Source: Clostridium sp. AF37-5 (GTDB lineage: Bacteria > Bacillota > Clostridia > Oscillospirales > Acutalibacteraceae). From it: a DNA stretch of 64,000 nt. How positions within the stretch are numbered: position 1 is the stretch's first letter; each line of letters starts with the position of its first letter. Both the position numbers and the translations under genes were made by a program. Under the pieces are notes generated by a model. That model was not told the origin of the DNA. It did not search any database and worked only from the letters and a program-made list of their open reading frames with translations. Below are positions 1 through 64,000 of the stretch, one piece after another. The DNA is taken from assembly GCA_963625835.1 (NCBI GenBank), contig CAVFVA010000002.1:17058-81057 (forward strand), written 5' to 3'.

Positions 1-661
1 CCTCCTCAACAAGACCGGCTGCAACCATTTGATCCACCCTTGCATTTATTCGGGAATAAAGCAAATCCCGATTTTTGAAGCCGATAACAAGATACAGCGT
101 TTCATAAGGCGACTTCTGCCTTGAAAGCAAATCCTGCTCGGTTTTTGTTTTTCCCGTGGAATAATATATTTCAAGAGCGCGAACAACGCGCTTTTTATTG
201 TTTTTATGAGTTTTTTGCGCCTCTGCCGGATCGATTTGCAAAAGGCGGGAATAAAGTTCATCCTCATCAAGTGCCGAAAGGCGGGTGCGAAGTTCCTCAT
301 CCGGATTTGCGGAGGAAAACGAGATATTATCAACAAAGCTGTCTATAAACAGCCCGGTGCCGCCGGCAATAACAGGCACGGAGCCTGCCGCCGTAATTTG
401 CGAAACGGCTTTTTTTGCCGCATTGCAAAAATCCGAAACGGAAAAAGAAGAGGAGCGTTCCAAAAATTCATTAAGCATATGCGGCACGCCCTGCATTTCC
501 TGCGTTGTGGGCGCCGCCGTGGCAATACCCATACCTTTATAAACCTGCATTGAATCGGCGCAGATAACCGAGCCGCCCACAGCCTTTGCTATTTGAACGG
601 CAAGAGCCGTTTTTCCGCTTGCCGTGGGACCTGCCACAACTATAAGCTTTGTTTTATCCAT
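1..661 (-). CDS. miaA: tRNA dimethylallyltransferase (partial, runs off left edge)
   Basis: Not in ORF track; reverse complement from 661 reads MDKTKLIVVAGPTASGKTAL...SADSMQVY, the MiaA N-terminal P-loop; directly follows mutL. Confidence 0.93.
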   Translation of the reverse strand, partial: MDKTKLIVVAGPTASGKTALAVQIAKAVGGSVICADSMQVYKGMGIATAAPTTQEMQGVPHMLNEFLERSSSFSVSDFCNAAKKAVSQITAAGSVPVIAGGTGLFIDSFVDNISFSSANPDEELRTRLSALDEDELYSRLLQIDPAEAQKTHKNNKKRVVRALEIYYSTGKTKTEQDLLSRQKSPYETLYLVIGFKNRDLLYSRINARVDQMVAAGLVEE

Positions 662-662
662 A

Positions 663-2723
663 TCACTGAATTCTGCCAAACTGCTTTTCGATTTCATATT
701 TTGAGAATTTTATCATAACCGGTCTGCCGTGGGGGCAATATCTGATATCCGGCATGGAGAGCAGCTTTTTAACAAAAAGCTCCCTTTCCTGCGCTGATGT
801 GTGATCGCCGCCCTTAACCGCACCGCGGCACGAGGCTGAATGAAAAATCCAATCCATTCTGTCCGGCTCAATATCCGTTTTATGCTCCAGCAGCTTTTGG
901 GCAATTTCAAGGATTAAATCCTTAACATCATCCCCGTCAAGCAACGATGGCGTTTCGCGCACGATAACAGTGCTGTTGCCGAAGTCCTCAACGGAAAAGC
1001 CGCATTTTGAAAGCAAATCCAAGTTTGAAACGATACAGTCATATTCATCCGGCGCAAGCGAAACGGCGACGGGCGAAAGAAGCATTTGCGACGCTATACC
1101 GCTGCTTGCAGCCTCTGCCTTAAAGCGCTCAAAATTCATTCTTTCGTGTGCCGCATGCTTATCGATATAATAAAGATCGTTTTTGATTTCGATTATTATG
1201 TAGGTATTAAAAGCCTCGCCCACTATTTTAAATTCGGGCGCAACCTCGCTTTCCTCCACCACAAAAACAGAATCGCTTTTATCTGCGGCTGAAATTTCAC
1301 TCGGTGCGGTGTGCAAAGTGTTTTCGCGAACTTCACCGCCGTTTTGCGGCGCAAACGCCTGCGCTTTTTCGTTTTCAGCAAACTCGTGCTTTTCGCCGGC
1401 ATTGCCTGAGGGCTTTGCAGAATTGGAAAAATCAATTTTTACAACGGTTTTTTTATCATCGTCGTGCAACTTTTCCTCATCCGAAAATGCCGAATTTGAA
1501 GTTATTCTGTAATCGGCAGGGTTGCCGTAGCTTTCTTTTCTGCGATGAACCGTGTATTCGGAGGAATCCGCCAAATTCCAAGCGGTATTGTTTGAAGCCG
1601 GGCGAACCGTGCTGAATTTCATTTGCGACGGCTGCGGCGGCTTAACGCCGAAATCTATTTTTGCGGAGCTTTTTTCAAGATTTTTGTAACTTCTGCCGCT
1701 TTCATCGGAATAAAATGCGGCTTCTTTAATGCTGTTTTGCGTTTCAACGGCTGTTTTAACTCCGTAATAAACCAAATCAAACACGGGGCGCTCGTTAACA
1801 AAGCGCACCTCCGTTTTAGCCGGATGCACATTGACATCCACCAGCTTTGTATCCATTTCTATATTTAAAATGCAGGCAGGATATCTGCCCACCATTATTG
1901 AATTTTTATATGCCTGCTCCAACGCAGCCATTGCCGTACCGCTTTTAACAAGCCTGCCGTTTATGAAGAAAAACTGCATTGCGCGGCTTTTTCTTGATTG
2001 GTGAGGTCTTGAAACAAAGCCCGTTATGCGCATGGAATTCAGCGAATAATCAACGGGAATTAAAGTGTCGGAAAGCTCCGATCCGAAAACGGAATAGACG
2101 GTGCCCTTTAAATCGCCGTTGCCCGAGGTGAGCATAACCTGCCTGCCCTCGCGGATGAAGCGAAACGAAATTTCGGGATGGGAAAGCGCAATTCTGTCTG
2201 CCACGCCCTGAACGGCATTACCCTCCGTTACATCCTTTTTGAGGAATTTCATTCTTGCCGGCACATTAAAAAATATATCGCGCACAACAACGGTGGTGCC
2301 TGCCGGGCAGCCTGCCGGTGAAAAATCCTTTTCCTCGCCGCCGCAGATTTCATAGCGTGTGCCGATTTCATCTGCTGCGGTTTTGGTGAGCATTTCCACC
2401 TTTGCAACCGCGGCGATGGATGCCATTGCCTCGCCCCTGAAGCCGAGCGTGCCGATCGAATTAAGATCTTCGCTTTTTGCGATTTTTGATGTGGCGTGAG
2501 AAATAAAGACCTTTTGCACATCGTCGCGCGCAATTCCGCTGCCGTCATCCGTTATGCGAATATAGGTTGTGCCGCCGTTTTTGATTTCAAGCGTTATGTG
2601 CTTTGCGCCGGCATCGATTGAATTTTCAATCATTTCCTTAACAACGCTCATGGGCCGTTCAACCACTTCGCCTGCGGCGATAAGATTATAGACCTCTTTC
2701 GGTAAAATATTTATAACAGACAT
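663..2723 (-). CDS. mutL: DNA mismatch repair endonuclease MutL
   Basis: IAAGEVVERP, GFRGEA, VDVNVHPAK, DKHAAHER and CPHGRP motifs. Confidence 0.98.
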   Translation of the reverse strand: MSVINILPKEVYNLIAAGEVVERPMSVVKEMIENSIDAGAKHITLEIKNGGTTYIRITDDGSGIARDDVQKVFISHATSKIAKSEDLNSIGTLGFRGEAMASIAAVAKVEMLTKTAADEIGTRYEICGGEEKDFSPAGCPAGTTVVVRDIFFNVPARMKFLKKDVTEGNAVQGVADRIALSHPEISFRFIREGRQVMLTSGNGDLKGTVYSVFGSELSDTLIPVDYSLNSMRITGFVSRPHQSRKSRAMQFFFINGRLVKSGTAMAALEQAYKNSIMVGRYPACILNIEMDTKLVDVNVHPAKTEVRFVNERPVFDLVYYGVKTAVETQNSIKEAAFYSDESGRSYKNLEKSSAKIDFGVKPPQPSQMKFSTVRPASNNTAWNLADSSEYTVHRRKESYGNPADYRITSNSAFSDEEKLHDDDKKTVVKIDFSNSAKPSGNAGEKHEFAENEKAQAFAPQNGGEVRENTLHTAPSEISAADKSDSVFVVEESEVAPEFKIVGEAFNTYIIIEIKNDLYYIDKHAAHERMNFERFKAEAASSGIASQMLLSPVAVSLAPDEYDCIVSNLDLLSKCGFSVEDFGNSTVIVRETPSLLDGDDVKDLILEIAQKLLEHKTDIEPDRMDWIFHSASCRGAVKGGDHTSAQERELFVKKLLSMPDIRYCPHGRPVMIKFSKYEIEKQFGRIQ

Positions 2724-2759
2724 TTATTTCTCACTTCCTTTACAGGATATTCGGCGGTA

Positions 2760-5396
2760 TTAAAGCTCCTCCGCCTTTTTCTTTAAATCATAAAGCGTTT
2801 GCATTGCTTCAATGGGCGTAAGCGTGTTCACATCCGTGGCTTTTAATATTTCGAGGATTTCGTTTTTGCCGTTTGCCGCAAAATTATATTGAATATCCTC
2901 TTCATCCTCAAGCACGGCGTCCTCCGCCTTAAATTCTATGTCGATTTTATTTTGCTCCAGCTCTTTTAAAATCACCTTTGCCCTGCGAACCACCGAATCA
3001 GGCACGCCTGCAAGCTTTGCAACCTCAATACCGAAACTTTCATCGGCGCCGCCGCGCACAATTCTGCGCAGGAAAGTGATATCGTCGCCGCGCTTTTTAA
3101 CGGCAATCGAATAATTCTTAACACCGTCAAGCAAACCTTCCATTGCGGTAAGCTCATGATAATGGGTGGCAAAAAGCGTTTTTGCGCCGAGCGTTTTCTT
3201 TTTGCACACAAATTCCAAAACAGCCCTGGCAATGCTCATGCCGTCAAAAGTGGAGGTGCCCCTGCCGATTTCGTCAAGAATAATCAGGCTGCTTTGCGTG
3301 GCGTTTTTAAGAATATCCGAAACCTCACTCATTTCAACCATAAATGTGGAGCGACCCGTTGCCAAATCATCGGCTGCGCCGACTCTGGTAAACACGGCGT
3401 CCACAATGCCGATATCAGCCGAGCGTGCAGGCACGAAAGAGCCGATTTGCGCCATAATCACAATCAGCGCAATTTGGCGCATATAGGTTGATTTACCTGC
3501 CATATTCGGACCCGTGATAATCATGCAGCGGTTTTCAGAAGTGTCAAGCACCGTATCATTAGGCACGAAAGGTGCGCCGTTCATAATCGCCTCCACAACA
3601 GGGTGGCGACCGTCCTTAATATCAATCACGCCGTTTGTTGAAATTTGCGGGCAGCAATAATTGTTTGTTACGGCAACTTCGGCAAGGCTTGCCAAAGTAT
3701 CAAGCACGGCAAGTGCTTTTGCCGTTTTTTGAATGCGCTGCGTTTCTTGGGAAATCGTTTCGCGCACGGTGCAAAACACCTGATATTCGAGTGCCACGGA
3801 GCGATCCTTTGCGCCCACTATTTTGCCCTCAAGTTCTTTTAATTCCTGGGTTATATATCTTTCACAATTTGTGAGAGTTTGCTTTCTTATGTAGGTTTCG
3901 GGCACCATATCCTTATATGAATTGGTGACCTCGATATAATATCCGAAAACGCGGTTGTAACCCACCTTCAGCTTCGGAATTCCCGTTTCCTCGCGCTGGC
4001 GTGCCTCTATTGCGGCAACAACGCCTGCACCGTCCTGCATAACGGCACGAAGCTCGTCCACCTGCTCATTATAACCCGATTTTATCATTCCGCCTTCGCG
4101 AACGGTAAGCGGCGGTTCGTCGGATATTGCGCGGTCTATAAGATTTTCAACATCCTCAAGCAAATCTATGCCGCTGCTTATATCTTTAAGCAATGCGCTT
4201 TGGCTGCCTGCCAAAAGCGATTTTATCTGCGGCAGCCTTTGCACGGTTTGCTGAAGCGATTTAAGCTCCTTTGCATTTGCCGTGGAATAGGCAATGCGCG
4301 TCATCAGCCTTTCCATATCGCTGATGCCGGAAAATGAGGTTCTGAGTTTATCGCGCAGCTCGGGATTATCGGCAAGCTCGCCAACGGCATTTTGCCTTTT
4401 AATTATCTGCGCGGCAGACATAAGCGGCCTTTCAAGCCAGTTTCTTATCATTCTGCGCCCCATCGGGGTTTTTGTTTTATCAAGCACCCAAAGCAACGAA
4501 TGCCTTTTATCACCCGTCATCATTGATTTTGTGAGTTCAAGATTGCGGCGTGCATTCATATCAAGCTTTAAATACTGATCGCTTTCAAAATAATCGATAT
4601 CCGCCGGGGTTTCGATTTCGTCTTTTTTCTGCACATCTTTAAGATAGCCGATAACCGCACCGAGAGCGCGCACAACGGGCTTGCTGCTACCGAGTGAAAG
4701 ACTTGAAATTTCATCCTTTTTAAGAGTTTCGAGAATAAGCTCAGTTGCGGCATTGTAATCGAATTTTTCATCATCAAGCAATTGCGCCTGCGTGCCGTTT
4801 CGCGATTTAAGAAAATCTGCGGCATGCGTGTAATCAAGCGCAGAAGAATTGACAAGCACTTCTTTCGGCATATATGCGGAAAGCTGATCGATTATTTTGT
4901 TTTCGCTGTCAGCGCCCTTAATAGCAGTTAAGTGAAACTCTGCGGTGGATACATCGGCAAAGCACAGCCCGGTTTCTTTATCGTCACGGCAGATGCAGCA
5001 AAGATAATTATTGGTGGAATCATCAAGCATATTGCCCTCTATCACCGTGCCGGGGGTTATGATTCTTACAACATCTCTTTTAACAAGCCCTTTAACAAGC
5101 TTCGGATCCTCAAGTTGCTCGCAAATTGCCACCTTGTAGCCGCGGTTAACAAGCTTTGCGATATAAGAATCCGCCGAGTGAAACGGCACGCCGCACATCG
5201 GCGCACGCTCATCCATGCCGCATTCCTTGCCCGTGAGCACCAAATCAAGCTCATCTGCGGCGGTTTTGGCATCGTCAAAAAACATCTCGTAAAAATCACC
5301 GAGGCGGAAAAAAAGCAGCATGCCGGGATACCGGCTTTTAACATCGAAATACTGTTCCATCATCGGAGACAATCCGCCGTTCTTTTTTGCTGCCAT
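2760..5396 (-). CDS. mutS: DNA mismatch repair protein MutS
   Basis: FRLGDFYEMF, TGPNMAGKSTYMRQ, STFMVEM, DEIGRGTST; start moved to ATG 5396 behind GGAGGAGG RBS. Confidence 0.98.
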   Translation of the reverse strand: MAAKKNGGLSPMMEQYFDVKSRYPGMLLFFRLGDFYEMFFDDAKTAADELDLVLTGKECGMDERAPMCGVPFHSADSYIAKLVNRGYKVAICEQLEDPKLVKGLVKRDVVRIITPGTVIEGNMLDDSTNNYLCCICRDDKETGLCFADVSTAEFHLTAIKGADSENKIIDQLSAYMPKEVLVNSSALDYTHAADFLKSRNGTQAQLLDDEKFDYNAATELILETLKKDEISSLSLGSSKPVVRALGAVIGYLKDVQKKDEIETPADIDYFESDQYLKLDMNARRNLELTKSMMTGDKRHSLLWVLDKTKTPMGRRMIRNWLERPLMSAAQIIKRQNAVGELADNPELRDKLRTSFSGISDMERLMTRIAYSTANAKELKSLQQTVQRLPQIKSLLAGSQSALLKDISSGIDLLEDVENLIDRAISDEPPLTVREGGMIKSGYNEQVDELRAVMQDGAGVVAAIEARQREETGIPKLKVGYNRVFGYYIEVTNSYKDMVPETYIRKQTLTNCERYITQELKELEGKIVGAKDRSVALEYQVFCTVRETISQETQRIQKTAKALAVLDTLASLAEVAVTNNYCCPQISTNGVIDIKDGRHPVVEAIMNGAPFVPNDTVLDTSENRCMIITGPNMAGKSTYMRQIALIVIMAQIGSFVPARSADIGIVDAVFTRVGAADDLATGRSTFMVEMSEVSDILKNATQSSLIILDEIGRGTSTFDGMSIARAVLEFVCKKKTLGAKTLFATHYHELTAMEGLLDGVKNYSIAVKKRGDDITFLRRIVRGGADESFGIEVAKLAGVPDSVVRRAKVILKELEQNKIDIEFKAEDAVLEDEEDIQYNFAANGKNEILEILKATDVNTLTPIEAMQTLYDLKKKAEEL

Positions 5397-5523
5397 ATTT
5401 TTCCTCCTCCGTTTTACGGGCATTGCCCGTGATTATCTGTTTAATATTGCAAAGCGCATTCGGCTTGCAATATTGATTCGGCAGCGTTTTCTGCCGCCGT
5501 ATCAAAATTTAAATTTGCCTCAA

Positions 5524-5934
5524 TCAGTGGCAACCGCCGCAGGTTGAGCAATTATGTGTGCAAGCCTCTTCGGGAACCTCGCAGGTTTCAGGATCTTGAC
5601 CGTCAAAGAAAAGGCCTATCATTTTGCTGATATACTGAGCCATTTCCTCCATTTGAGAAGCAGCGGCCGAATAAGCCTCCATATTCTCGTTTTTCATAAT
5701 TTCCTCATAAAGAGCGGAATATTGCTTTTGCAAATCTTCGATTTTGGCACTGTCTGCCTCGTCGCCCTTGCCTGCCTCTTGCTGATATTTAAGCGACAAA
5801 AGCTGCATTTCCTGCATTTGATTTTGAAGGCTTTCATCCTCGTCGTTTTTTGCCGCTGCGGCTTTAAGAGCTGCAAAGCGGGGATCGCTTTGAATTTCCT
5901 TGCCGAGTTGGCGGAGTGTTTCTTCCAAACCCAT
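5524..5934 (-). CDS. YlbF/YmcA (RicA-like) family regulator with Cys-rich C-terminus
   Basis: Coiled-coil ~136 aa ending CTHNCSTCGGCH; position between miaB and mutS matches the Firmicute miaB-ymcA-mutSL arrangement. Confidence 0.8.
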   Translation of the reverse strand: MGLEETLRQLGKEIQSDPRFAALKAAAAKNDEDESLQNQMQEMQLLSLKYQQEAGKGDEADSAKIEDLQKQYSALYEEIMKNENMEAYSAAASQMEEMAQYISKMIGLFFDGQDPETCEVPEEACTHNCSTCGGCH

Positions 5935-5957
5935 TGTGATAAATTTCCTTTCTTTTT

Positions 5958-7388
5958 TCATTCTGCCAAACGGCCCTTGAGCACATATGTCATCGGCTCT
6001 GTTACCGTTAAATTGAGGAAAGAGCCAATCACATCTTCGCTTCCCTCAAATTCTATAATCAAATTACCGTCCGTTCTGGCGGCAATGTAATTATCACCGG
6101 CCTTGCCTTTCCCGTAAGCAAAGCATTTAAAAGTTTTGCCGGCATATTTTTGCATATTTTCTGCCGAAATTTTTTCCTGCACGGCAAGCAGCTCGCGAAG
6201 CCATTTACCCTTTTCCTTTGCCGAAATCGGATCTGCAAGCTTTGCGGCGAGAGTGCCCTCGCGCGGTGAATAAATAAATGTGAAAAGCGAGGTGAATTTA
6301 ACCTGCTCTATAAGCGAAAGCGTGTCGCAAAATTCTTCGTACGTTTCGCCCGGAAATCCGACTATGATGTCGGATGTTATTGAAAGTTCGTCGCCCATAA
6401 GCTGCTTGGCATAATCGATTAGTTCCAAATATTTTTCCCTGGTGTAGCTTCTGTTCATGGCGCGAAGCACACGGTTGTTGCCGCTTTGAAACGGCAGGTG
6501 CAAGTGCTTTGCAACTTTATCGCAGGACGCCATCGTTTCCAAAAGCTCTTTGGTGCAATCTTTCGGATGGCTTGTCATAAACCTGATCCTGAAATCGCCG
6601 TCAATACCGTTTATTGCCCTCAAGAGCTCGGCAAAGCTGACACGCGGTTCAAGATCCTTGCCGTATGAATTAACATTTTGCCCCAGCAGGGTGATTTCTT
6701 TATATCCCTCTGCCACAAGTTCCTTTGCCTCTTTAATAACATCCGCCGCTTCGCGGCTGCGCTCGCGACCGCGAACATAGGGCACAATGCAATAGGTGCA
6801 AAAATTATTGCAGCCGTACATTATCGGAATCCATGCTTTTTTATCATTGTCACGAAGCACGGGAACGCCTTCTGCGATGGCGCCGTCCGTATCGGGCAGT
6901 TCAAAAACTCTTTTCTTGCGCGTAAGTGCCTCAAACAAAAGCTGCGGCAGCTTATAAACAACATGCGTGCCAAACACAAGATCCACAAAAGGATAGCTTT
7001 TTTTGATTTTATCGGCGATATGCTTTTGCTGCATCATGCAACCGCAACACGCAATGATAACGCCGGGATTTTCAAGCTTATATGATTTAAGCATTCCCAC
7101 ATTGCCGAAAACACGGTCCTCCGCATGCTCGCGCACGGCGCAAGTGTTAAAAATAATAAGCTGTGCCTCGGTGCGTTCATCGGTGAAGCCGTAGCCCATC
7201 TCGGCAAGCATGCCTTTTATATGTTCACTGTCTGCCACATTTTGCTGGCAGCCGTAGGTTACTACGCAGGCAAGCGGCGGGGCACTGTATCTTTTTGAAA
7301 TAACGGAATTTACCTTAGTGCAAAATTCACGCTGACGCAAAAGCTCGTAATCGCTTACAACAGCAGTTTTTCTGCCGGGATTTTCCAT
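5958..7388 (-). CDS. miaB: tRNA-2-methylthio-N6-dimethylallyladenosine synthase (radical SAM)
   Basis: TYGCQQN, NTCAVRE, CNNFCTYC, LLGQNVNSYG, SDIIVGFPGET. Confidence 0.96.
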   Translation of the reverse strand: MENPGRKTAVVSDYELLRQREFCTKVNSVISKRYSAPPLACVVTYGCQQNVADSEHIKGMLAEMGYGFTDERTEAQLIIFNTCAVREHAEDRVFGNVGMLKSYKLENPGVIIACCGCMMQQKHIADKIKKSYPFVDLVFGTHVVYKLPQLLFEALTRKKRVFELPDTDGAIAEGVPVLRDNDKKAWIPIMYGCNNFCTYCIVPYVRGRERSREAADVIKEAKELVAEGYKEITLLGQNVNSYGKDLEPRVSFAELLRAINGIDGDFRIRFMTSHPKDCTKELLETMASCDKVAKHLHLPFQSGNNRVLRAMNRSYTREKYLELIDYAKQLMGDELSITSDIIVGFPGETYEEFCDTLSLIEQVKFTSLFTFIYSPREGTLAAKLADPISAKEKGKWLRELLAVQEKISAENMQKYAGKTFKCFAYGKGKAGDNYIAARTDGNLIIEFEGSEDVIGSFLNLTVTEPMTYVLKGRLAE

Positions 7389-7622
7389 TAAATCCCCCTC
7401 CTTTTCTGCTTTTTTCGATTTGGAATACGCAGTTACTCACACTATTCCATAATATTTTTAATTATATCAAACACAGAGCGCATATTCAACAGCTATTTAT
7501 TAAATTATTAAAAATAATATATAATAAAGGGACTTTCGCGGCTTGCACTTTTTGCGCATATTTGATAAAATTACTGATTGTTAAAACTTTTATCGGCAAT
7601 TGCCGAACGAAAGGCGGAAATT

Positions 7623-9146
7623 ATGCTTAAAAAGAGAGGCGCAGGGGTGCTTTTTCACATCAGCTCAATGCCCGGTGATTACGGGGTCGGCGTGTTTGAT
7701 GAAAACGCCCTGCATTTTATTGACAGAATAAGCGAAATGGGTTTCACATATTGGCAGGTGCTGCCGTTTAACCCGCTTGACGGCGCAAACAGCCCCTATT
7801 GCTCGCCGAGCGCATTTGCCGGCAACTACCTTTTCATCAATCCAAAAGGGCTTGTTGAGGACGGGCTTGTGACCGAAGCGGACGCAGCAGAAAACATTTA
7901 CACCGGCTCGCCCTACACGGCAGACTACGAATTTGCCGCCGAACACAGATACAGGCTGCTGAAAAAGGCGTTTTTGAGTATTGACAACGAAACGGCAAAA
8001 AAGATAAAGCAATTCGAGCTTGAAAACCCGTGGCTTACCGACTATGCCGTTTTTATGGCGGTTAAGGAGCAAAACGACGGTGCACCGTGGTGGCAGTGGG
8101 ACGAAAATCAGGCGCGATATTTTAACTGCGTTAAGGATATTTTTTCATATGAGGAAAGCGCGGCTTTTTGGAAATTTGTGCAATACATTTTCTTTAAACA
8201 ATGGTTTGAAATAAAGGAATATGCCAACAAAAAAGGCATTGCCGTTATCGGCGACATGCCGTTTTATGTGGCAATGGACAGCGTTGATGTTTGGGCTGAT
8301 TTGCCGCTTTTTGAAATAGACGGAAAAACGCTGACGGCAAAAAAAGTAGCAGGCGTGCCGCCCGATTATTTCAGCGAAAACGGGCAGCTTTGGGGCAACC
8401 CGATTTACAATTGGAAAGCCATGAAAAAAGACGGCTATAAATGGTGGCTTTCACGCCTTGGTGCGGCACTTAAAACATACGACATTGTGCGCATAGACCA
8501 TTTCAGGGCTTTTGCAAGTTATTGGGAAGTGCCGGCAGACGCCGAAACGGCAAAAACGGGCGAATGGAAAACGGGTCCCGGCATGGATTTATTCAGCAAA
8601 GTGTTTGAAAAATTCCCGAATGCCCCCGTTATTGCTGAGGATTTGGGAGTTTTCGGCGAGGATGTTACGCAGCTGCTTAAAGACACGGACTTTCCGGGCA
8701 TGAAAGTGGTGCAGTTCGGCTTTGACCCGAATTCCGATTCAAGCCACATGCCGCACAACGCCACGCAAAACAGCATAAATTATGTTGGCACGCACGACAA
8801 CAATACCCTGCTCGGCTGGCTTTGGGAAGCAAGCGAGGCAGAGCGCAGATTTGCGCTTGATTATGCCGGATTTGAGGGCGATAATTGGGGCGAGGGCGGT
8901 TATCGAAGCCCATCATGCCGCAAGATAATCGAATGTGTTTGGCGCAGTTCTTCAAATGTGGCAATAATCGCATTTCAGGATATGTGCGGCTTCGGAGCAG
9001 ACGCAAGAATGAACATCCCCGGGGTGCCGGATAAAAATTGGCGTTTTCGCACAACGCGCGAAACAATTGACTGTGCAGACGGCGATTATTTTCGAAAAAT
9101 CAATTCAACATATCGCCGAATGTACCCGGTTTTCGACGAAGAATAA
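7623..9146 (+). CDS. malQ: 4-alpha-glucanotransferase (GH77)
   Basis: WQVLPFNP, GVPPDYFSENGQLWGNP, RIDHFRAF, IAEDLG, GTHDNNT. Confidence 0.96.
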   Translation: MLKKRGAGVLFHISSMPGDYGVGVFDENALHFIDRISEMGFTYWQVLPFNPLDGANSPYCSPSAFAGNYLFINPKGLVEDGLVTEADAAENIYTGSPYTADYEFAAEHRYRLLKKAFLSIDNETAKKIKQFELENPWLTDYAVFMAVKEQNDGAPWWQWDENQARYFNCVKDIFSYEESAAFWKFVQYIFFKQWFEIKEYANKKGIAVIGDMPFYVAMDSVDVWADLPLFEIDGKTLTAKKVAGVPPDYFSENGQLWGNPIYNWKAMKKDGYKWWLSRLGAALKTYDIVRIDHFRAFASYWEVPADAETAKTGEWKTGPGMDLFSKVFEKFPNAPVIAEDLGVFGEDVTQLLKDTDFPGMKVVQFGFDPNSDSSHMPHNATQNSINYVGTHDNNTLLGWLWEASEAERRFALDYAGFEGDNWGEGGYRSPSCRKIIECVWRSSSNVAIIAFQDMCGFGADARMNIPGVPDKNWRFRTTRETIDCADGDYFRKINSTYRRMYPVFDEE

Positions 9147-9312
9147 AGCAAAGCATAAAAAGCAAGCAATCCCCCTCGTGTAGAATAAACTGCACAAGGG
9201 GGATTTCATTTTGCCGTAATTTGAACGCTGTGCAAAAAGCGTTGTCAACAAAGCTCCGACCGCATAGAATGATATGAAGCTCGCTTCAAATATTCTGAAA
9301 AGGAGTTTTTTT

Positions 9313-10125
9313 ATGGCAAACAACATCATCGAAGCAGGCGAAACGCGTATTAACGAAGCCGTTTGCATAGACACAAAGCGGATTTACGACAGCTGCGTTT
9401 CCAAGGATTGCCTGGAGGATTTGCGGGTAACATTTTTTTCGCGCAGCCAACGGCTTATAGACGAAGCGGTAACGGTTAAATGCCGCGAATGCGAGGTTGC
9501 CTCCGTTTCCGTTGATTTGGAAGAAGTGCCGTTTAACAGAGGCTATTATTCCGTTGACATCACATTTTATTTTCGCCTTGAATTTGATACTTATTCAGCA
9601 CCGTGCACAACGCCCGAGGTGGCAGTCGGATATGCACAATTCACCAAAAAGTGCATACTTTACGGTTCGGACGGAAAGGTAAAGGTTTTTGTTTCAAACC
9701 CCGTTTCCGAAGTCACGGATTGCCCCGAAGCACCGCAATACACAAATCCTGCCTGCAAAGTTCAGGCGGTTGACCCCGTTATTTTGGCGTGCAACACGGT
9801 TGATTTGTGCGATTGCTGCATTCCGCTTTCCACATCATTTCCGCAATCCGTTTTGCAAAACACGCAGGACACCGTGCCGAGCGCAGGAGCAGCAAAGGCA
9901 GTGCTTGTTACCTTGGGGCTTTTCAGCATTGTGCAGATGGAACGGGACGTGCAAATTCTTATTCCGGCATATGATTATTGCATTCCTGAAAGAGAGTGCG
10001 AATGCAACACGCAAAATCCGTGCGACACTTTCCAAAGCATAGAATTTCCCGTGGATGAATTTTTCCCGCCGGAAAAAGAAGATACTTCGGCGTGCTGCTG
10101 TGATTCAAGCGCAAACGGCAACTGA
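9313..10125 (+). CDS. Cys-rich hypothetical protein, possibly sporulation/coat related
   Basis: AAAGGAG RBS before ATG 9313; EAVCIDTKRIYDSC...IPAYDYCIPERECEC; CATAGAAT (9263-9270) upstream resembles a sigE/sigK -10. Confidence 0.6.
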   Translation: MANNIIEAGETRINEAVCIDTKRIYDSCVSKDCLEDLRVTFFSRSQRLIDEAVTVKCRECEVASVSVDLEEVPFNRGYYSVDITFYFRLEFDTYSAPCTTPEVAVGYAQFTKKCILYGSDGKVKVFVSNPVSEVTDCPEAPQYTNPACKVQAVDPVILACNTVDLCDCCIPLSTSFPQSVLQNTQDTVPSAGAAKAVLVTLGLFSIVQMERDVQILIPAYDYCIPERECECNTQNPCDTFQSIEFPVDEFFPPEKEDTSACCCDSSANGN

Positions 10126-10194
10126 TTAAATCGGCTTTTCGGAGAAATATAAAAATTTCGGCAATACGAAGGCAGATTATTTCGGTAATATGAA

Positions 10195-10222
10195 AAGGGA
10201 TTACGGCTCTCCGTAATCCCTT
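10195..10222. terminator. Intrinsic terminator between convergent genes
   Basis: AAGGGATTACGG-ctct-CCGTAATCCCTT perfect stem. Confidence 0.8.
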
Positions 10223-10251
10223 GATTTTTTATAAATACGCTTTATGCAAAC

Positions 10252-12435
10252 TCAAATTTTTTCAAGTTTGGCATAATTCGCCATCAGTTTTTTGGTGCCT
10301 GCGCGGTCAAAAGCCACTTCAAGCATTGTATCATTGCCCATTGCCCTGGCAGAGAGCACTACACCCGTGCCGAACGCCTTATGGCGCACCGTGTCGCCTG
10401 CTGAATAGCTTTGAGCCGAAACGGAAGCACCGCCGACCTGCCCAAATTTGTGAGCCGCCGACGAAGACGAACTGTGTGCCGGCTGAGTGAACGCACCGAA
10501 TTTCGAATGAGGCACATAGCTTTGCACGGTAATATCCTCCGTTACACCCACCGGAATTTCACGCAAAAAACGCGACGCCTGATTGCGATTCGTGGTGCCG
10601 TAAAGCATTCTGCGGCGTGCATTAAGCAGATAAAGTTTTTCCTTTGCCCTTGTGATGCCCACATAGGCAAGGCGGCGTTCTTCTTCCAAATCCTCCTCGT
10701 TAAAAACGGATTGGCTGCCGGGGAAAATACTTTCCTCCATTCCGGGAATAAACACAACGGGAAATTCAAGGCCTTTTGCCGCATGAAGAGTCATAAGCAC
10801 AACGGCGTCATCATCCTCATTATATGAATCTATATCCGAAACGAGCGCAACATCCTCCAGGAAATCGGAAAGCTCAAAATCCTCTTCCTCCTCCTGATAT
10901 TTCACAAACATTGAGGAAAGCTCGTTTATATTGTTTTTTCTGTCCTCCGCGGTTTCGGGATCTTCCTCAAGCCAGTCGAAATACTTTGTTTTTTCCAGCA
11001 CTTCCTGCAAAAGATCCGAAAGCGGCATTTCATCATCAAGGCAATTTTGAAAATGCCTTATCATTGCGGCAAAAGCCTGCAATTTTTGAGCGGCACGCAA
11101 GGTTTTTTGAAATTCATCGGCGCGCTCGCAAACCTCAAACGCAGATATGCCGAGTCCCGTTGCAATTTCCATAACATAGGCAAACATAGTGTCACCTATT
11201 CCCCTTTTGGGCACATTGATAATTCTTTGCAGGCGCACATTGTCAGCCGGATTGTTGATAACGGCAAAATAGGAGATAATATCCTTGATTTCCTTGCGGT
11301 CAAAGAATCTGTTTCCACCGATAACCTTGTGCGGAATGCCGCTTTTTGCAAATGTGATTTCTATGTTTCGCGACTGAGCGTTCATTCTGTAAAGCACGGC
11401 ATGGTCGCTCATTTTTCTGCCGTTTTTAACATTTTTAACGATTTCCTGCGCAATGAACTTTGCTTCGTCTGCCTCATCCTCAAGCGTGTTGAAAATGATT
11501 TTTTCGCCGCCGCCGGATTGCGTCCACAAATTCTTGCCCTTGCGGTTTTTGTTGTTTGCGATAACGGCATTTGCCGCGTCAAGAATATTTTGTGTGGAAC
11601 GGTAATTTTGCTCCAGCCTGATAACGCGGGCGTTTTTATATTGGTTTTCAAACGAAAGAATATTTTCTATCGTTGCACCTCTGAAACGGTAAATACTTTG
11701 GTCGTCGTCGCCCACAACACAAATATTATTATATCCGCCGGCAAGCAGAGAAACCAATATGTATTGCGCGTGCGAGGTATCCTGATATTCATCCACCATA
11801 ACATATTTAAACTGCTTTTGATAAAGCTCCAGCACATCCGGATTGCCCTCAAGCAGTCGCACGGTGTTAAAGATGATATCGTCAAAATCCATGGCATCCG
11901 ATTTTAAAAGCTCTTTTTGATAAAGCTCGTAGCAATCGGCAATGCGTGCCTTTCTGAAATCGTTTTGAGCCAATTTTTTATATTCTTCATAATCAACAAG
12001 GCCGTCCTTCGCCGAGCTGATTTCCGAAAGAATGGATTTATGGTGCAAAATTTTATCCGATATTTCAAGTGCCTTTTGGCAATGCTTCATCACTCTTTTT
12101 TGATCGTCCGTATCATAAATTGTGAAGTGGGAAGTGTAGCCGAGCCTGTCGGCAAATCTTCTTAAAATTCTGGCGCAGCAGGAGTGAAATGTGTAAGCCC
12201 AAATATCATTTGCCTCCGGACCGATTGCATTTATGAGCCTTTCGCGGATTTCGCCTGCCGCCTTGTTTGTGAATGTGATGGCAAGCACCTGCCACGGCAA
12301 GGCAAGACCGCTGCCGATTATGTGCTGAACTCTGTTTACAAGCACGGTGGTTTTGCCCGACCCTGCGCCCGCAAGAATTAAAAGCGGACCTTCGGTTTGA
12401 TTAACAGCTTCCTGCTGCATTGCATTTAAAGCCAT
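10252..12435 (-). CDS. pcrA: ATP-dependent DNA helicase PcrA/UvrD
   Basis: AGAGSGKT, VDEYQDT, VGDDDQSIYRFRGA, LEQNYRST, HAAKGLEF, EERRLAYVGITRA. Confidence 0.97.
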   Translation of the reverse strand: MALNAMQQEAVNQTEGPLLILAGAGSGKTTVLVNRVQHIIGSGLALPWQVLAITFTNKAAGEIRERLINAIGPEANDIWAYTFHSCCARILRRFADRLGYTSHFTIYDTDDQKRVMKHCQKALEISDKILHHKSILSEISSAKDGLVDYEEYKKLAQNDFRKARIADCYELYQKELLKSDAMDFDDIIFNTVRLLEGNPDVLELYQKQFKYVMVDEYQDTSHAQYILVSLLAGGYNNICVVGDDDQSIYRFRGATIENILSFENQYKNARVIRLEQNYRSTQNILDAANAVIANNKNRKGKNLWTQSGGGEKIIFNTLEDEADEAKFIAQEIVKNVKNGRKMSDHAVLYRMNAQSRNIEITFAKSGIPHKVIGGNRFFDRKEIKDIISYFAVINNPADNVRLQRIINVPKRGIGDTMFAYVMEIATGLGISAFEVCERADEFQKTLRAAQKLQAFAAMIRHFQNCLDDEMPLSDLLQEVLEKTKYFDWLEEDPETAEDRKNNINELSSMFVKYQEEEEDFELSDFLEDVALVSDIDSYNEDDDAVVLMTLHAAKGLEFPVVFIPGMEESIFPGSQSVFNEEDLEEERRLAYVGITRAKEKLYLLNARRRMLYGTTNRNQASRFLREIPVGVTEDITVQSYVPHSKFGAFTQPAHSSSSSAAHKFGQVGGASVSAQSYSAGDTVRHKAFGTGVVLSARAMGNDTMLEVAFDRAGTKKLMANYAKLEKI

Positions 12436-12568
12436 TTGATTACGCTGCCTTTCCGACTGCCGTTTTATTTAAGTGCCGTTCCCGTTGCAGTCCACACGGG
12501 GGGGCAGAGAATGTTTTTTGATTTGTGCGGCAAAATCGAACTCAATATGTAAACCTGCGATTAAGCCG

Positions 12569-12596
12569 AAAAAAAGGGTGTGTTTATCACACCCTT
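12569..12596 (-). terminator. Intrinsic terminator of decarboxylase beta gene
   Basis: AAGGGTGTG...CACACCCTT stem with A-tract on the left (U-tract on minus strand). Confidence 0.7.
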
Positions 12597-12615
12597 TAAG
12601 CCTTTTAAATTTAAA

Positions 12616-13836
12616 TTATTTAAGTAGAGTAAGCAAAACGCCTGCCGCAACCGCCGAGCCGATAACGCCCGAAACATTCGGACCCATTGCATGCATAAGC
12701 AGGAAGTTGGAGGGGTTTTCCTTTTGACCCACCTTTTGGCTTACGCGAGCCGCCATAGGAACGGCTGAAACGCCTGCAGAGCCGATAAGCGGATTTACCT
12801 TGCCCTTTGTGAATATGCACATCAGCTTGCCGAAAAGAACGCCGCCTGCCGTGCCTACGGAGAAAGCAACAAGACCGAGAGCAATAATGAAAATCGAATT
12901 CAAATTCAGGAAGCTTTGCGCGCTTGTTGTGGCACCTACGGAAAGACCGAGCATAATCGTTATGATATTCATAAGCTCATTCTGAGCGGCTTTTGCAATT
13001 CTTTCGGTTCTGCCGCTTTCCTTAAGCAGGTTGCCGAACATAAGCATGCCAACAAGTGATGCCGCATCGGGAAGAAGAAGCGAAACGATAACCGTTACCA
13101 TAATCGGGAACAGGATTTTTTCAAGCTTTGAAACGGAGCGCAAATTGCCCATAACGATGCTGCGCTCTTTTTTGGTGGTGAGTGCACGCATAATAGGCGG
13201 CTGAATAACGGGAACGAGCGCCATATATGAATATGCGGCAACGGCGATTGTGCCGAGCAATTCCGGAGCCAATTTTGAGGTTACAAAAATAGCCGTAGGA
13301 CCGTCTGCACCGCCGATGATGCCGATTGAGCCGGCCTGTTGAGGCGTAAAACCGAAAAGGATTGCGCCGACATAAGTGATGAAAATGCCAAGCTGAGCCG
13401 CTGCACCGAGGATGAAGCTTGAGGGATTTGCAATAAGAGGAGCAAAATCCGTCATTGCGCCGATTCCGAGGAATATGAGCGGCGGATAAATTCCGGCTTT
13501 AACGCCGAAATACAGGAAATCCATCAACCCCGGCGTGCACACTGCGCCGGTGGTTTCATCCACCAATCTGCCTGCCAACAAATCTATAAAGCCCTGCAAA
13601 TCGTGATATTGCACGGCAAGGTTTGCACCGGGAATATTTGCCAACAGCATGCCGAATGCGATGGGCACCATAAGCAAAGGCTCAAAGCCCTTCTTTATTC
13701 CGAGATAAAGAAGAACAAAAGCCACTAAAATCATGATTAAGTTTTTAAAACCGCCGTCTGCGGTGAAGAAATAGGCGTAACCGCTGTTTATTGCAATATC
13801 GGTTATTGCGCCCCAAACACCTTGTAAAATTTCCAC
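12616..13836 (-). CDS. Na+-translocating decarboxylase beta subunit (OadB/MmdB/GcdB family)
   Basis: [57 protein letters not shown]. Confidence 0.95.
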
Positions 13837-13859
13837 AATAAAAGTCCTCCGATTAGCTG

Positions 13860-14291
13860 TTAAAACGGTCTTGCGTTATCTGCAGCCGCTGCTGCCGCCC
13901 ACGGGTTTCTGCCTGCCGGCTTTTTAACCCTGATTGACCTGACGGTGAATGAGCTGCCGCCCTCATAAGCGGAAACGGCTGCCGTGATTGCAGCCACAAC
14001 AGCAGGGTCTATGCCGCCTGCCGCAGGAGCTGCGGGAGCGGACGGTTTAACCGCCGAAGCCGCCGGCTTTTTTGCCGGAGCCGCCGGAGCCTGAGCCGCT
14101 TTGCTTTTTGATTTTTTTGATTTGCCTGTTTTAGACATTATTGCGCCGAAGCCCTTGAAAATAAAGATAAGAACAACCAAAACGAGCATAACGATAACTA
14201 TGCCCGAAATAACAACCGTTGCCGTTTGAGTCCAATCAATTTTGGCTGCAACGGGAGATGCAATATTCAATAATTCTACACCGTGCATCAT
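13860..14291 (-). CDS. Na+-translocating decarboxylase gamma/delta subunit (OadG family)
   Basis: N-terminal TM, Ala/Pro/Lys linker, VVAAITAAV motif, adjacent to beta subunit. Confidence 0.85.
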
Positions 14292-14421
14292 TTATCCCTC
14301 CGAAAATCCAAATTAGTAGTATTATAAAACAGTTGCCTCGGATTTTCAACCGTAAAATTATATTTTTATATATATTGTCAAAAAATTATCACTCCGCGGC
14401 AAAAATATTATACAACGCCTA

Positions 14422-14449
14422 TTGATTTATTTTTAAAATCGCTTATAAT
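14422..14449 (+). promoter_or_regulatory. sigma-A promoter for the small ORF at 14515
   Basis: TTGATT-N16-TATAAT. Confidence 0.65.
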
Positions 14450-14514
14450 ATTATTAGCAATAACGCAAAACAAATTCAAAAGCCTGCAACGGCGTGTCCC
14501 AAAGGAGAATAATT

Positions 14515-14649
14515 ATGAAAAAGGAAACCCTGCTCATAGCAATTTTTGTGGCACTTATTATTTTATGGATAACCGAAACACTGGGAATGCAAAAAACATC
14601 CCGCCTGCTCGGAGGCGCGATTGATGTGGCATTTTCCCTTTTAAGATAG
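14515..14649 (+). CDS. 44-aa small membrane protein, type I toxin-like
   Basis: Not in ORF track; AAAGGAG RBS; MKKETLLIAIFVALIILWITETLGMQKTSRLLGGAIDVAFSLLR; own promoter and terminator. Confidence 0.75.
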   Translation: MKKETLLIAIFVALIILWITETLGMQKTSRLLGGAIDVAFSLLR

Positions 14650-14738
14650 CCTTAAACCTTGCGCACCCGCTCTTGGGGCACACTCCATAAAGAAGAATGT
14701 GGTTTAAGCTTTCTGAGTTTTGCCCGTTGCACTATTAA

Positions 14739-14774
14739 AAAAATCTGCCAATACGCAAGTATTGGCAGATTTTT
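14739..14774. terminator. Bidirectional intrinsic terminator
   Basis: AAAAATCTGCCAATAC-gcaa-GTATTGGCAGATTTTT perfect 16-bp stem. Confidence 0.9.
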
Positions 14775-14819
14775 GTTAATGCACCACGAACAAAATCAGT
14801 TCGCTTAAACTGCTTCGCA

Positions 14820-14928
14820 CTCAAAAATCAAAGAAACGGATAAAAGACAAGGCATAAATTGCAGGGCAGGCTGCCGCCTTCACTGCAATTTTAACGCAGT
14901 ATTTTGCCGTTTATTTGATTTATTGAGC
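14820..14928. repeat. Long imperfect palindrome (REP/MITE-like intergenic element)
   Basis: CTCAAAAATCAAAGAAACGG / CCGTTTATTTGATTTATTGAG outer arms, AAATTGCAG / CTGCAATTT inner arms. Confidence 0.55.
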
Positions 14929-15106
14929 AATTATTCTTTACGGAGTGCGCCCCTTTTCGGGTGCGTTTATTTTTTCGGTTAAATTTCAGCAAAGCCGCGC
15001 AGGAAACGCCCTGTTACGGCTTTTGCCGAAGCAGGGCGTTTCAGTTTGAAGCGGAGGAGCCAAAAGCCCCTCCGCTTATTATTTAACCTTTGCAGACAAT
15101 ATTAAA

Positions 15107-17140
15107 TTATTTTCCGTAGCCGAGCGAGCCGATATATGCAACGGTTCTTTCATCGGAACGCAATATTTGATAAGATTGCGTTTCAAACAGATAATTGCCG
15201 TTTTCATCCATATATTCCTGCACGCCGCCCTCATAGCCTTTGATAATATTGCCGCGCTTTGAGAAATCAGCCTCCTCAAGTTCGGCGCGCTTTTTATCTG
15301 AAAGCTCCGATGCGAAGTGGTAATTCATTATATCACCGTACACAACAACATTCACGCTGCCGCGATAATACCAGTTCAATTGCGAAAACAGCTCACTTTC
15401 AGTAATAAGAAAATCGTTTTTGCTTTCCGAAAGCCTGTCCGAAATCAGCAATTTGCGCAATTCAAGAATTTGCTGTTCGGTTAAGGAATTTGAAAATGCA
15501 CTGTCATACGAAGTTGAATATTCGCCTTCGCTGTCATAAGTCGTTTCGTCGGAATCATAACCGGCGAAATATGAATAATAAACATTCTTAAAATTATCTT
15601 CGCTGAGCGAGGTTTGATTGAGCACCTCTTCGTTTTGCACGGCGGCAACATATTCGTCAATAACCGCAGAATAGGCAACATCATATTTACGGGTGATTTT
15701 TTTGCCGTTTTTCAGCGTGTATCTTATTGTATAATTGAGAATGCTTTCGTTGTAATCACTCAAGCCTTCATTCATGCTGACATAATCGGCTCCGTTGCCC
15801 TCAAGATTTTTATAATAAAGCGCAGTTTTTTGGCGCGCATCGGCAGAAACGGTTTTTTGGTGCAAAGCGACAAGCTTTTCTGTGTTTTCCGGCTCGGTGA
15901 TTTTATAAACGCCTTCATCATCCGAATAACCGATATAAAGCAAAGTGCTTAAATAATCTGCAAGCGGCACTGAATTACTGTACGGAAACTGCTCAACCTC
16001 AAGTTGTGCGCTTTCAACGGAATCTGCCGAGGGAACGGCGGCAACAAACGATTTTTCCGGCGGAAAATACGAAAACAGCAGCAGAACAAGCCCTGCGGCA
16101 GCGGTGGCAGCAACGCAAACGGCGCCGCGCTTTGTGTATGCCTTTTTAAAGAAAATTGCACAAAAAATAAGCCCGTTCACAGCCGCAGTGATAATTCCCA
16201 CAACAGCAGTTACAAGAAAATTATCGGCAGCTTCAAAAAACACAAATCCGCCGAAAGCGAAAAGCACCAGCACAAGATACGGCATTACTTTTCCGCAAAC
16301 GCCGCCCTCTGCAGTTTCGGCAGGGCGTTTTTTAAACACGGTTAAGCCTGCAAAATAAAGCAGCACTGCTGCCGCAAGCGAAACGGGAATGCAAATCAAG
16401 AGCGGCTTATAATTGGTGAATGACGAATTTAAAACATTTATAAACGCACCGATCGGGCTGATTGAGGTGAAGCTTTCATAATCTGCCATTATTCCCCACA
16501 CAAGATTAAGCCTTGACGCCACGCCAACCGCGGCAATCAGCACGAACGACGCCGAAATTCCGCAAAGCACAAGATATTGAACAAGCTTTCCTGCCATTAC
16601 CGCACAAAGCATAAATGCAGCCCAAAAGGCAAGCAATGCCGCCACTGAAAACAGTGTGTACATGCACACAAGCTTAAAATTACAGGAAAACGAAAACTTG
16701 CCGGAAACGCCGCCTAATTTTATTGCCGACACAATTAAGCTTGCAAGAACCGGTGCGGCAGCATTTACGGCAGCACCCATAATAAAAGCGGCATTAAACC
16801 TGTTTGACCTTTTTATAGGCGCGGAAAAATACGAATCGCAGGCTCTTTTGCTGTAAATTTCGGAAAAATAATGGGCAGGCGCGATTAAATCATAAAGAAA
16901 AACAAAGAAAAAGACTATGCCGAAAACGATTTTATACGCGCTTGTAACATCAAAAACAGAAAACGCTGCAGATGCATCGCGCACTGCATAACCGTATTCA
17001 ATAAGCACGGCGGCAATTGCAACTGTAATGCAGCTGCAAAGTGCCGTTAAAAAGCCGGGCAAATAACGCCTGAAATTCATTTTAAGCACATTGCCGAGCT
17101 TGCTTTTTTTCAATTTAGTCAAACGAGTGGTTGAAGTCAT
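15107..17140 (-). CDS. Multi-TM membrane protein, probable ABC permease partner of the YtrA-type module
   Basis: About 10 hydrophobic segments, DSYFSAPIKR permease-like loop, large C-terminal extracellular region; GGAGGAGG RBS. Confidence 0.7.
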   Translation of the reverse strand: MTSTTRLTKLKKSKLGNVLKMNFRRYLPGFLTALCSCITVAIAAVLIEYGYAVRDASAAFSVFDVTSAYKIVFGIVFFFVFLYDLIAPAHYFSEIYSKRACDSYFSAPIKRSNRFNAAFIMGAAVNAAAPVLASLIVSAIKLGGVSGKFSFSCNFKLVCMYTLFSVAALLAFWAAFMLCAVMAGKLVQYLVLCGISASFVLIAAVGVASRLNLVWGIMADYESFTSISPIGAFINVLNSSFTNYKPLLICIPVSLAAAVLLYFAGLTVFKKRPAETAEGGVCGKVMPYLVLVLFAFGGFVFFEAADNFLVTAVVGIITAAVNGLIFCAIFFKKAYTKRGAVCVAATAAAGLVLLLFSYFPPEKSFVAAVPSADSVESAQLEVEQFPYSNSVPLADYLSTLLYIGYSDDEGVYKITEPENTEKLVALHQKTVSADARQKTALYYKNLEGNGADYVSMNEGLSDYNESILNYTIRYTLKNGKKITRKYDVAYSAVIDEYVAAVQNEEVLNQTSLSEDNFKNVYYSYFAGYDSDETTYDSEGEYSTSYDSAFSNSLTEQQILELRKLLISDRLSESKNDFLITESELFSQLNWYYRGSVNVVVYGDIMNYHFASELSDKKRAELEEADFSKRGNIIKGYEGGVQEYMDENGNYLFETQSYQILRSDERTVAYIGSLGYGK

Positions 17141-17389
17141 AACCTGCCTCCTCCGTTTATCGGCAAAGTTTTTAACCTGCCGTTTTAAAATTTAAATTGC
17201 GGCGCATCCAAGCGCTGCGCCCGAGCGGGCACAAAGCCCGGTTAAATTTATTTTTTGCTTTTGATTTTATATTCACGCAGCTGTTTCAAAAAAATCAACC
17301 CTCACGGCAACAAATCACCTGCAAATACATTGAATTCCGAGCAGCCATGTGCTAAAATTTTGTTATAATACATATGAGGGAGAATTTTT

Positions 17390-18487
17390 ATGATTTTTTT
17401 CATTGCCGCTTTGCTGCTTATAATATTTTGCGGTGCGGTTTTTTCAAAGCCGAACGAATTTAACAATGATTACATCGGCAAAAAGGACACCATTGCCGTT
17501 AAAGGAATTTTCGTTTTTTTGGTTTTTCTGAGCCATGCCGAAACATATATTGACGCCACGGGTGTGTTTGATTTACCCTATGTGAAAATCCAGGAATATT
17601 TAGATCAAATGATTGTTGCCATGTTTTTCTTTTATTCCGGCTTCGGAATAATGGAGCAAATAAAGCAACGAGGCGGCACATATATAGACACCGTTCCGAA
17701 AAAACGCTTTCCGCGTCTTTTGCTTAATACGGATATCTGCGTGGTGCTGTTTCTTATTTTAAACGCCGCAATCGGCAAAACCTTTAGCGCAAAGCAAATT
17801 TTGCTTTCTTTTATATGTTGGGATTCCGTAGGCAATTCAAACTGGTATATTTTTGACACCCTTGCGCTTTACATAATCACATTTTTATCGTTTTCAATCA
17901 TCAAAAAGAAAAGCGGCAAAAAAGCTCAGTTTTTTGGCTTGTGCCTCACGAGCGTGCTTTCCGTTGTGCTTGTTTTCGCACTCGCAAAAGGCAAAGCGGG
18001 CTTCGCTTATTGGTACGACACCCTGATTTTATATGCGCTCGGAATGTGGTATTCATTCTTCAAAAACGCAATCGAAAAGGTTTTAATGAAAAACGATTTG
18101 ATTTACCTTGCAATTTTCGCCTTTGTTGCCATAGCCTATCTTAAGGCATACGATATTCGCATAACAACAGATTTCAGGATTTACACCTACACGGCTTGGG
18201 CAGTGCTTTTCACGCTTGGAATTGTGATGATCACCCTTAAGGTTAAAATTACAAACCCCGTTCTTGAATGGTTCGGCAATCATGTTTTCAGCATTTATAT
18301 GCTTCAGCGGCTGCCGATGATTTTGCTTTCGCACCTTGGCATTGCAGAGCAAAACAAATATGCGTTTTTGATTGCATCGCTTGTTATTACCATGGTGCTT
18401 GCCGAAGCGTTTGACCGCTGCACAAAAGCATTTTATTCAAAAATTCAAAAAAACGATAAGCCGCAAACCGCCGGCACAAATGCTTAA
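17390..18487 (+). CDS. Acyltransferase family 3 (OafA-like) membrane protein
   Basis: KGIFVFLVFLSH, FFFYSGFG, NSNWYI, GNHVFSIYMLQ; own promoter TTGAAT-N17-TAAAAT at 17330-17358. Confidence 0.8.
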   Translation: MIFFIAALLLIIFCGAVFSKPNEFNNDYIGKKDTIAVKGIFVFLVFLSHAETYIDATGVFDLPYVKIQEYLDQMIVAMFFFYSGFGIMEQIKQRGGTYIDTVPKKRFPRLLLNTDICVVLFLILNAAIGKTFSAKQILLSFICWDSVGNSNWYIFDTLALYIITFLSFSIIKKKSGKKAQFFGLCLTSVLSVVLVFALAKGKAGFAYWYDTLILYALGMWYSFFKNAIEKVLMKNDLIYLAIFAFVAIAYLKAYDIRITTDFRIYTYTAWAVLFTLGIVMITLKVKITNPVLEWFGNHVFSIYMLQRLPMILLSHLGIAEQNKYAFLIASLVITMVLAEAFDRCTKAFYSKIQKNDKPQTAGTNA

Positions 18488-18533
18488 GCAGCCGCAAAAT
18501 CCGACAAAAGCAAGCGGAATTTTCTCGTTATAA

Positions 18534-19433
18534 TCAGGCAAACAAATTATTGATATTATAACCTGCCTCTTCCATTTCACTTATAAAAAGTTCTTCAAGG
18601 GTGAGCGGCAGCATTTCGTAAAACAGCGGATTCGATTGCTTTATCAAGCCCAATATTTCATCTTCGTTGCCCTTTATCGTCAATTCTGCCATTTTACCGA
18701 GTCTGCGCTCTTTAACTATATTAAGTTTAGGCTTCAGCACGGCATATGAAGCGTTATCCATTGCAAACTGAATTCTGAACACGCCGATGCTGCCGGAATC
18801 GATATCCTTTTCAAGCAGCAATCCGCCGCGGTGCAGCATGCCGATATGATCGCAAAAGCCCTCAAGTTCGCGCAGATTATGGGTGGAAATAATAACCGTT
18901 GCGCCGGTGCAGGCAACATATTCGATAAGTATTTTTTTAACAAGCTCGCGCACAACGGGATCAAGCCCGTCAAATATTTCATCAAAAAGCACAAGGCTCG
19001 GCTTATGCGAAAGTGCCAATATTATAGCCGCCTGCCTTTGCATGCCCTTGCTCATGGAAGAAATTTTTTGTGCCGGGTTAAGCTTAAAAAGTTCTTTAAG
19101 CCTTTTATATTCATCATCGTTCCAATCGGAAAAGGAATTTTTAAAATAAAACGCCATGGAATTAAGCGTTGCACCCGGATTAAAATACGGAAAATCCGAA
19201 ACAAAGGCGATTTTTTCCTTAATGCCCACATTTTCAAAAACATTTTCACCGCAAACAACAGCCTCACCGCCGTCTGCCTTTAAAACGCCGGAAAGAATGC
19301 GAAGCAACGTGCTTTTTCCTGCGCCGTTTGAGCCGACAAGCCCGAAAATAGAGCCCTCGCCAACCGTGAAAGACACCGAATCAAGTGCGATGGATTTGCC
19401 GAAACGCTTTGTTAAATTTTTAATTTCAATCAT
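18534..19433 (-). CDS. ABC transporter ATP-binding protein (YtrB-like)
   Basis: GSNGAGKST, MSKGMQRQ signature, FDEIFDGLDP. Confidence 0.93.
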   Translation of the reverse strand: MIEIKNLTKRFGKSIALDSVSFTVGEGSIFGLVGSNGAGKSTLLRILSGVLKADGGEAVVCGENVFENVGIKEKIAFVSDFPYFNPGATLNSMAFYFKNSFSDWNDDEYKRLKELFKLNPAQKISSMSKGMQRQAAIILALSHKPSLVLFDEIFDGLDPVVRELVKKILIEYVACTGATVIISTHNLRELEGFCDHIGMLHRGGLLLEKDIDSGSIGVFRIQFAMDNASYAVLKPKLNIVKERRLGKMAELTIKGNEDEILGLIKQSNPLFYEMLPLTLEELFISEMEEAGYNINNLFA

Positions 19434-19797
19434 CGCTGCCCCTCCATACGCCGTTTATTATGTCAACCACACTGCTTTTACTCATTCCTGCCATTTTGGC
19501 GTCTGCGGCAACAGCCTTGATTTGGACTGCAATTTTTTCGTGCACGCCTTCAAGCTCTGTTTTATTTACAAACACACCCTTGCCGGCAACGGTGTAAATA
19601 ACACCCTGCTGCTCCAAATCCTTATATGCCTTTGAAACAGTGTTCGGATTTATTCCCAGTTCCGTTGCAAGCGAACGAACGGAGGGCAAGGGGCTGTTTT
19701 CTTCATAAACGCCGAGATTTATAAATTTGATTATTGCTTTTTCGATTTGCACATATATCGGCTCACGGCCGGAAACATCTATTGAAAACAATCCCAA
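19426..19797 (-). CDS. GntR family regulator, YtrA subfamily
   Basis: LPSVRSLATELGINPNTVSKAYKDLEQQG; short, overlaps the ABC ATPase start. Confidence 0.92.
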   Translation of the reverse strand: MGLFSIDVSGREPIYVQIEKAIIKFINLGVYEENSPLPSVRSLATELGINPNTVSKAYKDLEQQGVIYTVAGKGVFVNKTELEGVHEKIAVQIKAVAADAKMAGMSKSSVVDIINGVWRGSDD

Positions 19798-19820
19798 CCC
19801 TCCTTTTTACAAAATTTTGC

Positions 19821-19884
19821 ACTGTACTATGATAAATAATACAGTTTTCAACTAATATATACCATAAAAAAATTATCCTGTCAA
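19821..19884 (-). promoter_or_regulatory. sigma-A promoter plus palindromic YtrA-type operator
   Basis: TTGACA at 19884-19879 with TATATA/TATATT -10; operator ACTGTAcTAT-N5-ATAaTACAGT at 19821-19845. Confidence 0.75.
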
Positions 19885-19895
19885 TAAAATTCACA

Positions 19896-19926
19896 CAAAA
19901 AGCCGGCGCAATCGTGCCGGCTTTTT
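19896..19926. terminator. Intrinsic terminator of GPH transporter
   Basis: AAAAAGCCGGCGC-aatc-GTGCCGGCTTTTT. Confidence 0.8.
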
Positions 19927-20031
19927 GTATTTGAAACTGTGTGCGAAATACAAATTTTATTTAGCGCAGCAAAGCAATGTTGCTGCATTTTTGTTTGCCG
20001 AAATTATCACAGACCGAGCGGCAACGGAAAA

Positions 20032-30461: not shown

Positions 30462-31838
30462 TTATTTGACAAGGCGCACATTTTCAAGCTTAACATCTTC
30501 CTTTTCGGGCTGCGCAGCCGCACCCTCAAAACGAATAAGCTCCAAATTTTCAACATCCTTTGCATCTATTGCACTGCTGTAATTTTCGCAAAGCCTGCCC
30601 CAGGAGGTTTTCGTTTTCATAATTGTGATATCCTTGGCGTTTCTGATGAAAAACGCCGAGTTATCGTATTTTTCAACTCCCCAATCAAGGCAGGGGCGCA
30701 AATCGTAAAGTCCGCAGGGCCATTTGCTTGTTTTTGTGAGAGTGATGCGGCAATTTTCAAAAGTTACATCCTCAATCGCATTTTCGGGATTGCCGTGAAT
30801 CAAAACGCCGTTTTCGCCCTTTGCCGTAACATTGAAAAAGCGAATGTTTTTGATTTTGCCGCTTTTTGTGTTTTCATCCCTGTTAAAGGTGGTGATGGTT
30901 ATCGGCTCTGCCGTGCCCCACCAATCCGGGCAGAAGCGGCGCGTTTCTATGATGATATTTGAATAGGAAACATTTTCAACATTACCGCCGTCTCTGATTT
31001 GAATTGACAGACCTCTGTTTGAGCGGCTGATGGTGCAGTTTGAAACGATAACATTTTTAAAATCGCCAACGCCCTCCGTTCCGATTTTGATTGCCGCAGA
31101 GGTGGAAACAAGCGTGCAACCGTCTATAACCACATTTTCCGTAGGACCGTATTCGCTGTTGCCCTTTGAGGCTTTAAGGCAAATGCAATCGTCAGCGCAG
31201 GTTACATGGCAGCCGAGAATACGCACATTTGAGCAGTGATCCGGGTCAATACCGTCGCTGTTTGCAACATCAAGGTCGTTTAAAATTCTGATTTTATCAA
31301 TAAGCACATCATCGCATCCGGCAGGGTGAAGAGTCCAAAACGGGGCGTCAACAACCCTGAAATCCTTAAAGGTGATGTGGTTGCTTTTTTCTATGTAAAT
31401 CACTGTGGGGCGCGGATAAAAATCGCCCGTTACATAATATTGATCCTTGCGCTGCACAAAGGCATGACCGTTTGCGTCAATAGTACCCTCGCCGCTGATC
31501 GTGCAGTTATCCGCTTCAAAGCCATAAATGAAAACGAAACTGGGCTTGCCCGTTACAGGGTTGCCGATAAGAGCCGTTTTCGGGTCGTTTATCAATTTAT
31601 TGGGGCGAATATAGCCGTCTATATTTGAAGTGGCTTTCAACACTGCACCCTTTTGAATGTGCAAATCAACATTGCTTTTAATTCGCACCGAATCGCTGTA
31701 AAACACAAAGCCGCTTTGCAGCACAACCGTGCCGCCGCCGTTTTTTGCGCAATCATCAATAGCGTGCTGAATGGCAAACGCATCGTTCGTTTTGCCATCG
31801 CCAGCCGCACCGTATTGCAAAACATTATATTCTTTCAT
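30462..31838 (-). CDS. Glycoside hydrolase family 28 (polygalacturonase-like), no signal peptide
   Basis: YGAAGDGKTND, NSDGIDPD, DDCICLK, parallel beta-helix repeats. Confidence 0.9.
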   Translation of the reverse strand: MKEYNVLQYGAAGDGKTNDAFAIQHAIDDCAKNGGGTVVLQSGFVFYSDSVRIKSNVDLHIQKGAVLKATSNIDGYIRPNKLINDPKTALIGNPVTGKPSFVFIYGFEADNCTISGEGTIDANGHAFVQRKDQYYVTGDFYPRPTVIYIEKSNHITFKDFRVVDAPFWTLHPAGCDDVLIDKIRILNDLDVANSDGIDPDHCSNVRILGCHVTCADDCICLKASKGNSEYGPTENVVIDGCTLVSTSAAIKIGTEGVGDFKNVIVSNCTISRSNRGLSIQIRDGGNVENVSYSNIIIETRRFCPDWWGTAEPITITTFNRDENTKSGKIKNIRFFNVTAKGENGVLIHGNPENAIEDVTFENCRITLTKTSKWPCGLYDLRPCLDWGVEKYDNSAFFIRNAKDITIMKTKTSWGRLCENYSSAIDAKDVENLELIRFEGAAAQPEKEDVKLENVRLVK

Positions 31839-31936
31839 AATCTTCTCCGTTCCGCGCCGAAAATGCGTTCAACCGCCGCAAATTTTCGTAAAACGCCATA
31901 CTTTTACGCCTACAATAATATCACACCTTTTGGGGT

Positions 31937-31965
31937 TTGACAAGTAAAATAAGATATGATATTAT
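31937..31965 (+). promoter_or_regulatory. sigma-A promoter
   Basis: TTGACA-N17-TATTAT with extended -10 TG. Confidence 0.8.
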
Positions 31966-32057
31966 ATATCGGTAAGCAAAGCTGCCAGGTATTCCTCAGT
32001 CCAACGGAATACACCGGCGGCTGATTTTATGTTTAAATATTTTAAAATGGTGAAATT

Positions 32058-33440
32058 ATGAAAAAATACGATGTTGCAATAGTGGGCGCAGGTCCTGCCG
32101 GTATTTTTACCGCAATCGAAATGATAAAAAAAGGCAGCAAAAAAAGCATTATTATAATTGAAAAGGGCAAATCCGTTGAAAAAAGGAAGTGCCCCAAGGC
32201 GGTAACCGGCAAATGCATGAACTGCAAGCCCTATTGCCATATTACAACGGGCTTTTCCGGCGCAGGTGCGTTTTCGGACGGTAAACTTTCGCTTTCTTAC
32301 GAAGTCGGCGGCAATCTGCCCGAGCTTATAGGCGAGGATTTGGCACAGGAAACGATTGATTACACGGATAAAATTTACCTTGAATTCGGTGCAGACACTC
32401 ATATTGAGGGTATCGGCAACACGGAAGAGGTTAAGGAAATCCGCAAGCGTGCAATTCAGGCAGGTCTTAAATTGGTTGACTGCCCGATTCGCCATCTCGG
32501 CACCGAAAAAGCGCACGACCTTTATTTTGACATTGAAAAATATCTGCTCGCGCAGGGCGTTGACATTATGTTTGACAGCCAATGCAGCGATTTGATTTTA
32601 GACGGCGAAAAGTGCCTCGGCGTTCGCCTTGAAAACGGCGATGAAATCTATGCCGGCGACACAGTTGTAGCAACCGGCAGGCGCGGTGCAGACTGGCTTG
32701 AAAAGCTTTGTGCCGACCATAATATTGCCCACCAACCGGGCACGGTTGATATCGGCGTTCGCGTTGAGGTTCGCAACGAAATCATCGAAAAGATCAACGA
32801 TGTGCTTTATGAATCAAAGCTTGTTGGCTACCCCAAACCGTTTAAGAACAAGGTGCGCACTTTCTGCCAAAACCCCGGCGGCTTTGTGGCTCAGGAAAAT
32901 TACGACAACGACCTTGCAGTTGTTAACGGTCATTCCTACAAGGAGCTGAAAAGCCAAAACACAAACCTGGCGATTCTGTGCTCTCACAACTTCTCAGTGC
33001 CGTTTAACCAGCCGATTGCATATGCGCAGAAGGTGGGCGAGCTTACCAATATGCTCGGCGACGGTCATATTCTTGTTCAGCGCTTCGGCGATATTCTTGA
33101 GGGCAAGCGCACTTGGCAAAAGGAGCTTTCGCAGAGCAACCTGCGCCCCACCCTGCCGGACGCTGTTGCAGGCGACATCACCGCAGCAATGCCGTATCGT
33201 GCAATGACGAATATTATAAACTTTATCCATGCGATGGACCATGTTGTTCCCGGCTTCGCCGGCGACGAAACTTTGCTTTACAGCCCCGAGCTGAAATTCT
33301 ATTCCAACCGCGTTAAGATGGACACGGATTTCAACACAAATATTCAGGGACTTCACTGCCTCGGCGATTCCAGCGGCTGGACTCGCGGTCTTATGATGGC
33401 TTCCGTTCACGGCGTTTTGATGGGCAGAAAGCTTGTTTGA
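32058..33440 (+). CDS. NAD(P)/FAD-dependent oxidoreductase
   Basis: IVGAGPAG, GAGAFSDGKL, RTFCQNPGG, VVNGHS, GDSSGWTRG. Confidence 0.85.
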   Translation: MKKYDVAIVGAGPAGIFTAIEMIKKGSKKSIIIIEKGKSVEKRKCPKAVTGKCMNCKPYCHITTGFSGAGAFSDGKLSLSYEVGGNLPELIGEDLAQETIDYTDKIYLEFGADTHIEGIGNTEEVKEIRKRAIQAGLKLVDCPIRHLGTEKAHDLYFDIEKYLLAQGVDIMFDSQCSDLILDGEKCLGVRLENGDEIYAGDTVVATGRRGADWLEKLCADHNIAHQPGTVDIGVRVEVRNEIIEKINDVLYESKLVGYPKPFKNKVRTFCQNPGGFVAQENYDNDLAVVNGHSYKELKSQNTNLAILCSHNFSVPFNQPIAYAQKVGELTNMLGDGHILVQRFGDILEGKRTWQKELSQSNLRPTLPDAVAGDITAAMPYRAMTNIINFIHAMDHVVPGFAGDETLLYSPELKFYSNRVKMDTDFNTNIQGLHCLGDSSGWTRGLMMASVHGVLMGRKLV

Positions 33441-33557
33441 TTTAAGCACACTTTGCAAATAATTTTATATCGGTTAAAAACAGGTGACTTCGGTTGCCTG
33501 TTTTTTTGTGTAAAAATAATTCCGGCAACTGCAGTGAAAAATTTCTTATGGCTTGAT

Positions 33558-33988
33558 TTGTTGCAACAGTGTTTTTTGGTGCTTCCTCCGGTAGGAAAAA
33601 AATTGAGCGAGGGATTAGTGTTTGAGTTGCGTTATTAAATGCAAGAGCGTTGTTATAAATTCCCCTCATCAGTCAACTTCGTTGACAGTTTGTTTATTGG
33701 GGTCCCCCCCCGAAATGCATTAGCATTTTGGGGAAAGGAGAAATAATCGAAGTGCTTTTTGTGATTTGCGCAGCAAATTACATCGGCACGGAGTTTTTTC
33801 GATGCAGGAGAAGCCCAAAGAACGCTTTTGCAACCAATTTTGCCTCCCTTATTTTAATGGAGGTGGGTTGCCGCAGACAACTCGGAGGGATTCGTTTACC
33901 GCTTTTGTTATAAAAACACCTTTGCAACAAAATTAAAGAATCCCCCTTGGGGGGGAAAGTGGGTGCGAAGCACTCGGATGAGGGGTCA
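33558..33988. repeat. Cluster of REP-like palindromic repeats
   Basis: Several CCCTC-hairpin-CTTCCC..GGG units in both orientations; TTGTTGCAACAGTGTTTTT / AAAAACACCTTTGCAACAA inverted pair. Confidence 0.65.
33635..33796 (+). repeat. ~160-bp direct repeat, copy 1
   Basis: CCCCTCATCAGTCAACTTCGTTGACAG...GAAATGCATTAGCATTTTGGGGAAAGGAGAAATAATCGAAGTG...CATCGGCACGGAGTTT, near-identical to 34834-34992. Confidence 0.9.
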
Positions 33989-34049
33989 TATTTAATTTAC
34001 ACTGCTGAACAAAAAGAAAAAGTGCGCTCCGCAGAACGCACTTTGAAAA

Positions 34050-34670
34050 CTATTTCTTTTTTGAATCGCCCTTAATTTCCTTTGGCTTTTGATTTTGGTT
34101 AAATCGCTTTCTGATTTTTTCCTTTTCGGCAAGTTCGTGCTTTTTGTAAGAAAGATAATAAAGCCAGATAAGCACAACCGCAACAAGTGCCGCCGCAACG
34201 CCTGCGCCGATTTTAAGACCGTCGGTTAACTTATTTATCTTTTGCAGAGCGGCAAAGGTGAAGCCCAAATCAACATGAACGGTGCCTTTTTCCTCAGAGT
34301 AATAAGTGCCGTTTGAAAGATACATTTTATCGTGTGATGTGTCGCCGCCGGGATAATAATAATAGTTGAGCGAATTGAGCACATTGCTTGTTTGTGCATC
34401 ATAAACGAAATCGGGATTTTTTTCTGAATAGAAAGTGATTCCGGTAACATCATCCGTCAGCTGCGAGGGCACAAATTTATTGAACAGCTTATACTGATTT
34501 GAATCGTTTGAAGTCCAAGCGGCAGCGATAATCAGCGCAATTATAACGACCGCCAGCACGGCGATTGCAACAACGCCGCCCTTGTGATTTTTAAACATTT
34601 CCTTTGCGGATTGCTTGATTATTTGTTTATCGACCGAAGCGGCTTTTGCCGCTTTTTTATTTTTTGCCAT
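34050..34670 (-). CDS. Hypothetical membrane protein (two TM, central extracellular loop)
   Basis: GGAAAGGT RBS-like sequence upstream; basic termini, two hydrophobic helices. Confidence 0.7.
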   Translation of the reverse strand: MAKNKKAAKAASVDKQIIKQSAKEMFKNHKGGVVAIAVLAVVIIALIIAAAWTSNDSNQYKLFNKFVPSQLTDDVTGITFYSEKNPDFVYDAQTSNVLNSLNYYYYPGGDTSHDKMYLSNGTYYSEEKGTVHVDLGFTFAALQKINKLTDGLKIGAGVAAALVAVVLIWLYYLSYKKHELAEKEKIRKRFNQNQKPKEIKGDSKKK

Positions 34671-34833
34671 TAGGTGCATAACCTTTCCGACTGCTGAATA
34701 ACATTGGCTTGCTCCGCACAGCCGAACAGAAGCAAGGCAGCTTTTGCCGCAATTATATTTTATCATAAACGCATAGTAAGGTCAAGCCGTGTTCGGCAAC
34801 AAACTTTGCCTCTGACCGAGCATGCCCGGGATG

Positions 34834-34992
34834 TTAAATACAGGACCGTTGTTATAACTTCCCCTCATCAGTCAACTTCGTTGACAGCTTGTTTATTGGG
34901 GTCCCCCGAAATGCATTAGCATTTTGGGGAAAGGAGAAATAATCGAAGTGCTTTTTATGATTTGTAAAGCAGATTACATCGGCACGGAGTTT
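34834..34992 (+). repeat. ~160-bp direct repeat, copy 2
   Basis: Near-identical to 33635-33796; poly-C tract 5 vs 8. Confidence 0.9.
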
Positions 34993-35021
34993 GTTTTGAC
35001 GGGGGAAAGCAAAAAAGCGCG

Positions 35022-35049
35022 CAAAAAAAGAGGGCGCGGATGCGCCCTC
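35022..35049 (-). terminator. Intrinsic terminator ending the surface-protein operon
   Basis: Minus strand GAGGGCGC-atcc-GCGCCCTC-TTTTTTT. Confidence 0.85.
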
Positions 35050-35118
35050 CCAAATCTTGCGATTTAATTTTGCATATTCCGGCTTCCTTGCGGAAGCGGA
35101 GCAAGTTGCAGAAGTTAC

Positions 35119-35217
35119 TTAGAACTCGAAGTATCCTTCCTCGGTTGATGTTGTGATAACATCAACTGAAAGGAACTGCTCAACTTCTACAACGGGCTTT
35201 GTGTAAATTTCTTTCAT
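35119..35217 (-). CDS. 32-aa peptide with YxxP leader-like motif (RiPP-precursor-like)
   Basis: Not in ORF track; ACGGAGGT RBS; MKEIYTKPVVEVEQFLSVDVITTSTEEGYFEF; lies inside the operon before its terminator. Confidence 0.85.
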   Translation of the reverse strand: MKEIYTKPVVEVEQFLSVDVITTSTEEGYFEF

Positions 35218-35289
35218 TGTGAAAGACCTCCGTTTAGTTTATTGACACAGCAGAGCCTGAACCCTGCCGAATTCGTTGCTTAAACTAAA

Positions 35290-37845
35290 TTAAGCGAGTG
35301 TAGCAGTTTGTGGTTCTGCGTAAATTACCTGCGATACACCGTCTTTTTCAATGATGATGTATGCACGAGCCGAAACAGAAGATGCAGATGTCTTAAGAGT
35401 AAGAGCGAACTGACCGTCTGCTGCGGTGTTGCTGTTCTTATAGATGTAAGCACCGTTGCCTACATTTTCAAGAACGAGAGTTGAAGTGTCTGCAACATCC
35501 TTGCCGAATACGAAACCGGATTCAAGAAGATTATAATCTTCCGGAACGGAACGTGTTGCAAGGAATCTTGCCTTGTTTGAAGCAAGCTTTTCAGCTGCCA
35601 CAGCGGTTACAACGGGCTGAGCCGTTACAGCACCTTCAACAAATTCAACGTTAACATTAGCTGTTACGAAGAATGTGTATTCGCTGCCGAACGCTGCATC
35701 ATTGCCGTTGATCTTCCATGTGCCTTCGTTAGCTGCCGAAACAGTTACCTTAGCATCATGAGAAACAGTTGCCGTTGTGCCCATATCCTTGCCGTCTACA
35801 GTGATTGTGCAGCCGGTAGGAGCGGTTACGGTGTAAGCTGCTGCTTCATCCTTTTCATAGGAAGCAACTACGGTTGCGGCACCGGAAAGAGCCTTAACCG
35901 CATCAAGATCCATGCTCCAACCCTTGAATGTGAAGCCCTTATATTCATAAGGAGCGGGCATTGCGCTGAGAGCTGCAACATCATCGTTGCTGAGCTTAGC
36001 GATAACATTGTTGAACTGGTCAACAAATGTTACATTAAATGCCTTAGCCTCGTTTGCTGCGAATACAGGTGTGTAAGTAAGATCTGCATAAGCAGCGGTT
36101 GTGTAAGTGGGCTGAGTGGAAACGAGCTTGCCGTTTACCTGCCAGCCAACGAATTTAGCGTTTGCTGCCGGAGTTGCTGTGAGAGTATATTCCTTCTCAT
36201 AAGCAACCTTTTGAGCTGCGCCTGTTGTAGCTTCGCCGTTAAGAGTTGTGGTGCCCTTATCGGATGCATTAACAGTGATCATAACGCCTGTTGCGGGAAT
36301 TACCTGGCCCTTAACGACTACATCGTTGCATGCAGAGCATACGGAATCACCGGTGTAACCGTTTTCGCCGCGGGTAGCTTCCTTAGCGTTAACGCCTGTT
36401 TTGATATCGCCGACATGGTTGGTTTTATCAACAGGAGTTTCTGTTTGTGCAACAATTACGGTGTTGCAAGCTGCGCAGTGAGAACCTGCGGTTAAGCCTG
36501 TTGATTTGCAGGTTGCAGCTACTGCTGCATCTGCTACAACATCTTCGTGATTTGCGGAATCAAGAGCCTTATATTCGGTCTTGGTTTGACCACATTCACA
36601 TTTGTAAGTAATTGTGCCCTGTGTTTTACATGTTGAAGCTGTTTCAGCTGTCTTCACCCAAGTATGCTCGGATGTTACAGGAACTGTGTCGCCGCCTGTG
36701 GTGTAGCCGCAAACGGAGCACTTCTCAACAGCGGTTTTACCCGTTGATGTGTGAGTGGGAGCAACGGCTTTTTCTGTTACTTCCATTGTAGCCTTACAAG
36801 AAACCGTGGTTACGGTTTCCTTTTCGGTGTAGGTTGTTGTGCCTTCAACGAAATCGGGCCAAGAATAAGTTTTGGTGGTGTGGTTGCCTGCTTTGTCCGA
36901 TGTGGGACCTACAGTAGCCGTGTTGGTGGGAGCTGTGGGAGTTTCACCTGCAGCAGCCTTTACGGTTGTTGATGTGCCGTCATTGAAGGTGTAAGTATAA
37001 GTTACATCTTCGGAAGCGGGTTCAAGACCCCATTCGGGCATAATGAACTGAGTTCTGGGTGAGGGATTTTGTTCTTTATCATCAAGTGAATTATAAACAA
37101 CAAGGTCCTTATCGTCGGAACCGGGAGTTGTGTTAATAAATGTATCACCTGAATTTTGATAAAGTGGAAGTGCCTCTGTTAAATCAACTTCATCAGTTTG
37201 CATTTGAAGACCAAATACAGCAAGCATTTGACCCTTAAAAACTGAATCCTCATTATCTGAATCTTGTTGATATGAATTCGGCCAAGGCTCGTGCGGTGTT
37301 GCGTTAAGAATAACAGCAAGAGTCTGCACGCTGGCACGAAGGTTGATACCGCTTACGTCGGAAGCATCAATATCGGTGTTTGTGTCAGCCCATGTTGCAA
37401 GGACACAAGACTTACCGGCTGCTTCGCCTGTTGTAAGTGTGTCCTTTCTGCCTGAATAGCTGGCAGGAACAACATCATTATCAGCAAGTCCTTTTGCATA
37501 TTTCCAAATGAGAGAAAGGCAGTCTGCCGTATCAACATTTTCAACTGTAACAACAAGTGCAAATGTGCCGTTTCCCGACTTAAGGTCAGACTTCTTCAAA
37601 TTTTTCAAATCATATGTGGGGACAGCACCTGTTTCCAATTTATCATAATAGTAATTGGACATATATCCCCATGCATCGGTACCGTCATAATCCACAACAT
37701 AGGTGTGAAGAACAACGTCCTCATCATAGCTGTATTTACCGTCTGTATTATTTTTATTCGGGAGTGCGAATGAGGTGAGAGGGAAGCTGAAAGCCACCAT
37801 CAATACAGAGAGCAACACAGCCAAAGCTTTTTTCAAGCTTTTCAT
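35290..37845 (-). CDS. 851-aa secreted protein: cohesin-like N-domain, four His/Cys (CxxC-type) repeats, B-repeat-like domains, C-terminal beta domain
   Basis: Signal peptide ...PLTSFA; CSVC, CEC, CAAC, CSAC repeats; FVGW/FKGW motifs; ends ARAYIIIEKDGVSQVIYAEPQTATLA; no LPxTG/TM/SLH seen. Confidence 0.75.
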   Translation of the reverse strand: MKSLKKALAVLLSVLMVAFSFPLTSFALPNKNNTDGKYSYDEDVVLHTYVVDYDGTDAWGYMSNYYYDKLETGAVPTYDLKNLKKSDLKSGNGTFALVVTVENVDTADCLSLIWKYAKGLADNDVVPASYSGRKDTLTTGEAAGKSCVLATWADTNTDIDASDVSGINLRASVQTLAVILNATPHEPWPNSYQQDSDNEDSVFKGQMLAVFGLQMQTDEVDLTEALPLYQNSGDTFINTTPGSDDKDLVVYNSLDDKEQNPSPRTQFIMPEWGLEPASEDVTYTYTFNDGTSTTVKAAAGETPTAPTNTATVGPTSDKAGNHTTKTYSWPDFVEGTTTYTEKETVTTVSCKATMEVTEKAVAPTHTSTGKTAVEKCSVCGYTTGGDTVPVTSEHTWVKTAETASTCKTQGTITYKCECGQTKTEYKALDSANHEDVVADAAVAATCKSTGLTAGSHCAACNTVIVAQTETPVDKTNHVGDIKTGVNAKEATRGENGYTGDSVCSACNDVVVKGQVIPATGVMITVNASDKGTTTLNGEATTGAAQKVAYEKEYTLTATPAANAKFVGWQVNGKLVSTQPTYTTAAYADLTYTPVFAANEAKAFNVTFVDQFNNVIAKLSNDDVAALSAMPAPYEYKGFTFKGWSMDLDAVKALSGAATVVASYEKDEAAAYTVTAPTGCTITVDGKDMGTTATVSHDAKVTVSAANEGTWKINGNDAAFGSEYTFFVTANVNVEFVEGAVTAQPVVTAVAAEKLASNKARFLATRSVPEDYNLLESGFVFGKDVADTSTLVLENVGNGAYIYKNSNTAADGQFALTLKTSASSVSARAYIIIEKDGVSQVIYAEPQTATLA

Positions 37846-37859
37846 CGAATTACCTCCGC

Positions 37860-39002
37860 TTAACTAACAACAATATCTGTGTAAGTAAGGTTTTCTGAAC
37901 TATATCCTGCAAAAGCAAGATAAATTTGCTTATCTTTAGTATTTATGGTTCCGTTTCTGTCAAGGTCAACGCCTACATCATAACCGTCATCCTCAGACCT
38001 TAAACCGGAGAGACTTATATATGACGATTTATCCTTAGCGTTGATAGTGTTGTTGCCATCCCAATTGCAGGCAACAATGCCAACCGTTGTTGAAGATTCA
38101 ACATCGGAATCCGCAACTTCAATTGTGAAGGTGCGTGTGAAGCCGTATTTATAAGAAACGGTTGCGGTGTAAGAGCCGGTGGGAACATCATTAAAAATGA
38201 ACTTTCCGGATTCATCCGTTTCAGCCGAAACCGTTTCGGCGCCGATTTCAACAGAAACCTGCGCACCCGTTACGGGATAGGAGCCATATTCGTCGCTCGG
38301 CGCGGTTAATGCGCCGATATAAGCGGAAACCGAATAGCCCGTGGCTAATTCGGGCGAGAGATCGCATTGCATTGCATAAACCTCGCCGTTAAAATCCGCT
38401 GCCGTGCTTAACGCATAGCATTTATAAAAATACGATGTGCCGGAAACGGTTACATCGCCGTAATCAACCTCAATAAAGGTTCGATTAGGATTTTCATCCA
38501 CCTGCAAAGCAGTGCTCATATCTATTGCGGTATCCGCAGCATCAGACACGGTAACATTAATCTTCAGCAATTCAGCTTCGTTTGCGGCGAGAGCCGAATT
38601 GGAATCATAATTTGCCGAGTTATAAGCAAAAACAAAGGAACCGTTTGAAAATTCACTTTGCACGGCATTTATATTCAAGCCCGCAGCTGCCAAGGGCAAA
38701 GAACTGCCCGAAAAAGCCAGGAGCGACGAATCATAAGAAGCGGTGAATTGCATTTGAGAGATTGATGCAAGATCATCAACCCGCAAAACCATTTCATATG
38801 TGCCGGGTGTTAATGCATTGCCATCTGCCGCATTGCCGGAGGAATCCGTGAATTGAGCGGAAATTACCGGCGATTGCGTGCCGATTGAGGAAGTTGAACC
38901 CTCTGCGGCAGCTCCGTAAATATTAATAGATATGATTAAAGTGCAGGTAAGAACGGATGCCAATGCAACCGATAATTTCCTTTTGAATTTTTCGAGTTGC
39001 AT
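37860..39002 (-). CDS. 380-aa secreted cohesin-like + Ig-like (CarboxypepD_reg-like) + dockerin protein
   Basis: Signal peptide; LRVDDLASISQMQFTASYDSSLL...ELLKINVTV; TDESGKFIFNDVPTGSYT; two Ca-binding loops NWDGNNTINAKD and DLDRNGTINTKD. Confidence 0.75.
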   Translation of the reverse strand: MQLEKFKRKLSVALASVLTCTLIISINIYGAAAEGSTSSIGTQSPVISAQFTDSSGNAADGNALTPGTYEMVLRVDDLASISQMQFTASYDSSLLAFSGSSLPLAAAGLNINAVQSEFSNGSFVFAYNSANYDSNSALAANEAELLKINVTVSDAADTAIDMSTALQVDENPNRTFIEVDYGDVTVSGTSYFYKCYALSTAADFNGEVYAMQCDLSPELATGYSVSAYIGALTAPSDEYGSYPVTGAQVSVEIGAETVSAETDESGKFIFNDVPTGSYTATVSYKYGFTRTFTIEVADSDVESSTTVGIVACNWDGNNTINAKDKSSYISLSGLRSEDDGYDVGVDLDRNGTINTKDKQIYLAFAGYSSENLTYTDIVVS

Positions 39003-39054
39003 ATTAAGCTACTCCGTTTAAATATATTTTCGCCTAACGCGAATAGCAACCGAA

Positions 39055-39082
39055 GCATTCGGCAGGTTTCCCTGCCGAATGC
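39055..39082 (-). promoter_or_regulatory. Intra-operon GAAA-tetraloop stem-loop without U-tract
   Basis: mRNA GCAUUCGGCAGG-GAAA-CCUGCCGAAUGC, perfect 12-bp stem. Confidence 0.7.
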
Positions 39083-39118
39083 CGGGTATCAGCATTTGCC
39101 TAATAAAGCACACACTTA

Positions 39119-42100
39119 TTATTTAACAGTTACATCCGTATAGCTTATATCGCTATCTTTGTAACCCGCAAATGCAAGATAAATAGCTTTATCCTTGGTA
39201 TTGATTGTTCCGTTTCTGTCAAGGTCAACGCCTACATCATAGCCGTCTGAACCCTCTCTTGTGCCGGAAGCTGCCAAGTATGACGATTTATCCTTTGCAT
39301 TAACAACAGCATTGCCATCCCAGTTGCAGGCAACGATACCTACCATGGTTGAAGAAGAAACATCGGCACCGTTTACAACAACGGTGAAGGTTCTTGTGAA
39401 GCCATATTTATAGGTTACGGTTGCGGTGTAAGTGCCATCCGGAACATCCGTAAGAGTGAACTTACCGGAATCATCGGTGGTTGCTGAAACAGTTGTGCCG
39501 TTTACATCAATGGAAACAACTGCGCCTGTTACTGCATACTTACCTTCTGTGTCCGTAGGAGCGGACATTGCGCCGATATAAGCAGACACGCTGTGGCCGG
39601 ATACCGGTTCGGGAGCATCGGATGCTTCCGTAAGTCCGTTTTCTGCAATCATCAGCTTTTGCCTAATTGTGTAAAGGTTTGAAATGCTGAGCGTGTAGCC
39701 TTCCTTATCACTGGTATCAAACGGAGCCATATCGGTGTGCTTATAAAGACCTGCCTGGAATGTTACTGCATCAACAGCATCATAAAGAGCATCAATAAAT
39801 GCAGACCAACTTTCATCCGAATAGGTTACGCCATCCGGGTTGGAGGATGCTGTGTAAGTGGTGCTGCCAACGGTGTAAGTTTTAGCATCGGGATCTGCAT
39901 CAACAGTTGAAACATCAAGTGAAGCGGAGCCTGTGCTGTTCTTACCGGCAACTGCGCAGCGGATTTCGGTTAAGAGCTGATTCGGAACATAGCCGCGCTC
40001 AAGAACCTTTGCCATATAATCGTTGAAGTTACGAAGAGCTTCACGAAGTTCAAAGGTGGAAGCCGTGGAAGTTACAACAGCATTGTCGTAATTAACAACG
40101 TCATCGAAATCTCTGAAGCTGCGATTTACTTTATTAGCAGTGTTATATGCTTTAAGAGCATCGTCTCTCTCGGAATCAAGAGAGCTGAAAGCAAGTGTTG
40201 TTTCACCGTCTTCGGTTGTGTAGTAATAATCTCTGTAAAGGTCAACGTTAATAAGAGCTTCGGCATTGCGACCTTCGCCTGCCATTTGCTCATACTTAAT
40301 AACATCGAAGTTTACATTATTAAGGCCGGATCTGAGAACATAAACATTCTCGAACACATTCTTAGCATAAGAAACATCAAGATTTTCATCAAGAATTTCC
40401 TTAGCATAAGTTACCTTATCGTTTACTGCTGCAACGGAGCCTCTGGAAGCAGTGCCGGGAACGATTTGATTTTGTGTATTTGCATACATTACAACCCAAT
40501 CATCCGATGTGGCAACAGCCTTGTTATCGGCATCGTTATGAGTGTATTCAACAGCGGAGTAAACAAGATTGCCTTGGCTGTCTGTAACCTGAGTGTCGGT
40601 GGTTGCAAGATAGGGAGCTTCAAAATAAGGAGCTGTGCCCGAGCCTGCATCCTGCCATTCGGTTTCATAAGCTGCGGCATTAACGAAATGCCATTCGCCG
40701 TCTACGCTTACAACCTTAACGCCTGTTGAATTAACAGTGTAAACGTCAAGATTAGTTGCTGCACCGTTTACCGTTGCGGTAATGGTTTCACTTGTTTTGG
40801 TAACATCAGAATCAGTGATTTTGGTGTTGCCGTAAATCGGGTTAGCGAATACCTCGGAGCCATTTTCAGTGTAATGGGTGAGGTAATATACGCCGTCCTT
40901 AACAACTGCGGAAGCTTTAAGGCTTGCAAAGTTTGAACTGCTCATAGTATCTGCCGTTGCAGGGGCATATGCTATTTCGCCGACAACATTGGTTGTGTTT
41001 GAAGTTTTTGCAAAGTTAGCTTTTTGAGAACCGAGTTTTGCTGCGTTATCGGCAGTAATAACGGTTGCAGTTGTGGAAAGAGCCTGCATAACTGCATCTC
41101 TATAATAGTTATAGTAAGCTGCGTCTTTAGCATCGGCAGCAGTGTAGTTATTCAGGAATTCCTCGCCTGCGGCATAAAGGCTTTCGGAAGTTGAAATATC
41201 CGAAAGGTCGCTGACGATAAGATTTGTTGCAAGGTCGTAGCTTGCGGATGTTACAACGCTGAGTTTAACATCGGAGCGACCCTGCTTAACGCTGTGCTCC
41301 TTATCCCATTCAACAAAGTCAAGCTTTGTGCTGGAAGAAGACATTGCGCCGGGAGTGAGGGAGAATACAAGACCCTGAGAGCCTGTGGAAGCTGTTGCGC
41401 TTGCCTTAACGCCCTTATTGATGGCTGCACTGTAATCTCCTGTGCCGCTTGTTGAAATATAAACGCAGTTATAAGAACCGTCGTTATTTCTGTCGGCAAT
41501 AATGCTTGAGGGAACATAGCCGTTTACGCCTGTGGTGGTGATATTATCGAGCGTGCAAACAACATGCTGCCTGTATTCGGGAACTGTTGTGTCGGTATTA
41601 ACAAGATTTACAACATCGTCTCTGCTGAGAATCTTATCTTCCGCAGTTACCCAAGCACCCTTAGGATTACCGTTTTCATCATAAACGATATTCTTTACGG
41701 TTGTGCCGTCCACTGTTTCGGTGGTGTACTCATACTGATAATAATCATACCAAGAGGTGTTAACGAGGTTACCCGTTGTGGGATCTGCTGCAGCTGCAAC
41801 ATACTTTTGACCGTCTACAGTGATGTATGCTTCAAATCTGATGTTTGAAGATGATGAACCTGTGCGGTTAAGGTATACTGTTGAGTTGGAAACCGAAGCA
41901 GGATCGTCTGTTGAAACAGCGATATTGTTGGGAACAACAAGATAAGTTGCCTGCCTTGTATTACCGGCAATCACGCCCGTCGACGAAGTAGTTGTACCTG
42001 TCTGGTTCATGGCAGTGACAGGGTCAGCAAAGCCGGTAGTGGAACTGCTGCTGTAGGTTTGCGTATACAGATCCTGTTGAGCGGATACATAATAATAAAC

Positions 42101-45100
42101 TGTTCTGGTTAAATCGCTTGCATATTCAGACGAATAAGCGGTGCCATCCTTATTAACAATTTGATATGTAACCGTGAATGCAACAGCTGTTGCATTTGAA
42201 GAGCCAAGATCGCTTGCGGAAAGAGAACCGCTTACGCCGATAGAGCCTCTTGCCTCGGGATCGAGGGTTGCGGCAGTATCGCCTGTAAATGACCATGTGC
42301 CCTTATCGGCTTTAACGCCCTTAACTTTAATCCAAGAGCGGCCGAGTTCATCGGTGGAGCCGTCCGTTTTAATAGTGAAACGGTTAAGACCTTTACCGAG
42401 GTTTTCCAGATTGATAGTGTTTGTGAGTGTGTTACCTGCCGTGTAGCCCTTAACAACATCACTTGCAAGCTTAGCATCAAGGTTGCTAACCTTGTAGTTT
42501 TGAAGTTGGGGAAGGAATCCGTCAAGCAAGCTTGCAACGGACTGAACAACGAACATCGCACCTTTCCAAACAGTATCGTGATAACCGGAAAATACGCCGG
42601 CGAACTGGATAACATTTACAATTGCACTTGAGATAACGCCGAAATTGGAAGCATCTGAAGAAGTGCCTGCAATAACGCTGCTCTGAACAAGATTGTGGAA
42701 CGGCTTATTAACATTATCGCCGGAAACATCCGGAATAACATTCTTGCCATACAGCGGCTGATTGCTGCTGCGGGCATTAAGAAGACCGTTCAACAGTTCT
42801 TTAAGAACATCATAAACCGTAAGGTCTACGCCCTTTGTTGAAATAGAGGGAGCGTTAAGAATTGTTGCAAATCTGTAAATAAAGTTTGTTACGCCGCCGA
42901 GTTCCTCACCGTCTACGGTGTGAGTGCTTGCAATATTAAGTGCGCCTGTTACCAGATCGTCCATAATAAGAGCATGCGAATCAAATGCGCCGCGCTTTGA
43001 AGCGCTGCCGAATTGAAGCTCGCCGAGAACGGGAAGAAGTTTATTTGCGATGATATCAAGGTTCTTCCACAAAGTGTTGTCCAGAGTAATCAGGCTGTTA
43101 CCCTCTGAATCTGCACAACCGAGAAGAGGACCTACACCCTTATCGTTTGCGTAATAAGAAATTACGGAATTAAGGATGCTGAAGATATCTGTGCCCTCGG
43201 CTACCTGCTCAGCATAAGTTTGAACAGATGTTACATTATAGATGCTCCAGAACTTGCCGGTTTTATCTGTAATCGGCACGTATTGCATCATAACATAGCC
43301 AACGGCATCGCGACACAGTGCATAAATTGTTTCCATAGATATATCATAATATCCGTCGCTGCCCACAGTTAAGAACTGCGAGTAATCGTTTTGAGGAAGC
43401 ACATATGCAAGGTGTTCCTGAAGAATAACTGCTGCAACGCCTTCTGCGTCATCACATTTATCCCACCTGTCATAGTGGATGGATTTAAGATCCTGAATGT
43501 TATTCTGAAGGCAAGCAATAAGAAGCGGAATCATTGCGCTTTCAAGATTTGACTCGGAAAGCACAGCGGAATCGCCGCTTGTGTGATAGAACGCCGAAAG
43601 GATGTTCTTATCGGTTGCATCGCCAACATACTGAATAACTTTCAGTGCGTTTGCAACAAGAGTTTTGCCGATTGTTTTGGCATCGTTGGTATTGATTGTT
43701 GTAAGTGAAGAAGCGCCTGCATAATCGGGCAGGAAGTCCTTAACTGCTGCAACAAGGAAATCATTAAAGCCGGCAAGAATATTGCTGTAGTTGCCGTACT
43801 GATTTGCCATGAATGCATCAAGATTAGGAGTGCCGGTGCACTTAAAGTTTGTGTTAAGAGGACCGGTTTCCGCCTTAAAGTAATAAACCATAAGCGGGCT
43901 TCTGCGAAGCTCGTTAAAGAGCTTTGTGGAATCAATATCTCTCCAATTATACTGAGCGTCTTTTACAACGCTTCTGTCATAAGTGAGAGCTGCCTTAACA
44001 TCGTCAAGGTTAAGATTATAATCCTTAGCCCAAGCCTGAACATTGGTTTCGGAATAGTTACTTGCAGGATTTGAGTAATCCCAAGTTTTACCCTCGCCGA
44101 GGAACCATTCCATATATTCCCAGTCATAATCCTTAATAGCCGAGTTAAGAAGCTTTAAGGTTGGCTGAAGAACTGTTTTCCAGGCTATTGCCAACGCATT
44201 GTAAGAAAATTCATACAGCGTTGTGCTTGGTGTTAATGTAAGATTTGCATCGTCAACACCGTCGCCGTTGCTGTCATACTGGAAGAGGTAAACATTACCG
44301 TCCGGAGTGTAGCAAAGGCCGGAATCTTTTTGACCGGCAGCATAGCGTGATTGAGAGCTTGTGCCGTCTGCATAAGTTACATTAACATTGATCTTACGCA
44401 GAAGTTCATTCTGCAAAGATCTGAAAAGCATAGTATCAAGGTCGTAGCCGGTTTCATTATTATACATCTTAGTAGCTTCGTCGCTTGTGTACCAAGTGGT
44501 ATTTTCGGTGAGAAGCTTAACTATAATGTTATATACAAGGTTCTTTTCATAGCCGTCGCTCATACCAAGACCCACAGCACTGTTAAGAATGCTGTAAAGA
44601 TTAAGGTTAAGGGGCATGCTGAAAGAGCCTCTGAGAAGCTGGTTAACAACCGCTTTACCGCCGTCCCAGTTTGAAACATTGTTAGAAACAGCGTTCAAAA
44701 GGGCTTTGACAATGCTTTTCGCGGAATTGTTGGCTCTGTAGTCCTTGCCGCATGCCGGCCAATCGCCGGTTACTGTTGTGTAAGACATGCCGGTAAGCGG
44801 GCTGAGGGTGATGTTTTTAAGATCGCCGCCCAAGCCGTTGGCCTGATCAACGGTGGATTTCAGCTGATCTACTATATCAAGAAGACCGCTGACACTGTCC
44901 AGCGTGCCGTTTACGTTTACATTGATTACAACGTAACTGCCGCTGATTGAAACAGGCAATTTAAGATCGTACAGGATGTCGTCCACATAATCAAGAAGAG
45001 CCGCGCAGGTTTGCTCATCAGAGAGCTCAACCCAAGCCAAAGCATTTGACTTAAGCGCGTCATCATGATATTCAGGATCGGCGGAGGCCGCATACGCGGA

Positions 45101-45181
45101 GAAAGCACCCGTGAATGCGGTGAGTGCCATCAGAACCGCAAGAAACAAAGCAAGCAATTTCTTGCCAAATTTCGTTTTCAC
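39119..45181 (-). CDS. ~2020-aa secreted protein with helical N-half, beta-rich middle and C-terminal Ig-like + dockerin module
   Basis: GTG 45181 after ACGGAGGT RBS; signal peptide ...AFSAYA; FIVAR-like YSDESWSAFIDAL; NWDGNAVVNAKD and DLDRNGTINTKD loops. Confidence 0.8.
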   Translation of the reverse strand: MKTKFGKKLLALFLAVLMALTAFTGAFSAYAASADPEYHDDALKSNALAWVELSDEQTCAALLDYVDDILYDLKLPVSISGSYVVINVNVNGTLDSVSGLLDIVDQLKSTVDQANGLGGDLKNITLSPLTGMSYTTVTGDWPACGKDYRANNSAKSIVKALLNAVSNNVSNWDGGKAVVNQLLRGSFSMPLNLNLYSILNSAVGLGMSDGYEKNLVYNIIVKLLTENTTWYTSDEATKMYNNETGYDLDTMLFRSLQNELLRKINVNVTYADGTSSQSRYAAGQKDSGLCYTPDGNVYLFQYDSNGDGVDDANLTLTPSTTLYEFSYNALAIAWKTVLQPTLKLLNSAIKDYDWEYMEWFLGEGKTWDYSNPASNYSETNVQAWAKDYNLNLDDVKAALTYDRSVVKDAQYNWRDIDSTKLFNELRRSPLMVYYFKAETGPLNTNFKCTGTPNLDAFMANQYGNYSNILAGFNDFLVAAVKDFLPDYAGASSLTTINTNDAKTIGKTLVANALKVIQYVGDATDKNILSAFYHTSGDSAVLSESNLESAMIPLLIACLQNNIQDLKSIHYDRWDKCDDAEGVAAVILQEHLAYVLPQNDYSQFLTVGSDGYYDISMETIYALCRDAVGYVMMQYVPITDKTGKFWSIYNVTSVQTYAEQVAEGTDIFSILNSVISYYANDKGVGPLLGCADSEGNSLITLDNTLWKNLDIIANKLLPVLGELQFGSASKRGAFDSHALIMDDLVTGALNIASTHTVDGEELGGVTNFIYRFATILNAPSISTKGVDLTVYDVLKELLNGLLNARSSNQPLYGKNVIPDVSGDNVNKPFHNLVQSSVIAGTSSDASNFGVISSAIVNVIQFAGVFSGYHDTVWKGAMFVVQSVASLLDGFLPQLQNYKVSNLDAKLASDVVKGYTAGNTLTNTINLENLGKGLNRFTIKTDGSTDELGRSWIKVKGVKADKGTWSFTGDTAATLDPEARGSIGVSGSLSASDLGSSNATAVAFTVTYQIVNKDGTAYSSEYASDLTRTVYYYVSAQQDLYTQTYSSSSTTGFADPVTAMNQTGTTTSSTGVIAGNTRQATYLVVPNNIAVSTDDPASVSNSTVYLNRTGSSSSNIRFEAYITVDGQKYVAAAADPTTGNLVNTSWYDYYQYEYTTETVDGTTVKNIVYDENGNPKGAWVTAEDKILSRDDVVNLVNTDTTVPEYRQHVVCTLDNITTTGVNGYVPSSIIADRNNDGSYNCVYISTSGTGDYSAAINKGVKASATASTGSQGLVFSLTPGAMSSSSTKLDFVEWDKEHSVKQGRSDVKLSVVTSASYDLATNLIVSDLSDISTSESLYAAGEEFLNNYTAADAKDAAYYNYYRDAVMQALSTTATVITADNAAKLGSQKANFAKTSNTTNVVGEIAYAPATADTMSSSNFASLKASAVVKDGVYYLTHYTENGSEVFANPIYGNTKITDSDVTKTSETITATVNGAATNLDVYTVNSTGVKVVSVDGEWHFVNAAAYETEWQDAGSGTAPYFEAPYLATTDTQVTDSQGNLVYSAVEYTHNDADNKAVATSDDWVVMYANTQNQIVPGTASRGSVAAVNDKVTYAKEILDENLDVSYAKNVFENVYVLRSGLNNVNFDVIKYEQMAGEGRNAEALINVDLYRDYYYTTEDGETTLAFSSLDSERDDALKAYNTANKVNRSFRDFDDVVNYDNAVVTSTASTFELREALRNFNDYMAKVLERGYVPNQLLTEIRCAVAGKNSTGSASLDVSTVDADPDAKTYTVGSTTYTASSNPDGVTYSDESWSAFIDALYDAVDAVTFQAGLYKHTDMAPFDTSDKEGYTLSISNLYTIRQKLMIAENGLTEASDAPEPVSGHSVSAYIGAMSAPTDTEGKYAVTGAVVSIDVNGTTVSATTDDSGKFTLTDVPDGTYTATVTYKYGFTRTFTVVVNGADVSSSTMVGIVACNWDGNAVVNAKDKSSYLAASGTREGSDGYDVGVDLDRNGTINTKDKAIYLAFAGYKDSDISYTDVTVK

Positions 45182-45348
45182 AATTTTTACCTCCGTGAAA
45201 ATTTTAAACACAATGAAGTTTTATTCATAGAATGTTCACACTCCGACTCTCTGACCTACGGGCAATCCGAACAGAGCGGAAGTGCGCATTGAAACGCACG
45301 GATGTGAGCAAATGTTTACAGAAACGAATACTACTCCATTCATTAAAT

Positions 45349-45377
45349 ATTAAAACACAAGCAAATTAAAAAGTCAA
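45349..45377 (-). promoter_or_regulatory. sigma-A promoter of the dockerin/cohesin operon
   Basis: TTGACT-N17-TTTAAT with extended TG on minus strand. Confidence 0.6.
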
Positions 45378-45767
45378 TATGAACAAAGTTAAAACCGAGA
45401 TTTTGGCACTTTTAACGAAATTACAAGTGCGCTTTTGTGCAATTTGAGCATTTAAAAATTTACAATTTGTTCATACTTTTCTTACAAAAAGTTTACCTTG
45501 TAACAGTTTCGTAACCCATTACAGAGGGTAGTTTTTGTAAATGCAGACCCCTTTACACAACAACATCTTGTATATTTTTCGGCAATAATTTTCAAAATTC
45601 AACAATTTTTCAAAGGCGGTTTGCTTGCACGAAATTGCGCTGTTTTGAATGCATTTTTTATGCAGGCATAACGAAAGACCGGCACAAATTTTACTTATTT
45701 TCGGAAATGATTTACATATAATTGCCGAATTTTGTTCACAGTTTGTTAAAAAATTCAAAAAAAGGTG

Positions 45768-45796
45768 TTGACTTCCGCTTTTATATTTGGTATAAA
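45768..45796 (+). promoter_or_regulatory. sigma-A promoter of the 2404-aa gene
   Basis: TTGACT-N17-TATAAA with extended TG. Confidence 0.75.
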
Positions 45797-45940
45797 TATA
45801 TTGTATTGTTCGTGCGCGTGGGCATTTTGCGCCCTACGGCGCATTTTGTTAACATTTCGTTCACAAAGTACGCTGTAAGCGAATACCCGTGCGCTTAACT
45901 GAGAGCATGTTTATGTTCCCAAAATCATAAAAAAGGAGAG

Positions 45941-48900
45941 ATGATTATGAAAACGAGCAAACGATTACTCAGCCTGCTTTTGGCTGTGGTAATGGTGATA
46001 ACAACCTGCTCCGTCGGCATGAGCGCATTCGCAGCCGATGAAAGCGACGATGTTTTCACCTATGTTACCGACGAGGGTAAAGCGGTAGATATCACATACG
46101 AATCGCTTAACAACCTTGTCAACACCTACGCTCCCGAAATCATTAAGCTTATCAACCAAAACGGTAAGCTCACCGAACTCGGCGTTGACGTAGATGCGGT
46201 TTGCGCTTCAGAAAAGCCGATTTACGAACTTTTGGCGCAACTGTCACCAACGCTCATCCAACTTATGGGCGGCAGCAACGGCGATTCCGACGCTGTTATC
46301 AAATCCGTGCTTATTGACGCGGGTGCGATTAGCTCGGATATGGCAGACTTGGATAAGGAAAAAGCAATGCGCTTTGTTTATGCGCAATATGCTTATCTTA
46401 CCGACGACGACGCTGCAATGAGCATTTGGAGTCTTTATAAATTCTGCATGGACAATGAGAAATCGGATAACAAAGACCTCAAAAAATATTGCACAGACAC
46501 AAAAGATGTTCTTAAACCGCTGATTTTGGCATTCAGCAACGCTTACGATGTTGCAAAAGCTTCAGTAAGTGCAGATTTTGCAACGGTTGAGGAATATGTA
46601 AGAACAAAAGTTATCGGCGAAGGTGCTTTCCAGGAAAACACCTTTTCAAGCATGGTTTCAACTTCGTTCTTTACACCCTATCTTTTGAATGCACCTTCAT
46701 TCGGCAAATCCGAAGTCAACGAAGCAAGCAATGTTATTTCAATGGGCGGCGGTGCAGAACTTACCGCTATTCCGGCTTCTCTTGCAGAGGCGAAGAAAAT
46801 CGTTGCAAGCGGCAGCGCATTCAAGGGCAAAAATCTTACGGATATCAACGCTTCGAGTGACAGCACTGTTGCAACATTTATCAATAAGGTTGTTGAACTT
46901 TGCGAAGCTGTAAACGCTCCCATCAGCGCAAATCCGTCTCTTGCCGAGGCTGCTTATTGGTATTATAACCAACCGATCAGAAGCACTAACGCAGTTCTTA
47001 CCAAGGTTCTCACCGATATCAGCGGCGAATCGGTTTTCGTTGATGATTTAGGTTTGATATTTGAGATTAAGCCCGGAGAATATTTCTACGATGCCTGCAG
47101 AGTAAACGACATGACATACGATTTCTTTGCAGAACTTACCGGAGCTCCGAGCAAAACAACCGAAGATTCTTTCTGGTATGCACTTTATGACACCAGCTTT
47201 TCATGGTGCGAACTCGTTTCCGCAAATATTTTCGCAAATCAATCCTCGGATCCCGCTGCCAGCAGCTGGATGTATCAAAAAGGCTTCACTGCAAGCGATT
47301 TTGCTGCAATCAAAACACGAATCGGAGACTTACTCAAAGCTAAGAGTGCAACAAATGTTTCCGAAATCACCGAAGATGAATTCATTAATGGCACAGGCTC
47401 CGTTCCTGCTGTTAAGGCAGACGGCAGCCTTTCAAGCTTTGTTAAATTCTATCTTACAAACGAATTGTTCTCAAGCATTCCGCTTGCGGCAATCTACGCT
47501 TGGGACGGCACCGAAGACGGCATCACCGATGCAATGAATGTTGCCGGCTCACATGCACAGTATATTTTTGAGGGCTATCTTACCTTTGCAACATCAAAAG
47601 AAGTTGAGCCCACAATCACCGCAACATACGATTGGAATAAGGTTAAGCCCGATAACGACCTTGCAATTGAAATTGTTAACGCCAACATTAACGCTTACAT
47701 TAACTATGTAAGAGAAGGTATTCCCGGTGTTAGCATTGACATTTACACACTCGCAAGCGGCATTATATCAAACCTTACCGATTCACTCACTCTGAATACA
47801 CTGCTTGAAAAAGTTACCGACATTTACAAAAACCTTGCAAATGACCCGGTTAAAACAATTTTTGAGTTACTTCCCGTTATAGTTGTTGTTCTTGACGATG
47901 TACTCGTTCCCCTGCTCTTTAACCAACAGGGCGATATGTACTTTGAACAAATCAACGGTATTCTTTCAAACCTTCTTAACGAAAAGAATCTTTCTCAGGC
48001 ATCGGGCAGCCCGACGGGTATCGGTCAAATCGGCTGGAACCTTAACGAAGTGCTTCCCACTTTGCTTCACTGGCTCAACGGCGACAACAGCTACACCTAT
48101 ACATATTATAATGTAGACACAACAAACGAAACAAAATATGTTTACGGCACGCCCACAACAGGCGCAAACGGCACTAAATACGATAACGACGGCAACAAGC
48201 TTGACCATGTTCCGGTTATCCTCAATATTTATGCAGTTGATAAAAAGCTTGCAGACGCTGCCGCTTCAGACCTCGGCAGCAGCGATGCGGTTTCAGAAAT
48301 TATTTCAACCGTTATGAACCTGCTCGTTTCCGATGTTGACAGCTATGTTGCAAACCACGGTTCCGACATCGGCAAATACATCATCGACCAGGGCGACGAA
48401 AAGCAAATCGTTTTCCGCGGAATAAACAATGTTTTTGTTGCTCTTCCGAGCATCATCAGTGCCGTAGGCGAAAGCGCGCTTGCAGCATACAATGTTCCCA
48501 GCGACTGGACTTTCGGCGAATTTGCCACGGATTCAGACGGCTGCAAATACAATGTTTCCTCAAAAGAATTTAAAGACCTTTGCAAAAACAACGAATCGGC
48601 AGCCAAAGTGCTTGAAACATTCGTTGATATGTTTGTAAACAACTGGTTCAACGCACTCACCGATTTCTTAAACGATGTTGTTTCCACGGATAACACCATC
48701 ACAAAGGATATTCCGGTTGTGGCTTCACTGCTTCAGGGTGTTGACCTCTTTGGCGAAACAAGTGTTCTTACCGATGTTCTTAACGGCTTCTTCCTTATGA
48801 ACAGAGAACACGCAGATTCCTTCACATTCGAGCCTCGCGAAAACGGCTATGTGGGCATCAGCACACTTTCCGCTTACTTCCTGCTTTGCAATGTTGAACC

Positions 48901-51900
48901 GATCGTAACCTTTATTATCAGCGTTATCAACGCAAATTCATCGGAAGACACCACAACCGTTTCCATCACATCCGGCTCGGATATCGTTACGGCGGCAGTT
49001 ACCGATGACATCACAAATTCAATAAACATTGATGAAATCACAAAAGAATATTACAATGTGGTTTCCGACAGCGAAAATACAAAAGCTGCGGAAGACTTAT
49101 TAGATGCAGTTGACGAACTTCTTTCAACTCTCCTTTCAAATACATATGTTGACGGCTTCACCGTTGACCAGGCAGACGGAATCCTTTCCGGCGCGGTAAC
49201 ATTCCTTGTTAACCACTTCGGCGTTGACACTGCAAACGATATCGTAAATCTTGTTATGCAGTATGCAAAAACAATCAATGCCGATAATGTTGCAGAGGAC
49301 GACGGCTCCGTAAACGACAAAAAGGTTTATTGCAAAGAAAACCTTTCAAACCTTGTAACTCAAACCTATGTTCTTGTTGAAACGATTATCGACCAAAAGC
49401 TTAATGTTAAGGGCGATACAAACAAGCTTGTAAACGGCGCAATCAAGGGAATCATTTCTCCGAGCGCAATTGCAGTTCGTTCCGATTCAATCAACAAGAA
49501 GATTATGAAAGAGCAAAGCTGGACCGAACTTTCGGCAACAGGCTATGCAAAGAACCTCGGCTACAGCAATCTCAGCGCAGGCGATAAGGACACTTTCTAT
49601 AAAGACCTTATTGATTCGCTCGGCGTTATTCCTGCTGTTTTCGGCACACTTCTTTGCGCAACAGGCTACTACAACAATGTAATCAGCCATGTTCTTTCCG
49701 ATATTTGCGGCAATCTTGATGTTTCCTACACCAAATCACTTCCTGCAAACGCAGACGGCAAGGATGCAACCTTTGCAATCATTCAAGTTGCCTCCAACAT
49801 TATAAACAAGGTTCTTGAAGCTCCTGCTTCATCACTTTTCGGCATTATCAAGGGCGTTGCCTCCAACTTGACCGACGCTGAATTCGGCACAACGGTTAAG
49901 GCGGTTGTTTCTCCCATTACAAACGAAATCAACGGCGCAGCCGACATCGTTTCACTTCTTTCACAATCGCTCAGCAAAACAATTGCAAGCTATGCAAATC
50001 TTGTTGACAACACTGTAAACAATGTTATTCTTAAAGACAGCAACTATTTCGTAAACACAGTCAATGTTATTCTTACCCTTCTCGGTAAAGACTTGATTGA
50101 TATGGATTTGAACAGCATTTTCACTGCCGTTTCTCAGGCAACAAATGCTCAGCTTCTGCTTCTTGTTTACACAGTTGCCGTAAGCATTATCACAAACAGC
50201 TCAATCCTTTCCTCCTTGCTCAACGGCAAGTATCCGGGCATTGTTGATATGGTTTCCAAGCTTTCTCCGAGCAAGCTTCTTGCAATAATCAGAGAAGTTA
50301 TCACATCAACTCAAAACCCGAAGGAAATTGCTTGGACATTCACCGATTATGCCGCTCAGGAAAGCAACACATTCTCTTATCCCAAGGGAATCACCGCTTC
50401 CGACGCAAACTCGGCTGTTACAAGCCTTGACGATCTTGTTAAGAACATCTTCCCGCTTCTTAAGAGCTTCGGTGTTCTTGATGCAGACGGTCTTAACGAC
50501 ATCATTAACGATAAGCTCTTCACAAACGAGCTTGTTACCTCGATTGCAACCGGCGTTTACGGCGCAATCGAAAAGAGTGTAGACCTTATCTCCCCTGCCG
50601 ACCTTGCCGCTTATCTTACAGATTCAAGCTACGGCACAACATATTCATCGGCAGCAAGCACACTTAAGAATTGCTCTTCATGGAGCGATGTTAAATCGGT
50701 TAACTGGGGCTTCACAAACGGCTCTTCTTCCGCTCAGCAAGGCTTCATCAATGCACTTGCAGCTCTTTGCAGACCTGTAAACGACATTCTTGCAGCATTC
50801 CTTGCAGGCGGCGATGTAAACCTCGGCGAAGTTCTTCAAACCGTTCTCAGCAATCTTGAAATAAACACAACCACAACTTCCGGCGATGTTCAGATTAAGA
50901 TTTCTCTCAGCAACAGCATCCTTGTTGTTGAACTTCTTAACAAAGCAGCGTCAGACGCAAAAACAAACACAATTAAGGTTGATCTTAACGAAATCATCGC
51001 TCAGCTTAACGCTCTCAGCATTAAGGGCGGCAACGGCTACGAAAGCGCAATCATTCCGCTTCTTGAAGCTCTTATGTGCGATAATGTTAAATCACCCTCA
51101 CAGTATCTCAGCGATTACAAGAAAGCTAAGGATAACCTCCTTATCGACATTCTTAATCCCATCTTCGGCTTTGTAAACAGGGTTGCCGATAAGCCGTTTG
51201 ACACAATCACGGCTGTTCTTCCGAACCTTGCTTACTTTATCGACAACAACGGTCTCGGCAAAGTTATTGACAACCTGCTTTCACCCGTAACAAGCATCCT
51301 TAAAGTGCTTGAAAACAACGGCGTGAGCGTCGACAAGATTATCGAAGCAGTTGCAGGTAAGTCACTTGCAGATATTATCGGCAACGCCATCGGCGCAGAC
51401 CTCGGCGGTCTTGATTTAAGAATAGGCAATCTTCAGAATTGCAACATTCAGGATTACCTTGCAGACATTATCAATGCCGTTCTTAAGAAGAACAACATTA
51501 ACATCAAGATCGGCAATATCGACTTCGGCTTCCTTGCAAGCCTCGGCGATCTTAACACAGTTTACGGCGCAGCAGGCTCAATCAAGCAAATCACCGCAAA
51601 TCAGGGTCAGGTTCTTGTTACCTTGCTTCGCTACATCGAAAGCGTTCTTATCAACAACGCTTCCGCAATTAACAAGCTGCTCGGCAACATCGACGCAATC
51701 AAGAATAATGCAACAATCAAGGGCATCCTTGACAGCGTATTCGCAAACATTGCAACAGCAAACAGAGATGATATTGTTCTTGCAATATTCTATCTCCTTC
51801 TCGGTCAGCCGACAGACACATTCTTTGATTATTCAAACTTCCAGCTTAAGGATTACTCCTTCTCTTATCCCTCAACGGTTGATGTTGACTTCTTAGAGGT

Positions 51901-53155
51901 TATCGGTCCCATGATCGACGGTCTTGTAGGCGGTCTTGTTCCGGGAGGACTTTCAAGCCTTGTAACTGCCAATGTTTATAAAGACAGCATTATCAGCTCT
52001 ATGGCAACAGGCATTTACGGCGCAGTTGAAAAGGTTAAGGTTGGCAACATGAGCCTTACCTCGCTTCTTGCTCAAACAGGCATTGATTTCACAACCGACA
52101 ATGTTGCTTCGCTTCTTACGGATAAGAGCTACGGTCAAACCTTTGAATCCGCAGCAAAAACAATCAAGAGCGCAGGCTCTTGGGCAAATGTTAAAGCCGA
52201 CAAGCTTTCTTGGGGCGTTACAGACAGAGACAGCTTCCTCCACGCGCTTTGCGCAGTGCTTCGCCCGGTTTACGGAGTGCTTGATGTGCTTCTTAACGAC
52301 GGCTCACTCGGTCTCTTCAATCTTATCTATCTACCCGGTTCGGACGGATATACTTCCACAATAGTTCCGATCATGGAGGCATTCGGTCTTTACAACATCA
52401 AGACTCAGTATCAATACAGAGAAGATATGAGCAAAGAATATGACGCTATCCTGCTTGATATTCTTAATCCTCTTCTTGACAAGGTTGAGGATATCCTCAA
52501 TGCTCCTATCCAAACTCTTATGAGCATGCTTCCGAACCTTTCACTCTTCTTTGCAAACGACGGATTGCTTCAGGTTATCGAAAACCTTACCACTCCGATC
52601 AGAGCACTTATTGACGCACTTAAGCCCATAGCAAATATCAATGATATTCTTGTGGCAGCAGGTCTCAATATTCAGAAGACGCTTTCCGGTCTCGGTCTTG
52701 TTGACAGCAACTATAAGTTCGATATCTACGATCTTACAGCTTCGCTTAAGCCGCTCATCGGCTCCGACAATATCGTTTCCCTTCTCAACAAGGTTATCGG
52801 CATGATCAAGATTTCCGGCACACCGCTCGGAATCGAGCTTATGCCTATCGATTGGTTCCAGCTTGCTTCTCACGGCGAATACATCACCGACGAAGCTTCG
52901 CAGGCTTCCACCACAGGCAAGAGAGTTTATGTTCAGGCTGATTCCAATGAAGTGCTTATAGCTGTTCTTCGTTACCTGATTAACACAGTTAACTACAAGG
53001 ATAACTACAACACCATCAGCAACCTCATCGGCAGCCTCATCGGCGGCGCAAGCAGCTCCGTATCTCAGGTAGTTGATCAGGTTCTCGGAATGCTTACCGG
53101 CGACACGGATCAGGTTATCTCCGATCTTTGCGGACTTCTTCAAACTCTTGCTTAA
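45941..53155 (+). CDS. ~2400-aa secreted protein with ~500-aa internal amphipathic-helix repeats, function unknown
   Basis: AAAGGAG RBS; signal peptide ...GMSAFA; repeated FSYP...ATG(V/I)YGA.EK...WG...F..AL....RP...G..GY...I.P..EA...LPNL..F. Confidence 0.85.
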   Translation: MIMKTSKRLLSLLLAVVMVITTCSVGMSAFAADESDDVFTYVTDEGKAVDITYESLNNLVNTYAPEIIKLINQNGKLTELGVDVDAVCASEKPIYELLAQLSPTLIQLMGGSNGDSDAVIKSVLIDAGAISSDMADLDKEKAMRFVYAQYAYLTDDDAAMSIWSLYKFCMDNEKSDNKDLKKYCTDTKDVLKPLILAFSNAYDVAKASVSADFATVEEYVRTKVIGEGAFQENTFSSMVSTSFFTPYLLNAPSFGKSEVNEASNVISMGGGAELTAIPASLAEAKKIVASGSAFKGKNLTDINASSDSTVATFINKVVELCEAVNAPISANPSLAEAAYWYYNQPIRSTNAVLTKVLTDISGESVFVDDLGLIFEIKPGEYFYDACRVNDMTYDFFAELTGAPSKTTEDSFWYALYDTSFSWCELVSANIFANQSSDPAASSWMYQKGFTASDFAAIKTRIGDLLKAKSATNVSEITEDEFINGTGSVPAVKADGSLSSFVKFYLTNELFSSIPLAAIYAWDGTEDGITDAMNVAGSHAQYIFEGYLTFATSKEVEPTITATYDWNKVKPDNDLAIEIVNANINAYINYVREGIPGVSIDIYTLASGIISNLTDSLTLNTLLEKVTDIYKNLANDPVKTIFELLPVIVVVLDDVLVPLLFNQQGDMYFEQINGILSNLLNEKNLSQASGSPTGIGQIGWNLNEVLPTLLHWLNGDNSYTYTYYNVDTTNETKYVYGTPTTGANGTKYDNDGNKLDHVPVILNIYAVDKKLADAAASDLGSSDAVSEIISTVMNLLVSDVDSYVANHGSDIGKYIIDQGDEKQIVFRGINNVFVALPSIISAVGESALAAYNVPSDWTFGEFATDSDGCKYNVSSKEFKDLCKNNESAAKVLETFVDMFVNNWFNALTDFLNDVVSTDNTITKDIPVVASLLQGVDLFGETSVLTDVLNGFFLMNREHADSFTFEPRENGYVGISTLSAYFLLCNVEPIVTFIISVINANSSEDTTTVSITSGSDIVTAAVTDDITNSINIDEITKEYYNVVSDSENTKAAEDLLDAVDELLSTLLSNTYVDGFTVDQADGILSGAVTFLVNHFGVDTANDIVNLVMQYAKTINADNVAEDDGSVNDKKVYCKENLSNLVTQTYVLVETIIDQKLNVKGDTNKLVNGAIKGIISPSAIAVRSDSINKKIMKEQSWTELSATGYAKNLGYSNLSAGDKDTFYKDLIDSLGVIPAVFGTLLCATGYYNNVISHVLSDICGNLDVSYTKSLPANADGKDATFAIIQVASNIINKVLEAPASSLFGIIKGVASNLTDAEFGTTVKAVVSPITNEINGAADIVSLLSQSLSKTIASYANLVDNTVNNVILKDSNYFVNTVNVILTLLGKDLIDMDLNSIFTAVSQATNAQLLLLVYTVAVSIITNSSILSSLLNGKYPGIVDMVSKLSPSKLLAIIREVITSTQNPKEIAWTFTDYAAQESNTFSYPKGITASDANSAVTSLDDLVKNIFPLLKSFGVLDADGLNDIINDKLFTNELVTSIATGVYGAIEKSVDLISPADLAAYLTDSSYGTTYSSAASTLKNCSSWSDVKSVNWGFTNGSSSAQQGFINALAALCRPVNDILAAFLAGGDVNLGEVLQTVLSNLEINTTTTSGDVQIKISLSNSILVVELLNKAASDAKTNTIKVDLNEIIAQLNALSIKGGNGYESAIIPLLEALMCDNVKSPSQYLSDYKKAKDNLLIDILNPIFGFVNRVADKPFDTITAVLPNLAYFIDNNGLGKVIDNLLSPVTSILKVLENNGVSVDKIIEAVAGKSLADIIGNAIGADLGGLDLRIGNLQNCNIQDYLADIINAVLKKNNINIKIGNIDFGFLASLGDLNTVYGAAGSIKQITANQGQVLVTLLRYIESVLINNASAINKLLGNIDAIKNNATIKGILDSVFANIATANRDDIVLAIFYLLLGQPTDTFFDYSNFQLKDYSFSYPSTVDVDFLEVIGPMIDGLVGGLVPGGLSSLVTANVYKDSIISSMATGIYGAVEKVKVGNMSLTSLLAQTGIDFTTDNVASLLTDKSYGQTFESAAKTIKSAGSWANVKADKLSWGVTDRDSFLHALCAVLRPVYGVLDVLLNDGSLGLFNLIYLPGSDGYTSTIVPIMEAFGLYNIKTQYQYREDMSKEYDAILLDILNPLLDKVEDILNAPIQTLMSMLPNLSLFFANDGLLQVIENLTTPIRALIDALKPIANINDILVAAGLNIQKTLSGLGLVDSNYKFDIYDLTASLKPLIGSDNIVSLLNKVIGMIKISGTPLGIELMPIDWFQLASHGEYITDEASQASTTGKRVYVQADSNEVLIAVLRYLINTVNYKDNYNTISNLIGSLIGGASSSVSQVVDQVLGMLTGDTDQVISDLCGLLQTLA

Positions 53156-53187
53156 TTCAAATTGAATAAAGCAAAAGCCTAAAAATT

Positions 53188-53213
53188 AAGAGCACCTCTT
53201 CGGAGGTGCTCTT
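53188..53213 (+). terminator. Intrinsic terminator of 2404-aa gene
   Basis: AAGAGCACCTC-ttcg-GAGGTGCTCTT. Confidence 0.85.
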
Positions 53214-53284
53214 TGCTATTGTTGCCGATAGCATTCGTTGCCCGTTGAAAGCAAATTCAAAAGCTTTGCAGTATAAAATTTTGC

Positions 53285-53530
53285 TTGACAAAATAAAATT
53301 GTTGCGTTAAAATACGCAATATCGAGTAGCAAAAAAGCGTAAGTCCGGATGAGGACTTGCGCTTTTCTGTTTTTCACGGAGGTATAGTGTGAAAAATCAC
53401 ACTATAAAATATATTGCCTTCAAAATTTGCCTGCGGCATAATTTTGAATTGGCTGAAATCACCATTCACGCCTGTTTAGGCAACACAGAGCATTCGGTGA
53501 TTTTTAATAAACTATTTGTTGCCTGAAAGG
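53285..53530 (+). promoter_or_regulatory. Promoter and structured attenuator leader of MFS gene
   Basis: TTGACA-N17-TAAAAT (53285-53313), early terminator-like hairpin 53333-53374, further hairpins covering the uORF start and MFS RBS. Confidence 0.7.
53389..53526 (+). CDS. 45-aa leader peptide (uORF)
   Basis: CGGAGGT RBS, GTG start: MKNHTIKYIAFKICLRHNFELAEITIHACLGNTEHSVIFNKLFVA; stop overlaps GAAAGG RBS of MFS. Confidence 0.55.
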   Translation: MKNHTIKYIAFKICLRHNFELAEITIHACLGNTEHSVIFNKLFVA

Positions 53531-53532
53531 CT

Positions 53533-54792
53533 ATGGTGATTTTTATGAAAGAAAATAACAAGTTGTGGAGCAAGAATTTTATATTGATTATAATCATCAA
53601 TTTTCTTGTGTTTTTAAATCACTTGATGGTTTTGTCGGCATTTCCGCTCTTCATCACAAACAGTAAAGCGTTTGCCGAAATCGGCTCGGACACGATAGCA
53701 GGAGCCTGTGCAACAGTGTTTTCGCTGATAGGTGTTGTGTGCCGCCCGTTTGTGGGCTTTATGCTTGACAACGGAAAGCGCCGTTCGATTTTGATTATCG
53801 GCTTAATTCTGATGGCGCTTATGCCCATGGGCTATCTTTTTGCAAGCACTCTGCTTGTTTCAATTGCTCTTGCGATTGTTTGCCGAATGGCTCACGGCGT
53901 TGCGCTTGCTTTTTCAAACACTGCAACCTCAACAATCGCAACGGATGTTATTCCGAAAGCGCGCTTCAGCGAGGGCATGGGCATGTTCGGTATGGCAACT
54001 GCGCTTGCAACGGCAATTGCACCGTCAATCGGTCAGCTTCTTATGAAAAAAGCGTCACACATCGGCGAAAAAACAATATACGATTTTAAATATCTTTTCA
54101 TCGCCGCAACAGCGATTATGGTTTTATCGCTTGTGCTTTTCATATTTTTAAAAACGCCGAAAATTAACGTTGAAAATAAGCCGTTTTCATTTAAAAATCT
54201 TATCGACAGGGATTCGCTGCCTGCATCGCTCACAACATTGATTTTTCTTATAACATACGGTTCGCTCGAAAATTTTACAATCAAATTTGCAATGGAAAGC
54301 GAAGATATTTCGATTTCGGGCGGCATTTATTTTGCACTTATGGCAGTTATGCTTTTTTTGACAAGAATATCAATCGGCAGGATTTCTGACAAAAAAGGCG
54401 AAAGCATTTTTGTTTATTCCTGCAACGGTGCAATGTTTGCCGCACTTATGCTCATCGCCCTTGTGCCGTGCAATGCTTCGTTTATCATATCCGCACTGCT
54501 TTCCGGTTATGCCTTCGGCGGACTTGAGCCGGCGCTTCAGGCAATGGCGGTCAGCATTGCGCCGCCTAATAAAAGAGGGGCTGCAAATTCCACATTTCTT
54601 TGCGCATATGATATAGGAATCGGCGCCGGCGGCGGACTTGCCGGATTGCTTATTGATACGGTTGGATATAATCATATGTTTGCAATAATTGCGGCGGCAA
54701 ATATTTTGTCTGTTGTAATTTATGTTATTATCGGCAGACATCATCCCTCATCAATTACATTTCGCCTTGAAAACGGGAAAAAAGGCAAATAA
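53533..54792 (+). CDS. MFS transporter (efflux-type)
   Basis: About 12 TM, RPFVGFMLDNGKRR and GRISDKKG motif-A variants. Confidence 0.9.
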   Translation: MVIFMKENNKLWSKNFILIIIINFLVFLNHLMVLSAFPLFITNSKAFAEIGSDTIAGACATVFSLIGVVCRPFVGFMLDNGKRRSILIIGLILMALMPMGYLFASTLLVSIALAIVCRMAHGVALAFSNTATSTIATDVIPKARFSEGMGMFGMATALATAIAPSIGQLLMKKASHIGEKTIYDFKYLFIAATAIMVLSLVLFIFLKTPKINVENKPFSFKNLIDRDSLPASLTTLIFLITYGSLENFTIKFAMESEDISISGGIYFALMAVMLFLTRISIGRISDKKGESIFVYSCNGAMFAALMLIALVPCNASFIISALLSGYAFGGLEPALQAMAVSIAPPNKRGAANSTFLCAYDIGIGAGGGLAGLLIDTVGYNHMFAIIAAANILSVVIYVIIGRHHPSSITFRLENGKKGK

Positions 54793-54855
54793 TTTTTCAA
54801 ACAAAAAATCCGCAGCTTGGGCGCACTACATAAAAATGCGGTTCCATGCTGCGGA

Positions 54856-55056
54856 TTATTCTTTAACAAATTTTATAATATCGCCGACTTCGCAATCAAG
54901 CGCATAGCAAAGGGCATCCAAAGTTTTTGTGCTGATTGCCTCGCCCTTTTTCATTCTGTAAAATGTGTTTGCCGAAAAGCCCTGCTTAAAGATAAGATAA
55001 TATTCCGTTATATTCTTTTTAAACAGCGTTTCGTAAAACGGCTCATAACTTATCAT
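54856..55056 (-). CDS. Small XRE/Cro-like HTH regulator
   Basis: MISYEPFYETL...ISTKTLDALCYALDCEVGDII, 66 aa. Confidence 0.85.
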   Translation of the reverse strand: MISYEPFYETLFKKNITEYYLIFKQGFSANTFYRMKKGEAISTKTLDALCYALDCEVGDIIKFVKE

Positions 55057-55083
55057 ATTATCACCGCTGTAATTTTATCATAC

Positions 55084-55113
55084 TCAACAGCTTGACAATA
55101 TTCAATATATTGA
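55084..55113. promoter_or_regulatory. Two tandem TCAA-N4-TTGA palindromes (probable XRE operators) overlapping TTGACA
   Basis: TCAAcagcTTGA 55084-55095 and TCAAtataTTGA 55102-55113. Confidence 0.6.
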
Positions 55114-55154
55114 GTATGCATATACATGTTATTTTTTGACAAAAGGAAAAAATT

Positions 55155-55691
55155 ATGTATTGTAAAAATTGTGGTAAGCCGATGAACGATAATCAGGCAA
55201 TCTGTTTGAATTGCGGCGTAAATGCCGGGTGCGGCAATAAATTTTGCGCAAACTGCGGAGAACCTGTGAATGAAAACGCCGCCGTTTGCACGCATTGCGG
55301 CGTTACAATCAAAAAAATCGCACAGCCTCAAGCAGGCACGGTTTTGAGCAAAGAAGAAGCGTATAAAAAACTTGCCGAATATGAAAAAACAGCGGCAATC
55401 ATTTGGTTTGTTATAGCCGCGCTGCAAATTATAGGCGGCATATTTACCTATTACGCCCCCGCTCTTGTAGGTTGCTGGAATATTTACACAGGTATTCAGC
55501 GAATTAAGCACAGCAAAACCCTTGCGGAAATGCCTGCCGGCATTTATGTATATTATGAAAAGCAAGGCACGGCAAATATTATTTTCCTTGTGGTTAACAT
55601 TATTTTGGGCGGACTTATCGGCGGTATCGCCTCGGGATATGATATTTATATCCGAAGCTTTGTTATGAAAAACAGAGAAATATTTGAATAA
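55155..55691 (+). CDS. Zinc-ribbon membrane protein
   Basis: Four CxxCG motifs followed by TM helices; AAAGGA RBS. Confidence 0.8.
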   Translation: MYCKNCGKPMNDNQAICLNCGVNAGCGNKFCANCGEPVNENAAVCTHCGVTIKKIAQPQAGTVLSKEEAYKKLAEYEKTAAIIWFVIAALQIIGGIFTYYAPALVGCWNIYTGIQRIKHSKTLAEMPAGIYVYYEKQGTANIIFLVVNIILGGLIGGIASGYDIYIRSFVMKNREIFE

Positions 55692-55916
55692 GAACCTTGG
55701 CTGCAATTTTGATTGCAGCCTTTTCTTTTTGCCATGTGCAGAATGCACCGACGGTATGATAATTCGGGCGCAAAACAAATTTCTTCACAAAACATATTTT
55801 TTCTTTACAAGATTGACTGCGGCGGTGTATAATGCTATTGTACGCACAATATTTTCTTGTTCGGCGATTTGATTGGCTGCAAAGTGAAAAATCATTTCGC
55901 CTCGGAGGTAAAATTT

Positions 55917-57392
55917 ATGAAAAAAGCATTATTGGCAATTCCTGCCGCAATAGGTGCAGGGCTTGCCGCAACGGCAGTTAAGGCGGCAAATTTTAAAGCG
56001 GAAAACAAAACGCACACCGAGCTGCCGCCCGAAAATGTTGATATTGAAAGAGCTGCAAACCACCTTTCGCAGGCAATTCAAATCAAAACCGTTTCAAACG
56101 ACGACAGCAGCAAGGTTGACTGGAGCGAATTTGAAAAATTCCATGCCTTTTTGGCAGATGCGTTTCCGCATATAACCGAAACGCTCAGCCGAGAAAAGGT
56201 GAGCGAAGCCAGCCTTATATACAAATGGCAGGGCACGGACGAAAGCCTGAAACCGATTGCGTTTTTATCGCATATGGATGTGGTGCCGATTTCCGAGGGC
56301 ACGGAGCAGGATTGGGAATATCCCCCGTTTGAGGGGCACAATGACGGCACCTTCATTTGGGGGCGCGGTGCGCTTGATATGAAAAATCACCTTATTTGCC
56401 TGATGGAGAGTATTGAAACCTTGCTTGAGGAGGGCTTTGTGCCGGCACGCAGCGTTTATCTTTGCTTTGGGCACAACGAGGAAATAGTTGCCTCTGCAAA
56501 TTCAGGTGCAAATGATATTATGGAAACACTCAGAGCCCGTGGCGTTGAGTTAGACAGCATTATAGATGAGGGCGGCGCAATGGTGCCGGCGCAGGTAAAA
56601 GGGCTTTTAGACGGCAAATTAGCCGGCATAGGCGTTGCCGAAAAAGGATATGCCGATTTTAAGCTTTCCGTTAAAGCAAAAGGCGGTCATTCATCTCAGC
56701 CGCCGAAGCACACGGCAATCGGCGAAATTTCAAAAGCCGTTGTTCGCCTTGAGAAAAAGCAATTCAAGGGCGAAATTCCCGATTACTTAAACAAAATGTT
56801 TATGGAAGTGGGCAGGCACTGCACTTACCCCGGCAGATTTGTTATGTGCAACTACAAATTGCTTGAGCCGCTTGTTAAATTTGCAATGCTGCAAATTCCG
56901 CCTGCCGCTTCAATGGTGCACACCACCATGGGCGTTACGATGAGCAGCGGAAGCCCTGCGGCAAATGTGCTGCCGCAAAGCGCAAGCGTAACGATAAACT
57001 GCCGCATTATGCCCGGCGAAAGCATTGCCTCCACAAAGGAGCACATAAGAAAAGCCATTAAAAACGACAATATCGAAATAGAACTTTTAAAGGGCAAAGA
57101 GCCGTCGCTCATCTCCCCCACCGACACAAAAGCGTTTAATACGATTAAGGAGATAACCGAAGCGGCAAACCCGACTGCGATTGTGACCCCGTTTCTTGTT
57201 ATGGGCGGAACGGACGCTTACCATTACGAGCCGATTTGCGAAAACATTTATCGCTTTGCGCCGTTTACAGCGTCCACCGAGCTTTTGCTCACCACCCATT
57301 CAACAAACGAAAGGTGCCCGATAGAGCAGCTCGGAGCCGGAATAACCTTCTTCAAACGCTATATCAAGGCGATGACGGCAGAGGAAAAATAA
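55917..57392 (+). CDS. M20 family metallopeptidase/amidohydrolase (carboxypeptidase S/PM20D1-like)
   Basis: SHMDVVP, WGRGALDMK, GHNEE, DEGG, GGHSS, GGTDA, HSTNER. Confidence 0.9.
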   Translation: MKKALLAIPAAIGAGLAATAVKAANFKAENKTHTELPPENVDIERAANHLSQAIQIKTVSNDDSSKVDWSEFEKFHAFLADAFPHITETLSREKVSEASLIYKWQGTDESLKPIAFLSHMDVVPISEGTEQDWEYPPFEGHNDGTFIWGRGALDMKNHLICLMESIETLLEEGFVPARSVYLCFGHNEEIVASANSGANDIMETLRARGVELDSIIDEGGAMVPAQVKGLLDGKLAGIGVAEKGYADFKLSVKAKGGHSSQPPKHTAIGEISKAVVRLEKKQFKGEIPDYLNKMFMEVGRHCTYPGRFVMCNYKLLEPLVKFAMLQIPPAASMVHTTMGVTMSSGSPAANVLPQSASVTINCRIMPGESIASTKEHIRKAIKNDNIEIELLKGKEPSLISPTDTKAFNTIKEITEAANPTAIVTPFLVMGGTDAYHYEPICENIYRFAPFTASTELLLTTHSTNERCPIEQLGAGITFFKRYIKAMTAEEK

Positions 57393-57445
57393 TGTGAAAA
57401 TCACACTTTTTAAATTACATTACATTAAAGGCTACGGTGATTTAT

Positions 57446-58216
57446 ATGGATTTTAAAGAAAGCACGTTTATGTATATCCTCGGCGGTGCCGTGGTTGCCT
57501 TTGTTTTGGCGCAATCGATATTTTTTCTTGTGCGCGCTTACAGGCAGGGCAAAAAAATCGGCATTTCCGAAAAAACAATGAAAAACACAATCGTTTCCAG
57601 CTCACTGTTTTCAATTGCTCCGTCAATTTCGATTTTGGCAACGATTATAACGCTTTCCGGCGCACTCGGGCTTGTGCTGCCCTGGATAAGACTTACGGTT
57701 ATAGGCGCAATCACCTATGAAGTGCCTGCCGCGGAAAGCGCGCTTAATGCGCTGGGGCAAATCGGCGGACTTTCGCAGGAGGTTAACGACCCCGTTCAGT
57801 TTTCCACAATTGCGTGGGTTATGACACTCGGTTCCGTTATGCCGCTTGTGTTGCTGCCGTTTATGCTTAAATTCATCCAAAAAAAGGTTGGCGGCGTGGC
57901 AAACAAAAATGCCGCTTGGGCAAACACAATGAGCGCAGCGGCGTTTATCGGCTTAATCAGCGCCTTTATCGGCAGAGCCGTGCTCGGCAGCGGAGAGCCG
58001 GATCAGCTCGGCGACGGTGCCGGCGTTATGAGTGTTACCGCACTTGCGGTTTCCATGCTGTGCATGCTTGGCTTTATGAAGCTGCAAAAGAAGAAAAATA
58101 TTTCGTGGCTGGAGCCGCTTGCAATGCCGCTGAGCATGTTTATTGCGCTGGCGGTTGTTACGGTTTTAAGCCTTGTTTTGCCCGGCGATATTGCCGTGCT
58201 TGAATGGAGGGGTTGA
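57446..58216 (+). CDS. DUF5058-like membrane protein
   Basis: Multi-TM; LPWIRLTVIGAITYE motif. Confidence 0.7.
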   Translation: MDFKESTFMYILGGAVVAFVLAQSIFFLVRAYRQGKKIGISEKTMKNTIVSSSLFSIAPSISILATIITLSGALGLVLPWIRLTVIGAITYEVPAAESALNALGQIGGLSQEVNDPVQFSTIAWVMTLGSVMPLVLLPFMLKFIQKKVGGVANKNAAWANTMSAAAFIGLISAFIGRAVLGSGEPDQLGDGAGVMSVTALAVSMLCMLGFMKLQKKKNISWLEPLAMPLSMFIALAVVTVLSLVLPGDIAVLEWRG

Positions 58217-58218
58217 TT

Positions 58219-58875
58219 ATGGACAGTTATAACGAACGCACCCACATAATAGGCCGTTTTTGGATAATCACCGCCCTGGTTGCCTTTTTAATGATTCCCG
58301 TGGCAATTTCGGCAAAGCTGAATGCTTTTCCGCAGGCATCCGTTGTGCTTAAAGGGCTTGCGCCGATTGCGCTGCTCTTTTACCCCACGGCGGTTATAGA
58401 GGTTTGCACATACTCACCGATGCTCGGTTCCGGCGCAACCTACATTGCATTTGTAACCGGCAATATAAACAATTTAAAGCTGCCCTGCGCGCTTTCGGCA
58501 ATGGACAGTGCCGGCGTAAGCCCAAACAGCGACGAGGGCGAAATTCTTTCCACAATTGCCGTTGCGGCGTCCTCAATAGTTACAACGCTGATTATTGCCG
58601 TAGGCGTTATTGCATTTGCGCCGTTTTTACCGCGCATAACGGCTTCCGATTCAGTGCTCGCACCCGCATTCAGGCAGGTTGTACCTGCCCTTTTCGGCGC
58701 GCTTGGTATGTCCTACATAGCAAAGCACTTTAAAATCAGCATTGTGCCGATTGCCGTTATCTGCCTTATGCTGCTCTTTAAGGGAGATTTGGCAGTTGGC
58801 GTGCTCATTCCGGTGGGCGTTGTTGTTTCACTGCTTGCGGCGCACATTATGTTTAAAAAAGGCTGGGTTAAATAA
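58219..58875 (+). CDS. Hypothetical multi-TM protein coupled to the DUF5058-like gene
   Basis: YSPMLGSGATYIAFVTGNINNLKLPCA; GGAGG RBS inside previous gene end. Confidence 0.75.
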   Translation: MDSYNERTHIIGRFWIITALVAFLMIPVAISAKLNAFPQASVVLKGLAPIALLFYPTAVIEVCTYSPMLGSGATYIAFVTGNINNLKLPCALSAMDSAGVSPNSDEGEILSTIAVAASSIVTTLIIAVGVIAFAPFLPRITASDSVLAPAFRQVVPALFGALGMSYIAKHFKISIVPIAVICLMLLFKGDLAVGVLIPVGVVVSLLAAHIMFKKGWVK

Positions 58876-58907
58876 TTTTCGCCTTTTAAATAACCTTATA
58901 AAAACAA

Positions 58908-58947
58908 CAAGCGGAGTGCACTCCTGAAACCGAAGTGCGCTCCGCTT
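58908..58947. terminator. Terminator between convergent genes
   Basis: AAGCGGAGTGCAC...GTGCGCTCCGCTT. Confidence 0.7.
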
Positions 58948-58984
58948 AAATTTATATTTTGTTTTATTTGCGGTTATAAACAAT

Positions 58985-59656
58985 TTAATCAAGCCTTGCC
59001 TCAAGGCGGTAAATCGGCATTCCCATATCGGAAAATCGCTTTTCGTATTCCGTAACTATATTGCCCTCAAAATCGCTGTTGTGCAAATCAAGGCTTATGT
59101 TTGAAAGCTTAAAGCCGCATTCCGAAAAACTTTGCAGCGAAAACTCAAAGAAATGCATATTATCCGTTTTTTGGCAAATCGGTGCGCCCGGCGCAAGCAG
59201 CTGCTTATAAATTTTAAGAAAATTCAGGTGTGTTAAGCGGTGCTTTGCATATTTGTTTTTCGGAAACGGGCAGCTGAAATTAAGATAAAGCGTTGTTACG
59301 CTGCCTGCAGGAATATAGCAAGGCAGATATTCGGCATTGCATTTCATAAATCTTATGTTTTTCAACTCGGCTTGCTTAGCAGCCTCGCATGCGGCAACTA
59401 TAACATTGCCCACTTTTTCAACGGCTATCACATTCACATTCGGGTTTTGCCTTGCAAATTCGCAGGCAAAGCCGCCCTTACCGCAGCCGATTTCAAGCAC
59501 AAGCGGATTATCGTTTTTAAAAAGCTTTTTCAAATCAAGCACGGCGTTTGCCGGCACAGCGTTTTCAAAATTCAAATCCTCGTTTTCGCAGTCAATTAAA
59601 ATCTCGGCGCAATCATCAAGCCGCGTTTCGAGATTTTTCTTTCTTCTCATTCTCAT
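58985..59656 (-). CDS. trmB: tRNA (guanine-N7)-methyltransferase
   Basis: LEIGCGKG, NFSCPFPK..HRLT, KTDN, TEYEKRF. Confidence 0.95.
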   Translation of the reverse strand: MRMRRKKNLETRLDDCAEILIDCENEDLNFENAVPANAVLDLKKLFKNDNPLVLEIGCGKGGFACEFARQNPNVNVIAVEKVGNVIVAACEAAKQAELKNIRFMKCNAEYLPCYIPAGSVTTLYLNFSCPFPKNKYAKHRLTHLNFLKIYKQLLAPGAPICQKTDNMHFFEFSLQSFSECGFKLSNISLDLHNSDFEGNIVTEYEKRFSDMGMPIYRLEARLD

Positions 59657-59682
59657 AAAAACAAATTCCGTTCAAAAATTTA

Positions 59683-60600
59683 TCAGCCGCCGTATGCAAT
59701 CATTTTATCAATGCATTTCTTGGCGGCAAGGCGCATATCCTCGCTCATTTCAATTTCCTCACCGGCAGTGCCGAGGCAGCAGTTATAAACCTGCGGCAGT
59801 GTGGTAAGTTTCATATTCATGCAAACAAGGTGCTTTGAAACGGGATAAAACGATTTGCCGGGGCAATCGTATTGCAAGTGCTCCAAAATGCTGTTTTCCG
59901 TGCCGATGATAAATTCTTTTGCGTCACTCTCCTTAGCATAATTCATTATGCCGCTGGTGGAGCCGATATAATCCGCATGCTTTGTAACATCTTCGCGGCA
60001 TTCGGGGTGCACCAGGAAAAGTGCATTCGGATGCGCAGCTTTAGCGTCGAGCACATCCTGTTCGGAAACCACCATATGCCTTGGGCAACCGCCCTGAAGC
60101 AAAACAAAATTTTTATCCGGGCACTGTTTTGCAACATAGCCTCCCAAATTGATATCCGGAATAAAAATTATATCCTTTTCCGGCATTGCCTTAACTATTT
60201 TAACGGCAGATGAGGAAGTTACGCACACATCGCAAACCGTTTTAAGCTCGGAAGTGGTGTTTACATAAGCCACAACGGCATGACCGGGGTGCTCCTCTTT
60301 AAGGCGCAAAACCGCCTCCTTGGTGAATTGCTCCGCCATAGGGCAACCTGCCTGCGAATCGGAAAGGATAACATTTTTTTCGGGCGAAAGGATTTTAACC
60401 GTTTCTGCCATAAAGCGCACGCCGCACATAATCACGGTTTTATTCGGCACAGATTGCGCCTTAACGGAAAGCGCATATGAATCGCCAGTAAAATCCGCAA
60501 TTTCGCAAATTTCCCTTGCCTGGTATGAATGTGCCAAAATACAAATATCTTTTTCTTTTTTTATTTTTAAAATTTCGTCCTGAAGTTCGCGAATATTCAT
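59683..60600 (-). CDS. nadA: Quinolinate synthase
   Basis: ILAHSYQ, GDS, CGVRFMAE, AGCPMA, YVNT, VHPEC, CMNMK; true start at 60600. Confidence 0.95.
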   Translation of the reverse strand: MNIRELQDEILKIKKEKDICILAHSYQAREICEIADFTGDSYALSVKAQSVPNKTVIMCGVRFMAETVKILSPEKNVILSDSQAGCPMAEQFTKEAVLRLKEEHPGHAVVAYVNTTSELKTVCDVCVTSSSAVKIVKAMPEKDIIFIPDINLGGYVAKQCPDKNFVLLQGGCPRHMVVSEQDVLDAKAAHPNALFLVHPECREDVTKHADYIGSTSGIMNYAKESDAKEFIIGTENSILEHLQYDCPGKSFYPVSKHLVCMNMKLTTLPQVYNCCLGTAGEEIEMSEDMRLAAKKCIDKMIAYGG

Positions 60601-60766
60601 AAAAATCTCTCTTTCGCGGCAATGCCGCTCCTTCATTATTTTATCATATATAAATTTACAATATATGCGGCGAAAATGCAATAAAAACTTTTGCCGCTTA
60701 TTAAGCCACAAAAGCGACGCGATTTTGAAACCGCGCCGCCTTGTGATTTTATGGGGGGAATTTAAA

Positions 60767-61693
60767 TTATTTAAAAAGATCTGTTGAAAGGTATCTGTCG
60801 CCTGTGTCGGGAAGAAGAACAACAATGTTTTTGCCCTTGAATTCATCCCTTGCGGCAAGCTGCTCTGCAGCCCAAACGGCTGCGCCGCTTGAAATACCAA
60901 CGAGAACGCCTTCTGTTTTTGCGATTTTGTTGCCTGTTTCAAACGCAGCTTCGTTCGGAACGGGAATAACTTCATCGTAAATCTTTGTATCGAGCGTATC
61001 GGGCACAAAGCCTGCGCCGATACCCTGGATTTTGTGCGAACCGCCGTGACCCTCGCTGAGAACGGGAGAGGTTTGCGGCTCAACAGCAAAGATTTTAACA
61101 TCGGGATTTTGCTCTTTAAGATATTTGCCGACACCGGAAAGTGTGCCGCCGGTGCCTACGCCTGCGATAAATGCATCAACTTTGCCCTCTGTGTCTGCCC
61201 AAATTTCGGGGCCTGTGGTTTCATAATGAACCTTCGGGTTTGCCGGGTTAACGAATTGACCGAGAATAACTGCGCCGGGTGTGGCTTCCTTAAGCTCGTT
61301 TGCCTTTTCGATTGCGCCCTTCATACCCTTTGCGCCTTCGGTAAGAACAACCTCTGCACCGTAAGCCTTAACAAGATTGCGCCTTTCAACACTCATCGTT
61401 TCGGGCATTGTAAGAATAACCTTGTAGCCCTTTGCGGTGCCAACGCTTGCAAGACCGATACCTGTGTTGCCCGAAGTGGGCTCAATGATTGTTGCGCCGG
61501 GTTTAAGCTCGCCCTTTGCCTCTGCATCCGAAATCATTGCATTGGCAATTCTGTCTTTAACAGAGCCAGCGGGATTGAAGTATTCAAGCTTTGCAAAAAT
61601 ATTTGCATCCACGCCCTCTGCCTTTGCGAAATTGTTTAATTTAAGAATCGGTGTTTTGCCGATGAGTTCAGTTACATTATTATATACAGCCAT
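60767..61693 (-). CDS. cysK: Cysteine synthase A
   Basis: [45 protein letters not shown]. Confidence 0.97.
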
Positions 61694-61724
61694 GATTATT
61701 TGCTCCTTTCGTATTTAGCCGCGC

Positions 61725-63014
61725 TTATTTGCTGATGGCCTTGAAGCCGTTTTCAAGGTCTGCAATAATATCGTCAATATGCTCTGTGCCTATTGAAAGC
61801 CTGATAGTTGAATCGTTGATGTGTTGCTTTTTGAATTCCTCTTCGGAAAGCTGTGAATGTGTGGTTGTTTTCGGGTGAATAACAAGCGATTTAACATCCG
61901 CAACATTTGCAAGAAGTGAGAATATTTCAAGATTGTCGATAAATTTCTTTGCTTCCGCTTCGCCGCCGTCTATATCAAAGGTGAAGATTGAGCCTGCGCC
62001 GTTCGGGAAATATTTATCGTAAAGGTCTTTATATTTAGGGTCAAGCGATGGGTGGTTGATTTTCTTAACAAGGGGATTCTTGGAAAGATAATCAAGCACT
62101 TTTTTGGTGTTTTCCACATGCCTTTCAACACGAAGTGAAAGTGTTTCAAGACCCTGCAAAAGCAGGAATGCGTTAAACGGGGAAATTGCCGCACCCGTAT
62201 CGCGAAGCAGAATTGCGCGAATATAAGTAACGAACGCTGCTTTGCCTGCTGCTGCATCAAAGCTTATGCCATGGTAGCTTGCATTCGGCTCGGTGAACTG
62301 CGGGAATTTGCCGCTTGCTTTCCAATCGAAGTTGCCGCTGTCTACGATAACGCCGCCGAGTGTAGTACCGTGTCCTCCTATAAACTTTGTTGCAGAATGA
62401 ACAACTATATCTACGCCGTGGTCAAATGCACGAAGAAGATAGGGAGTTGTGAAAGTTGCGTCCGACACAAGCGGAATATTGTGCCTGTGTGCGATTTCGG
62501 CAAGTGCATCAATATCAACAAGATTTGAATTGGGGTTGCCGAGTGTTTCAAAAAAGATGAACTTTGTGTTTTCCTGAATGGCATCTTCAAAATTTTGAAG
62601 ATCATCAGGGTCAACAAATGTTGTTTTAACACCGTGCTCCGGGAATGTGTGCTCAAGGTAATTATAGGTGCCGCCGTAAATTGTTTCTGCGGCAACAATG
62701 TGGTCGCCTGCCTTGGCAAGTGCCTGGAATGTGTAAGACAAAGCAGCTGCACCGGAAGCAGTTGCAAGAGCGCCTACACCGCCTTCAAGAGCGGCAATTC
62801 TTTCTTCAAAAACGCCCTGTGTTGAATTTGTGAGTCTGCCGTAAATGTTGCCGGCATCGGTTAAATTAAATCTTGCCTGTGCATGATCCGAATTTTTAAA
62901 CACATAAGATGTGGTTTGATAAATCGGAACCGCTCTGGAATCTGTTGCCGGGTCGGGATTTTCCTGACCTGCGTGAAGTTGAATTGTTTCAAAATGATAT
63001 TTGTTATTTGCCAT
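61725..63014 (-). CDS. metY: O-acetylhomoserine aminocarboxypropyltransferase/sulfhydrylase
   Basis: PIYQTTSY, HSATKFIGGHG, LLANVADVKSL, RLSIGTE. Confidence 0.92.
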   Translation of the reverse strand: MANNKYHFETIQLHAGQENPDPATDSRAVPIYQTTSYVFKNSDHAQARFNLTDAGNIYGRLTNSTQGVFEERIAALEGGVGALATASGAAALSYTFQALAKAGDHIVAAETIYGGTYNYLEHTFPEHGVKTTFVDPDDLQNFEDAIQENTKFIFFETLGNPNSNLVDIDALAEIAHRHNIPLVSDATFTTPYLLRAFDHGVDIVVHSATKFIGGHGTTLGGVIVDSGNFDWKASGKFPQFTEPNASYHGISFDAAAGKAAFVTYIRAILLRDTGAAISPFNAFLLLQGLETLSLRVERHVENTKKVLDYLSKNPLVKKINHPSLDPKYKDLYDKYFPNGAGSIFTFDIDGGEAEAKKFIDNLEIFSLLANVADVKSLVIHPKTTTHSQLSEEEFKKQHINDSTIRLSIGTEHIDDIIADLENGFKAISK

Positions 63015-63069
63015 GATGTTTCTCCTTAAAATTTAAATTAGAATTGATTGATGATTGCTGTTTTTTATT

Positions 63070-63141
63070 TTATTTGCAACATCGTGGCATTCGCGAATAA
63101 GAGGAATAGATTATCTCTTTTGTTTTAACCGCATTTTTCAT
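63070..63141 (-). CDS. 23-aa Cys-Cys leader peptide upstream of metY-cysK
   Basis: AAAGGAGTGTGAT RBS; MKNAVKTKEIIYSSYSRMPRCCK. Confidence 0.7.
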   Translation of the reverse strand: MKNAVKTKEIIYSSYSRMPRCCK

Positions 63142-63193
63142 TGGGATAAATCACACTCCTTTTCTGTCTATAGGTGATTTTGTAATTTCTACT

Positions 63194-63257
63194 ATTCCTA
63201 CGGCATTGGTGGGAATTAGCTTGACATAATAATATCACGGGCAAATGCATTTGTCAA
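63194..63257 (-). promoter_or_regulatory. sigma-A promoter of metY-cysK with Rrf2-type operator just downstream
   Basis: TTGACA(63257-63252)-N17-TATTAT; imperfect palindrome ATTCCTAC-N7-GTGGGAAT 63194-63216. Confidence 0.7.
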
Positions 63258-63269
63258 GTGTTTTTTTAA

Positions 63270-63704
63270 TTAAATCACAAAATTATTTGTGCTGCTTTGT
63301 TCATCCGCCACCAAATCGGCAATTGTTATGTTATCCACCACATCGCTGATGGCTTTATTTATCTTTTCCCAAACCTTAACCGTGGTGCAGCAGCCGTATC
63401 TTTCACACAGATTTTGCTCATCCTGCGTGCAGGTAGTTATTGCAAGGCTGCCCTCTGTAAGGCGCAGAATCATGCCTACTGTATATTCCTCGGGCTTTTT
63501 CGTAAGGCGATAACCGCCGTTTGCGCCGCGCTCGCTTTTAACATAGCCGGCTTTGTTTAGCGTGGAAATAATTTGCTCCAAATACTTTGTACTGATTCCC
63601 TGGCGCGCTGCGATTGCCTTTATGGAAATATTTTCGCCCGTGTCGTTCATTGCCAAATCTATCATTGTGCGCAAAGCATAGCGACCTTTTGTTGATATTT
63701 TCAT
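63270..63704 (-). CDS. Rrf2 family regulator (IscR/CymR-like) retaining Cys ligands
   Basis: MKISTKGRYALR, YLEQI, SERGANGGYRL, C-x6-C-x4-CC. Confidence 0.92.
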   Translation of the reverse strand: MKISTKGRYALRTMIDLAMNDTGENISIKAIAARQGISTKYLEQIISTLNKAGYVKSERGANGGYRLTKKPEEYTVGMILRLTEGSLAITTCTQDEQNLCERYGCCTTVKVWEKINKAISDVVDNITIADLVADEQSSTNNFVI

Positions 63705-63798
63705 TTTACTCAGCCTTTCGGTTTTTATCGTTATCCCTAATATACTATAAAGTTAGTAGGATTTCAAGGATTTTATTTTTTTGCGACATATTCGGCTC

Positions 63799-63829
63799 AA
63801 AAAACGGAGGGTATTACTGCCCTCCGTTT
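63799..63829 (-). terminator. Intrinsic terminator of rsmE
   Basis: AAACGGAGGGTA-ttac-TGCCCTCCGTTT. Confidence 0.75.
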
Positions 63830-63876
63830 GATATTTATATCATATATTGAAAATAAATATTCCTGTCAAAACCGCG

Positions 63877-64000
63877 TTACTCCAAATTGCCCGTTAAAAG
63901 CATAATTGCCGAAAGTGCGGCAACGGGAGCGGTTTGCGTGCGCAAAATCCTTTTGCCCAGCGTGGCACAAATTGCGCCGGAGGCGGTGATTTGATTAACC
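63877..64000 (-). CDS. rsmE: 16S rRNA m3U1498 methyltransferase, C-terminal fragment
   Basis: Reverse strand reads ...ATLGKRILRTQTAPVAALSAIMLLTGNLE*. Confidence 0.85.
   Translation of the reverse strand, partial: VNQITASGAICATLGKRILRTQTAPVAALSAIMLLTGNLE

Follow-up and report, generated by a model that had tools for sequence, protein, structure and literature searches.

A dockerin consists of two tandem segments of ~22 residues, each an EF-hand-like calcium loop (Asp or Asn at positions 1, 3, 5, 9 and 12) followed by a helix. As references for the type II dyad of X-module and dockerin (XDoc) we take the C. thermocellum CipA XDoc with the SdbA/ScaC cohesins (PDB 2b59, 5g5d, 3kcp) and the A. 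cellulolyticus ScaA XDoc with ScaB (4u3s, 4wi0). Peer and colleagues are said to have described in 2009 cohesin- and dockerin-like modules that are not cellulosomal, many of them without a demonstrated partner. Cohesin-dockerin pairs beyond cellulosomes have been catalogued for years and, to our knowledge, nearly none has a known job. In Cellulosilyticum lentocellum, the two-protein cohesin-dockerin system ClcC/ClcD is reported to join cellulases and raise cellulase activity (PMC13487519). Giant proteins of Omnitrophota are presented as membrane-anchored chains of at least 30,000 aa with many dockerin and thrombospondin repeats and enzyme-like domains (bioRxiv 10.1101/2023.11.21.568195).

Here we analyse a window of 64,000 nucleotides, the whole stretch of DNA under study, from a small-genome gut Clostridium-like bacterium whose genome is 98%-complete. 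Between positions 35119 and 53155 lie a minus-strand operon for proteins of 2020 aa (P0003), 380 aa (P0002), 851 aa (P0001) and 32 aa with its terminator, and a divergent gene for a protein of 2404 aa (P0004). We think it moderately probable that this locus encodes a secreted assembly with no detectable catalytic domain, joined through cohesin-dockerin contacts. The layout had been read from the DNA alone in an earlier note, and ORF coordinates, ribosome-binding sites and the terminator all agree with it. The same note had proposed signal peptides on the four large proteins; N-terminal hydrophobic segments that look like signals are indeed present, and in three of the four they are the sole strongly hydrophobic 19-mers, while P0004 also has a few internal ones with charged residues within them. 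We count P0003 as 2020 aa since GGAGG lies 8 nt ahead of the GTG at 45181; counted from the first GTG the ORF (39119–45211) has 2030 aa, and the closest homolog, P0125, is likewise 2020 aa long. In the divergent intergenic region a TTGACT-17-TATAAA-like site can be read by eye near 45770–45800. A consensus scan gave 36 promoter-like sites versus 34.7 expected from shuffles, which is no enrichment, so no promoter is claimed from the scan. A 238-aa ORF downstream (34050–34766), for which family searches returned weak membrane-protein noise only, sits beyond the terminator and was excluded from the locus. Coordinates of the features are collected in Table 1.

Table 1. Features of the locus, in positions of the 64,000-nt window
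Feature	Positions	Strand	Basis or description
Intrinsic terminator, operon end	35028..35051	-	10-pair stem, 7 GC, then T run
32-aa peptide gene, last gene of the operon	35119..35217	-	GGAGG RBS
P0001, 851-aa secreted protein, proposed receiving end	35290..37845	-	ORF
P0001 C-terminal domain, ~100 aa	35293..35595	-	strongly conserved columns in alignment A1
P0001 InlB-B-repeat-like (Flg_new_2) region, residues ~523-750	35596..36279	-	sub-cut-off Pfam match
P0001 Cys-rich repeats, residues ~350-520, about four CxnCxxC units	36286..36798	-	sequence
P0001 cohesin-like N-domain, residues 42-273	37027..37722	-	AF2 model, structure comparison
P0002, 380-aa secreted cohesin-X-dockerin protein	37860..39002	-	ORF
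P0002 X-module (~220-305) and dockerin (~309-372)	37887..38345	-	phmmer, family profile, CarboxypepD_reg
P0002 cohesin module, residues ~70-171	38490..38795	-	Pfam PF00963
P0003, 2020-aa secreted giant, C-terminal XDoc	39119..45181	-	ORF, RBS
P0003 X-module and dockerin	39122..39604	-	likeness to P0002 XDoc, family profile
Divergent intergenic region, presumed to hold both promoters	45182..45940	.	759 bp
P0004, 2404-aa secreted giant	45941..53155	+	ORF
P0004 duplicated all-alpha module, residues 1521-1791 and 2007-2228	50501..52624	+	28% identity, E 4e-34

By sequence comparison, the C-termini of P0002 and P0003 are X-module plus dockerin dyads of the scaffoldin kind (type II XDoc), and the paired calcium-binding loops previously noticed there turn out to be dockerins within these dyads. 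Both proteins have tandem calcium loops, a sequence match to known dockerins and an upstream X-module. The loops of P0002 are NWDGNNTINAKD (313–324) and DLDRNGTINTKD (346–357), with D324 and D357 invariant across 52 relatives; those of P0003 occupy residues 1963–1974 and 1996–2007 in the 2030-aa numbering. With phmmer, the P0002 C-terminus finds solved XDoc chains, best 4u3s_B (3.2e-9) and also 4wi0_B, 2b59_B, 5g5d_B, 3kcp_A and 5k39_B, and its alignments to 2b59_B, 4u3s_B and 3kcp_A span both X and dockerin (query 220–368). The match of the P0002 family profile to 3kcp_A (5.6e-17), that of the P0003 family profile to 4u3s_B (1.4e-16), a CarboxypepD_reg-like match in P0002 residues 242–300 (32.3 bits) and 68% identity between the XDocs of P0003 and P0002 point the same way. 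Type I dockerins are reached by the two family profiles at 6e-7 to 9e-3. Neither dockerin of the window reaches the Pfam Dockerin_1 model (PF00404); a match at E ≤ 0.01 is found in 31 of 52 P0002 relatives, and 6 of 20 P0003 relatives score above the Pfam cut-off. By family size, P0002 has 308 relatives at E ≤ 1e-3 and P0003 has 348.

The cohesin that had been suggested in P0002 is supported by one Pfam match, which exceeds the curated cut-off (PF00963, 28.0 bits versus 24.1, E 2.8e-6, model positions 17–123 of 139). A Cohesin match at E ≤ 0.01 occurs in just 4 of 52 P0002 relatives, and the family profile retrieves no cohesin at E ≤ 0.01 from solved structures. The suggestion of a cohesin in the N-domain of P0001 finds some support in the predicted fold and none in the sequence signature: Pfam Cohesin gives nothing at E ≤ 10 for this domain, which stays below the curated cut-off, and nothing at E ≤ 0.05 for the N-domains of 13 homologs. 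Its AF2 model (pLDDT 86, pTM 0.81) was compared with 48,161 chains by VIA-align, where the top 13 matches are all cohesins (Z 8.6–7.4), and a second look at the Foldseek matches found cohesins in all of the top 33. The best alignments are to 3l8q_A (Z 8.6, rmsd 3.4, 150 residues aligned) and to 4uyp_A (Z 8.5, 129 of 144 aligned). The tool itself rates a Z of 8.6 as middling, beta-sandwiches of pilins and adhesins reach Z 6–7.4, and the domain has ~80 residues extra. Cohesins are nine-stranded beta-sandwiches, and we regard a divergent jelly roll like theirs as the probable fold. The motif said to be common to the N-domains of P0001 and P0002 is present, but pairwise likeness is insignificant (BLASTP E 0.58); hhalign of the two profiles superposes the motifs with E 0.005 and a probability of 7%. 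A complex prediction for P0001 (28–280) with P0002 (212–380), made for the pair from the window without family alignments, gave ipSAE 0.00, which is evidence neither way.

The P0001 family comprises 99 proteins of 640–1094 aa; Pfam recognises nothing in their N-terminal parts (0/99), and PF18998 is found in 2. In its Cys-rich repeats the Cys and His columns are conserved (alignment A1); many further large ORFs in the genus contain repeats of this type too. The Flg_new_2 match (Pfam E 0.0014; 21.6 bits in the genome search) is below cut-off, and the C-terminal domain has no family match in Pfam or NCBIfam. The operon ends with the 32-aa peptide (MKEIYTKP..VDVITTS and an acidic tail), a homolog of which sits at the same position in 12/12 fetched loci of the genus as well as in L019–L021. 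By motif scan its gene has one copy in the genome and no paralog; the peptide matches nothing in Pfam and NCBIfam, and its 'DVITTS' is absent from the literature searched.

For the two giants, searches return little beyond the dockerin. Against the PDB the P0003 family profile finds the XDoc only and nothing for the rest of the protein, and ESM Atlas offers no usable match. P0004 has at least 788 relatives; Pfam domains are found in none of the 120 listed, the eight names shown among these are all 'hypothetical protein', ESM Atlas likewise gives 'hypothetical protein' clusters only, and no cohesin or dockerin was found in P0004 itself (Pfam). Residues 1985–2404 of P0004 are modelled as helical (AF2, pLDDT 74). 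For this C-module Foldseek yields nothing at E ≤ 1e-3 and the best VIA Z is 5.3 across 66 residues, while the family profile has 0 matches at E ≤ 1 to PDB sequences. A paralogous relation between P0003 and P0004 was considered and dropped, as BLASTP aligns their signal peptides only and hhalign the first ~100 columns only. The codon choice of highly expressed genes, previously judged by eye for the giants, is confirmed in part: it holds for P0003 and P0004 and also for P0001, and not for the supposed preference for TAC, which encodes 41% of Tyr. Measured against 20 ribosomal-protein ORFs and ranked among 954 ORFs of at least 250 aa, codon adaptation (CAI) places them at percentiles 94.8, 96.0 and 96.6; unlike these three, P0002 is average (54.8), CAI being an expression proxy only.

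The system appears not to be cellulosomal, and this conclusion is supported by searches at several levels. In the four large proteins Pfam and NCBIfam give no glycoside hydrolase, protease or SLH domain and no catalytic domain at E ≤ 0.1; there is no CBM match, and the four C-termini show neither LPxTG nor a TM segment, just as the earlier note had it. Its view of the locus as enzyme-free is extended by 20 P0003 relatives, which lack a catalytic domain at E ≤ 1e-4. The whole genome has one Pfam cohesin, no Pfam dockerin and two XDoc copies, every one in this locus, together with three sortases and no SLH match. No dockerin-bearing enzyme, no multi-cohesin scaffoldin and no scaffoldin with SLH or sortase signal, by which a cellulosome or amylosome would be recognised, was found; P0001 and P0002 carry one cohesin-type module each. 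Among other explanations, the one that survives best is a minimal cellulosome- or amylosome-like complex, in which a divergent catalytic domain in one or both giants is tethered by cohesin and dockerin. The ~4,200 residues of the giants with no assigned fold, the invariant His, Cys, Asp and Glu columns of the P0003 N-region (H579, C586, D588, E590), a GH28 gene 3.4 kb off and the reported existence of minimal cohesin-dockerin enzyme systems (PMC13487519) could all be accommodated by such a complex. However, catalytic matches are missing from the four proteins and the P0003 relatives alike, the P0004 module that was modelled is all-alpha and has no relative among solved structures, and the GH28 neighbour is not within the conserved five-gene block; we consider this explanation improbable.

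Like scaffoldin systems, the locus has a large, non-catalytic secreted protein whose very C-terminus is formed by an Ig-like X-module and, right behind it, a duplicated EF-hand dockerin, and, as in type II scaffoldin attachment, the candidate partners are single cohesins on separate proteins. It differs in having no enzyme-bearing type I dockerins, multi-cohesin scaffoldin or CBM; SLH domains were not found in the genome, nor an LPxTG sortase signal on the proteins of the locus. The cargo is a 2020-aa protein, and another, nearly identical XDoc is carried by a small protein with a cohesin. With non-cellulosomal modules it shares the presence of cohesin and dockerin in an organism without a cellulosome. 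The fold matches of the P0001 N-domain include cohesins of C. perfringens (2jh2, 2vo8, 2w1n) and Archaeoglobus (2xdh) at Z 6.5–7.5; unlike the C. perfringens ones, which by their entry titles reside on glycoside hydrolases and toxins, the partners here are giants without a recognisable enzyme, and unlike other non-cellulosomal modules those of the locus form a closed set in one operon, conserved across the genus, in which the dockerins match. A single cohesin, very few dockerins in the genome and adjacent genes are also reported features of ClcC/ClcD (PMC13487519), whereas no catalytic domain is detectable in our locus. The Omnitrophota proteins are likewise very large, extracellular and equipped with dockerin-type calcium modules, and are proposed to act in attachment; here a single terminal XDoc is borne by 2020 aa and the cohesins are on separate proteins (bioRxiv 10.1101/2023.11.21.568195). 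Non-cellulosomal cohesin-dockerin systems are already known, and what seems new is a conserved five-gene, enzyme-free set with giants.

All five genes stand in the same order in 12/12 loci of the genus and in 2 further genomes, 14 other genomes together, and locus genes share a contig in 19 more cases; the earlier expectation that the genes co-occur is thereby borne out. The P0004 module is present in 65 of 80 genomes of the genus, and neither it nor the P0003 N-region was found in 150 genomes from other genera of the order (0/150 each). The best explanation of this range is that the locus belongs to a single genus of Clostridia with small genomes.

In 15 genomes the dockerins of P0003 and P0002 have a median identity of ~73% within a genome versus ~26% between genomes, and in 13 of the 15 the giant's dockerin and that of its own genome's adaptor are mutual nearest neighbours. 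Since the two are near-copies in each genome, a common specificity is more probable than a separate cohesin for each. Dockerins (26–27%) and the P0001 N-domain (21%) are the fastest-evolving modules; the P0001 C-part and the N-region of the giant both stand at 41%. Distances between dockerins correlate with those of the P0001 N-domain at r 0.82 (partial 0.39–0.43) and with those of the P0002 cohesin at r 0.72–0.74 (partial 0.15), values that are suggestive only, as the genomes are related and the alignments weak. An equivalent specificity means that a binder of one dockerin should bind the other, and P0002, which bears both cohesin and dockerin, could then polymerise head to tail, its own dockerin in its own cohesin, into a fibre rooted on P0001 and capped by the giant. 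The two halves of each dockerin resemble each other, which would fit a dual binding mode and suit such a fibre. But the dockerin distances agree less well with the P0002 cohesin than with the P0001 N-domain, and the average codon adaptation of P0002 is unexpected in a repeating subunit; we give polymerisation a still smaller chance than a hidden enzyme.

Natural rearrangements bear on the same connection. In the fusion proteins P0165, P0180 and P0181, giant residues 1–1828 continue in frame into the C-terminal half of a P0001 homolog, and XDoc, adaptor gene and cohesin-like domain are deleted. The junction is identical in proteins that are just 78.6% identical, and fused P0165 has 95% identity to locus L019, where the genes are unfused; the deletion has therefore either recurred or been spread by recombination. 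Least likely of all is that the proteins act separately as secreted adhesins or surface proteins, with beta or EF-hand modules that are calcium-stabilised or carbohydrate-binding and do not pair, and with synteny reflecting co-regulation only: the missing cohesin signature in the P0001 N-domain, the Flg_new_2 and Cys-rich repeats typical of surface proteins and the many non-cellulosomal cohesin- and dockerin-like modules that are not known to have a partner would fit it, but unless the dockerins co-evolve with a partner common to both, their likeness within a genome is difficult to account for, the sole cohesin and only two XDocs of the genome share one operon, and the in-frame deletion takes out precisely the dockerin, the adaptor and the cohesin-like domain and rejoins what is left.

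In the cohesin-dockerin assembly that we favour, both dockerins would plug calcium-dependently into the P0001 N-domain, the P0002 cohesin, or both, and P0003 would be tied to the C-terminal half of P0001 directly or via one or more 380-aa adaptors. This half, made of Cys-rich repeats, InlB-B-repeat-like domains and a terminal beta domain, may fasten the assembly to the cell envelope or to a partner. P0004, all-alpha, divergently transcribed and with ribosomal-like codons, is linked to the system solely through conserved divergent synteny and might be a structural component made alongside the others. The connection would be kept species-specific by dockerins and P0001 N-domains that diverge rapidly and in step. 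Cohesin-dockerin binding, the order of pairing and anchoring at this locus are what we infer, and the strict sequence of base, adaptor and cargo in the earlier note, with its labels 'surface structure' and 'base', is to be read in the same way.

A bolder possibility, which we find doubtful, is that the two giants make up the bulk of an abundant cell-surface layer or appendage, previously undescribed, clipped together by a species-barcoded cohesin-dockerin lock. If so, fast diversification of the lock may prevent mis-assembly across species in dense gut communities, or a changed lock may evade phages or host antibodies directed at the joint, and the natural proteins in which an in-frame deletion fuses cargo and base would represent a 'lock-free' variant.

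The locus is compact and experimentally tractable, a clear cohesin, a cryptic one and two dockerins being all that the genome has of these modules, and its pairs, matched yet strongly diverged across species, are suited to studying co-evolution of binding specificity. It also draws attention to two large genus-restricted families with ribosomal-like codon usage, those of P0003 and P0004. By sequence, neither has a solved relative outside the P0003 XDoc, and the one P0004 module that was modelled has no fold relative; both families may therefore represent a new kind of structural protein in abundant gut Clostridia. The abundant protein clusters include P0158, with 13,430 members.

We lean towards reading this locus as the source of a secreted assembly that is held together by cohesin-dockerin contacts and has no detectable catalytic domain. 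In it the 2020-aa giant (P0003) would be tethered to the 851-aa protein (P0001), either directly or through the 380-aa adaptor (P0002), by pairing of a cohesin with an X-dockerin dyad (XDoc). The divergent 2404-aa giant (P0004) would be a co-produced component, linked to the others solely by strict synteny and shared range. Cohesin-dockerin binding, pairing order, cell attachment and any activity are what we infer. The non-cellulosomal cohesin-dockerin kind is already known, and was reportedly described by Peer et al. 2009. What sets this case apart from it is its architecture, together with the giants as partners and dockerin pairs that are matched within each species, and a limited literature search found no prior description of this system. 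PMC13487519 and bioRxiv 10.1101/2023.11.21.568195 provide comparators for the kind.

Features of the locus and its downstream flank
Feature	Coordinates	Strand	Remark
P0001	35290-37845	-	ORF, 851 aa
P0002	37860-39002	-	ORF, 380 aa
P0003	39119-45211	-	ORF; likely start GTG at 45181, giving 2020 aa
P0004	45941-53155	+	ORF, 2404 aa
Small peptide	35119-35217	-	ORF, 32 aa; GGAGG RBS
Strong terminator	35051-35028		downstream of the 32-aa ORF
Hydrophobic ORF	34050-34766	-	238 aa

The four large ORFs and the small one lie as the earlier note described them, with gaps of 116, 14 and 72 nt within the operon. The GTG is the most likely start of P0003, since a GGAGG stands 8 nt before it and the closest homolog, P0125, also has 2020 aa. 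The neighbours are housekeeping genes (shikimate pathway, GH28, oxidoreductase, MFS, M20 peptidase) in a genome of 1.85 Mb that is 98% complete. The 238-aa ORF directly downstream of the operon terminator encodes hydrophobic segments and has a promoter-like site of its own; family searches gave it no match. The peptide that ends the operon has 32-40 aa in the window and in the homologous loci of relatives (L007-L021), with the pattern MKE[IL]Y[TS]KP..VEEF..VDV[IV]TTS followed by a variable acidic tail; a strong RBS precedes its gene in all loci examined. It is single-copy in the window's genome, and the 32-aa form has no signal peptide and no family match; it might act as a regulator, a chaperone or a processed peptide. 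In some relatives one or two extra secreted homologs of the C-terminal part of P0001 follow the peptide gene (L019:20489-23883, L021:20686-22728).

The genes occur together across genomes: all 12 fetched loci carry homologs of P0004 (divergent), P0003, P0002, P0001 and the 32-aa peptide with order kept, and the same five-gene order was found in two further genomes reached by a different query. Within the genus, a P0002 relative occurs in 27 of 36 other genomes, mostly beside an ORF of 1,600-2,400 aa with a terminal XDoc, and the C-terminal module of P0004 in 65/80; some part of P0001 is matched in 77/80, a count inflated by a widespread Cys-rich repeat. Outside the genus, neither the P0004 module nor the P0003 N-region was found in any of 150 genomes (96 other genera, 30 families of the order), and a P0002 search of 24 genomes from other families returned three weak matches only, all to the XDoc part.

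The paired Ca-binding loops at the ends of P0002 and P0003 had been called dockerins from the sequence alone, and profile searches uphold this. Neither window protein reached Pfam Dockerin_1. Over its final ∼160 residues P0002 matches PDB chains of scaffoldin X-module plus type II dockerin (best 4u3s_B, 3.2e-9, then 4wi0_B, 2b59_B, 5g5d_B, 3kcp_A and 5k39_B). A profile built from 52 full-length P0002 relatives reaches XDoc chains at 5.6e-17, finding type I dockerins as well, and one from 32 P0003 relatives reaches XDoc at 1.4e-16. Dockerin_1 is matched at E<=0.01 by 31/52 P0002 relatives and above the gathering score by 6/20 P0003 relatives, and the Ca-ligand positions are Asp or Asn in both loops of each dockerin. 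Judged from sequence, both C-terminal dockerins are thus real. Some genus genomes (G003, G019, G026, G029) have a third XDoc on extra giants of 1,694-2,383 aa encoded elsewhere, so the count of dockerin-bearing cargo proteins differs among species.

The cohesin side is less uniform. The N-domain of P0002 exceeds the Pfam Cohesin cut-off (28.0 versus 24.1 bits, alone and in a whole-genome scan). Support for its assignment as a cohesin is thin: only 4/52 relatives match Cohesin at E<=0.01, and no solved cohesin was reached with the family profile. The N-domain of P0001, like those of 13 homologs, has no cohesin sequence signature. Folded with 37 relatives, it gives a confident model (pLDDT 86, pTM 0.81) whose best Foldseek matches are type II cohesins, with weak E-values (5g5d_A, 2e-3). 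A second look at these matches with VIA-align puts cohesins in all top 33 rows (Z 8.7-6.6), and a comparison made independently of Foldseek, against 48,161 representative chains, puts them in all top 13 (Z 8.6-7.4), aligned almost over their whole length; next come beta-sandwiches of pilins and adhesins, at Z 7.4 or less. Since Z 8.6 is only middling by VIA-align's own calibration, we describe the predicted domain as cohesin-like, a jelly roll into which ∼80 residues are inserted, and stop short of calling it a cohesin. The motif said to be common to both N-domains falls short of significance in a pairwise comparison (E 0.58), but local profile-profile alignment of the two families aligns exactly these motifs (E 0.005, probability 7%).

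Dockerins of giant and adaptor are matched within each genome. Their helix residues are nearly alike in 15/15 genomes compared and change completely between species, as in the loci L009 and L012 of distant genus members; identity is 56-89% (median 73%) within a genome and about 26% between genomes, and in 13/15 genomes the giant's dockerin is nearest to the adaptor's of the same genome. Such near-copies point to a single dockerin specificity per genome; gene conversion or a common partner, or the two together, may maintain it. The window's genome fits a small closed set: Pfam finds a single cohesin and no dockerins, and XDoc occurs just twice, the copies being 68% identical; all of these modules lie in this operon. 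No module of the locus evolves faster than the P0001 N-domain (21% identity) and the dockerins (26-27%); the P0002 cohesin stands at 31%, and the giant N-region and P0001 C-part at 41%. With a slower module partialled out, dockerin distances correlate at 0.39-0.43 with the P0001 N-domain versus 0.15 with the P0002 cohesin, values from related genomes and poor alignments, so that somewhat better tracking of P0001 is only a hint.

A natural fusion bears on the proposed connection. Among 120 listed of 348 P0003 relatives, three (P0165, P0180, P0181; 2,315-2,328 aa) lack the XDoc at their end; their last ∼500 residues instead show homology with the P0001 C-terminal half (E 1e-57 to 3e-58). Compared with the unfused locus L019, P0165 follows the giant until just before the X-module and then continues inside the P0001 homolog; the missing ∼3.1 kb (L019:15481-18561) hold the XDoc and the entire adaptor gene, and the P0001 homolog loses with them its signal peptide and its cohesin-like domain. 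The deletion is in frame, and the junction has microhomology of only ∼6 nt. A one-off assembly error is an unlikely source, because the junction is common to fused proteins of 78.6% identity; P0165 is 95% identical to unfused L019, which would make the fused allele recurrent or recombining. The deletion would drop precisely the connectors proposed between the giant and the C-terminal half of P0001 and weld the two covalently, as the assembly model predicts.

The earlier note had seen neither enzymes nor anchors in these proteins, and database searches agree. At E<=0.1 the four proteins matched no glycoside hydrolase, protease, CBM or further catalytic family, and at E<=1e-4 none of 20 P0003 relatives matched a catalytic family. 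SLH was not found in the genome, which encodes three sortases, and a C-terminal LPxTG or TM segment is absent from all four proteins. The codon choice of highly expressed genes, also proposed, holds for the giants but not for TAC: when 954 long ORFs are ranked by adaptation to ribosomal-protein genes, P0001, P0003 and P0004 come within the top 3-5% and P0002 at the median.

Homology between P0003 and P0004 is limited to the signal-peptide region, and family and structure searches assigned nothing to the first ∼1,850 residues of P0003. In the best-conserved part of its N-region is an invariant cluster (H579, C586, D588 and E590, within residues 578-593 in 2030-aa numbering) that may serve as a metal site or a catalytic one. 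For P0004 at least 788 relatives were found; among 120 listed none has a Pfam domain, and the eight with a source name are all called hypothetical. Its residues 1521-1791 match 2007-2228 (E 4e-34), and its last 420 residues are predicted as an all-alpha domain (pLDDT 74) for which sequence and structure searches found no solved relative. The duplicated all-alpha module occurs many times in much longer ORFs of some genus genomes (for example G103:C6, 6454-aa frame; G030:C4, 7974 aa; G061:C4, 8730 aa) and is therefore a repeat unit of still larger proteins.
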